From Lingula anatina (Eukaryota > Animalia > Brachiopoda): 64,000 bases of DNA. Below are positions 1 to 64,000 of this stretch, piece by piece. A program made the translations under genes and the position numbers. Each line of letters begins with the position of its first letter. Positions within the stretch are counted from its first letter, which is position 1. The DNA lies in NCBI GenBank assembly GCA_051362555.1, contig CM120645.1:2666001-2730000 (forward strand), in the 5' to 3' direction. The notes beneath the pieces were generated by a model, which saw only the letters and a program-made list of their open reading frames with translations, did no database searches and was not told the origin of the DNA.

Positions 1-419
1 GCCCATTAAATGGATAACAGCAATATTTTGTATTGGGGTGTTCATCTTAGTGATAGCAATCATATTTGGTTGCAAACGTAAAATGTGTGGCACAAACACT
101 GCCAGTAAGTTGGCCAAGCTTTGGTGTTGTGATGTTATATGTTATGAAATATTGTTGTAATATTAAAATATGTTGTTTTTACTAAAATATTATTATAGCA
201 TACACAATACCTTTCTGTATATGCTTGTATGGCGGTGGTCTACATTTTAACCTTTGCTATTAAATGATATTTGAATGTACTCTCTTCTGTCTAAAAAGGA
301 ACATGATATAAGCAATCAATTTTTCCATTAACATGTCCTACATATCACAGTAAATTCATCCTCTTCTACTCTGCAAAATGTTTAACTCTGTGAAATCCTG
401 CCGTGTGCATGCACGCACG

Positions 420-456
<37 letters not shown>

Positions 457-500
457 CATGTTCAGATGGCAAGCACACATTTCAGAATAATTTGCACACA

Positions 501-543
<43 letters not shown>

Positions 544-1222
544 CAGTTGGAAAAATCTTCAACGACTTTGAGATCTGTGAATTGATCTTGAATATCTGAT
601 TTTCATTTCAGCACGCACAAGTACTGCAGATGTTCACACAGTGTCACCAGTGAGAGATACCAGCACACACACAGCCACACAGTATACTGCTGGCACACCT
701 GGACTGGTGGAAACTGTGCATCACTTCCCCACTGATGGTCCTGGCTACAGAGTCAGCCCTAGCCAGAGTCCTTTCATTACGCCTAGGGGTAGTCCTGACT
801 TCATTTCAAGACACAGCCCAAGGCATAGTCCAAGACATACTCCAAGGCATAGTCCAAGGCATAGTCCAAGACATAGTCCCAGGCATAGTCCAAGACATAG
901 TCCTAGGCATAGTCCAAGGCCTCATGAATTCAGTAACACAGAGCCTGAAGATCCTTACTCTCCTCCCTCTTACAATAGTCTTCAACCTCCTGAAAATACC
1001 CCAGTACCCAGTAATCTAGAAACAAGAAGGTCCCCATCCCCACCAGATTACAACTCTAGCTTGTCTTTGTCAACACTGCCACCTGGTGATGGTTTGCAGC
1101 CACCTTCTGCAGCTGTCCCAGGAGTGGAGCATCTCCCCCCACCTCCATCTTATGATGATGTCTCACGTGCTGGACCAAATGCCTCAGTGAATTGTGAAAG
1201 TGTTTGTGAGACTACTGTGTAG
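1..1222 (+). CDS. 3' part of a single-pass membrane protein: TM exon (<1-104) and Pro-rich cytoplasmic exon (612-1222) with (RHSP)9, three PPxY motifs and C-terminal ETTV
   Basis: Frame from nt 2 reads PIKWITAIFCIGVFILVIAIIFGCKRKMCGTNTA (TM helix plus basic stop-transfer). Donor gtaagt at 105 and acceptor tttcatttcag ending at 611 give a phase-1 join in frame with ORF 641..1222. Confidence 0.8.
415..540. repeat. Two intronic (CA)n microsatellites
   Basis: CA runs at about 420-451 and 495-540. Confidence 0.95.
809..916 (+). repeat. Coding 12-bp tandem repeat, nine RH(S/T)P units
   Basis: agrcatagtcca-type units with mostly synonymous variation. Confidence 0.9.
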
Positions 1223-1497
1223 TGGTAACTTTGATGATTGTGGTCGTAGACTTGTACTACAAAAATGTGGCCAAGTGTTATGTAACGCAATATACATAGC
1301 TAATATGCTATGAATTAAATGCATAAATGTTGTTTTATTTTGACTGTTCATTTAAAGAATTGCTTAATCTACTATGCATGTAGGTGTTCTATGTATAGGA
1401 CACTTCCATTGTTAACATGCATTATTCTATAATTAAAAAGATGTTATACAAGGGATATAAGTATTTTGATTACTGTCGTGTTGGTATTTTTGTTTAA

Positions 1498-1695
1498 GGG
1501 TGCATTCAGAAAAGTTAATCCGTGGACTAATAGATTTGTTGATCAAAAATGGCCAACCTACTTGAAAACATACTGCATAATTTCCTAAAAGACAATGAAT
1601 ATGTGGGGATAGCAAGGCAGGCTTTTAAGTGGGTTGGCCATATTTGATCCACGGACATGTAAGTCCTCGGACCAACTTTGGTTGTGAATGCAGCC
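1498..1695. mobile_element. PIF/Harbinger (Tourist)-like palindromic MITE with TAA target duplication
   Basis: taa|GGGTGCATTCA ... TGAATGCAGCC|taa with long imperfect inverted arms. Related copies at about 42588-42794 and 41130-41203. Confidence 0.65.
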
Positions 1696-3259
1696 TAAGA
1701 CATAGATTTCTATGCAGTCTTCATTCTGTTTGAGTGATGTCATGGTTTTGGAAAAATTTCTGTCAGGTGCACAGTATACCATATACAAATACGTAGTGTA
1801 CAGTATACCCGAGTGCATACCCAAAGAGGAATGTTACCTCTGTATCTTGATATTATGTTATGGTACTTTTTCTATTACATGTCTGTGGTATTATCATGAA
1901 GGATCTTTTAATTAACTTTTACCTGTCCTTATTGTTGTAATTATTACAAAAATATTATTAGTGTAATATCGTTATTATTTTATTTTTAAGCATAAAAGGT
2001 ATAAGTATGGATAAGTTTTATAAAGATCGTGATAGTATAATATTGGGTTTCAGTTCAATGTGTTTTCTTATTTTTAAAAAGGGAAATTGTTCCTACCTCT
2101 GTTGATAAGTTTGATAACTATTAATATATTTTCTATGTTTTTAAAGACATGTTAAAGGGTGCATATTCAAAAGAGTGCAATATTGAGGTTTGAAAGTATT
2201 TATTACTACCTGCGGTGTTTTATTACCGCTAAAATTCTCCAGTGGTATGTATCTTCATCACCTTGATCTTGTTCCTCAAAAGTATTTTGAGACGGATTAT
2301 GTCGGGATGAAAAATTAATAAGTAAAACAAATTAAAAAATGTATAAGTAAAGAAAAACAAAAAAGCCCGCTATGTTGTTTAAGAGTTTTGGCATAATATC
2401 TCCGCTAGGTACCATACGTAGGTGTTAGGCCACGTCGGATTCTGGTGTTTAGGGTCCTTATTTTGTATGAACAGTTTGAAAGCGTTACGAGTCCTATTGG
2501 GACCGGTGTAAAAGAAGATGTCTTTTTCTGTGTCGGGGTGCTCAAATTATTCTTCAGTGTTCAAGTAAACTTAACATTTTTATGGTATACCAGTAGTGTA
2601 ACATCGAAAATAAATATACAATGTACTATTTCTATCTTATCAAAATGTGTTGTTGTTTTCACTATGAGATTTTTTAAGCCCCAAAATGTCATAAAGTTCT
2701 CGCAAGTCGCAGCGAGAACGCGGACTATGTCATTAACGTTTTCTAATATCCGAGGGGAGCTTGCTTACACCTGCCAAGCATTAGAGAGTCGCCATGACAA
2801 CAGCTACCTGAGATTCAGGGGTGGGGGTGGGGAGACTGGGAAATCGCCTCTTTGCTATCTACATGCCTCTGCTGTTTCCAGTGTTCACTCGGATCTTTGC
2901 TTTATTAAGATGTATCGCTGAAATATGTCTGTTTTGTGTTGTTGTTTGCCTTAAATTTAAGTTTACTTTTTATTTATTTATTTATTTATTTTTTTTTTTG
3001 TTTGGTGTTTATTTATGTTTTTAATTTATACTTTCCCTTTTATCAGTATCTTTTCGTATGACAATAACGCGAAATGCAAGTCATTGGTAAAGAAAGGACA
3101 AATGAGATAGATATCAATGTATTGTTTTAATTTATTCGCCTCTCCGCAAAGAATGCCCAATGAACCGTAAATATACATTTTATGGTACGTTGAGCCCATT
3201 TTCGAATAAAGTGTATTGAAGAACTTTAAAAAAAGCAAATTTCATTGGTTGATTTCTGT

Positions 3260-5155
3260 TTAAGGAGATGGGATTTTTAAATGTATTGTGCTTGGTATCG
3301 TTTTGGGATGGTTTTGACGATAACACTCGCATCTTCGGCAGTAGAAACACCAAGGAGAGAAAATATATCTTTTCAAAGCCGTCGGCAAAGGCAGTTTATC
3401 AACATTGGTCCCGCTCATCTTCCGTAGACCAATGCTCTTACGTATGGCCACCTTGCACATTTTCAGCAACGTTGGCGGCTCGCTCGTATACAGGATTAAA
3501 GTATCACGGAGATGAACAAAGCGTTCGTGGTTCAAAAGTTTGCACAAATTTCCAGTTTTGTCTGTAACTTTCGTGTAAAGCGTTTCTCTCAGTAAAAGAC
3601 TGATCCCTAACCTCGAGCTGTTCCCTGCGTTCGCCGTGTCATCCAAAACGCAGAACAGCGCTGAGCGCCCTCTGTTGTCCAACGAATTCGGATTCGCTCC
3701 GTACAATAACAGGAGCCTTATCGCATTTGAATTCCCGATTTCTGCAGCCACGTGAAGTGGAGTCAAGTGCTCGTCATTAGCTGCATTCGAGTTGGCGCCC
3801 AGCTCAAGAGCAAGCCGGACCAGATAATCACGACCTCTATAGACCAGATAATGCAAAGGGGCGTTGCCACGAACGTCTTGCGCGTTGGTATCCGCCCCCA
3901 GGCTCATCAGGAGTTCTGCCACTTTTAGACAAGGGAGCATAGCGGCAGTGATTAAGGGGGTGCGACCTTCGTCGTCCCTGGCCTCAATGTCCGCTCCATA
4001 ACGGAGAAGCCATTCCGCAGCCAGCGGCAAGGTGTTCAGGGCCGTACAGTGAAGAAAGCTCTGCCCACGCCTGTTCAGAATGGACCGAGACACCTTGGCT
4101 TGGATATTGGCACCTTTTTCTATCAGTTGCCTCATGCACCTTAAACTTCGCGCGTGTTGATCACGGAGATACGACTGGTACTTGCCGTAGCTGGACTTGG
4201 GGTCAATCCCGTCAGTACATGGGATGCGTGGCCAGTAGAAGAGAACTATCTCCAGGGGTGTTCGACCGGCCCAGTCTGGCGCGTCCACCTTCATTGATAA
4301 AAACGGCTTTGTTTAATTATTTTTTCTTACTTTCAGATTGTTAGAAATACGTTCGAGTCGCCCACTTCTAATATTCCACAATGAAAATAATTAGTCAATT
4401 TAAAATGAGTTGGTGAATTATATATATACCAAAATTTGCAGCCTTTCCTTGATACATGAAATACACCGTCAATTATACGTTGTGGAATAGTGACTTACAG
4501 CAGAATGAAACTTTTTAGAGACATCTATTGTAATTTATTTTAAGACTGCACGACTATCCTTAATTATTGTTAGTATAGTATGAATATAACTCAGATACGT
4601 GTATACTGGGATTTTAAAATGTTGTCACTGACATTACCTATAGGGCCTAACCATGATGCTTCTGAGAAAAATATGTGGACACCTTACCTTCGCTCCACAT
4701 TCTAGCAGGGTTTTTATGACGTCAGGTCGACGGTAAATGCAGGCGACATGCAGTGGAAGAGACTGTGATGATGGAAATGACGACTCATCCAGCGAGAAAT
4801 TTGTAAGTTTGTTGGGATCAAAATCTTTCTCTTCAATCAACTCTTTGAGAAGATCGAGATCGTTTCTTATAATAGCATCATGCATTTTTACTGTTGCGGG
4901 TATATGTCTTCCTCTTGGACGCTGATGTGTAGTTACTACAGGTCTGAAGTGAAAAAAGTCTTCAGGATGAGCCTCTAGAGGATCCAAAATTGTTTCTGGT
5001 CCTCGTGTCCTTCCCCTGGACACGAGAGTTTGCCACCAGGATGGAGTTTGGAAACCGATGTTTCCTCGTCGTCGTCCTCTTGCAGCAGGGAAATGTGGAG
5101 GGATTGCTGGTCTTACTTGTTGGATTTGATTATTCCAGTGACGTAGAGAAAGCAT
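3260..5155 (-). CDS. Ankyrin repeat and SOCS box (ASB-family) protein; exons 5155-4688 and 4288-3260
   Basis: Repeated ankyrin motifs (LPLHVAC, GRTPLITAA, GNAPLHY, LTPLHVAA) and a SOCS box PPTLLKMCKVAIRKSIG...LPLPTALKRYI. The phase-0 join CGAK|VDAPDWAGRTPL restores an ankyrin repeat; donor gtaagg. Confidence 0.9.
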
Positions 5156-5237
5156 GTCAATTTTAGACCTTTCGCACTGTCCTTTCCTTTACAGCATCCC
5201 GTCAAGATCGTGCCCCGCCAATGCCATGGTAAGGCTG

Positions 5238-5245
5238 TGACGTCA
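5238..5245. promoter_or_regulatory. Palindromic CRE/ATF site about 80 bp upstream of the ASB start codon
   Basis: TGACGTCA; positional support only. Confidence 0.35.
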
Positions 5246-5574
5246 TAATGCCGCCATGTTACGTATTATTGTAGATAAACGTCACGACATCATTTGTGAC
5301 GTGTGCGTTAAATTGTTGTGCACATTTTCTCTCGCCAATTTGACGCCGACTCCTGGCTACCCATGAGCAGCACACGTGCAACCTCCATCCAACTTCATCA
5401 TCACTCAATACATTCGCATCGCAATCCGGCTGCCCCCTCCCCCTCTCCGTCTATAGCCATCAATTCCTCTAAATATACTTACCTGGAAACTTATTCGAAA
5501 AAACTTGATGACGATGATTTATCAGGTGATAAGATAACTATCAAGTATGTTTTAGTATATACGTTATCTTCTTG

Positions 5575-6585
5575 TTAAACAACTACTGTAATAGGTTTCT
5601 GGCATCTGCCACGTGCACACGCGAACAACCTGGCATAGCCTTGTCTGACAATGTCCAGTCTCACGCCGTAAATCAGCGGATTGACGACGCTGTTGAGTAC
5701 AAATAGAACGTTCCCAACCAAATTTAAAAGAGATACCTCCTCCCAGAACGTACCATGGTCACCCGTGACCAAGTGGCGGCTGACGTTTGAAATGTCTAAG
5801 CAAATGTGCGTAATACCTGGTGCCCAAAAGAGCAGCATCACTACGGCTAAAATGATAACAGTTTTCTTGGCATTTCGATTTAGGTGTTGGCCAGAGTTTT
5901 CATTGTTGGCATCAGAGGTATAAGATGCGTTTGCACGGCGCACGTGCTTTAACATTTGCCAGTGAATGCACACAACAGCCAGCGCGGTAATTAGAAACAA
6001 CATCAGGAACACAAAATAAATCATCAAATCAAACGATTCTCGACTTCCAGATATTTGAGGTCCTACAGACGCTAAGCTACAGAAAATAATTAGAGCAATC
6101 CAGGCAGTTAAAATATATATTTTAGCATGTGTCTTTGAGGTTGATTTCAGGCAGTAAAACGGTGCTTTTGTGGACACATGTTGGGAAACGACGAGTCCCA
6201 ACGTTGCCAGAAGCGTGCAAAACAACGACGCATAGGCAATGCTATTCACAATAAACCAGGTGGAGATGGGGTTTGTTGTAGAACAGGTCGGACGTTCGAC
6301 GAACATCACGATCCCCGATAGAAAATAGATCACCATTGTTACAAAATCCGAAGCTGCAATATTTATAAGCATCATGTGGAATGCTCTCCACGGCTTCGGC
6401 ATACGAGACAGTGCCAGAAGCGACACCATGTTTCCAATCACTCCACAGACAGGAGCGACTATGGCAAATATGCGGAATCCTTCACTTTTAATGAAATAAC
6501 AGAATAAGGGTGTAAACGATTCCCCGTTAAGTGTTTCTTTATCTTTGGCGTCGTCTGATAAGTTTGTTCTGTTCAAAACTTCCAT
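5575..6585 (-). CDS. Intronless rhodopsin-like (class A) orphan GPCR
   Basis: Seven hydrophobic segments; GN in TM1, IAASD in TM2, FWAP in TM6, NPLIY in TM7; N-terminal sequons NRT and NLS. First in-frame ATG at 6585 (MEVLNRT). Confidence 0.88.
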   Translation of the reverse strand: MEVLNRTNLSDDAKDKETLNGESFTPLFCYFIKSEGFRIFAIVAPVCGVIGNMVSLLALSRMPKPWRAFHMMLINIAASDFVTMVIYFLSGIVMFVERPTCSTTNPISTWFIVNSIAYASLFCTLLATLGLVVSQHVSTKAPFYCLKSTSKTHAKIYILTAWIALIIFCSLASVGPQISGSRESFDLMIYFVFLMLFLITALAVVCIHWQMLKHVRRANASYTSDANNENSGQHLNRNAKKTVIILAVVMLLFWAPGITHICLDISNVSRHLVTGDHGTFWEEVSLLNLVGNVLFVLNSVVNPLIYGVRLDIVRQGYARLFACARGRCQKPITVVV

Positions 6586-7814
6586 TTTTGTCACTGATTG
6601 CCACAACGATAAAAACCGTAAGTGTAGACAACCTTGTCAGACATGTGTCAGAATTCCTAATATTTGCATTCGTTCCAGATGTTCTGCTCCTTTAACGTTT
6701 TTTTTTCTTATGTAGTAGAATGGTGAGAAATGGATAGACATGTTTTGATCCACTTTTTCTTGCCAACAAATAGGCCCTACCAGTGAACTGCGTGCATGGG
6801 CCTATTCCTAGTCTGTTGATTTTTTTCATCTACAACATAGATAACGCTTTGGTTCAACATTATAGGTGTTGGACAATAAGTGATCGATATAACTTGGACT
6901 GCTTCTAGTACATTGTAGGATTTATCATATAGGCCTGTGTCCACATAATATTGCAATTTGTAAAAGCCTATTGTGGTGCCTTCCCTGTATATTATAAATC
7001 AACTAATTGAAGGTAACTATCTGCACCCCTGGGAAATTATCATCGACATCAATTATCTTTGGACAAATTCAAAATGTCATACTTTCATAAGGAAATGCTC
7101 GGGGTCACGCCCGGCTATATATCACCTTGATCTGCTGGATTGGTCAGTGAACCAGAAACCGCGTAAACTACTTAACAATTTCACACTACAGTAGTCTACC
7201 ACTGTACAGAAAATGCGATCCAAATCGATAAAGCCTTTTTAAACATATTTAATAAAATCTCCGTTTAGAGTAGCTAGTTCTATATTAAATAGTAATAACA
7301 ACTTCGGAAACAAAAATTAGAATTAAATAGAAGGGGACATCAAATCACCCTCGAGCCAAGTTCATCTGCCTTGGAACACCCAAGGGTAATCGTGCCAGTT
7401 CTTCGTTTGTACATTGGACAACATTTCGCAATAAAATCGATCTGGAGTAAAATGCAGAATTTACAGTGGTATCAAAGCCAATTTCATCGATTTTATTAAA
7501 TTTGTTCAAAAATACTTAAAATAGACTTTGGCCGATGATTTTGCATTATGATAGATGGACTAATAATAATTGTACGAATTTTAAGTGGCCTACTGTGTAT
7601 TTGAGTTTATTGGTCAGGCTGATTAAGCAGACGTACAGACCATTGGCAGGCTGGAGTGATTGCAGGCCTACAGATTTAATTGTATAACTGATGGATAGGT
7701 TTAAGTCGTCATCAGCAAACTATATATTTGCAAGTCATTTATTTAACCAGTTACTCCCGTCTCCAGCCGTCACTCTTCCATTGTGGAGGAAGGAATAAAA
7801 AATCCTCTTCGGCG

Positions 7815-7925
7815 CTTTGATTGGTCAAAAACTTTTTGCACTTGCTCAGTTATGGCAACAAATATGGCGGTCCATGCAAAGTAAAAACACAATTTCGATG
7901 ATACATTTTTGGAAACAGCAACTCT
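7815..7925 (+). promoter_or_regulatory. Putative CFAP20DC promoter: reverse CCAAT box, RFX X-box-like half sites, YY1-like motif
   Basis: GATTGG at about 7819, TTATGGCAAC at 7850-7859, AATATGGCGG at 7861, AGCAAC at about 7917, upstream of a cilia-associated gene. Confidence 0.4.
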
Positions 7926-8242
7926 GCAAGAGAAGTTTAACGTATTCATGTATGTGGTGAAGCTGAAAAAGTGCAGCCGAAGACGCTGTGAAGTATCTAA
8001 TTCTGCATGAACCATATCAACGCCTGGACTTATTTATGTACTTTACAGTTGATCAGTGATTTCGTCTCCTGTCCAAGTTGTCAGGAATGTGTAATTAATT
8101 TTGTCCCAAAACTGATATAGTTATTAATTGGAGCTGGATGGACAAACGTTAACATCAGTAAATGATGGTCCGAGCTGTGAGAAAGCTTCGTGCACAACCA
8201 TGTAGTTTCCACTGAAACGTGTCGAAGTTGAACCAGCTGAAG

Positions 8243-9905
8243 ATGTTCAAAAACGAATTTCAGGCAAGTTATTTTATTTTATTGTGGAGTGATGTTATTT
8301 CCAAAGATAAAGGTTGTTCGTTTAAGTAAAGCATATGTTATCTTTGTTGCTGCATTAGATTACAAACATTTTAAAGGGAAAATGAAAATTTAAAAATGAA
8401 CTGATGAGACATTTTCTCATAAAAAAGGCTATAAAGTGTATTCAGCTTTAGTGTGATATCTTTATTCAGTATGTGTTGTTTATTCTTTAGGGTGGGCCTT
8501 TCTTTGAAGTGTTTTCAGCTCAAGGGAAGGACCCAGTGGCAAACTGGAAGTTGTCAGGTGGATCAGGGATACGTAAGGTTTGTAATAACGTGTGTGTGTT
8601 TGTGTGTGTGCGTGTGCGTGTGTGTGTGAAGATGAATAGATATAAAGGTTAAAAAAAGCGAACAAATTTCTTTCCTTGGCTTATGGTTATTCATCCAACT
8701 TCTGTTCAGAATATTTCTACAGCAAGTCCCTTATTAAACAGGCTCTAATTAAACTGGTTTAGTTTTTAATTTTAACTTTCTGAACATATTCATATTTATT
8801 TTGTCAGGTATATGATAAAGAAGTCAAAAGCTACATATACTCACTGGAGGGGTCGGGGGCAACCACCAAGATGCACATACCCAAGGACTCCAAACAGTCA
8901 CTCACTTTAGTCCAGAGATTTCTCGTTTTCCAAGTCTGGGTACCAAAGGGGGGCGACTTCTCAATCGAGGTGGGGATCACTGACTTAAGCAACAGTAAAA
9001 GGCGACTCCATCTGTCCACCAGCAGCAAGGAAGCCAATCCTAACCCTCTGCACTCTAAGATACCACTTTCTGTGATAAAACGAGGGATTTGGACCAATCT
9101 GTGCCTGGATATGGTGTCTCTGGTTGGGGAGACGTGGAGGGGTCAGACCTATAAGGCTATTGAGAGTATTACCCTGAGTGCCAACTGTCGTGTGAGGAGG
9201 ATATTCACGATGAAAGTGCAGCCTGCGGACAACACTGATGACGAAGGTAGGGGGGTTTCCTGTAAAGCTGTCAAGTTATATGAAGCATTACATTATTTTT
9301 TTACATGAACATATGAATTTTTCATTCAGTCATATAAAGGAATTAAGTTATTTGAGTTGTGTTGCTACACTCTGTATGGGTTTTTCCCCATTAATGTTTT
9401 TCATTTATATGAGTTCATTGTGCTTCAAAAATTTGTTCCAACTTTTTCAGACAAACAAGAGTGTAATTGTTTATAATTCCCCTTTGTAACATTCATTTAG
9501 AATTTGTATCTAAATAATAATAATAATAATATTGTATTATTATGTTTTTTGGTAAATTTGGTTCATTTCTTTAATTTGTAAAATAGCTTGTAAACTTTGG
9601 CTCATTCCTTTAATTTGAAAAACTTCTTGTCACCTTCAGAATTGTATGGTCTCTCTGGCACTAACAGCTGTGAGATTGATGTGATACCAAAACAGTGTCA
9701 GCTAGCATCTGATGTCAGTCATGTCACACAGGTTAGGAAGCCGCCTTTGGCAGATTTTGCCCTTTTTATTTGTGAAAGAGGGTATAGACAGCTGCTATTT
9801 TTCTCATCCTGTATCTTGGTAACCAGAAAAACTTGACGGTAATGCCTATAACTTTAGTTAAACACAGTATCCCCTCCCCCCCCAAAAAAATAAAATAAAA
9901 TAAAT

Positions 9906-9966
<61 letters not shown>

Positions 9967-12900
9967 GAAGCGTACAGATTGAAACTTGATTACTTGAAGT
10001 AACATACGGAATGAAACATACCAGATTTTATAACTACTTTAAATATAGATGGAGTATAATAAATTTAACAGTAAAGACATTGAACTAATTGAAAATTTCA
10101 TCTTTTTTTTCTTTTTGTCTCAAGGTGCTTTCCCTGACAAAGATACGCCAAGCAGAATTTGTGATGAGAGGAGGCGAGGGTCCTAGATCACGGACAACAT
10201 CCGCCACCTCTGACATTGGTAAATGTATTGTTTGTATTTTCTATTTACTGTGTTCTGGCTCAGAATGCACATGTCAGATGTTTTTTATCGGAGATGCCAA
10301 ATTAAATTTTGTGTCATGAATGAGAGTTAGGTGTCAAAAGTGTAGAAGTATTCATTTCTACTAGATTTTCTTTGTATAACAAACGACAAGATGAAATCTA
10401 AAGATAACAATAACTATTTCCACAGATCTGAATGCCAGTGGAAGGAAGTCAGCTGGGGACTCGTTCCACATTGCCTTTGGCTCCAAGGTGACAGCTCCTG
10501 CCCCAGGCTCTGCTGGGAGGAAAGGAACAGCTGGAAAAGAGGTGTGTGTACATGCTTTCGTGTGCACGTGTTTATGTGTGTGAATGTGGATGAGTGTGTT
10601 TGTGTATCAAGTTAATTCAGAAATCAAGTCAAGTCACCCCTTTTTATATTTTCAATAAAAATACCTTTTAAAAGGATTGAGTTACTTCAAGAAAATCCAG
10701 GACTCTTAATATGTTATACCCCTATCAACAACTATACTACTGGTAGATTATAGTCGTTGATGCTGTGTCAACTTGGTCAGGTTTTAAAGCTTGTTGTTAT
10801 TTGCCTCCAGGGTGGTGCCACCAGCAGAACCAGTCGGTCCTCCCACTCGCGGTCCAAGCAGCAGACCGGAGAGGCCGGTGACCAGGGGACCACAAAGAGG
10901 GTGGACAAACTGGTCATTCATCAACAGGCTGGCGGGTCTAATCACAGCCGTAATCCGTCCGACCCAGGCACCCATATACAGGACCCGGATACTTCTGTGG
11001 ATAAAGGTAGGCTAGTGGATATTGTTCTATTGTTCTAGGTAGATCAACCCATTGCCAGGGGGACTCTTGCTGAATGCAATCAGATTAACAAGCCACTCTT
11101 GATGTTGAGTAAAAAGTATAAAAGCTGGTGATCATACAAAGATGTTGGAAACGAGACGTGCCATGTTAAACTGTCCATCTGATTGCATTTGGCAAAAGGC
11201 CTGTGGAGTGTGAACTATCTACAGAGAATGAACCCATAGAATTTAAGTTTCTTTGTAACCCCTATACTTAATAATAAGTTCTGTCATTGTAGACTGCAGG
11301 GAATTTGCAATATAAACAACCATGGCCAATCTGTGACTAATTTCTGAATTTCAAATAAGCTATGAAATTGTAATTAGCAGATCTGCCTATGACAAACACA
11401 GTGCACCTTTTGTTCCATTTTAGGTAATTTAGGCGGCAGTAGCACATGGGCAGGAAAAATAGATCAAAATGACGAGCAACCATTCAAAGTGCCTGCCAAT
11501 CCCCCAGGGAGGGAGCAAGCAGGGGAGATGAAGTTTCAGCCCCACCCTCCCAGAGAGCCATCAACGGAGAGAGTCAGGAGGAAGGTCCGCATCAAGAGTG
11601 GAGGCAAAGAAAGAACCTCCACTGCTCATTCAGGTAATTAGAAAGATTATGTTTAGATGTGTATACTTTTATGAAGATAGAAAGGCAATTTGCCTAATTA
11701 CAGTCTAGTTATGTGCATGGTCCATTGAAACATTTATTTTCACAGGAAAAAACTCTATTTGTTGATGTTAAACAGTATGATTATTACTATTGCAAGAAAT
11801 ATGCTTGTGTTACCCGATTAAGTGTCAGTTGACATCATAGACAAGTTTATTCTTTAACTTGATATGCATCCAAATATATTTTGAGTTTACTTGTCAGTAA
11901 CTTTGCCTTAATTAATGATTTTCTAGGTGACACCAACCAGTCAAACACATTATCACCTGTGCCACCAGGGGGCAATCTGTCTCCTATCAACTCCCAAGAA
12001 GGTCCCAAGGCCAAACCAAAGTCGCCAAAGATTTACACCTCCCTCTCACCACGTGAAGTCAGAGGGGTTGAAAAAGAGAAAAGTCCCAGGTAAAAAATCT
12101 GTGGTTAAGGTAGATCGGTCGTTACGTAATTTGACGATTTGCGCAATTTCAGCGCATCGTCAATCGTCTCTAACGACACTTCAGTCTGTTTTATCAATTT
12201 GAGGAAATAAAACAATTATCTATAAGATAAACACACATTATCAACTTGTCTGTAACTCTGTATGATCGATACAGATTTTCGACAACGTTTGTCGACTATG
12301 ATTCCATATAGGTTAATACGACAACTGTAGCACGTTCATAGACTTGCCCTTCAAGAAATCGTTGGAATAGCTCCTTTTCCAATTTGAATTGGCACTAGAA
12401 AATGTATGACAGCTAAAGCTCACAAATTATGCACGTAGGTGCTATGTCATGTAAAGAATAAGTGTTTTAAATTCCAATCAAAGCGGCTGCGTATATTTTG
12501 AGGTAGAACGCCCTGAATGTGCTGCTGTAGTTTAGATTTCGACGAAAACCGGAAGTGCGTCGTAACCCCACTCATTTGGACTTAGAGAAATTTAGACTGA
12601 GAAATATTTCGTAGCTTATACAAATGTTCAGAAAATGGCCATAGGGTCTACAGCTTGAAGAAAATTCACTAATCAAAATTGAAACTGCGTTATATTATAC
12701 AGAAAAATTGTGCACTTCTGACCTTGACTTGTCAGTGTAAACAAAGTGTACTGAACGCACCGCAAGCAAGCACGCGAATGCCGCATTTGATACTTTGTAT
12801 CAGACGCTTCATTTTACTTGACAACACAGTGTTTACGATGTCACGTTCATGTTATATTCATTAATAAATAACAACGGCAATAAACTATTTTCATATGCAT

Positions 12901-13057
12901 GAGAATTTCCCTTATTATTCTCTTCAATAATTTTGTTGTAAAGTTAATGGCTTACACCTTCTCATCAGTTTGACAAATCTGAAAATAGCTGAGAATAGGC
13001 CTACTCACTTCAACTGTTAAACATAATGAAAGTTTTAAATGTACTTAGATGTCTCTT

Positions 13058-13088
<31 letters not shown>

Positions 13089-16000
13089 CATAAAAAATAA
13101 CGATTTAGTGAAAAACACCCATTTCCCCATTGATTTGATTGGGGACTAGTGCGTCACGCAGGGTGTAGCGCACTTCAACTTGGCGTAGTTCTCTTATTTG
13201 GTCGGTGACCCCCAACTTTTTTGGCAAAATTAAAATCTACTTGGATGCCTCTTTACACAAAAAAAAAAAAGTTTTTTTAAAAAATTCAAACGTTAGAAAA
13301 ATCATAAAAAATAACGTTTTGGTGAAAAACACCCATTTCCCCATTGATTTGATTGGGGACTAGTGCGTCACGCAGGGTGTAGCGCACTTCAACTTGGCGT
13401 AGTTCTCTTATTTGGTCGGTGACCCCCAATTTTTTTGGTAAAATTTAAATGTACTTGGAGGCCTCTTTACACAAAAAAATTTTTAAAAAAATTCGAACGT
13501 CAGAAAGTCATAAAAAATAATGCTTTAGTGAGAAAACCCCCATTTTCCCATTGATTTGAATGGGGACTAGTGCGATATGCAGGGTGTATCATATTTGGGG
13601 CTAGTTCTCTTATTTGGTCGGTGACCCCCAATTTTTTTTGCAAATTTTTAATGTACTTGGGTGTCTCTTCAAACAAAAAAAATTTTAAAAAAATTCGAAC
13701 GTTGGAACATGTAACGACCGATCTACCTTAAGTAAAATGCAAAAATTAACTTGATTTGGAATGCTACATTAATGTTGATGATATAAATTTCCTTTCCTTT
13801 ATAATGAATGACTTTGAAGTTGTCTGATATTTTTCACATTTGACAAATGTTAACTGTTTTACATTTATATTTATACTTCTGCAAAGAGCAGTCTGGATGC
13901 TTCATTGAGTTTGGGATCAAAACTAAAGATATGTTATTGAGTCTTTTTGGATAAAGATTTGATCTCATAGCACCTTTTTATTTTATGTAATTTATTTATA
14001 TAATTTATTTTTATTAAGCAGATTTGAATAAATTTACATTGCAATTATTACTATGAAAATAAGAAGTATTAATATATTTTAAGGATTTTAAGACATCTTT
14101 TTATGTTATATGTTTAGCTTGAAGTCGACAGCAGTGCAGTCCCCCAGAGAGTGGATAGAGGAGGACATCAAGCTACACGAGTCTCAGAGTGACATGAGGA
14201 AAAGTCGCCAGCTAGAAAAAAATAAGAACAAGAAGGAAACAGGAGTGGGTCCCCGGCTGTCGGATGATTATGAAGGTATCTGTTTAATTATTAATAAATG
14301 TTGAGTGCTGTAATTTGCATGGGATAGTCTATCATCAAATGCTCTTACACAAAATGTGGTTACAAATTTTTTGACATCATATCTTAATGGAGTGATTATT
14401 GTATACCTCTTGATTGTGTCAAGTGAATTATATAATCACAATAATGTTCATTTTATTATTTTTCTGCATCTTTAAGTAAAAATAGATCATTCTAACTCCA
14501 CTTCATTAAACAAAAAGTATGCTAGACTAGTGTGGTTTTAAAATATGCCAATTTCCTAAATCCAGATATGTCACCCAGACACCAGGGGGAGTTACAAGAT
14601 CAAGACGAGTCCCTCACTGATGTTATTGCAGCATTGAGAGGAACAGAACTGAGGAGTACACGTTTCAATGATGTTGACAATGATAACGATGAGGATGATG
14701 GTATTGTGGCAGAGTATGAAGACTCCGATGAGTAAGTAATCTTGATAAGAGTCTGAAGTAATACATTATGGGGGGAGGTATGATTGTATTGTCTAAGATC
14801 AAAGAAATAGAGTACAAGCACAATGTAATACTTGTGAAATTAGTCTTCATTAAGGGATTACTCCAACTATAGCAGAAAAATATGTAATTTATTATAAAAT
14901 GGAGCCAGAATTGTTTCGGAAATGTGCCAGTTTTAAATGAATCAGCTTTTAGCTCATTAAGCACATCAGTCTATGTATTTTGCAGCTTCTCTCTCATAAA
15001 AAGACAAAAATCACATGTTTCTGAGTAATGTTGCACGCACATTTTCTTGCAACCAATCAGCAGTGAGCCAGTGATAAAGGCTGAGCTCTTCCTTGTGCTA
15101 TGCTTTATACAACAATCCTTCTTTATCTCCAGGGAACCGGTTGGTCCCCCTCAGAAGGTGAAGACGCATCATTCTCGTGCCTTGAAGGAAGACGGTGTGT
15201 ACCTGTTTGCCTCCCCACCAAAGTCTGCTCCTAGCAGGTCCCCAACGTTAGAAGATGAAAGCAGGGTAAGCAGTGTGCATTGTATAGATATAACTGGAAC
15301 TGTGTTCATGTACTTCAGCAAAAATAAAAATGTTTTACATAGGAAGCTTTAACAGAGAGTCAAGGTTTTGTCTGTTTCACTCCAGTATAAACTTTTCATG
15401 TTTTAAAATTATCATATGTTTGAGTTCTGACTTCAGTGTGTTGGAATAACTGTTTCAAGACCTGTTAACCAAATTGCTTGTTTATCCATTTTTTCTTTGT
15501 TAATCCATTCATTCTTTAGCTGCTGTTTTTGTGTCTGTCTGCCAGATAATGTGGGTCAGATACATTGTCTGTCTGTCAGTCTCATCTGCTTTACATTGTT
15601 TTTTCATTCATTTAAATATTCATTCTTTCAAGGTTCACAAAAATAACACCAGGAAATCCTCAGCCAAGAGGAGCCTTGAAGGACATTACCCCACAAAGAA
15701 AGGAGCTGGCCCCGATGATGCCTTTATATTAGACAGCAGTAGTGATGATGATAATGATATTAAGGATGAGGATCATGACATAACGAGGCTAGATTCACTG
15801 AGAGACAGTGAGGTAATAGAGACTAGTCACGAGAATAGGACTAAATTAAGGAGTAGTAAAAGTAGGGATTTTAAAACATCAAAATACAAGGCTAAAGAGG
15901 ATGTAATAGAAGAAACTGGATATGATGATGGTGGTCAGAGGACTGTGGGCTCAGAGAATGAGGTTGTGAACTTGGACAGACTTTCACATGACAAACCACA

Positions 16001-17996
16001 AATCAAAACCAGAACTTCAACCACTAATAATATCAACGAAAAAATTGCTCAAAAGTCTAAACCAGTTCCGCCTCCCATTGGAGCTGGCAAGACACCAAGA
16101 ATGACAGCTCCGAGAATTCACAGCCCGCGGATCTCCAATGAGGAGCCACGCCCATCTAGTTCCAAAAGGTCACAGGGGTCAAATTCGTCCAATGACAGTG
16201 GACAAACCCTCCAGGCATCACATAATATGGATTTATTAAAGACGAACGGGAGCAGTGCCAGCGGGGGATCTGTTAGCCCACGGGGGAGTTATTCAAGATG
16301 CAGTATTAGTAAGAAGTCGCTTCGGGAGATTTCCAAAGATGATGCAAGATTGTCACAGGTCAGTAAAATTGCTTTTAAAAATTATTTCAAGAAGTTAACA
16401 TAATTGATGTTGTATTTGTAATTTATTTATTAGAATACAAGAGAAAGTTTCAAGTAAAAGTGTTCAGGTTTTTGATGAAAAAAGTATAGATTTTGTCAAG
16501 TAATGTGAAAACACAGCTGAAGGTGTTTATTTCTTCCACAGGGTAATTGCCTATACCTGCTTGAAGTACTTCAGACTTATGTAAAATGTGTTTCTTTTCT
16601 ATTCAGAACAAACAGTATGACTTCACCAAGTACCAGATGGCAGATCTCTCCGAGTCATTTGAGGCCCGAATGCTGGCTAGTCTCAAACGAGAGGCAGAAG
16701 AGGAAATGGAGGAGGGGGGAGGACAATATGAAGGAGGTAGCCAGAACAGCCAACAGCAGAAAAATTCATCCAATCAGGGGATAGATAAACATTTGTATGG
16801 GGATGATGACTTGAGCAGCTCAAGTGATGATACATCTTTTAGTACATTTAGAGGACAGGTAAGTAAATAATTGTTGTAACTGTTCAATAAAAGTCCATGA
16901 GTCCTTGTAGAACACTGACAAAGGTCTTGGACGAGGAAGATTTACCTTAGGAAACTCTGAGATAGGCTTCAAAAATTGTTAATGAGACAGTTTTAGCTTG
17001 AAGTTTGTAACAATACTATTCCTAGGCTACTACACATTTTCAGATGAATTTCCATTTGGAATTCCTAAAACAGTGTTTTGTTTTTCCCAGGCTCCAGCTC
17101 TCCAATCTCATCACTACCAAGATGAGATGCATCTCCCAACGTCACGGATGAGTGAAGATCCCCTCGCCATGTCTAATCCTAGGTAAAATATTTGTTTGAT
17201 CAAGTATGTTGCTGCTGTCAAGTTGTATTGAGATACTGTTCTTGATTGAGATTGGTTTTGTATTTTGAATTACTTGTGGCAAGATTTGCCAACTTGTAGA
17301 ATATGTACAAGATTTCCTGAAAACTGAGAAGTTTAGAAGGAACTTTCTGAGCAGTAAATGTTTATCCAATTTTGTCAAGAGGTGGAAGGTTATGAAAGTA
17401 ATTCTGGCAGTCATATATGTTTGTACTTGTATATTTAGTGTGGGGAATGTGGAAACTTCTCCCCTTTGTATGAAAAAATTACATATTTAATTTGAAAATT
17501 TCAGGGATTGGACTGGTGCTTTCAGCCCTCCTATAGTTTTACCCTCAGAGATGAAGCATGACCCAGATCCCAGTGAGCTGTCCCCAGGGAAACTAGAACC
17601 CAGAGGATCCCCCAGGAAAGGGGACAAGAAAAGCACTTCAAGATCTCCAGGTAGAAAAAAGATGATCCCTCTGGATTATAGCTCCAATGTATATTAGCTT
17701 TTTCATTTGAAAAATCATCTCTAATTTTTTTTTAGGAAGCTGATCTCGTTAGAAAATAAAAGTTTCTTAAATGCAAAAAATTCCTTTGCTCCGAATTTTT
17801 CAAAAGCATGCAACATACATGTTTAATTGATGTTCTCTATTTATTTATTTATTTTTCAGATGGGAGGCGGGGCAGGCTACCCAGTAAGACAGATGAAGAC
17901 ATTGGCCATGAAGAAGATGAGCTGGACCTGCTCTATGACCCCTGCCTTAACTGTTATTTTGACCCCAAAACTTGCAAATACTATGAGCTAGTATGA
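8243..17996 (+). CDS. CFAP20DC: CFAP20 domain-containing protein (C3orf67 orthologue), about 17 exons: 8243-8263, 8491-8577, 8808-9246, 9640-9731, then approximately 10123-10218, 10426-10541, 10811-11005, 11424-11633, 11927-12089, 14118-14275, 14566-14731, 15133-15265, 15633-16358, 16608-16858, 17091-17182, 17505-17650, 17860-17996
   Basis: Spliced N-terminus MFKNEFQ|[20 protein letters not shown]...|[15 protein letters not shown]...QRFLVFQVW...WTNLCLDM...[13 protein letters not shown] matches the CFA20/DUF667 domain as I recall it. Ends in the characteristic [22 protein letters not shown]. Middle exon boundaries are approximate. Confidence 0.92.
9911..9962. repeat. (TA)n microsatellite
   Basis: About 26 TA units. 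Confidence 0.95.
12109..13727. mobile_element. Non-autonomous TTAA-targeting DNA transposon (Kolobok-like), 1619 bp, in a CFAP20DC intron
   Basis: ttaa|GGTAGATCGGTCGTTAC ... GTAACGACCGATCTACC|ttaa: perfect 17-bp TIR with RR...YY termini; no long ORF. Confidence 0.85.
13084..13705. repeat. Three tandem copies of a ~210-bp unit inside the transposon
   Basis: aaaatcataaaaaataac...ccattgatttgattggggactagtgcg...gttctcttatttggtcggtgacccc repeated three times. Confidence 0.9.
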
Positions 17997-18574
17997 TGCT
18001 GAATAACTTAAAATCATTTATTATCTGTTGAAATTGGCAATGTTTGTGATATGGTCCCTTGACTCCCTCTGTGAGAGTCATGATTTTTGTGCAAGATAGT
18101 TCTTTGCTTATCCTGAGTTTCTGAGTTCCTCCTCTGTGATAACATGCAATTTACTGGAAACTGTAGAAGAATGCTGATAGCTATATATTTATACTCAAAA
18201 TTTGTTACCTTTTAGTTGATTGTGATTGATACGGTATACCGTGGCCGTGAAGAAAAAAGTGATGAAAATTCTAGGTAAATTGAGCTTTTGTTAAGGTCAA
18301 ATTTGTTAAGGTCAGTTGCCTGTTGTTTACATACATCAGTAAATTTTAGATATTTAAAAGGATTTTTTATAAATTGCTTACTAAAGTTCCTGTTTATGGA
18401 AGGACATGTACTAGACAGAAACGGGAGCCCAGAGTGTGATAAGATCAGTTTGTGATACTGTGCAGCTGTAATGTATTGTTATATGAATTGATTGGTGATA
18501 AAAGTTTGCGATGGACTCTATTCAGCCATATCTTGCTACCTTATACTTTCATACTGTGAATTATAATAACAATG

Positions 18575-18613
<39 letters not shown>

Positions 18614-19489
18614 AGCAGTGCCTTGCTTACTTCATAGGACCTACCCCAATCTGCTGTTAGAAACTTGCTATAAGTCTCTTTCAGCCTCAGTGTTATTGTA
18701 CTCTATACCACTGGCCAGCTGGATGATGTCATCATTATTCATTTTTTATTAATTTATTTATCATTAGTATTGTTATTGGAAAAATTAGTTGTACAACAAT
18801 TCCAGAGAAATGTGAGAAAATTCTCACTTGTCGAGGTTAGTGTTATGGAGACTTAACAGCAGTGACTCTGAAGACCTTTCTAGTGATGAGATAATGAGAT
18901 AGTTTTAAAAAACGCTCAAGCATATTGCTGCAGCATTTGTGTTGTGTTTTGGATAAATTATCAGTCTTTGCAAGAAAATTTTGCAAAATTTGTTGTGACT
19001 AATGCAGTATTATTAGTAAAAATCCAATATTAGTCCTTGTCTGGTCAGCGACCGCTAACAAGTTTGTTATTCCTATCAAACGGCAGCAATAAACGGCTTG
19101 TAAGTTCCAGTCGCAGTAAATAAATAAAATGAAATAAATTAAAGTTTACTGAATTTTTTGCTAAATTTTTCAATTACACAGTCACATTTTCTTTCTCCAC
19201 CAAGAGTTATAAATAAACGACGTTCTGGCATATATACTTTCACCAGCTTATCTCTGTGAACTCATTACACACCAAATTGCACGTTAAGATTTAAGGATCA
19301 ATTATTATTAAAACCTCATAATATCCGAGACTAATAACAATTGGAGAAAATTTTTGAACATGCGGCCCCATATAAATGGAATCAGTTGCCATCAAAACTT
19401 AGGAATATAAACTCGGCGGCTGATTTTGAAAAAGCTCTGAAAACTTCATCTTTGTAAAACGTTTTATGATTGACCATTTTTATACTCAA

Positions 19490-19802
19490 AGGGATAATAA
19501 CACTTCGTGTGATATCTATATTTCACAATAAAAACATTGTGAATAACTCATAGAAATATAATATGTTTTGTTTTACCACAAAAACGGCAGATATAGCTAT
19601 TTTTTCTGATATCTGAGCTAGTCTTTAGACCACGTGACCTCCATTGATGGCTATACTCTGTTAAAATCTCTTAAGAGATTTTAACAAAAAACCAAACTTT
19701 TTAGAAAAAAAACAGGGACTAACTTTGAATGTAAAAATGGGAAAATTGTTGTTTACTCCAGGAAAATTAATTTTTTGGCCGAAACTAAGAGTTATTATCC
19801 CT
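19490..19802. mobile_element. ~313-bp TTAA MITE (Kolobok-like), copy 1
   Basis: AGGGATAATAAC...GTTATTATCCCT|ttaa with left flank tcaa; colinear with 46551-46860. Confidence 0.8.
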
Positions 19803-20416
19803 TTAACAGACCATTATAATTGGACATTTTTCTCTTTACTTTAATAAATAACATCAAAATTAGACATTTTTCTCTGCACTTTTATTACAATTACTTTTTA
19901 ATATTTAATAATCCTTTTATCTTTATATTTTATCTGTAAATTCTACAGAACATATTTTACGATTTTAGACTTTTAAAAATATATTATTATATATTATAAA
20001 AGATAAATGCCTTTATTCTTGAGCATTTTCAGCAAAAAGGAATACTAGGTCAACATACCATATCTCCTGTACATAGTATTATGCCCGCAATATATAAATG
20101 GATAGCGGCGACTCTAATGTGAGAGGACATGAGTCAATATGTAAAATATAATGTGTCTTAACTAGAATGAAGCTTTAAAGCTTAAAGCAATGTTAAAACA
20201 GTGCTGTAATTTATGAATAATGAGAAAATGTACACGAAAAATAGGTTTCATGTTAATAAGCAAAGAAGATAATATGCCATTATGAATTGCGTAATTTCTT
20301 TTCATTACAGATATTAATCTAAGTTTTGCCTGAACAAACGAAAACGTTTTTCATCCCACCATTTCGTTTTATATTATGCTGTTTGAAAACGCATCGTTTT
20401 TATAAATAAAGATACG

Positions 20417-21391
20417 TCACACCGAAGATTCAAAAGAAGGCAATAATTTGGAAATCCTCGGCAACACATTGCTATTCCTCTTCAAAGGGTGTTTTTCCGC
20501 GAATGCTTCAACCTTTTTATCCAAGTCCACTATCGTCTTAATATGTTGGAGTTTGTGGGTATCTAAGTTCAAGTTCCCGGCAGACGATTGGGGTCTTGAC
20601 CCACGGCTTGACTTAGTTTCTCGCCGAAGCACGCTCATGGCACTTGCAGCTCTCGTTAGAGAGCGCGGCGACTGGAGCAGATCCGGAGCACTGCGATTTT
20701 TTCGCAGCGAATTTATAGTAGGGTGCTTCCCAACTTCGGGGTTCACGAGGTGATAATGTGTGACGTCATCAAACTTCACGTTTCTGCTGGTCATTTGAAT
20801 TCGCTGCGCTTTAGCCGCCATCAGTTTTTCAGCCATTATGTAATCTGGAAGCGCCTCTCCCTTTTCAATCGCCTCCCCTATAGTACTCCGCACTTTTTCT
20901 TCGTAGGCTATTTTCATCAAGGTTCCTGACTTTTCAACCAGTTTATTACCCTCGTTTTTTGTTATACCCATACTAATTTGCCCCTTGATAAGAGGCGCGG
21001 CCGTTCGTTCACGCATGTCTTCGGTTTTGTCGGTAGCAATTTGCTCCTTGGGTTCCAGACTGTTCATTTCGTTGACTAAAGACCTTGTCCTTCCGTGAGT
21101 AAGAGCGCGTCTCAGTTCGCGCGTGCACGGCTTAGGGAAATTCATGTCGTGCAGATTGAACTTACTTTTCACGCCCAGCCAGCCGTCCCTGGGAGTGGCG
21201 GACATCGCCCGTATCCCACACTCCTCAGCGTGGTTTGCCTTGCCAGACGAGACTTTAAGGCGGTCATGATACGTCTGCTGACGGTCTATCTGCGACAGAC
21301 TCTTTTGAAGGCGCTGGTCTTCGAAAGTGTTGAGGCGGTAAGCACGCATTACTCTACGGGAACTGACGGTCGGACGTTCCTTGTGTGGCAT
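20417..21391 (-). CDS. Uncharacterised basic 324-aa protein, single coding exon
   Basis: 975-bp ORF with higher GC than its flanks. Acceptor tttcatttcag about 18 nt upstream of the ATG implies a non-coding first exon. No domain confidently recognised. Confidence 0.7.
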   Translation of the reverse strand: MPHKERPTVSSRRVMRAYRLNTFEDQRLQKSLSQIDRQQTYHDRLKVSSGKANHAEECGIRAMSATPRDGWLGVKSKFNLHDMNFPKPCTRELRRALTHGRTRSLVNEMNSLEPKEQIATDKTEDMRERTAAPLIKGQISMGITKNEGNKLVEKSGTLMKIAYEEKVRSTIGEAIEKGEALPDYIMAEKLMAAKAQRIQMTSRNVKFDDVTHYHLVNPEVGKHPTINSLRKNRSAPDLLQSPRSLTRAASAMSVLRRETKSSRGSRPQSSAGNLNLDTHKLQHIKTIVDLDKKVEAFAEKHPLKRNSNVLPRISKLLPSFESSV

Positions 21392-24300
21392 CTTTCAAGG
21401 TGCAGTTGTCTGAAATGAAATAACGGATATTTTGAGGCGGAACGATCATTTGTCAGATAACGAAATTTAACACATGTAATGTATTGTTCAGATGTCCCAG
21501 AGAAGTTAAGTAGAAGGTAACTGATTTCTTACTTAAAATCGGTCGGAAAATACTGGAATACTTCTTCGGGTAGGGTATTCCATCTCCTACTCTCCACTCG
21601 TGTTGAACTAAGCATTATAATTCATTTTTTATTATATTAGTACTAAGGTAAATGGTATATCTTGAATTTTATTCGAACAACCTATTTTATTTCATACATG
21701 TACTTACACGAGTGCACTGCAAACACATGGTGAAAAGAGTAAAAACACGTTTAATTTACCTGATTACTGCAGATTAATAAATCAAGTTAAATCAGTTGAA
21801 TAAACAGCAATCCAAGCAACCAAAGAAGTTTATACTGTTTGCACATTCCAGTCCCATAGTAAATAACCCCAAGATGTGAAAACGGTGAGCAGGCGATACT
21901 GTAGTAATAGGATGTAACCATCTCACTGTTACAGAGGTTTCTCGCTTGTTTTCATTCGTCTTGTAAGTTTATTTTCGCACCTGTGTCACCGATTCTCTTG
22001 AGTTAAATGTAAATTTCACATCATAAAAATTAATTTATAATTGCATTTTGTATCCTAAATCGCTGACACGTTTTATTATCATAGCTGAAATTCAGCGGAT
22101 GATACTGATTTTCGAATCAACGCGTTAATGTCAAAATGAAAAAAAAAATAGATAAGCAATGTCGCCTCCTCTGCTGGTGTCTTCCCCTTTACAGCTGAAG
22201 TACAGATACCCTATAAAAGGCTTTTTATCAATTTACCGGACACATTTTCCATGTGCTTAATAATTCATGTGAGTGTCTCCAACGACAACGGTCTTACAGA
22301 ATCTCATTCCATTACGCGCACACATTTAAATGTCAGATACGAAGTTTCATACAGTAATTGAAGAAATGAGGAGAAAAATAGACATACGGGCTCTGAGACA
22401 AATAAGATAACAATGAAATTAGCTCCGTGTGCCTTTGTCGTGTTGAATTATCGACCTACTGAGTTCGACCTGCTTCGGAATGAGTGTCACAGAAATATTA
22501 GCACTGTCGCCAGTATCTCGAAGGTCCTAGGGAGTTTATGAGACTTTGTATTGTTTATCAAATATTAATACGTATTGTTTTATTCGGTGAAAACTGCACG
22601 CGAGTATATCTGAGATATTAAATGGTGGACTTTGACGTGTTTTTGCGCAAAATATATGATTTTCGAATTTTCCAATAGTTTCGTCGACAGTTTTCTGGGT
22701 ACTTATATGATCTATAGACCATTACTATGTCGAGTTTTAACTCAGAAAGTACCCTTTACACTTACGTTGTTATCAACAGTTTTTCACTTGGCTTGGTATC
22801 CCAGTTTTAAAATCATTGCGTATTCAACTTGCTGCAAAGATTAAAACTAAATGAACATATTTACTGTATTTTCTCTTTAGAAGCATATCTTCGAAACACC
22901 TTACAATTGGTCTACAGACCTGTTATGATTCTTCTTAAAACTTTCCACGTATCAGATGTTTTCTTTGATAGGTACAGCTTACATGTATGACCAATTGTTC
23001 CATATATTTAAACTAAGTTACTATTAATTAAGGTAGACCCTTGCGGGAGGTGATGCGTTTTTAATAAATTCTATAAACAATTATGGGCCTATAATGATAC
23101 AAGGTTTGTAGTATTTAAATTGTCCGACTGCTTCACACAGGTGCGACCTACCTTGGTGACTTCATCGACACTTGCAGGTAGCAATGTCACTAGTTATAGA
23201 ATTGCGATGAAAAAAACAAGCAAACAAGCGCGGTCATAACCGTAAATCGATTGTCTCCTGCTCGTAAAGCAAACAAACAAAGAACAAAGATCATCACAAT
23301 GGCGACCGTAGACGATGTGTCAGGGTATGAAGTATTACTGGCTGATGGAGCACGGAAAAACACCGTCCCAATGGTGTATATTCTTTGACCATACTCACCT
23401 TTAAAAAATAGTTTAGATTAAAATTCGGTTCACTGGTATCCAATGCGTTTCAAAGGTTGGAAACGGCAGACTTTTCCGTGTATGCCAGTATGATGCATCA
23501 TTGTTTCTCCTTAATTTTGTGAACCGTGGTACACTGATATTTTACCCATCCGTTAAAGCCATGATGAACTTCACTATTGAAATAATACACAATGGTATCC
23601 AGTAGTCGAAAAATGCCTTTCTATTCCATAACGAAGTCACATTGTTGCTCCAGTACTCGGACATCTGTAGTCCTACATATTTCTAGTGTCTCGCTACAAG
23701 TGTGTGTAATGTTGTGCAGAATCCCTCTTCTTAGTTGGCCACTGGGTAGCGCGGATACTGAAATTGTAAACAGCATGCACGCTCCAAAATAAAAGGTTCT
23801 AAAGGCGTTCATTTGCCCGACTTCGCTGCCTTTCACGCTCCTGCTTATGCCAAATAAAACCCTTTCAGTCGTCGCCCTTAACAAAATTAAACAACACAAT
23901 GCATTATGAACTGCGAAAATAAAATTGAACTGCGTGGCCGCTCTGGACTAGAAATCTATTAAATCACCTAACAACTAGTTTTTGTTACTTATGCTAAAAC
24001 ACGCTGGCCTTTTCTGCACATGATTAGTTTTCTAAATTAGAAAAAGGTACCCCTGCAGCATGATAAAAAGTCCGATTTCAACACAGTCATATGTTGAAAC
24101 GCTGCTGTCAGTAAAATGAGAAAATACCTGACACAAATCAGTTATTGTTTCTGTGGGTTAATCAAAAAGTACTCATGTCAGCGGGCTAGATTTTTCATCT
24201 GAAAGTGACATTTAATTGAGTAAAAGATCCTTAATTGTTTTGACAAGCGCCTTTTTAAATTAGATTCCAGGTCTACGTATAAAATGTATGTTTGAATGTC

Positions 24301-25795
24301 ATCGTGTTGTTGACAATCAGTGTTAATTCCTTCCGACAGATTTTATCCAAAAAAGATCGCATATTTGATTAAAGTAGGTACTTAAGTGTTTATATATTAT
24401 CACCCCTTCGTAAGCTAATTAGAAAAATATATGGATGAAAAACGAAAATGGATTGACGAATATACCAAAAAAAAAAAAAAAAAAAAAAAAACCTACTTAT
24501 GAAAAAGTGGCATTATTTTATTGTCTTTTCCCTTTATGCTTCATATCAACTACGTGGAAGTCTTAAGCCACGCGAAAACAGATTCTGTGCGTGCGGTGCA
24601 ATTCAAATTAACGTAAGAACATGTTGTCTGTGACTGCATGTACATGTACATGTATAAGACTGAATACCGAAATCACTTTCGCTGAATAAGGACTTTACAA
24701 CTTTGAAGAACACTTTCGCTAGTCCCCCAAATACCAACTTTTGGGAATGCATAAATTTGTCATGTTAAATATTAGTTAATGTATTATTTGTGAGAATAAA
24801 ACTAACTATACCTACTGGTAAACAACTAAATTGCCATTCATTAAAAATCACATAGAAACGTATTTTAGTTTATTTTGTCTTTCTCGTCGTCACATCCCTT
24901 GTTGGAAGCGAATTTTTGGTGATGTCTTTTTTTTTTTTTATCTTTTTTCGATTTTTAAATAATTTTTCCAATCCTTTTTAGTATTTAAATATGTACCCCG
25001 GTATTGTACATAATGGCAGTAGTGACTATTTGTTAATTATAAGAGCCCTTGTTTTTTTTATTTATTTTTTATATTGATTTCTTTTGCCTTATTTAAGAGA
25101 TGTTACTTATTAAAATGTGGAGAAGCTGGCAGGATATAGTTAGCTGATCCATTTTAAACGTTAATAGATGATATCTTAGTTTTTTTTTCTATCTTACGAT
25201 ATATAATTATTTATTTATAGAAATGAATGCACCGCATCCTCTCTTACAGCTTACAAGCCATTAAAATCTTGTCGTGAGTTTTTACACATACAACGTTAAA
25301 ACATAAATTACAGTTATAAAAACTTACCCGTCGATTTTGCATTTATTTGCGATTTTTAATTTATCCTTGTAGCCTGTCTTGCACACAGTTTACTGCGCCA
25401 CCAACATAGTGCCGCATATCTATCGTGGCGAAAACTGATTGGTTAAAATTGAACAACATGGAATCCCCCGTGTAGGTAGCCGGCGTATTTATCAAATATT
25501 TTTTTCTTGTTTTAAAGGTAAGTGAAAAACTTTAGCGTGTTCTTATATAGAAATGTTCAAATTCGCTTGACAGGAATTAAAAAAATAGATATGAACACGA
25601 AGAGAAATGCATGGATTTTACTGAGTTTAAGTAAAACAAAGCTTAGCACAGTCACACAGTGATGTCAACACTTACAGTGCCACTGACACTAGGCAGTGAT
25701 TAGGTTGACTTTTTACTTCGACTTTGATCAAGTTCAGCTTAACTTACTTTTACTATTGTAGTTTTGACTAAAAGGAAGTGCATTATAGTGTAAGT

Positions 25796-25826
<31 letters not shown>

Positions 25827-26093
25827 TCTGAATCTCAGCTGCGCCTTTCATTTTGTTTTTTTTTTTTTTCTCTTTGGTTTTACACCCCAGATTGTTACTC
25901 TGCAAACATCAATGAAATAAACAGAATGAATGCCATGCATCACGCATAACTACATCCATTATAAATGAAAATTATTAAATGCATTACTGTATGTTAAATC
26001 ATTTTTGCTCTAGCCAAAAATCCCTTCACAGTTAAGAAAATTTCTTCATGTGAGAGAGCATTGTAACACTACATCAAGACTGCTACAGGTGAA

Positions 26094-29000
26094 ATGAGGA
26101 GCAAGCAAGAGCTGTGGATTTCAATCATTGTCATAGCAACCGTCCTGCTCATACCCCCCACAGACAGTGATGACATAGAGGCCAAGTGTACAACATGTAA
26201 AGAAATTGTTGATGCATTTAAAGAGGTACAGGATGGATATATGTATTTATTTACTTTGAAGAGAAATCAAGAAGGGGGTTCTATTATCTCCACACTTTAT
26301 GCAGGTTTCATCCTTATAGACACTTAGCAGGCCCATAGCCAGGGGGGTTCGGGGGGTTCGAAAGAACCGCCCCTTTTGCTGGGAAAAGGTCCACTCTGGG
26401 TAAAATTTGATCTAGGTACATGAAGTTTTTCATGGGAAAAGGTTCACTTTTTCAGAAAAAGAACCCCCTTTTTGAAATTGCTGGCTACGAGCCTGCTTAG
26501 TATACAAGTTTGTGACAAATTCTCGATATAGTTTCAGACAGCATCACAATTTACTGGGTATATGCAATGATCAGTCATCTATTCTTAACATATACTATTA
26601 TCTTAGTTTAAAAGAATTTTTTTATGTGGAACAGGACAATAAATGTATTTTAATATAATAATCATTTGAATTTTTTGTAAGATTTTTTTCCTTTTGCAGG
26701 GTTTAAAAAACACTGCCAAGTCAGGCTTTGGAGGTGGAAACACACACTGGGAGGAGAAAAGTCTGGGGAGTTATGTCACCAGGTATACTAGTGTCTGAAG
26801 ATATCACACCTGAAGTTCTGTCTACAGGTGTATTTATATTAATAGAGAAAAGTTTGGGGAGTTATGCCACCAGGTATACTAGTGTCTGAAGATATCACAA
26901 CTGAAGTTCTGTCTACAGTTGTATTATATTAATAGAGAAAAGTCTGGGGAGTTATGTCACCAGGTATACTAGTGTCTGAAGATATCACACCTGAAGTTCT
27001 GTCTACAGTTGTATTATATTAATAGAGAAAAGTCTGGGGAGTTATGTCACCAGGTATACTAGTGTCTGAAGATATCACACCTGTAGTTCTGTCTACAGCT
27101 GTATTATATTAATAGAGAAAAGTCTGGGGAGTTATGTCACCAGGTATACTAGTGTCTGAAGATATCACACCTGAAGTTCTGTCTACAGTTGTATTATATT
27201 AATAGAGAAAAGTCTGGGGAGTTATGTCACCAGGTATACTAGTGTCTGAAGATATCACACCTGAAGTTCTGTCTACAGTTGTATTATATTAATAGAGAAA
27301 AGTCTGGGGAGTTATGTCACCAGGTATACTAGTGTCTGAAGATATCACACCTGAAGTTCTGTCTACAGTTGTATTATATTAATAGAGAAAAGTCTGGGGA
27401 GTTATGTCACCAGGTATACTAGTGTCTGAAGATATCACACCTGAAGTTCTGTCTACAGTTGTATTATATTAATAGAGAAAAGTCTGGGGAGTTATGTCAC
27501 CAGGTATACTAGTGTCTGAAGATATCACACCTGAAGTTCTGTCTACAGTTGTATTATATTAATAGAGAAAAGTCTGGGGAGTTATGCCACCAGGTATACT
27601 AGTGTCTGAAGATATCACACCTGAAGTTCTGTCTACAGTTGTATTATATTAATAGAGAAAAGTCTGGGGAGTTATGTCACCAGGTATACTAGTGTCTGAA
27701 GATATCACACCTGAAGTTCTGTCTACAGTTGTATTATATTAATAGAGAAAAGTCTGGGGAGTTATGCCACCAGGTATACTAGTGTCTGAAGATATCACAC
27801 CTGAAGTTCTGTCTACAGTTGTATTATATTAATAGAGAAAAGTCTGGGGAGTTATGTCACCAGGTATACTAGTGTCTGAAGATATCACACCTGAAGTTCT
27901 GTCTACAGTTGTATTATATTAATAGAGAAAAGTCTGGGGAGTTATGCCACCAGGTATACTAGTGTCTGAAGATATCACACCTGAAGTTCTGTCTACAGTT
28001 GTATTATATTAATAGAGAAAAGTCTGGGGAGTTATGTCACCAGGTATACTAGTGTCTGAAGATATCACACCTGAAGTTCTGTCTACAGTTGTATTATATT
28101 AATAGAGAAAAGTCTGGGGAGTTATGTCACCAGGTATACTAGTGTCTGAAGATATCACACCTGAAGTTCTGTCTACAGGTGTATTTATATTAATAGAGAA
28201 AAGTTTGGGGAGTTATGTCACCAGGTATACTAGTGTCTGAAGATATCACACCTGAAGTTCTGTCTACAGGTGTATTTATATTAATAGAGAAAAGTTTGGG
28301 GAGTTATGCCACCAGGTATACTAGTGTCTGAAGATATCACACCTGAAGTTCTGTCTACAGGTGTATTTATATTAATAGAGAAAAGTTTGGGGAGTTATGT
28401 CACCAGGTATACTAGTGTCTGAAGATATCACACCTGAAGTTCTGTCTACAGGTGTATTTATATTAATAGAGAAAAGTCTGGGGAGTTATGTCACCAGGTA
28501 TACTAGTGTCTGAAGGAACATCACTTGTAGTTCTGTCTGCAGCTGTATTAATATTAAAAGAGATGAAAGTCTTCTTGATTTATTGACATGGATATTTGGC
28601 TGTTTTATTTATGCCCACCAGCTTCCACCATCACCACCACCATATGGAGCATAGTGGCTTCGATGCTTGCATTTTCTAGGTTCTCAAAAAAAGGTCTCTT
28701 TTTATACATATATTACATACCACTTAGTATTGTGTATACATCACTGATCAGAAGAATGACAAAAAGATTTACATGGCAAATGAATTTGAGTGAGATGCTT
28801 ACTAGTATGGTGATGATATTGTATTATTTTTTTCAAGTGAAACCAGGTTTTTGGAGATCATAGAAGGGCTATGCAGGACTTCTTCAAAAGAGGTAAAATA
28901 TTATCTTTGATCAGAAAAAAGTCTTTAAGACTGGATTCTGTAAAATCTATCTGCTTTTCATTTTTTTTTGTCTAAAGTGTCATTTTATCCCACCCTGCAT

Positions 29001-30642
29001 TTACCAGCATAAACCTGAGAAACTATTAGTTATTGGAGAGAGTAAAAAATTAATGATTAATTTGTAAACTAGAGAAACACATGAAAGACTCAGTTGCATT
29101 GTGATATACTCACACTTATCACTGGCATTTTTGGAAATAAACTACCTATAAAATTTATCCCTATTATTACATTCTTAAAATAAGAAAAGTTACTTCTGAT
29201 ACCATAGAAAAGTCCTGTACTTTCTTGTTTAATAATTTAAAAATTATTTTATTAACTATGTATGTTTTAAGTTGCATGGCATCAATTATTAATCTGTTTG
29301 TATATTATTTTAGTCTCGATGTCATTCCATGGTAGAACATGGCGAAGAGTTATTGGAAAGTTGGTGGTTTGAAGATTTTTCAAAAAATTTTAAAAGCAGA
29401 CCTCCTGAAGAGATTGATCTGTTAGAATGGTTCTGTATAAAGAATATCAAAGGTGAGATTATGTTTTGTACTTTTTAAGTTTTTCACATTAGTTTTGAGT
29501 TGAAAATGTACAGTACCCTTATAAAAAGTTTTAAAATTCAGAATGTTTGAAATAATTTATATTATAATTAGTTTTGATTTTTGAGATTGTGAAAGCAAAT
29601 AAATGGAAGAAAAGTCCAGTGATCGTCAGAGTGGTGAAAGTTTTCATGGTAATAAAATGGTGCTACGTATATAGCTCAAATTTTGAAAGAAAGTTGTGTT
29701 TATTTTTTCATTTGTCCTAAAGGAATTTTTTTTATCATCCAAAACAGAAATTGCTATATGGGATATTTTCTGCTTGAGCTTTGTAATGTATTTGAGGACA
29801 TTTTATTGCACAACAATCAGTACTTTTAGATAAAACCAAGGTGTATGCTAGTAAAAAGACTATAAGACAGGAACTGTATATTCAATTGATTTGAATATTT
29901 TGATTTCTTTTAGTTTGTTGTCCAAAGAATACTTATGGTCCAAAATGTGAGGCGTGTACTGGGGGAACGGAAACCCCTTGTACAGGGAATGGGGACTGTG
30001 ATGTGAGTATTTACATGAAAAATTGTTGTCAGACCCAATTTTTAATTTTTTAAAAGGTTTCATGTCTCCACAATAAAATTAAATCCACACTGAAGGAGTA
30101 ATCTAAGATGATTACTTAAGATGTCCCCACTTTTCATCTGTGAGTGACTCCTATCATTTGCTGTCTCCATTTTGATGTTATATACTGCAGGGAGAGGGGA
30201 CAAGAAGCGGAACAGGGAAGTGTAAGTGTCATGGCGGTTACCAAGGCGACCTGTGTGACGCGTGCAAAGATGGCCACTACGAAGCTGAAAAAAATGAGAC
30301 ACACATAACGTGTTTGGGTAAGACCACATGGAGATATAAATATTTGTCATTCTGCCTAGAAAATTAGTCGTTGTGAATGAAGATTATGAGATGTTCTTAT
30401 TTCTGTTTGATATAAATGATTGGATTTACATAAAGGTGTGCTTTGTTTCTGGCACATATATTAATACAAATTTTATATCTCTCAGGAAATAGTGTCCATA
30501 AACTTCAAGCAATGCATGTTTTAACAATTCCTGTGTAAAAGAGAGTGATAGAGAATTTTGCTATATTTTATTTGCCATATCTTCCTTATCAGATTGCATC
30601 TTGTTAGGCTACTTGCTGTGTGAAGAATAATGAATTGTGCAA

Positions 30643-30710
<68 letters not shown>

Positions 30711-31436
30711 GATTTCACCATGTCATTGATCTTTCCTATCAGAATGTCATGACTCCTGTCAGTCCACCTGCTGGGAGGGTGGACCCAAGGGCTGTGATGA
30801 CTGTAAGGAAGGCTGGAAGTGGGATGACAGTGAAGGCTGTACAGGTAAGAGAGAAATTTGACTTCTATTTATTAAAGGTATGCAGTGTGAATGGCACCTG
30901 AATGTCAAAGTTGAAAAAATTTATCTGCTTGGATATATGATAAAATTTCCTTTAAATCATTCAACTTGAAATATCATTGCAAAAGAATTTCTAAGATTGG
31001 TTTGCTGATTTATATGAAAATATTAATTTTTTTATCACATATTTTAACCATTATTCTACATTTAATGGAATTTTTCCCCATTTCACAGACATAGATGAGT
31101 GTCAGGAAGACCAGACATTGTGCAAAGACAATGAGTTTTGTGCTAACAACCAGGGATCCTATAGTTGCACTGGTAAGTAAGTCTATACTGGTAGATGAAA
31201 AAGCTCTAAAGACTATAAAAAGTCTATAAAAAAACTCATCTTTGCTTGAAGTAAGTTATAAATCTGACACAAAATGTTAAAAGATGATCTAAAGAAAAAC
31301 ATGATCATAGTTTTTGGAGCAAGTGGTCTTAAAATGTACCATTATTTCCTCTTCTTCCTTTGATTTTATTTGTTTATTTATTTCCAATTTTCGCACTGTT
31401 TTGAATAATATGTCGTAAACATGACCCAACTTGAAT

Positions 31437-31474
<38 letters not shown>

Positions 31475-32718
31475 CAAACATGCACACTTTCCAATAGATA
31501 GATAGATAGATATAGTACAGTGTAGTATGTCATGTACCCATAGTTCTATGATATCTTCTCTCCTCTCTCTCCAGCTTGTGATGCAGCCTGTGCTACATGC
31601 CTGGGAACAGGATCAGACCAGTGTGTTAAGTGCAGTGAGGGCTATACAATGGAGAATAACACATGTACAGGTACAAAACACATACACACTGAAATAAAGA
31701 ATGTATATATACTAAAGTATAGTTTGATATAATTATTGCAGCTTTTAATTAAATTGATAGTTGAATTACATTGAACATTGAATGAGGTTGAAATAAAAAA
31801 AAAATCAGATTTTCTTTTACTATTGAGAAAGTTGCATTTTATGATACTACATAATGTTGATAATATCATGAATGTGCTTCCATATTCAGTGCATTACGCT
31901 TTTCATATTCTCATAGGGAGAACAAAGCAAGTTAAGTCTCTTCAGAAATTGTATGCATTTCTTATCATGTTTTCCAGATATAGATGAATGTGCAGCTGAA
32001 GATAAGTGCAAGGGAGAGCGCGAGGTTTCCTGTACGAATACGGCAGGCAGTTATACATGTAACTGTGAGGAGGGGTATGAACAGAGTGGGGATGGGAGAT
32101 GTACACCTAAACCTCAGGGTATGTTACCTAGCTGCTGATTCACATGTTGGGCTCACTTTGGTTTATGGGGTTTTTGTAAGACAGATGCTAAAATATATTT
32201 AATTTTAAAAGGTGCATTTTGCATAATTTCATACTAGCATTGTGTGGAATACCATATCTTATCATACAATTCCTTTTTTCCGTGTTAGGTTAACTCTCTT
32301 TTTGTGTAACTAAATAAATAATTAAATAAAATCCAGTGCAGCTAATTGGACTTGGAAATGAAAATGGTGTATTTTTTGTCAGATTTATTATATTATGTTA
32401 TATTATATCCATTTTATAGAAGGCCCGCCTGAATCAAGGAAAGACAAATCAGAGAAAGAAAAATCTGCAAAAAAGGCCAAGAAGAAAACAACTTCAAAAA
32501 AACAGAAGAAAGGTAAACAAAAACAACAGAATCAAGTTAAGAAACAGAGTCGAACTCATGATGCTCAGGACATGCTAATGTACACAGTGGCAATCATTTC
32601 GTTTGCCATAGCTGGATACATTCTAGAGGGGAATGTACTGGTGACTTTGGGGTTGGGAGGTGCTTTGCTTGGATACCTTATCTGGTTTGCAACAAATCTT
32701 CATGAAGCTAGGTCATGA
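26094..32718 (+). CDS. CRELD: CRELD (cysteine-rich with EGF-like domains), membrane isoform; exons 26094-26225, 26700-26782, 28838-28892, 29314-29452, 29914-30002, 30191-30317, 30743-30844, 31089-31172, 31575-31670, 31978-32118, 32420-32718
   Basis: Signal peptide, CTTC (CXXC), WE-domain motif TAKSGFGGGNTHWEEKSLGSYVTSETRFLEIIEGLC, EELLESWW, VCCPKNTYGPKC, furin-like repeats and DIDEC calcium-binding EGF repeats. Last exon encodes two hydrophobic segments. Confidence 0.92.
26328..26495. mobile_element. 168-bp MITE with CAGG...CCTG termini and a 5-bp TSD (CTTAG), copy 1
   Basis: cttag|CAGGCCCATAGCCAG...CTGGCTACGAGCCTG|cttag; reverse-orientation copy at 43766-43934. Confidence 0.88.
26754..28560 (+). 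repeat. Minisatellite, about 20 units of 90/91 bp, starting inside CRELD exon 2
   Basis: Unit gagaaaagtctggggagttatgtcaccaggtatactagtgtctgaagatatcacacctgaagttctgtctacagttgtattatattaata; near-identical copies, last one degenerate. Confidence 0.97.
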
Positions 32719-34963
32719 TGGTAGTCATAGAAACCGGTCATTCCGCACTTAAATAATAGGAAATTTCTATTGGCTGAAGTCCTTGCTGAGATACTGACAG
32801 GTGTGAGCTGGTGGGGTGTGGTTGTGGTTCTTCCTTAATAAGTTAATGAAGCTGCTGATCCAGAATAAAGGATAGATAGCCCCTTGCGCCATCTGGTGTC
32901 CCTTCAGAGATGAACGATATTGAACAACACTAAGTTGTTTAGAGTTATATTTCAATTAATTTCCTTGGTAGAGTCTTTTTTACATATCACGCTGTCAACA
33001 AGCAAAAGAGGGAGGGTATTTTTCTCTCTTCTCTATCATCACAAGTTTAAGGTATCTGTGGTCGCTGTACAAAATTCCATTCTATGTCAAACTAAGTCCC
33101 TTTCATGTGTGTCACTATAACAATTGTATGCTAGTGTCATGTTTCATATTTCTGAACTCTATAACATTTAGTAATTTTCATAGTATTCATACATTTTCAG
33201 ATTTAAGTTGGGGAGAATGCACTTAGACAGCCTTCATATTGTAACATCTTTTAAATCACATCATATAATTATCTGGTCATTAAAGCTGCATGTCTGGAAA
33301 TAAGTTTTGGGACTGGAGAATTTGAATTAGGCAGTGTTCAAATAAATTTCAACTTAAACCAAAGAAAAAAATCAGTTCTTTAAGAGAGCACTAATGTAGA
33401 TTCTACTGTATTATGTTTTAACTTATGAGATCACTGGTTGTATAATATATTATTATATTAATCTTTCTTTTTTTTTTTTCACTGGTGAAATGTATTGAAT
33501 TGTACAGGTACAGGGATACTCATTCACCTAGCCAAGATGTAAACAGGCATTATATTAAGTTAATTATTTTGTCTCACCTGTTCATGGGAACAGAACAAGT
33601 GCAATTTTTTAAAATCCTTGAGTGTAAAACGGATTTAATGAGATGATATTATAGATTTTTTTTGTTTTCTGAATTTTTTTTTTTTTGTTTTCAAGCTGTG
33701 CAAGCTAAGTACAGCCTTTACAAATAATAAAATTTTGTAAGGTAGACATTATCAAAATGTATATTTGCACATTTGTTGTTTGTTTTTGTATATAGAGCTT
33801 GATAAAGTGATAAATGGGTCAATATGTGCTAAGAAATTTTGAAAACCAGATAAAAATTTTGGATGGTACATTTTCACACCAGAATTTTGTATGCAGATCT
33901 TTTACTATGTACATATTTGATCTACAGGTTCACTTTTCCATTTTATTGTGGTTATGTGTATGGATTGAGTACTTGCAATAATGTGGTCTCACGTTAGAGA
34001 TTTAAACATAGAATGGTATTATTAAGATGTTAGCAATAATGTTGTATCACATTTAAGATTTAAATCTAGAACCACATTAGATGGTAGAAGAAAATATTGT
34101 TATATATTGTTATAAGGTAGGCTCTGTTGTTTTTCAGTGAGAAAGAAATGATGAATTGGGTGAAGGAACAAAATGCACGAGCGAGGGGTTATGTTTTTTA
34201 GCACTAACAGTGGTTTTGCATCAGTTTGGATGTCGTTGAACGAAAAAACATTTTGGGTGTTTCATTTTGGGTGTTAGTGGTGTCCTAGCTCATGGTACTG
34301 ATACTGGTTCATTCAGACATGCAACTTTTCTAACTTGCCCACAGGACAGGGCGGCAGTCAATACTATTGCATGACCTATTTAAAAATGAGAAAAAGCCAT
34401 GGCTTTATTATAAGTTTATTTATTTATTTATTTTGTTCATTTATTTGTTGTCAGAGACTAAAGATAAGATAACCCATTGCCTAAGAAAGGTTTTTGCATT
34501 GGAATGATTGGAATGAATGAAGAAAATTAAAGCCAGGAGAGACGTTAAAAGTTCAGTTATCATATGGACAATTGTTCCGTTGTGGCAACAAAGAGGATAT
34601 AGCATATCCAATTTAAGGAAATAACGTAGTAATACAATATTTAATTAACTGGAACTAAACAGGAGATCCGCGTTCTATTCACGATTGTCCTGTAAAATTT
34701 CACGGGACCATCAAGATTGTTGCCATTTGATTCTGAGGTCAAACGTTAACTTTGCTACAAAACTACTGAAAATTAGGCCTATGTGAAAATATGTCACACC
34801 TCAATCTTTGTCCACTTTCAGCCAAAAATCTTTCTTTTTATATATTTTCACAAAATATTATTATTTTGAAAGTAATGGTAGGCTTCCTCGTCTAAAATTT
34901 ATCCTACGCTGACAACGTGCATTTATATTTCCTTCCAATGACCTAGTTCATGATTTCTTTCAG

Positions 34964-35070
34964 ATTTAGCAGACGACGGAAGTGACGCAGACGACAGCCA
35001 AAACGCCAGCGTAGATGAAGAAAGTGACGATGATTCCAAAGAGAGCGATGGCTTGAAAGATGAACTTTGA
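34964..35070 (+). CDS. CRELD: Alternative terminal exon of CRELD encoding an acidic tail ending KDEL
   Basis: Acceptor tttctttcag ending at 34963. A phase-1 join to the exon ending at 32118 gives DLADDGSDADDSQNASVDEESDDDSKESDGLKDEL-stop. Confidence 0.88.
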
Positions 35071-35755
35071 CGTCATTTGAGCTATTTGCTGTGGTCATGT
35101 TGCTCATTATCATTCTTTCTACACCTCTTTGTGTCACTGTTCGCTGACAGTCATGTATATGATGTTTCATTTTTGGTGTTTTTTCCAGTCATTTTTCATA
35201 GCCAAGAATAATCAAATATCCAAACTGCTGGGCTTTCTATCACCATACCCCAGTCGTCATTTGTTTTTGCTCTGGTCGTTAAGAGTTTCAGAAAATGGAA
35301 GTAGATTGGAAAATAAAGAAGTGAGACCACATCACCATGACGGTGGGAAGTCGAAATGCAAACCAAAATGGCACAGTTCCTGCCCATAGCCAAATGTTGG
35401 CATGTCGAGTGCGAAAAAACTATTTATTTTTGAGTGAGTTATTTATTCGATCCGCTTTTGAACTGTAACTGACATAAATTAATTTAAATTAATTATGCTT
35501 TGAACATAGGGAATTAGATTTAAGTTGACCAGTGCTCTGACAGATAACAACTGGAGTATGCTGATAGAAATGCACAGTTTCGGTGCAACCAGAAAAAGAT
35601 ACAAACAAAATAAATTATGAAAAAATTGACATTGTTCTTTATTTGGACTTTTGAATAAAGATAAATGTTTAGCAGCTCGGATTATATTATATGGCAGAAT
35701 AGGCGAAACAGCTTAAAATAATTGGGAAAATATTAATTTAAAAGTAATTTATTAA

Positions 35756-36746
35756 AGACAGTCTCAGTGGGTTAGATTAATGTATAGAAGCAGGTTCTAT
35801 GTAAAGCTTTGATCAGATTTGTGTTTTGTGAGATTGTTTATTATTATATTAATAAGTCTGGGTCACAAAAGTCCTGTTAAGACAACTAGAATAAAGAATT
35901 AGAAAACGAAAACTATTTATCATGATTTCGGAGCACAGCCAGAAGTACTTCCGGCTCAAGGTCACGACCTCGATTTTCCCACGCTTACGACCAATCACAG
36001 CAGGCTTCAGTCAGAATGAGATAGACGTCACGACTACACAGCGAAACTTGTCAGACATGTAAGTGCCGCCTGTCCATCTTTTCGGTACATGTACCGATCA
36101 AAAATAGACAACGTAAAGCCCAAAACGCTCTTATACACGTAACCAACTTTGTATGAGCACAAATATTGTCATTTATTGTGAACAGGATAATATGATAATC
36201 AGACACACTTGAGACCTGTGAAGCGCATACTCACGTGTCGAGGAGTAGTTTCACCATTGCCTCGTATGTGAGTCCTAACTCAGCTTTAAGTGTCCTCCAC
36301 CGCCCCACCTCCCTCCCAACATACACAGTCTGAGTGCTTCTTCGTCTGTCTCTAATTTTCTTTCGTATCTTTCGAACTGGAGTGGCTATTTTCTTTCGTC
36401 CCCTTTTGTCGCTCTCCTCTTCAGACTTGACGCGCGTCTGAGCCATGTTTGCTGTTTTGGCGCCAAATAGTAACATCCGGGTCTCAGCCGTAGTACTTCA
36501 TTCATAGTAAACCGCGAGACTTAGCGAGAAATTGCGCGTTCTGAAGCCGTACTGTGAGGTGGTAGCTGAGTATTTAAGACGAGTCGTCTTTTATTATTTA
36601 ATGGAACTTAAAAACGGTATTAGGTAGGTTCATTTTCTCAACGGTTTTGGATAGGATATACCTTGGTCATTATGGGGAAATTGGTGAGATTTCCAGGAAA
36701 ATTCATTTTCGTGCTATTTTAAGAGTTTAACGCGCTGAGACTGTCT
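35756..36746 (-). mobile_element. Kolobok-like non-autonomous element (991 bp) retaining a first coding exon (36446-36235)
   Basis: ttaa|AGACAGTCTCAG ... CTGAGACTGTCT|ttaa. Internal exon MAQTRVK...TVYVGREVGRWRTLKAELGLTYEAMVKLLLD ends at a gtgagt donor. Confidence 0.8.
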
Positions 36747-37128
36747 TTAAAGCTTTTTGATTCATAGAAATTATGATTCCTTTTCTATATATAAACTTGT
36801 GTCAATAACACATTATTAAGGTGAAAATTGATATTCAGTTTTTCCTTGTAAAATTTCGAATATAAAAAACATTTTGATTATCAAGTACGAAAGCTATAAA
36901 TTTCGCATGATTAACCAAAAGGTAAAATTGTTTTACACATGAAATGCGCATGTTTAAAGCAACTACAAGTGCAAGGCAAATTTTTGATTTGTAATACATA
37001 TTATCCGTCAGTAGTAAATATCTGGATGCACTTTGCCCTAATGCATATCCGCCTCACTAGCACGCACCATCCAACACGTAATAATGAGGGCAGTCTAGAA
37101 TCGGTTCGATAGCTGGAAAAAAGAGGAC

Positions 37129-40100
37129 TTATTTGCGTCCAAAGGGGTTGAAACGCGTCTTCATCCTCCCAAGCCGAGCCAACCTTTCTCTAAGACGGTC
37201 CAAAAATTTTTCTGGCAGCCTGGGGACCGTTCTGGTGGGAATAATCTGTGTAGTTGTTGCAGGGACCGTATTCGGGCAGACGATTGTTTTCTGCCTGTAA
37301 GGAGCGAGGTTGACGCCATCGTACGTGGCCTCGGCTGGAATCACCTTAGTGGCTATCTCCGTCAGGATGTCCTCTCGGGTGCAATGTCCGCCTCCGCAGC
37401 CGTTTGCCGGGAACGAACCGTCATCTATTTTGCGGTTGATCAGTTCAAGCAGGTCATTGACGCCTTTGCCAAACTCTACAGCGATATCTATAAAGTTGGA
37501 GACCCTTGGGTCGAGGGACTTCACCTGGTTGCTAGTCATCCACGCGTCCAGTGCTTGGTCGCTTGCTATACTCCCGCTACGGATGCACTTCAGTGGATAA
37601 CCGGTGTAATCATCTATGTCGGGGAAAGCCTTGGCGATGAGGCGAAGCAGGTCGTATTTGTTGGCGAATGGTCTGGAAAGCGTGGTGGCAATCTCCATCA
37701 TCCTGGTGATGGACAGCTGGCTCCCCACCCAGGTCATGACCTGAGCCACCATCTCGGACTGGCGATACAGCTGGACCATCACGTACTTGGATGATGTGAG
37801 GTTATTCAAGAAGAACATCTGCGCATCCAAAATGGTCGTGTTGGTGATGGAGGCGTTCGGCCATGCCGAGACGTAGTTCTTGATTGGGTTAAGCGAGGCG
37901 GCTTCTCGTAAGAATATGCACAGTGTATCTTGACAGTTGGGGTCGGCGGCAATCCCGGTAGAGTCTTCGCTGGTATCGAACATGCTGACAATACCGTAGA
38001 AATTGTTTTTCACTAGACCAAAGAATTCCACTTCAAAGGCAGTTAGATTTTTCATTTCTTCCAGTTTCAAGTCCACCGCGGCTGAAGCGTTATTGATGCG
38101 CTCTTCGATTTCGTCGATTTGCTTATTGACGTTTATTGTGCTCATCACCGACATAAAGATGCATAAACCAACATTAAGTGCGGATCCAACATTACCCATG
38201 TTTAAAACCTTGCCGACTTTGACCTGAAAAAAGGAAAAAATACATTTCAAAAATACATTTGAAGTTTCATTTTACGCTAGCAAATACACTCGGAATGTTT
38301 TATTTACAGTTTATTCATATCTTTAAAAACAATGATAATGTTTACCTTTCTCCCTCTAAATGTGAATAGGTTTTTGTTTGAAAAGCTTCTCCAGCCGCTT
38401 TTCATTTTCTGCCAGCTGTACCACTTCACCTTTTTGGCGGGAGCTTTGAAGTCAAAATTCTTCAGGCCGTCAACATCGGCATTTGCACTACTAACTTTTT
38501 TGACATAAGCATCGAAGTCTGCGTTATTTAATCCCTTCGACTGCTTGATAAAATCACCTGCGTTAGAAAGGATAAAATGGCATAAGTGACTGGCAGAGCG
38601 ACCATATTTTTTCGTGTATTCAGAGACATATAAACACACTCGTTTTCTATGGTATTCTTTGTAATAAAGCCTTATAAGAGTTTACTGCATGAGTCTGGTA
38701 CATTATTCATATACGTTTGATGATAAGTTTAACGTCCAAGTCACTTAAAAGTTGGATACAAAACAAAACGATCTTTTTAATCAGTTGCATTTTTACGCTA
38801 GCTTGCTATTTTGATAAGTAACAACAGGATGCTCAAGGTTTTTATCCAAAACTCTTAAGTAAGGATTACGCCATCAATACGAACACACAAGACTACAAAA
38901 CGTTGACTTGTTATTTTGATAATTAACAACAGGATGCTCAAAGTTTTTATCCAAAACTGAATGTTTATGAACGAATAAAAGCATTGGGCATGCGTGCACT
39001 GGACTACGAGCCACATGGCAAGGGCATGTCTATGTCTGATCGGACAAAATAAATCAATAAACAAAAATAACAAAATCAACAAAGAAATTTATAAATTATA
39101 GAAGCAGAGGGATAGGTAAAAAAGAGATACTTCCCCAAACTCGAGACGATTTTTCGAAACTTTTACATAAAAACGAATTCTGTCCATTTCGACATAATAT
39201 TTCAGAGATGACGGGAGAAGCGATGGGAATGTGTACGAATATCAGTGGCCTCTACATCACTGTACAAATTGAACTACTCACCAAGTTTCCCTTTCTTTTG
39301 CAGGTCTGACAACAGGTCTGGGTTTGTTTGTTTCAGTCTGTTGTACGCCCGAACAGATGCTACGTCGCTTGGATCGAAGGAGCTTAAGGTTTGGCGCATC
39401 CATTTCGGTATGCTGGCGTCTACATTGTCGGCTTTGAACATCACTTTTGGGTCTTTGGTTTTGGCAGTGTTGACAAACTCATCGAATTTCTGGGGGCTCA
39501 AACCGTCCGTGGATCTGAGAAAAGCTGGAAGGTGGCCAGTCTTCTTCAACTTCTGTAGGTAATCTGGTTCCAGTCTCTGAAGGGTGGCTACTTGTTTGGC
39601 GCGCTTGAAGTCAACGGATTCCAAAAAGGAATTAGTTGCTGCTCTTTGTCCCGCTGGCATCATGAACTTCCAGAATTTCCCCACCTTTCCGTTACTGTCC
39701 ATTTTCGCATAGACTTTCAGCTTCCCAAGGTTTTTCGGGTTTTCCTGGACGATGAACATCTTCCCTTGCGGATTACTTGCAAGCTGGTATGAGCCTTGCT
39801 TCCCGTAGAATTCAACAACCTGGTAGTTCTGCGATCGGGACAGCAGCGCTGTTCTTGCCGAGGTCGTGATCAATCCGGTGTGCATGGCCACAAGAGGAAT
39901 GGCGGTCATCATTGCTAGATACACAAAATCTTTCCGTTTTAGAACGGCAATTTCATTTTGTATGCCGTCCAGGGTGCCCTGTATGCCATTCAAGTACTTT
40001 TCCAGGTTGACCCGGAACCGGATCTTCTGCTCGGTGACGGTGTCAAGGTCATCTGGAACATACACTGTACTGTTTTCCTCAACGGCGTCTAAGGTTCTCA

Positions 40101-40740
40101 GAATTTCCATCAGCCTAATGTTCGAGCTGGCAATTATTTCGAGTTCCTTGCCGATCAAGTAGAGGTTGGTCAAGGCCCTGTCGTTAGTGCTATTAAGCAC
40201 GCTCCAAGTGATCTCCTCATCGAGAGTTTGGTTGACCTTCAAAGCGATCTCGTTTCTTTTGTTGTCCATGTTATCTAGCCTAAAATAAACAGATGATTGT
40301 AGATAATAATAGATTGTAAGAAAAGATCTAGAGGGATGAAACGCCTTGTAGGGGAATCTAACTTAACTCGAGAAAATGAAGGTTTTTACAGTAGACGAAA
40401 AACGAGACTTTAACAAAATTAATAACAACAACAACAGCAACAACAACAATAATAATAATAATAATACCTTTGGCAGGTCCCAGGTGTCAAACTTCCACAT
40501 TGAAACGTCTGTGCTAAGTTTAGTCCGAGGCAAACAATGTCGTCCCAAAAATTGCTAAGCACAAACTTGAAAACCGCGCCAAGCGCTGAAATCAGAAAAA
40601 TATGGTTAAATAGAAGACTTAAATTAACTGCAGCTGCAATAGACGAACACCGGTAATGCCATTGTCGCAAGCTATGAGGCCACATATTATAAAGGTGATG
40701 TAATTTTCTCTATGAAATTTCTTGAAAGTTATATACATAT

Positions 40741-40771
<31 letters not shown>

Positions 40772-42318
40772 TTGCAACATGAAGGTTTTTGAAAGGAGCC
40801 ATGTTGTCTACATTGTATCTATGTCTTGTTACCTACCTCTCCTCTCTCTGTGATGTACTTTGGGTTCACCCTGCAGTTCAAAGCTGTCTGTTTTCGTTGG
40901 CTTGGCCACTGCCACTGCTTTAAAAGAACACAGCAAAAAAGAACACATCAGATTAAAATCAATTTTTATGATCGCGAGCAGAGATAAATTTTGTGATTAA
41001 TACAGAATAAACATTCAGGTGATTTTATGGATGAAGGTGCAAAATGTTGGCCGAAAAGGAAAGTTGAAAGTTTGCTGCATAATCCGCTAATAGACACTGA
41101 GTAGATTCTTCGCGGGGATAATGCGACAGCTTTCAAGTGGGTCGACCATATTTGATCCGCGGGTTCGTTTGTCGGAGGATCAGTTTGGGTTGTGAATACA
41201 GCCAAAGTGTCCTTGATATATTTTAATTTGGCATCAATGTATTGTAATTTCCCGGATATATGATTTTATTTTCTCTTCCATCCTTAAATTGGACCTTACA
41301 TTTCCTGTGTAATAACAGTGAACATGAACTATGCCGAGTGCCACTACAGTTTGTGGGTGTCGTAAATTTTAGTTAGCGCGCCCATTAAAATCGCAGACAA
41401 TATGTTGGATGAGCTATTTAAACTCTGCGCATGAAGTTGCATATAAATTCACTTATATATGATATGTGGTCCTTCAACAACAGCGCGTCAACCAGTATCC
41501 AGTATTTTGCCCAGGCGAGTGTTGGTGGTGGCGGGGGAAGGCTTCACAAGGATAAATGTGATAAGGTTTGCTTGCCATTATATTTCAGGCACAATAATAG
41601 AATTTCTGCTTTATCTGTGCGCGTTGTTTTGCTCATTGTACTATGTTTGGAGAGGAAGAAGTTATATCTTAGAATTAAAGGGAGGCATTTGCCGCTTGTC
41701 CACTTGCCCCCACCCCCACCCCACCCTGCCTTGGATACATCATGACAAGTATATGTTCCTTAGTATTAATAAGCAGAAGAAGGAGGAGAAAAAAGTGTTC
41801 TTTTCAATGGTCACAATACCTGATTGACAAATTTCAATATGTACAGCATTTTATATTTTGATACTTACCTCTTTTATTGTTATGGCGATTGTCGTTTGCT
41901 TCATTAAGAACTTTCCTCTCAGGTCGATGAACATGTGGAAAAACTGAAATACGTAAAAGATGATGTTATAAATATGTAAGAAGTTCGTTTTGCTTTGCAG
42001 CGTATTTGTTCATCGGAGAATGATATCGTATCATAATATTAACTATTTAACTCACCACATCTACCAGTGTCTTTTTAAATTAATGTTGGTATAACTTATT
42101 TTTAAATTTAATTTTTTTTTTTTTTTTTTGTATATATTTTTCTTATACCCCTTCCGATTGGTTTGTTATTTTTGGTAATAACCACTGTTTCTTACTGTTT
42201 TGTTGAACTACGGTTTAGTCTCTTGGATTGACTTGTTTTCCTCACCTGGATGAAATTGTTGTGACAGGAGACACAGAATCATGGACAGCCACCACTTCGT
42301 CTTCACCGCGCCAGCCAT
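37129..42318 (-). CDS. Paralogue A: uncharacterised secreted prepro-protein, about 883 aa; exons 42318-42246, 41943-41869, 40917-40837, 40585-40468, 40279-39282, 38557-38346, 38223-37129
   Basis: All six junctions are GT-AG and phase-compatible. Signal peptide MAGAVKTKWWLSMILCLLSQQFHP, then RERR|ALGAVFKFVLSNFW. Exon-by-exon homology with paralogue B. Confidence 0.85.
40421..40466. repeat. (AAC)n/(AAT)n microsatellite abutting a splice donor
   Basis: Seen directly in sequence. Confidence 0.9.
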
Positions 42319-42587
42319 TTTTACCTTCTTTTGAAATCTGAAACAAAAATTTGACTTATGAGTGTCATAGACAGAAAAAAAGACATCGCCATTTTTTTTA
42401 TATTTCATTGCTTGATTTAGGACGATCTTAGGCGGAAATGGTTATATTTTTATTAATATTCAGCGGTTGGGGCGAGACATCGTCTGCTCGTCACTGACTT
42501 TCACAGATATACAGCGAGGTTTCTCCTTAGCTTCCATCAGGTCAGAGATAGATGTTGCATTGGTATCAGTGCCATGTGGCTTTTTAC

Positions 42588-42794
42588 GGGGTACATTCCG
42601 AACAAGATGATTAGCGGACTAACAGATCTGCGTATCAGGTATGGCCGACCACATGAAAGCTTGCCGTATAATCCCCTAACAGACACTGGAAAGGTTCCCC
42701 GCGGGGGTTTACGCGGCAGGCAGTCAAGTGGATCGGCCATATTTGATCCTCGGATCTGTTAGTCCGCGGATCAACTTTGGTCGTGAATGCATCC
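42588..42794. mobile_element. Second copy of the Tourist-like palindromic MITE
   Basis: Shares ggccatatttgatcc...gtcc.cgga.caactttggt.gtgaatgca.cc with 1636-1695. Confidence 0.65.
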
Positions 42795-43033
42795 AAAGTC
42801 TGCATGGCGAGTCATTAAGTCGACATCGTCACGATAATAAATCAAGATTAAAAACCAATTTACGTACTCGACTTACTCAAACACATGAAATTATGTGCTT
42901 AGTTCATGGGTAAGTGCATTTAAAACATACATTAATGGGGTCAGATATCTTGACGAGTGTTACAAATCTAATTTTTTATTTTAGAGAAATGAAGGAGAAG
43001 TTTTAATGAGACTCTGGATTTTATTGTATTATA

Positions 43034-43073
<40 letters not shown>

Positions 43074-43765
43074 TTTTTTTTGGTCACTGTTTCTTGCTAT
43101 ATTAATTCTCAATAACCATTTTAGATTTAAAAGAAGAAATTTTCTGTCAAAGTTGGGGGATCTGGCAATAATCTGATTGCGTCCAATGAGACTTTCCGTA
43201 GAGCTAGTGAGCATTTGTTAGATCGACGTAATTAACTCCCTGTGAACGGTCCCTTTGACTCAATTTAAATTTACCAGTAAACGCATCTAAATGGCGTGAC
43301 ACTTCTTTTCATATTTTAAGTCAGCGCCTGTACTTGTATCGAGGGATATACAGGAGAGTCGCTGTCCGCCCACTACTTCTCTTCAACACGGATTTCCGTC
43401 TTCAAAAATATACATGTACACCTGGGGATAGCAGCCGTTCTTAACCACTGGAGAGTAATATCAGAGGCGATAATAATTATCTAGAGTTTAGGAAACATCA
43501 CTTTACACACAGGATAACTGTCCAGAGGATAAAAATTCCATACAATGGATAGTGTTATCCAGAAGGGGAGGGCTGTCCACTGTTCACTATCTAGGTCAAG
43601 ATATTAAACTGGGCCCAGGTCTTCTGAGCTATTTACATGTAACAATATCTGAAATACCTTTCATGCTATTTGAAGTCATTTGAAGGTATTTAATCTAAGA
43701 CAGTAATATAATGTAGATCAAATTATTTCGGTCGTGCCTGTCCGGTGAAATGAGAAATCGGTTTT

Positions 43766-43934
43766 CAGGCCCGTAGCCAGCAATTTCAAAAGGGGGGTTC
43801 TTTTTCTGAAAAAGTGGACCTTTTAACATAAACACTTCATGTACCTAGATCAAATTTTACCCAGAGTGGACCTTTTCCCAGCAAAAGGGGCGGTTCTTTC
43901 GAACCCCCCCGAACCCCCCCTGGCTACGGGTCTG
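43766..43934. mobile_element. 169-bp MITE, copy 2, 5-bp TSD GTTTT
   Basis: gtttt|CAGGCCCGTAGCCAG...CTGGCTACGGGTCTG|gtttt; reverse complement of 26328-26495. Confidence 0.88.
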
Positions 43935-43962
43935 GTTTTCATAGTAGAATTTTCTGTTCACG

Positions 43963-43998
<36 letters not shown>

Positions 43999-45117
43999 CG
44001 AACAGGCAAATGAACATTACGCATGCGAATATATGCAAACACGCGAACACTCACGGGAACTTTCATATGCATGTAGCAAACAAACCAATACACTTACAAT
44101 CAGAAACATACACAACCATTGGTTGTTCGTAACAAACCTTGTATTTCTACCCAAGGACCCGCCGATTCCTCGCTGCTCAATTTTGGAATTCTGTCGAGCC
44201 GGATCCACTGTACGTTGAATGCTGCTCCTAGTCAAATATCTGGATTGATTGCATTACAAATTTATATACGATGGGATTTGGAATTTTACTCATATCCTGG
44301 TTGCGGTAATTATTAGCATGAGCGTCAAATAACAGTAAATAATATAAACGGATGTGCGAAGCGCATGGTGTGGTTTTCTGACCATTAGTGGCACGCCTTC
44401 GATAACGGCAGAATAACAAGTGCTAAATATATATACGGAAATAGAGGAAGCGGAACAAGAAGAACTTGTTTTTGCTACAGAACTCTAGCCCAGAAACTGG
44501 TCTTAACTATTCGACCAGAGATTTGCTCTCTTCCGGCTCAAGATACATGTACGCCCATAGCAGTCCATTTAGATAAAATGCATGTACAGTTATTATTGGT
44601 CTGAGCATGGAAGTATATCTACACATGTACTTCCATGGTCTGATCATGAGATACTGTAAAAGCCATGTATATGTTTCTTGCTCTAAGCTTGGACGCATTG
44701 AACATTGCGTCCGAGCTCTAAATTCCGTTTAGCTTGACCGATGATGAATTTAATTGCGAAATTCGACCACTGCCCATTAAGCTTCTACCGGTGCTCTTGA
44801 TCCTTAGAAGTTACTCATTATGCACATTAAAAAAGTTAGGCGACCGTCCTTTCTGTTGTCACGCTATTTATGTGATGTTTGAATCCAGGTCAAAAGCTCA
44901 TGCAGATCAAAATTCACGAAACAACTCGATCAATAATAATATTAATAAGTCAAATGTTGGTTTAAACGAAGTATTAGGCCTATTTATTAAGTCAGAACGG
45001 AAAGTTTATTTGAAATAATCTATATTAATAACTTATTATTTGCCCAAAGTTGGTCTGATGATATTGTCTGATGGGTCAAACAATGGTTTTAAAATAAAAG
45101 AATAACTTTGACGTGAT

Positions 45118-45239
45118 AGATACAATACGAGTCGCCGAGCTGTAGGCCTACGTGAAATATTACGAGTGTATTGGCGAGCCGCCGGCGAGACAATACACGA
45201 GTAATTTTCACGTACAGCTCGGCGACGAGTGTTGTATCT
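45118..45239. repeat. Long imperfect palindrome with ~50-bp arms
   Basis: agatacaa...gtcgccgagctgta...acgtgaaa...gtgtattg pairs with caatacac...tttcacgtacagctcggcgac...ttgtatct. Confidence 0.8.
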
Positions 45240-46550
45240 GGCTTAAACCACGGCCTCTGATTGGCTACTACACTAGTAGTGCAACAGACCGTGGAACGCA
45301 CTCGTACATGACGTGCTTGTATGTCGAATCATAGAAGTAGAGAAAACATCTATGGTCGAATGTAGCACGGCCGAGTCTTTTCTTCTAACATGTGGACAGT
45401 AAACAGAAGTCGACTCAACCGTTACGGGACAGGCTTTTCTATTTCCGAAAAAGTCTGACCAGATGCACCGACGAAATGTTGTCCTTTTTCGTGCAGCGTG
45501 CAAAGATGATATAGGCCTATTATGTTGTGAAATGAGTTTCTGGCTGGTGCAGTAGTGACGTTAGGCCTACTGTTGACGTCACCGGAAGGTATTTTTAGGG
45601 CGCTACTCATAGCATTCGTGACAGGATTTATTAAACAAGGTAAAAGTCAAAGCCAAGGGGATTGAGTATAAAGTAATGAATTGCACATATAATAAATGGA
45701 AGGGGGCGAAACATTATTGTGACACCGGTACATGTAGGCCTATAGGACTATAATATATCAGGTATATTTTCTTCCTCTTTTTTGTTTGACGTATTTCATT
45801 TATCCAGCTCACTGCAATTTGCATACCGTAATACCCCATCTCAACCTGCTTTTTATTCGTTTCAAATTAAAATCTTTTGTCTGTCTGTCTGTCTGTCTGT
45901 TCACAACATTACCAAAAAAAGGTGCGGATACATTTAGATGGGTTGCTCAGAAATTGTCTGGTTGCGGACTAAGTAACAAACGATTAGATTTTAGGCGGTG
46001 ATCGAGTGATTAATAAAATCAGTCAATTATTCAAGTAAGTCTGTGTGTTAGGAACATTAAGCAAAAAAGTGACCTCGTTATAACTTATGGGTAGCAGCTC
46101 GATAGAGGGCGACAGGTGTCAAAAAAAAAAAAAAAAAAAAAAAAAAAAACACGCAACCCCATTAACTTTCCAGAGACCGCGATGGCGTCAATTCTATGCT
46201 CAAATTCCGTCAACACAACATGGCACAATCAACGAAATTCATTCAATTATCACCAAAAAGAGCCCTTACCCGTTGCAGAGCATGGGTTGTGTATCTCGTC
46301 GTCTGCATCAGCGTCTGGTTATATTAAGAATATATCAGGGTCTTTTGATACATTTAGGTAGACGGCGAGCGACACACGTGCAATTCTTGATTCAACTAAA
46401 CCTTGAAGCGTTCACAGGGGTATTGTTTGGGAAAAATTCGTGTCTTTTTCAACTTCCTAGACAAAAGGCAGATAACCATTATGCTATTTTTTAATGAATG
46501 CATAAATAAAATAAATAAATAAAAGCAACTCGGAGGCCATGGCAGTTAAA

Positions 46551-46860
46551 AGGGATAATTACTCTTCGTATGGGTCTATATTTCACAATAAAACATTGCG
46601 AACAACTCATAGAAATATAATATGTTCTGTTTTACCACAAAACAGCAGTTATAGCTATTATTCTGATATCTGGGCTTGTCTTTAGATCACGTGACCACCA
46701 TTGATGGCTATACTCTGTTATAATCTCTTAAGAGGTATTAAGAAATAAACAAACTTTTTAGAAAAACAAGGGACTAACTTTGAATGTAAAAATGGATTCA
46801 TTAACCATTGGTAAGTATGGGAAAATTCATTTTTGGCCAAAACGAAGAGTTATTATCTTT
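46551..46860. mobile_element. ~310-bp TTAA MITE, copy 2
   Basis: Colinear with 19490-19802; ttaa on both sides. Confidence 0.8.
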
Positions 46861-47282
46861 TTAAGATTTAAAACACTGGGATTAAAAAAAAAAAAGATGG
46901 TTCTTGGCTGTTTATTTGAAAATTCTTTGGTCTCATTATAGCTACATATTTTAATCGTGACAACAACTTTTACCTGATTTAAATTTTAAAAAGAACCAAC
47001 TGCAATATGGTTCAATAATCTTTTGAATGTAATTTACATTTTCATTGATAAATAACAACGTATTTTAAATAGTTGCAAAATCATTCAGAATGAGTTTTGT
47101 GTGTCGTTAAGTGTAGCGCCCTAGTACAACACGTACTTTGCAGCAAAAACGAGCAAATTTGAACAATCTGTATCAAATGCCTAAACCTCACCGCATAATG
47201 AACTTGACGTGTTTGTAATATGTAAGCTCTTTGTAAACAAATACGTAGGTCTAGTTCTAAAAGATGTTTGACATCTATCAAA

Positions 47283-50200
47283 TTATTTTCGACCCCAAGA
47301 AAAACTTGGGAACGTTGGAAGCCTTATATTTTTGAACATATCTCTTATGCGCTGCAGTAGCTCTTCGGATATTGTTGGACTTGGTGGCGTAGTGGTTGTA
47401 GTTGTAGTAGTGGTTTCCGCAGGGCAGGTGATCGTAACGACTCTGTAAAGAGCAAGATCGACGCCGTCGTACGTGTCGGCATTGGGAAGGACATTGACGG
47501 CGATTTCCTTAAGGACGTCTTCAATGGTGCATTCCCCGCCACCACAACCCGTTGGATACTTAGTGACCAACTTTCCAACAATTGCGCTAACAGATTGGTC
47601 AAAATCAACTCCAGATGAAATGTAGTCGGTGACGTCGGGGTCTATCGTCTTAACCTGGTTACTGGTCATCCACGTATCTAGCTCCGCTTCGCTTGTTATG
47701 CTTCCGCTGCGGATGCATTTCAGTGGATACCCAGTGTACTCGTCTCTATCGGGGAACGCCAGGGCAATGAGGCGGAGTAGGTCGTATTTGGAGTCGAATG
47801 GTTTGGAAAGCGTGACCGCGTTTGCCATCATCTGGTCAATGGATTCGTCGCTTTGGACCCAGATCATGACTTGTGCCACCATCTCGGCCACTCGGTATAG
47901 CTGGACCATTTGGTACTTGGATTCCGTGAGGTTACTCAGGAAGTAGGCCTGGGCGTGCAAAATGGTCTCGTTGGTGATGGAAGCGTTCGGCCAAGCGGCG
48001 ATGTAGTTCTTGATTGGGTTCAACTCGGCAGCGTCTCTTAAGAAAATGCAGAGGGAATCTTGGCAGTCCGGGTCGGCGGCGATTCCGGTGGAGTCCTCGC
48101 TCACATCAAACATGCTGACGATATCATAGAAGTTATTTTTCACTGTATCAAAGTAATTCTCTTCGTCGGTTATCAGGACTTCCAATTCGGCCATCTTTTC
48201 ATCGATCTCGTCGGAGGCTTTGTTGACCCGCCTTTCGATTTCTTCGACTTGTTCGTCCACTGTAATGCTGCTTTCTGCGGCAATGTATATGCACAGCCCG
48301 ACGTTGAGCAAAGAACCGATGTTGGCCATATTAACAAAGGTACTGACTTTGATCTGAAAGAAAAACATCCTCGTTTTAGTATGATTTAAAGAAAGTTTTG
48401 ACTTTTTAAACTTTTGAAATAGAAAAATTGATTAAAATGTATCCACATTTTTGGCATATATATCATAACTGAAAAAAATGTATGTCAAATATTTGATTAA
48501 AAAACCTGTGCGTATTAACAATAATAACATTTACTGGTTCTAGATAATTAATAATAATAATATGACCTTCCAAGAAATTACAATAATGATATATGCCACT
48601 ATATTCTAAAGACCGACGGGGGAGCAACCATTGGTTGTTAACCACGTGATTTAAAGCTTGAGTTTGTATCACTCATCTGCATTTAAACACGAAATGGTAT
48701 CAAAGAGAGTCGCCATTTTCTATCTTTTCACTCCGTGGGTGGGTGTGGATGGGTGGATGGGGGGGGGGGGCACACTGATCAGGGAATTAAGTAATTATTT
48801 AAAATTGTATTCATACGCGTAGGTGTGATACGGAAGTAGACTACGTCAGGCAGTTTTTTGTTATTATGCAATGGAGGGGCCTACTTCTTGCACTGTCATT
48901 GATCATGAACACGAAAGATTCCTTATTCAAAACCTTTGGGGCAATAGGAAGCTCTGATGTATATCTTTAAACTGCCGATACACTCATTCCTAGTAAGGTT
49001 AGCGAGAGCAATTACCTTCCTTCCTTGGAAATCAAACAGTTGTTTGTTCGCAATGGACGCCCAGCCAGACTTAATTTTCTCCCAGCTAAACGATTTTACA
49101 CTTTTGGCGGGTGCATCGAAGTCGAAATTCTTCAAGCCGTCAACTTCAAGGTTTGCTTGCTTGACTTTATTCATGTATTCGTTGAAATCGTCACCTACCA
49201 GACCTTTGGACTGCGAGATAAAGGCGCCTGCATCAGAAAGCAAACTGTTAATGCCAATGAGAGAGAGAGAGAGAGAGAGACTGACTTTGTTAGGCCCGAT
49301 GTAAAATATGATGTTTCGGTCAAATATTTTCGCGAGCTGTCCCATAAAGAAGTGAACAGTTAACGTCCAAGGGATTTTAAAAATTAAAGCAGAGGGCACG
49401 TTTCTTCAAATCTTGACGTTGTGGATTAGTTTTTCAGAACGACCAAATGTGATCCATTTATGAGCAAAATAAGCACCAAAAGAACCTTATTAATGGGATT
49501 CAGACCAAAAAATTTACAATAGACAGAGATTGCTTCTCAGAACAAATTCAAAGAAAAATTATGAAAACTGTCTCAGACGGATACAAATAAATAAACAAAG
49601 AAAAAAGAGAAAAATGCCATCTGTTTTTGAATGTGATAACATAACTCACCAAGTTTCCCTTTTTTCTCCAGATCTGCCAGTAGGTCTGGGCTAGCCGCTT
49701 TCAGCTTGTTGTACGCGTCCACAGCCGCTATATCACTTGGGTCGAAAATGCTTAATGTTTGACTCATCCATTTTGGCATGGTTGTGTCCGCAAACTCGGC
49801 GCTAAACATCACCTTCGGGTCTTTGGTTTTAGCGGTTTCGACAAACTCGTCAAACTGCTGTGTGGTCAGTCCGTCGGTTGATCGCAGAAAAGCCGGGAGA
49901 TGGCCCGTCGACTTCAGTTTCTGCAGGTAGTCAGGTTCCAGCCTCATCAAACTGGCTACTTGTTTAGCCCGATTGTAGTCAACGGATTCCAAAAAGGACT
50001 TCGTAGCCGCACTCTGGCCCGCTGGCATCATGAACTTCCAAAATGACCCAACCTTACCAGTTTCGCTGAGCTTGGCGTAGACTTTCAGTTTTCCTAGATT
50101 GCCTGGCTCCTGTTGGACGATGAACATTTTCCCATTTTTATCATACGCGAGTTGATACGAGCCTCTTGCCCCGACTAATTCTACGACTTGGTAATTCTGA

Positions 50201-52598
50201 GACTGGCTAAGCGCCCATGTTCTTGCCGTAGTCGTGATCAAACCTGTGTGCATAGCCAGGATGGGAATCAAGGTCATCATTGCAAGCATAGCAAAATCTT
50301 TCTTATAATAATCGGCGATTTCCGATTCCAGTTCCTCTGTCGTGGCCCTCATGCCGTTTATGAACTCTGTGAGGTTTGCCCTGAATCGTATCTGCTGCTC
50401 AACTACTTCGTCATTATTATCGGGAACGTATACCGTCTCATTCTCCTCGACGACGCTGATGGTTCGCAGAATCTCCATGAGCCGAATGTTCGAGCTTGCG
50501 ATGACTTCAAGCTCCTTGCTGATCTTGCTGATGTAATCAATGGCTTCGTCGTTGGTATAGTTTAGCACGGACCAGTAGACCTCGCGCTCTAATGTCGCGT
50601 TGACCTTGGCGGTGATCTGAGCTCTCTTGGCATCTAGCTCATCTAGCCTACGATAGATAAGTGTAAATTGTGAAAAAAAAACGAATATTCAGGAGATTTT
50701 TAAATGCAAGTTAATGTTCGTGAGATGTTCGCGCTATTGCTATTTCTAGAGAAAAATATTTTCACCATTTCACGAATCAATGCATGGTCCTGCACTCTAC
50801 TTCTGTACCGTCTAATTAAAGGGACGAGAATGAAAAATGAATGCTGGCTACATGTAGCTCAGAAGCTAATAAACCCGTGGTCTGCCAGCGGGTCCTGGTA
50901 GAACGTGAAAACACTCACTTACTTTTTACAGTTCCCGGGGGTGAGACTTCCACAGTCCAGCTGCTGCGCCAACAACATACCGGCACACGCGATATCGTCC
51001 CAAAAATTGGAGAGCACAAATTTAAAAACTCCGCCAATTCCTGAAATGTTGTAACACATGTAGTTATACATGACCTCTATAGCAATTTGACATAAGAATA
51101 TTATGTGCTATCTATAATAGATCCACGAAAGTTTACATTAATTAATTTCTATATGAGAGAGAGAGAGAGAGAGAGAGAGTAAATTGTGGTATTTTAACTC
51201 ACCTCTTTTCTGTCTGTGGTGAATTTGGGTATCTGAATGCTTCTCTGAGCTGCTGATCTCTGGGAAATGACGCGCAGCTGCTTAAAAAAGAAGAGTAAAA
51301 ATCACCCCACGTGAATATACAACTTTACGCAGAGACACATGCCTTTCTTTGGACAAAATATAAGTTACGGAATTTTTTTTCTTTAGTATCATGATTGGTA
51401 TTCTGTTTGTCTGTGTTTATTATCTCTCAGTTCCTGTTAGTAGATCACAACGACTTGCATTGAGAAATAATTACGTTGTAATTGAAATATTGGGAATTAT
51501 TTTACATTTCCACACCTCATAATGAGATTACAGTCAGAAACGATAAAGAATCATGAGTTTGGGCCTTATTTTAGCGTAGACCACTACTATTACTTTTTTG
51601 GCAGGCAGGTTTAGAAATATAATTTGCGACAGTTATAGCCGACAAGATGAACATAACCATAAATAAAAATTACTGTGACATTACAATACTATCCAAAAAG
51701 TAATTTAAAAAGAAATCGTCACTTTTCAGTTGGTTGCTTCGAATGGCACTCTGACACATTGATAGTTACATGTACCCCTTCTAACATGCAGAGATTGACC
51801 AGCACTATTCATCATTATGACGGCCGTATAATTTGGCCTGGGTCTAATTGTGCAGACAGTCTATTCACTTTTAACAGTTGGTCTAAAATAACCCTTGGCC
51901 TTTATATACGCCGGGGTTGAACCCCCATTAGAAAACACCGTATGTACGTGAATGGTTCACTTTTTGGTCGTTATTGGCGCATTGTCCTCAGTGACGTGTG
52001 ATAGTGGTAAATTATTGACAATAATGTGTTAAAATTTCGTGTACATTTATTCCACTGTTCTCCTCCCCCCTTCCTTCCTTCCCCCGTTATTGTGCCGTTT
52101 ACAGGTATTCAAAAATATAAATAAATAAATAAATAAATAAATAAAGGACCTTATTAATGACTCAAACAAAACGGATTCCAAAAATTCTTTTTCAGCGAAA
52201 ATGGAAAAGAAACTGTACCTCTTTTAATGATGCGATGATAGCCGTCTTTCTCTGTTAAAACTTTCTTCTCTGCCGGTAAGGAATGCGCAATGGCTGAAAC
52301 CAAAACATTAATGTGATCTTTTATATCTACCAGGTCACTCCTTGTCCCCATTTGTAACATTTTTCAAGGTTGTTGCTAGTTACAATTATTCGACTTTATT
52401 TAATTTCAACATTCCTTTAAATATTCTGTTAAGGACGGGTTCTCCTGTCAGTTTTCACGCACTGTATAAAAAATGATAAAAAAAGACAAGAGGGAAAGAA
52501 AGTTTGGGTTCCTCACCTGGATAAAATTGCTGTGTCACCAAACATATCACCATAGACAGCCACCATTTCTTTTTCAAAGCGTCGCCTCGCCCGGCCAT
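47283..52598 (-). CDS. Paralogue B: uncharacterised secreted prepro-protein, about 877 aa; exons 52598-52517, 52293-52219, 51280-51203, 51040-50923, 50647-49650, 49227-49016, 48353-47283
   Basis: Same intron phases as paralogue A, and identical lengths for exons 2, 4, 5 and 6 (75, 118, 998, 212 nt). RQKR|GIGGVFKFVLSNFW; ends WGRK-stop. Confidence 0.85.
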
Positions 52599-55500
52599 TT
52601 TCATCAAAGAACGTCAGCGATCTTCTTTTCAAAAAATCTTAAATACAAATATATTGACTCATGCATGACTCCATATTAAGGGAGATTGGGGTTTTTAAAC
52701 CCCACTTTATTATATTTTGATGAGCTTGGTGTGATTATCCATTACGGACAAGTACATTAACCTACTGGAAAGTTTACTAGTACACAAAGTGGGTCTATGT
52801 GAAGGAAAAAGCAGCTCCAAAACCTGTCAATTCTGACAGGTTACGTGTACGTGGAAAGCCTTTTATGATATTTTTTAAATGTTTGTTTTTCTCTTTTGGG
52901 TTACCTAAAATTTTAAACGTTCAAGATTTAAAAGTCTTTTGAAAAACCTCGCATGTCATTTGAATACATAAGGACCGCACCAAATAAAATGCTCACATTT
53001 TGTGGAGGAATCTGAAAGAGTTACATCTTATTTGTCATAGTTGGGTAAATAATAGCGATATAAATCTCGGGGTCTGTTTTACTTATTTTTAATTTTTGAT
53101 TGAGATACTTGGACTAAAGAGTTCATAATTTCATCGATTTTTTGAAAGCCAACATGTGGTTATATTAAACGTAAGAAACTTATTATTGCTGTGCTGTAAA
53201 AAGCTCCTTACGAGTTTTTTCCTTTAATTCTTTTCTTTTTTTCGCTCTCTCTCTCTTTCCTTCTTTCCGGCCGTCCCGTTCCCCCTCTCCCTCTCAGACA
53301 CACACACTCACACACACACACACACTAACAAATAAAGATATAGAAAAGAAACGCGGCAAATAAACAAAAAAATGTAAATAAAAATCAATAAAAATAATGC
53401 CAACACAATGTACTGTAATAATACCTTTTTCTGACTCTACGATATTGATCCTATCTAAACTCTTCTTAGTTTTTTATCTTGCTGCAGAGTTATTTCTTCC
53501 TCACCGCCGGAGTTCTGCCGTTACATATGGCTACATGACCGCGATGGTTGTATTTATACCTAACGGGGTACTCGTACACGGGAGCCATACCCATCAATTT
53601 TAACTGTCATATACTGAAAAATAAACAGAAACACACATAAAAAATCATAATGAGGTTGTTTTTAACTCGACGCGCCACATTTCCTATTTTTGGCTCAAAA
53701 CCGGAAATTTGCGTTGGGAGTCCATTGTGACATGACCGCCTGAACAGGATCTAGGTTAGCATGACGTAGATGTCACTGTAGGCACTCGTCTACGCACGAG
53801 GTGTGTTGTGGTCTTTGGTAACGGGGCTTGTTTTTCATAGCCGAGCCCACTTTTAAACTCAGATTGTCCCCACTGTGTTATAATGCCCCGTTTCGTTTTA
53901 TTTAAAGTTGTTTTGAGACACACAAACGTCAGCACTTCGCACTCGGTGCTTTAAGCACTGCCATTACGAATTCGTCCAAGACATGTTAGAATGAAATTAC
54001 ATATATGTCGGATTTCAGCTTGGATTTTTATTGGGAAAATAGATAAGGAAAGAAGAAACTAAACCAGTGCTAATACCTCCGAATTATCTTTTCCAATAAA
54101 ATCTTTGATTAAAATCGTTTTCTTTTATGCCAAAGAATACTTCTTTCATCTTCAATATATCAAAATATTGCTACATTTAAATTCATTTAATCGTGGTATT
54201 TATTTATTTATTTATTTATTTATTTATTTGTGCACAATTTTAAATGAACATGTTTAGAACTGAAAGTTGTTATTAAAATCCCAAAGTGCGTGTATCTGTC
54301 CCTACTGGGTAGAGTGTACACGTGCACTAGTTACTGCTTTAGTCTGTAGGTCCTACAGATTACCACACATGAAATAAATTACTGGTTTAGATATTGTCCC
54401 AAGATTAAAACAAGGGATTTGCCAGAAAGAAAATTCAATCCTGCTATTTTTAGGGCACACCTCGTAAAATACTTGACCATGTGTTCATCCTACATTTACA
54501 TGTACCTGTAGGTCAGGATTTGAAACCGACCCGATTTCACTTGTACAAATTCACTTGTACAGTTTTATCATATTTTTCTTTGCATGCGTTTAAAGTTAAT
54601 TTGACTGATATCTCATTAAAACCGGTGCACCACGTTGAACTATACAGCCATTTAACCTGTCATCAATAATGCATTACTTTCGGTACATTCCCCATACTTT
54701 GATATATCTGAATCACGGCTCAGTCGCCTCATTACAATATTTCACGTCACGATTTTTCTTTAATAAGGTACGAAAATAAGCATGTCGCAACTTTGATTTA
54801 GGTGACTGATTTGCCGTAGAATGTTCTTGTAAAAAATAGGTCGAAATTTGGCCATAATTTGAAGATAATTGCTATTTACTCGAGCTCTCCTTTCCTGACA
54901 CGTGGGAGTTTTCAGTCAGCGAAAAGGCTGATCGCACCCTAGTATACAGAAATTTGCTGTTATTTTATTTTTAAGGTTTCACCAACGGCAAAACATATTT
55001 ATTTGTCCTAGGAAGGTTTTTGCGTTAGTCTTTGTATCCACTTCAATGTCTTATCAGCTATGGCAGCTGTTTATTGGATACATTTTCTCTTTAGGCTTGG
55101 TGATTGTTTTGTTAAAGTTTTATGTACATGAACCAAGGGAACCAGGGGCCCGTACACCGAGTCCCTTGCCTTATTATCAGGTAAGCATTTGCGGTTAAAA
55201 TAAGCCGTCCGTATCCATCCCTTTATTTTTTCATCACGAATCGCTATTCGCGTTCGTGCACAGATTAAATTTGAAACCTCGTCTCTCACCTCGGTGACCT
55301 GATACCACAAGTGTTGTACTCAAGATTAACTTTGTGGTGAAAGAGAAAAACTGGTTTTGGGGAACGCGAGATGTTTAAATTGACGGCTTTTTCATTCAAT
55401 TCAATCGCAGGGCGCGATAACCGGGCGTTAAAACGAAGAATGTCGAATGTGTCGACGGGGGCTAGCTGGTACCGTCATCTCTTTTCATGGACTTCATGAC

Positions 55501-58500
55501 AATGTATCTTTTTTAAAAATATTTTAGTTAAAAAAAAATACCCAAAAGCGTCGGTTTCAACAGAAGCGGCGAAGATTGTTAAACAAATTTGACGGTCGTC
55601 CGTTCATTGTCAACATTTGCTTGTCTCTATATCCCCTAATCCCAATCTTATTGTTTTTGCACCGACTCTATATCATTTTCAGTTTGCGTCGCAATTATAA
55701 CAATAAAATAGATGTTAAATCGAATGAAACAAAGGGACGAAATTATAATGATCATGTTTAAACAAAAGGGTCGCTAGTTTTTGTCAACCGGATCTTAATT
55801 TTACTGTTTATGCAACGATTCAAATTCAATTTTTAATCGACATTTACACGTATTATAGTCTTGGTTATTACGTATGATATACTGTAAAGGAATTAAGATA
55901 AAACTATTATCATAATTTTAGTTTGCTGATTCATGTTACAATTGCATTTTTGCACAGACGGTCGAACATTTCATATCTTTTTAGGGAGCTTTGTGTGTTA
56001 AAAGGGCTCTTCCCGCTCGGTGCATTTATTCAACACCTTGCAATTGCAACAGGAGGCAATTATGTTGTTAACTTGACAGTAAAAATCTTCCATGCTTTTG
56101 GCTACTGCCCACATGATTCCAATTATAGTTATTTCAGATATTTTTTCTAACCATTTGTATGTGTTTTTTTATTTCAGTCACGAAAAGCATTACGGTGCTT
56201 AAAAATGAATGACATTGCTGCGAGGCCCACACCGCTTTGTAATTGTAGAGAGAGAGAGAGAGAGAGAGAGACAAAGAGAGAGATTGTCTTGAGCAGAAGT
56301 CAACGTTAAAAAAGGTTTAATAGTCCTATTCTCGTCGCCTTCTTATAAATGTGTGAAAATTTCAATCTTTAGTCGTTGAAATCTTAACTATCGCCTGTAT
56401 GTTTTATTTCTTTTTTTGTCTGTGTGTGTGTTGAGAAATAAACTTTTTGTTTCCAAAGAAGTTTCACCATAGTTGTAGATGTTCAAGATTGTCTGTTAAT
56501 CTTTCTATTTTTTCATTTTGTCATGGTTTCGTGGTTTCACAACTCTAAAATTATACAGTAGTTATTTCAGATAAGATACAGTTATCATTTTTCGCCTTTT
56601 GTTCGTTCTTTTGTATTTTTCCAGACACGATATCATGCCAATGCGTCACAGTAGACACTATTGCTTCAAGGTATATATGTCTCCTTGACAAAGTTATGAG
56701 TGATGGGATATAGGTAGAAAAAAATAAATAAGAATATTGTGAAAAAATCAAAGTCAAAATAGTGAGTTTAGTTTTCATTTATTTATTTATTTAATCATTG
56801 AGATTTGTACATGTCCAGGATTGCATATTTTCGAGTCTTTCTCCGTGGTCAATTATAGTTAATCGCATTCCTCAGAAGATACAGTAATTCTTTCAAAATA
56901 TTTAGATGCTTTTGTAGTTTTGTCACTCAAAAAATTGACATAATTGCTGAAGGGCCCAGACCTCCTTGTCAATGTGATGAGAGAGGGTTTCAAAAAAGAA
57001 AAAAAAAAGATAGAAAGCAAAACGAGATTGTGAATAAATCAACGTCAAGAGAATCACCAGGCCTTTCCTGCCACTGTCAAATAATAATGTTTGAATCATT
57101 AAATGCCAGTTTTTGTGGGGAAATCACAGCTAAATTGTCTCTTAAATGTTGCCTTTATGTTTTTATTTATTTATTTATTTATTTATTTTTAGAAGTAAAT
57201 TTTGAGTAAATTAGTCTTACCAAATTTATATATTTTCAAGATTGTATTAACATATCTAGATTTCAAATATGTCCGTACCTTCGTGTTTTCAAGAACTTTG
57301 CATATATACCTACAGTACTGAAATTACATTGCTATCATGGCGTCGACATAAATGGCTTTTCTTCGCACGCCTTGAATAGCGTCCTGAAATACAAACCTCC
57401 AGCTTCAATTTGTGGTTGTTTACAGTATGGCGTATGTGTTTAAAGTTAATCTCTGATGGTCATGTTGTAATCCCTTTATCCCAGAGGGGTCATCCGTGTC
57501 CGGACTGCCGCCATCTTGACCACAGATGAGGAGTCGCAAGCACAGCAGCAAGACCAGTGACGACGTCATATTTTGCGGCTTATTTTGGCAAGCATATTAC
57601 TGACGTCAAGACTATATGCTGGTTATATGATAATTGGATAAAGTTACAGTGCAAGCAAGTTATGGCCTCAAACTGTACAGCACGGTAAATTTTAAGTTAT
57701 CCTATTGGGGATGTTCCCGCCAATTTTGATTTTCCTCGAAACAAGGCAACGTTCTGTTTCTGTTTATAAAAGCAACAAAACAAAACAAAACAAAATAAAT
57801 AAATAAAGAAGGATCGAGCTATTGTGTAGATCCAAATGATTCCGTGCTTTGGAAAGACAGGGAATCAAAAGTGTAATTGTAGGCCCTATTTATCTGTAGT
57901 CAACCTGGGACGGATTCTCGTCCAAAAGTCAACGCACCGGTAGTTCTTTATTCATACATGTGACGTCAAAAACTCCGGTCAGGTCACTGACCTACGCACT
58001 CCACTTTGCTGGACCATAATGATCTAAGTCATGCAATATATGACAATTTATGAAAAATATGTAATGTATCTTCTTGGTTAAAGCAGCTAAAGGAGATTAA
58101 GGCACTATATGCTGCATTTCATTTATGTTTTCATAACCAGATTAGTAACCATTACTAAAATGGGCGTAAGCTAACATTAAGTTTCCGTTAAAACCAGCCA
58201 TATCATGGAGGGGTGCGGGTTGATGAGTGCTACCTGTATTCTCGGGAAGTGTTTTATCTTATATTTATCTGCCTATCCCCGTTAACATTGAAGAATATAT
58301 ATTCATATAGATAGGGAAAACATTTACCGATTCACTTCCAGTTTCTGGTACTTTTCCGGATTCAGTCTAACACTACCAGGTGCGTGGTGCGGACATTTAA
58401 AGATTAAAAGTAAAATGGAAACCAATTTAAATCTGAAGGGCAGACCAAAATCAAATTTAAAGCAAAACTAAAAAAAGGATATAAATAGTGATTTTATTGT

Positions 58501-61469
58501 ATACTAATAAAATTATACCCGTCTTCGAAGATCGATCTGCACGAGCATTAAGTTTTTGTGATGCTTGAATAAGTATGTCAAAATTCTGAACTATGTTCAT
58601 ATCTTGAAATTGACCAGTAATGACATAACAGCAGCCATGAGTATCGACTGCTACCGACTGCAACGCCGCCCTGGTGGCAGAAATATAGTATAAATAACCA
58701 GAACCACGCCCGAGGAGTCCATTTGGGTCAGGTGCACTGAAGACCACACGGTGGGTTTTTAGATATTTTTTTTTTACTTTTCCCTTTCATAGCAAGCAAT
58801 GCTATTCGTCTCGATTGCTGCAAACCAACTTTTAGTGACCCTATTGCTTCTGCTTGGAAAGAAATTGAGATAACATATTTCAATAATTTTGAAAGGTTAC
58901 AAATTTTAAACAAAGCAATATCTGGAAAATATCATAAAATGAAAAAAAAAAAAGATGAATTAAGAAGGTGGAATTTTGAGGCAACTGCATTTACTAAATA
59001 TTTCTAAAACAAAGCGTTTTGTATTAAAGATTCAAGATTGAGGTTGCTTATCCCTTTTAGTAGCGGAAATGTAGGGCGTGGTCCTCGTGTGTGAACACAT
59101 TTTGCGAGCTTGGAAATAAGTTCTCAGCACAGCAGCAGTGTAATATCACTTGTCCTCTCCTAAGCACATGGTCAAATCCGATTTATTTCTTGAGAAGTCT
59201 TGTTGTCGCTAGTCGCCTTGTCTAAGCTGTTTGCAAACCTACTGTCTTACAGTGTATGACAGAATTTTAAATATACAGTGGCCGCTATCAAACTGCTTTA
59301 CTGGGTGTCTGGAATAACTAGGTACTTTTTTCATGTTTAAAAAGTTTCATCAGTTTTTGTGGATGATAGAAAAATTAGTCTTATCACAAACTGCAAAATT
59401 ACTCACATGAGAACTTTCGATACTTTTTAAATTCAACACACATTTATAAATATGTACATGTATATTAAAACACGATATTATTAACTGTGGAATGTACATT
59501 CAAAATGAAATAAATCGTAAATATTCAAGTAAATTAAATTCCTTGAACAATGTCAGCCTAACAGAGGCTTTCCATTTAACGGACAAAATCTGGAATCCTG
59601 GTGACTCCTCGCCTGGCGGATAGTTAGTGGTATTTATAGCATTCACGTCATTGAGTGTAGGTTTCGCATAAATTACAGGTTGTAAATTTGAACAACACGC
59701 AGTGCGTGTATCCGTAGTCAATTTTTCTTTTTTTCTATAGCGCGGGTGAGTGACGCCAACAAAAGGTACACGAACCCTTAGAAATCGTAGTATTTATGGT
59801 CAACGTAGCCTTCACCACATTACATAAATAGTAACAAGGCGTGTGACACATATACAACTGTATAATTTGTATACCTGTGAGGGCCATCTCCGCATTTTTC
59901 TGGATGTAAACAGGAGCTTATACATCCCGTAGCACCCTGAGTATGGCGCGATTCACTATGGCCCTTCCTGTATACGATACTGGTCATCATGATTGGTCAG
60001 TAGAATCCCCCAAGATCAAGAAATACCTGTAATATTGCATTTATTTATTTATTTATTTGTTTGTTTGTTATATACTGCATTGACACAATTGAAAACATTC
60101 CTAACACTTACCCAGTAAAACAAATACTTTCTGATATTTACATCCAGTATTATTTATGGCCATAACGTCTAAAACTTATTTAAAAAAAGACTTTGCCTAT
60201 ACACCAGTTCTAACATTCGTGACGTCAGACTAATAGCTGTGAAACAAACAGGGTGCCGGGCAAGGAGTGTTAATAATAGGCGACATATATGCTAAGAAAT
60301 AAAGGCCCTGATGGAGTGTTCAAATATGTGAGTATAATCACTAGATTTCAGTTTGTACAATGTATATCGATTATCAAGAATGAGAAAAAAATACTGTTCT
60401 AATTATTTATACTGTTTTCTGTTTAATCACATATATTGTCTTTTAAGTAACAAAATATGAGCAGATAGTTTTCAAAAACTATTTGCAAGAAGTTGAAAGT
60501 CTGAAAGTATGTCCATAATTTACATTACATAACACATAGAGGCACCCAGGTTTGCTTTTAAGGATAATAGATCAGTTGGTTAAAAGAAAATCTTCCTTTT
60601 CGTAATAAAGGTACTGCCACCCCCTATAATACCAGGCACTGTGTAATACGTCGGAGTGGTCATTATCTTCCACCAAAGACCATTCACTTGCATCGGTCCT
60701 GCTCCGTAGCAGTTACGACCATGTGTGTTGAAAAATACATGCGCCATGACGTGTCCGCAGCAGGTGGTCATGTTTAAATCAATCTTTGACCTAACCGAAA
60801 TGGCTGTTATTTGACCAATTTTTATTTATCTTATTTACAACAATAGTAAGACTGTTTCAGGAGCCACACGTACATTGTACTAAATGCGGTGCAGGGGCTG
60901 ACCGTTTAGAGCATCGTGTGAGCGGGACCTCCCTCGCCCACATACCCGTCAGCGTGACTTCCGTTTCTTAAAATAAGACATTATTTCTTCTCTAAATGTC
61001 TCTCTTTAAATACAGCGCAGGGAGGCAACTAGCCGGACCTACGACCAGGAAAAACAACAGACAGCAAAGTGTAACGGGAGGGCGAGGACGAAGAAACGAG
61101 TGGGTATCTAGAAAACGTGGGGTATGCCAATCACTATTTCTATTTAACAGATTTATTGTATATGGATGGATTAAAATTTTGCTGCGATTTGATTAAAATA
61201 ACGTACATGTTATATCGCTTATATCCATCTTACAGAAAGGATTACAAGTTTATAATCGGAAGATAATCTTTTCATATCTTTTGTACGAAATTCAGTAATT
61301 TCATGGAGTGAGTTCGAAAAGAAATGTTTAAATTTTCAAGTAATTCTAAGTAAGTTCTGCTGCATTTTTTTACTATTTTGCTTAATAATTTCGATGTGTC
61401 TATTAATTAATTAATTAATTAATTAACTTTTTTATTTACATCATTTCAGATTCGCAGGACTCCACGAAA

Positions 61470-63171
61470 ATGGCGCTCTTCGGCGATAAGGCCAAGAAAA
61501 GATGGTGGCTGTTGATGATCGTCTGCTTAACATCGCAGCAGTTCTACCCAGGTAATAAAAACGAGTTTAAGCATTACACACGTGACTAGTGATACACATT
61601 TACATGTTTTAAACATTACATTTATATCGTAAATCTTGATATGTAGAACTGGGTGTGAACATAGTGGTCAGCGATGATAAACCGAAACATGGCGTTCATG
61701 CGCTCTCATAAATCAAAACCCCTGCCTTTTACAGGAGAAAGGATCACATCATTTCTCTTTCAACTGAGCTTACACTTCTACACGTCTGTTGAAGTATTTT
61801 CATTTTTGTTTTCATGTCCTCTAGGCATTTTATGCAGTAACTGATGTTTAAGTTGTCTTTTTATGAAGTAGTTTTCCGGTACGTAAACGCAAACTACCTA
61901 CCATGTCAACGAGCACAGAAAGTAACAGGTCGCGAGTCAGTAATTTTCCGTAGGGACTGACAAAATGATTCTACCTTCCAGACTTAAATATATTGACCAA
62001 AGAATTTTCGCAAGCCTACATTTGCAGAAACGCCCCCTTTTTTCGTAACTGTAAGTGTACATGTCCAGGCAATTACGGTTTAGCGATTTTGCAGAAAGTT
62101 ACCTTTTTATTGTTTTGGCTTATTCCCACTGAAACTATCATTCTACGTAGATCGATCCAACTCCGCTAAATCTCTCGCTGAATGTAATTAGTTTGACAGG
62201 GCTCCGTAACTCGAAAGCATCGCGTTTCGCGAATAGCGATATCACATAGAGACTACAGTATTATTATTTATTATTAAAACCACCTTAAAAGTATATTGCA
62301 TGGGGCGAGTATAGGCGAGTTATGGAATCGAGACGCTTGCGTTCGGTCGCAATGCGCGATGCTTTCGAGTTACGGGGCCCAGATTAAATCGCTCGTTTTC
62401 CTTATGTTGCATTTTTTGCAGTTCCTATAAAGTGTGCTCTTACCAAACAACAAATTATGATCATGTGTATCATTTTGTATACAGAATGTGAACTACGGGT
62501 TTTTCCTACAAATAGATGTCCGAGGTAGAGAGAATGTTCGCTGTTCCTCTTTAATTAAAATTGTACAATATATTATTGAAATAAATATTGCGTTGTTATT
62601 TACAGTTATTTCCCATGCTAATCAGCTGGAGAGAAAAACTATAGAGAAAAAGGCAGTGCATTCTGAGGACAAAAGGGGTAAGGTCATTGCCGTTTAACAT
62701 TAAATCAGTTTTTATTTCATTCCCCGACCAAAAAGGATGGTTTCTTCAGCGTTGGTTTGTCTGTTTGCTAGTGGACACGATATCCCAAAATGCTCTTCGA
62801 GATGATAAAATTTTCGAGTTAACCCATTATTCCGATAATAATTTCAACTGCATCTGGGTCTCTTTATATGTTAAACAGTTTTTGCCTAATTCCTTGGCGG
62901 AGGTCTGCGCTCTCCGAGTGCTCAATAGATTTAACACATTGAAATCTGTCTCATCTTGTTTCGTACCTTTGTGATTTTCTTTGTAATGTCTGATAATTCG
63001 TTGTTATTGCTATTTTCTGATTGCATAAACTGGAACATTAAATAATTATTGGTAACAATAATAATGGTTAATTATTTGCAGAGGCAGAATCTGCCGACGA
63101 ACGCTTGGAAAAATCGGACACAGCAGTTGTCCTTCGTTCTGATACGAAAATTCTTCACAGGCAAAAAAGAG
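61470..63171 (+). CDS. Paralogue C, 5' part (exons 61470-61551, 62606-62677, 63082-63171); presumably continues past the window
   Basis: MALFGDKAKKRWWLLMIVCLTSQQFYP|VISHANQLERK...EDKR|EAESADER...SDTKILHRQKR, homologous to exons 1-3 of A and B, all phase 1. Confidence 0.82.
62200..62379. mobile_element. Harbinger-like MITE, ~30-bp TIR, CAG target duplication, in paralogue C intron 1
   Basis: cag|GGCTCCGTAACTCGAAAGCATCGCG ... CGCGATGCTTTCGAGTTACGGGGCC|cag. Confidence 0.8.
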
Positions 63172-63497
63172 GTAAATCCTTTTTTAACAGAATTTTTTAA
63201 TTATTACTTTCTTTAGTTCAGGAGCTTTTGGAAAGTTAAATACCTTCAATTAACACTGGGATCCAACATTGGACCTAGATTTGATTCATAAAAAAACTTC
63301 ATTAATCTTCACATTTACATACTTACATGTAAAATGATTTCATTGAACATAATGTAAAATTTGCGATAAAATGCTCAACTGTGATGGATGGAATACATTT
63401 TTCAAAAAAAGTCCAATCATGACAAATGAGTAAGTCACAGTTTGTTTTTATTGATTAAATAACAAACTTCTGTGTAATAGATTCAAGGATTTATTTG

Positions 63498-63787
63498 ACC
63501 TGTAGAATAAAGATTGAAGTAAATGTATGACCGCTCTGGTCAGGTACAAAAGAGAGAGTGAATCTTTGTTACAGTGAATAAAACAATTTAAACAAAATAA
63601 CTAATCAAATAACTAAACCCGTTTAATAATATAAAATAACTAAACAAATAACTAGACCCGTTTAATAATATAACTTAATAAAAATGTATCATGGTAATTG
63701 AATTTAAAAGAATACTTAGCTCACCTGTAGAATAAAGATTGAAGTAAATGTATGACCGCTCTGGTCAGGTACAAAAGAGAGAGTGAA
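63498..63787 (+). repeat. 65-bp direct repeat (63498-63562 and 63723-63787) with a nested ~28-bp duplication between the copies
   Basis: acctgtagaataaagattgaagtaaatgtatgaccgctctggtcaggtacaaaagagagagtgaa occurs twice. Confidence 0.9.
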
Positions 63788-64000
63788 AAAGGGCGCGGCA
63801 AGCGACTATGATCACGTGAAGACGATTCTCATCACGTGGGAGAAGTAACCAATCAACGCACGTCAAAGACGAAGAAAGAAAGAAAGAAGAAATAGATAAA
63901 TGAATAAGGTGAAAATACATGAAACGGGACTTCATACCATACACCGTCACAAGTATAATATTTCAGTATAAATTGTGTGCTTTCCAATATTTCAGTTCTC

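What the first reader, a model, noticed from the sequence alone, without database searches (positions are those of the whole stretch)
37129..63171. Three-gene cluster of unrecognised ~880-aa secreted, furin-activated, putatively membrane-active proteins
Seen in A and B (C only up to the furin site): signal peptide, two propeptide exons, R-x-K/R-R site, amphipathic N-terminus, long heptad-like helices, hydrophobic segment 1 (FVYLAMMTAIPLVAMHTGLI), a conserved basic insert (KFWKFMMPAGQ...), hydrophobic segment 2 (NVGSALNVGLCIFMSVMS) followed by another helix, then a Cys-containing C-terminal region. I recognise no family. Inferred: the helix-hydrophobic-insert-hydrophobic-helix layout with proteolytic activation resembles alpha pore-forming toxins (ClyA/Hbl/Nhe, ApoL-like) or class I fusogens. 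Clustered paralogues could act as a multicomponent defence, immune or gamete-interaction system.
Basis: partly seen in the sequence, partly recalled or inferred. Interest (0 to 1): 0.88.

Follow-up and report, generated by a model that had tools for sequence, protein, structure and literature searches.

The report
Brachiopod secreted pore-former-like protein family
A lamp shell (Lingula) carries three neighbouring copies of a gene for a large protein with no match to any known family, which is likely exported, likely switched on by a protease cut, and possibly inserts into cell membranes the way some bacterial pore-forming toxins do.

Summary
The window is Lingula anatina DNA. Genes A (883 aa) and B (877 aa) are intact seven-exon minus-strand genes, spliced as predicted in RNA reads. 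C lies on the plus strand, is cut by the window end and has a full-length database allele. A fourth paralogue lies elsewhere.

The family is wider than Lingula: a profile search found 14 remote relatives, one from a copepod and the rest unnamed. They share a Cys-knotted C-terminal domain. The full-length ones also share two marginally hydrophobic segments around an insert of about 20, 206, 275 or 547 residues.

No family library or fold search gave a significant match; the only leads are weak local hits to AhlC and NheC. New details: a C-terminal amidation signal on A, B and C, an inferred disulfide between the N-terminal amphipathic helix and hydrophobic segment 2, and a basic insert free of Cys and sequons in Lingula.

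Best reading (0.45): a secreted, proteolytically matured protein that inserts a helical hairpin into membranes, like an alpha pore-former, but not shown to be ClyA-family. Furin activation is not family-wide; fusogen and multicomponent readings are unsupported.

The parts
44138..44138 (-). Gene A: 3' boundary of an upstream non-coding exon (intron 42338-44137)
   Evidence: 30 spliced reads in run X7, CT..AC ends
42246..42318 (-). Gene A exon 1: putative signal peptide
   Evidence: signal judged by eye
41869..41943 (-). Gene A exon 2: propeptide 1, ends in KR
40837..40917 (-). Gene A exon 3: propeptide 2, ends in furin-type RERR (40838-40849); tandem NAGNAG acceptor (RefSeq X1 and X2 differ by one Ala)
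40468..40585 (-). Gene A exon 4: amphipathic N-terminal helix a0 and the C-x10-C-x7-C motif
39282..40279 (-). Gene A exon 5: heptad helices a1-a3, hydrophobic segment H1 (39868-39924) behind a KRKD ring, first two thirds of the insert (beta-meander and two helical repeats)
38346..38557 (-). Gene A exon 6: end of the insert, basic and Trp-rich
37129..38223 (-). Gene A exon 7: H2 with conserved Cys (38134-38190), long helix a4, Cys-knotted C-terminal domain (about 37276-37665), Thr/Pro linker, cationic amphipathic tail helix and terminal F-G-R-K amidation-type signal (37132-37143)
52517..52598 (-). Gene B exon 1 (putative signal peptide; missing from the RefSeq model LOC106169812)
52219..52293 (-). 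Gene B exon 2 (propeptide 1, KR)
51203..51280 (-). Gene B exon 3 (propeptide 2, RQKR); both NAGNAG acceptors (51277 and 51280) are used in reads
50923..51040 (-). Gene B exon 4 (a0 and Cys motif)
49650..50647 (-). Gene B exon 5 (a1-a3, H1, insert)
49016..49227 (-). Gene B exon 6 (end of insert)
47283..48353 (-). Gene B exon 7 (H2, a4, C-terminal domain, tail ending W-G-R-K)
61470..61551 (+). Gene C exon 1 (putative signal peptide)
62606..62677 (+). Gene C exon 2 (propeptide 1, KR)
63082..63171 (+). Gene C exon 3 (propeptide 2, RQKR); the gene continues beyond the window

Best explanation
These are three transcribed or database-supported paralogous genes of an unnamed protein family in the brachiopod Lingula, whose products are likely secreted, likely matured by cleavage at basic sites, and predicted to insert a pair of hydrophobic helices into a target membrane as alpha-helical pore-forming proteins do. 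Proposed steps. (1) Shown in the sequence: signal-like N-terminus, two propeptide exons ending in KR and R-x-K/R-R, and a C-terminal aromatic-Gly-Arg-Lys. (2) Inferred: the protein passes through regulated secretory granules, where the propeptide is removed and the C-terminus amidated. (3) Predicted at low to moderate confidence: helices before the insert pack with the long helix after it into a three-helix stalk, which puts the freed amphipathic helix a0 and H2 at the same end. (4) Inferred from Cys parity: a disulfide ties a0 to H2. (5) Inferred by analogy with AhlB: on a membrane, a0 anchors first and H1 and H2 insert as a hairpin; oligomers would then permeabilise the bilayer. The basic insert is either a shield or binding module on the near side, or it ends up on the far side. 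The target and the role (defence, digestion, gametes) are untested; antimicrobial or anti-predator defence is my guess.
For: Real, spliced, stop-free genes. Family-wide layout: the N-terminal region scores above all 201 shuffled or reversed controls in 4 of 7 remote relatives, and the C-terminal domain in 7 of 7; profile-profile probability 99.3 between Lingula and the short forms. An amphipathic helix precedes the Cys motif (hydrophobic moment 0.52-0.66). H1 and H2 are marginal: KD19 1.45-1.85 in Lingula against 1.63-2.93 for the 7 helices of a GPCR in the same window; P0027 has no peak of 1.2 or more at either place. That fits facultative insertion better than fixed anchors. In P0020 the two segments are about 20 residues apart, a plain hairpin. 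Cys residues are gained or lost in pairs across 18 rows (two are fragments of other rows); the left-over pair C94 and C539 occurs together in 7 of the 8 rows that cover both places. The helix-KRKD-H1 stretch aligns to the a3, lysine ring and membrane-inserting head of AhlC (E 0.37-0.82; head described in PMC6602965 passages). A, B and C all end in a cationic amphipathic helix (rank 1-6 of about 870-1110 windows) and G-R-K.
Against: No significant match to any pore-former: Foldseek gave 0 hits at E<=0.001 in 3 searches, and the best VIA-align rows are generic three-helix bundles (Z 11.5, rmsd 1.7, 96 aligned; Z 11.8, rmsd 2.0, 98 aligned). The AhlC and NheC sequence hits are not significant and fall on different, non-collinear segments; myosin VI and chemoreceptors score as well or better, so they may be coiled-coil noise. 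The models are weak (pLDDT 59.7, pTM 0.30; 72.6, 0.53) and weakest at a0, H1 and H2. A 200-550 residue domain between the hairpin helices is not a feature of the ClyA-family structures as described in the passages read or as I recall them, and it raises a topological problem. P0020 lacks a0 and the first Cys. No activity data exist.
Confidence: 0.45

Rival explanations
1. A soluble secreted helical protein with no membrane insertion (lipid carrier, adhesive, matrix or storage protein); H1 and H2 are simply core helices of a bundle.
For: Fold searches return only generic bundles. H1 and H2 are only moderately hydrophobic and carry charged residues in some relatives. Propeptides and amidation signals are common on secreted proteins of many kinds (own knowledge).
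Against: An amphipathic helix is exposed exactly at the cleavage site or behind the signal peptide in distant relatives. H2 is rich in Gly, Ala and Ser, and H1 and H2 form an adjacent pair in P0020. None of the 14 homology-free shell matrix proteins reported for Lingula is of this size (103-253 aa; PMC4595640 Supplementary Table 26; compared by length only).
Confidence: 0.25
2. A constitutive two-pass membrane protein (receptor, channel or adhesion molecule) with both ends outside the cell and the insert as a cytosolic loop.
For: In 4 of 4 Lingula paralogues the insert has no Cys and no N-glycosylation sequon and is net basic (+7 to +28), while the flanks hold 4-8 sequons and all the Cys; basic residues precede H2. 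This is the pattern such a topology predicts.
Against: H1 and H2 are at or below the weakest GPCR helix in Lingula and fall under KD19 1.2 in P0027. The inferred C94-C539 bond needs mid-H2 to be oxidised in the lumen. A cytosolic loop should carry sequons at chance rate (1.5-2.3 expected per paralogue) rather than none, though the numbers are small and P0027 and P0010 have 2 each.
Confidence: 0.15
3. A class I-like cell-cell fusogen: furin site, fusion peptide, heptad repeats.
For: R-x-K/R-R is followed directly by a Gly-containing hydrophobic helix and heptad helices in A, B and C. The gp41 core appears among the helical-bundle matches (Z 9.4, rmsd 2.8, 114 aligned, rank 7, tied with unrelated bundles).
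Against: There is no C-terminal transmembrane anchor and no viral structural match at E<=0.001. No relative was found in viral contigs in 3 scans (word-based, close relatives only). The furin site is absent in the fourth paralogue and the copepod protein.
Confidence: 0.07
4. A, B and C are non-equivalent subunits of one obligate multicomponent pore, as in tripartite bacterial toxins.
For: Three clustered genes. Unequal read depth (A above B above C in run X7) would be compatible with unequal stoichiometry.
Against: They are recent paralogues (63-64% identity; the four Lingula proteins form one group, support 86/96) with H1 and H2 of the same size, and the ratio of A to B differs between runs (about 5:1 in X7, about 1:1 in X4).
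Confidence: 0.08

Closest known systems
[quoted passage not shown]
   Same: Long heptad helix, then a lysine ring, then a hydrophobic head, then a return helix; an amphipathic N-terminal helix; a soluble precursor (PMC6602965 passages). Weak local sequence similarity to the AhlC head (E 0.37-0.82) and to NheC (E 0.0017, cut-off 420 bits, score 17.6).
   Different: A 200-550 residue insert between the hydrophobic helices, a eukaryotic prepro-sequence, disulfides, glycosylation sequons, an extra Cys-knotted C-terminal domain and an amidation-type tail. No ClyA-family chain is among the listed structural matches (inconclusive).
Type III translocators (SipB/IpaB) and the Tc toxin A channel hairpin
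   Same: Three-helix stalk or long hairpin with hydrophobic segments. SipB 82-226 matched at Z 8.4, rmsd 3.0, 117 aligned (rank 35); TcdA1 at Foldseek E 0.07.
   Different: The scores are at the level of unrelated helical bundles, and there is no sequence similarity, injection apparatus or shell domains.
Class I viral fusion proteins (features recalled, not fetched)
   Same: Furin-type site followed by a hydrophobic Gly-containing segment and heptad repeats.
   Different: No C-terminal membrane anchor, two internal hydrophobic segments, and the furin site is not conserved across the family.
Prepro-processed animal cytolytic peptides and proteins (melittin, actinoporins; recalled)
   Same: Signal peptide, propeptide ending at basic residues, amphipathic membrane-active N-terminal helix; C-terminal amidation in peptides.
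   Different: About 800 residues and mostly helical; no Pfam match to those families.
Bacterial dynamin-like helical domain and SMCO3 (DUF4533)
   Same: Nearest by language-model features (0.76-0.78): long helices with a hydrophobic hairpin.
   Different: The scores are below the tool's noise level (0.9), and there is no GTPase domain.

Membership tests
ClyA family alpha pore-forming toxins | Sequence match to a family profile | tested here: not met
   No Pfam toxin family at E<=0.05 for 17 proteins. The NheC model gave 17.6 bits against a cut-off of 420 on 1 of 10 proteins. The PDB sequence hit to AhlC is E 0.37-0.82.
ClyA family alpha pore-forming toxins | Elongated four- or five-helix bundle fold with a head domain | tested here: inconclusive
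   Low-confidence models; no family member among the listed rows; best matches are generic three-helix bundles.
ClyA family alpha pore-forming toxins | Hydrophobic segments at the end of a3 and the start of a4, bounded by basic residues | tested here: met
   H1 follows a heptad helix and KRKD, and H2 leads into a long helix. They are adjacent only in the short form P0020 and 275 residues apart in Lingula.
ClyA family alpha pore-forming toxins | Oligomerisation into a pore and lytic activity | not testable with these tools
   Needs protein and membrane assays.
Class I fusogens | Protease site directly before a hydrophobic N-terminal segment | tested here: met
   RERR or RQKR before a0 in A, B and C; not in the fourth paralogue or the copepod protein.
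Class I fusogens | C-terminal transmembrane anchor | tested here: not met
   No KD19 peak of 1.2 or more after H2 in A, the B allele or the C allele.
Class I fusogens | Trimer-of-hairpins | tested here: inconclusive
   Monomer models cannot show it; the viral structure library gave no match at E<=0.001.
Apolipoprotein L family | Match to the ApoL profile | tested here: not met
   No such Pfam hit at E<=0.05 among 17 proteins or at E<=0.5 among the exon pieces.
Tripartite (A/B/C) toxin system | Three divergent, functionally distinct subunits acting together | tested here: inconclusive
   The three genes are clustered but are close paralogues with like hydrophobic segments; interaction untested.

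The most novel reading that the evidence does not exclude
An unrecognised animal and plankton family of single-chain 'loop-cargo' translocators: after proteolytic activation, a disulfide-tied helical hairpin inserts into a target membrane and carries the lineage-variable, basic, largely unglycosylated insert (about 20 to 550 residues) to the far side. It would be an alpha pore-former scaffold with a payload in the hairpin loop, evolved in animals.
Probability: 0.13. Interest if true: 0.9.

Novelty: new variant of a known kind. Interest (0 to 1): 0.6.

Why it matters
As I recall the field, animal pore-forming effectors mostly come from a few known folds (MACPF, aerolysin, actinoporin, gasdermin, ApoL). 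A secreted, prepro-processed alpha-helical family shared by a brachiopod, a copepod and unnamed marine sequences, with no Pfam or PDB match, would add a new scaffold. The variable domain between its two hydrophobic helices poses a clear, testable topological question: does it cross the membrane? Even if membrane activity fails, this is an uncatalogued family with a Cys-knotted C-terminal domain that no library searched here names.

Tried and rejected
Artefact or pseudogene: rejected. The frames are open, RefSeq models exist, spliced reads were found, and among the listed read differences 10 of 19 codons in A and 19 of 32 in B are synonymous (a biased, best-supported subset).

Lingula-only orphan: rejected.

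Family libraries: Pfam, NCBIfam and PHROGs gave no hit above any curated cut-off. PDB sequence searches with single proteins and three profiles gave only coiled-coil-type hits.

Fold searches: no ClyA-family chain was listed in any of the seven. The insert and the C-terminal domain were never folded alone, so their folds are barely tested.

Homotrimer prediction of the short form P0018 (22-330): no verdict, score 0.00, own fold uncertain; no evidence either way.

Viral, metagenome and prokaryote origin: no locus in 3 viral, 2 metagenome and 2 genome scans. These are word-based and reach close relatives only, so horizontal origin is not excluded. A word-index search with the wide alignment found only 2 of its own members.

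Swapped enzyme payload: not supported. The insert repeat is shared weakly with P0027 and P0010; the copepod insert does not score. The second internal repeat that I saw by eye in the C-terminal domain beat all 500 shuffles in only 2 of 5 proteins.

No RNA holder was indexed; raw-read runs were laid instead. A second language-model look-up did not complete.

Literature: LOC106169807 is in 0 papers. Searches showed no paper on this family (listings only). Earlier scan notes: nothing.
Full report
Source and gene models. Exon 5 of gene A matches XP_013404879 (LOC106169807) of the brachiopod Lingula anatina. No whole genome is held for the window. Exon tables give A 883 aa and B 877 aa, seven coding exons each, all GT-AG, with the same intron phases and no internal stop; A and B share 548 of 872 aligned residues. 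C has three exons on the plus strand (61470-63171), divergent from B, and runs off the window. Its RefSeq model (LOC106169782, 566 aa) ends after exon 6, but an 893-aa allele lies on another scaffold, with a locus number next to that of an allele of B. A fourth paralogue (817 aa, 43-45% identical) is on a third scaffold. The window differs from RefSeq at 1 of 883 residues (A) and 4 of 778 (B), so it is probably another haplotype or assembly.

Expression. Six coded RNA runs were laid in two calls (X4 and X7 in both). Joints shown confirm 5 of 6 coding introns of A, a 5' UTR intron, and 6 of 6 introns of B; the stranded run X4 fits a minus-strand transcript. Depth over the last exon of A was about 45-51 in X7, 5-7 in X4 and 0-0.7 in X1 and X2. 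Over the last exon of B it was about 7-13 in X7 and X8, 3-10 in X4 and 1-2 in X5. C exon 1 had 0-0.44, with no joint shown. Tissues are unknown, and X7 and X8 reads are mostly 90-95% alike, so divergent reads may be lost and these ratios are rough.

Family. A profile of three paralogues over 1.84 billion representatives gave 17 hits: 3 Lingula and 14 remote (E 3e-25 to 2e-4), all with their best stretch in the C-terminal half. Of the 10 looked up, 1 is named, a 1099-aa protein of the copepod Neocalanus flemingeri; the other 9 are unnamed. Region profiles tested against 201 shuffled or reversed controls per protein show the C-terminal domain in 7 of 7 relatives, the N-terminal region in 4 of 7 (two of the other three are fragments; P0020 did not score), H2 plus a4 in 3 of 7, and the insert repeat in 2 of 7. 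HHalign links the Lingula and short-form C-terminal domains at probability 99.3. The four Lingula proteins group together (86/96, 15 rows; 3 of 18 rows left out as short or duplicate). The insert is 275-276 aa in Lingula, 206 in three unnamed forms and 547 in the copepod, and about 20 between the two hydropathy peaks of P0020. In Lingula it holds a twofold helical repeat that beats all 500 shuffles in 3 of 3 paralogues tested.

Anatomy. Exons 2 and 3 each end at a basic site (KR, then R-x-K/R-R), so the mature chain would start with an amphipathic helix a0. The fourth paralogue has only KR and the copepod protein has no propeptide, so furin is not a family trait. H1 and H2 reach KD19 1.45-1.85 in Lingula, against 1.63-2.93 for the seven helices of a GPCR in the same window; in P0027 neither reaches 1.2. 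In numbering of P0001, C731 and C834 are in 18 of 18 rows, C794 and C799 together in 11 and both absent in 7, C615 and C620 together in 4, and C105 and C113 in 9 of 9 rows that cover them. C94 and C539 (inside H2) are together in 7 of 8 rows covering both; P0020 lacks the first and has an extra Cys near the second. I infer an a0-H2 disulfide by elimination. The Lingula insert has no Cys and no sequon in 4 of 4 paralogues (1.5-2.3 expected each) and is basic. P0027 and P0010 have 2 sequons each, and the copepod protein is poor in sequons throughout, so this is suggestive only. A, B and C end in a Thr/Pro linker, a cationic amphipathic helix and aromatic-Gly-Arg-Lys(-Arg-Arg). From my own knowledge this is the amidation signal of regulated secretory products; a PHM-type enzyme is listed for Lingula (PMC4595640 Supplementary Table 25). 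The fourth paralogue and the remote relatives lack this tail.

Structure. AlphaFold2 with 18 rows gave pLDDT 59.7 and pTM 0.30 for A, and 72.6 and 0.53 for the short form P0018. Both are mostly helical; a0, H1 and H2 are the least confident parts of A. Foldseek found nothing at E<=0.001 in PDB (two models) or in viral structures. VIA-align's best rows are generic three-helix bundles: Z 11.5, rmsd 1.7, 96 aligned over 112-578 for A, and Z 11.8, rmsd 2.0, 98 aligned over 31-226 for P0018. The second looks add BAR, tektin and ALIX-type bundles. The range for A implies that helices before the insert pack with the helix after it. In an up-down-up bundle this would place a0 and H2 at one end, in line with the inferred disulfide; I could not inspect coordinates. 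No ClyA-family chain was listed, which is inconclusive with such models.

Leads to known pore-formers. The a3-KRKD-H1 stretch aligns to AhlC 107-186 (E 0.37-0.82), the region whose lysines bound the membrane-inserting head; AhlB spans the bilayer with the end of a3 and the start of a4 (PMC6602965, passages). NheC scores E 0.0017 on a different segment of C. Unrelated coiled coils score as well, so these are leads only.

Mechanism and odds. Shown: genes, splicing, motifs, family, variable insert. Inferred: secretion, cleavage, amidation, disulfide, stalk. Untested: membrane insertion, oligomer, target. I put a facultative membrane-inserting, pore-former-like protein at 0.45, a soluble non-membrane protein at 0.25, a two-pass membrane protein with a cytosolic loop at 0.15, an obligate three-subunit pore at 0.08 and a class I fusogen at 0.07. 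If both helices span the bilayer, the insert must cross it; that gives the novel case (0.13).

Literature. Seen: PMC4595640 (abstract, passages, supplement passages and part 9 of 24) and PMC6602965 (passages). None of the 14 homology-free Lingula shell proteins is longer than 253 aa. LOC106169807 occurs in 0 papers, and six further searches listed nothing on this family by title or abstract start. Subscription journals and bioRxiv supplements were not searchable and could hold expression or proteomic data on these genes.

Verdict. A real, expressed, uncatalogued family with a suggestive membrane-active anatomy but no structural or functional proof. Interest 0.6.

Noticed in passing
window 26067-32718 (+): Multi-exon gene with a signal-like start, Cys-rich EGF/furin-like exons and a C-terminal double hydrophobic stretch; looks like a CRELD-family gene (name recalled, not tested).
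   Followed up: partly
window 26754-28572: Intronic minisatellite, 90-bp unit, 20 copies, 97% matches, inside that gene.
   Followed up: no
window 3263-5188 (-): Ankyrin-repeat protein with a SOCS box.
   Followed up: partly
window 5578-6636 (-): Single-exon rhodopsin-family GPCR (7tm_1); used as hydropathy control.
   Followed up: partly
window 8784-16867 (+): CFA20-domain gene with long low-complexity downstream exons.
   Followed up: no
window 20420-21394 (-): 325-codon open frame with no Pfam match.
   Followed up: no
window 40917-40920 and 51277-51280: Tandem NAGNAG acceptors at exon 3 of both A and B; both B forms are seen in reads, and the two RefSeq isoforms of A differ by one Ala.
   Followed up: yes
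window 43308-44375, 46512-47045, 62160-62390: Short repeats with very high read depth and strand-switching joints, probably transcribed inverted-repeat elements between and inside the genes.
   Followed up: no
window 63495-63790: Duplicated segment of about 60 bp in intron 3 of C, each copy with an AG...GT-bounded stretch of about 38 nt, plus a 39-bp tandem pair; not used in the RefSeq model of C.
   Followed up: no
database protein P0005 (LOC106161015): The 1128-aa allele of B carries an exact internal duplication of its N-terminal half, probably an assembly or gene-model artefact.
   Followed up: no
window 581-1219 (+): Open frame with an SPRH tetrapeptide repeat (12-bp unit, 9.5 copies); no Pfam match.
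   Followed up: no
window 52600-61470: The RefSeq model of B lacks exons 1-3 and the start of exon 4, which reads show are spliced in; B and C face away from each other across about 8.9 kb.
   Followed up: yes
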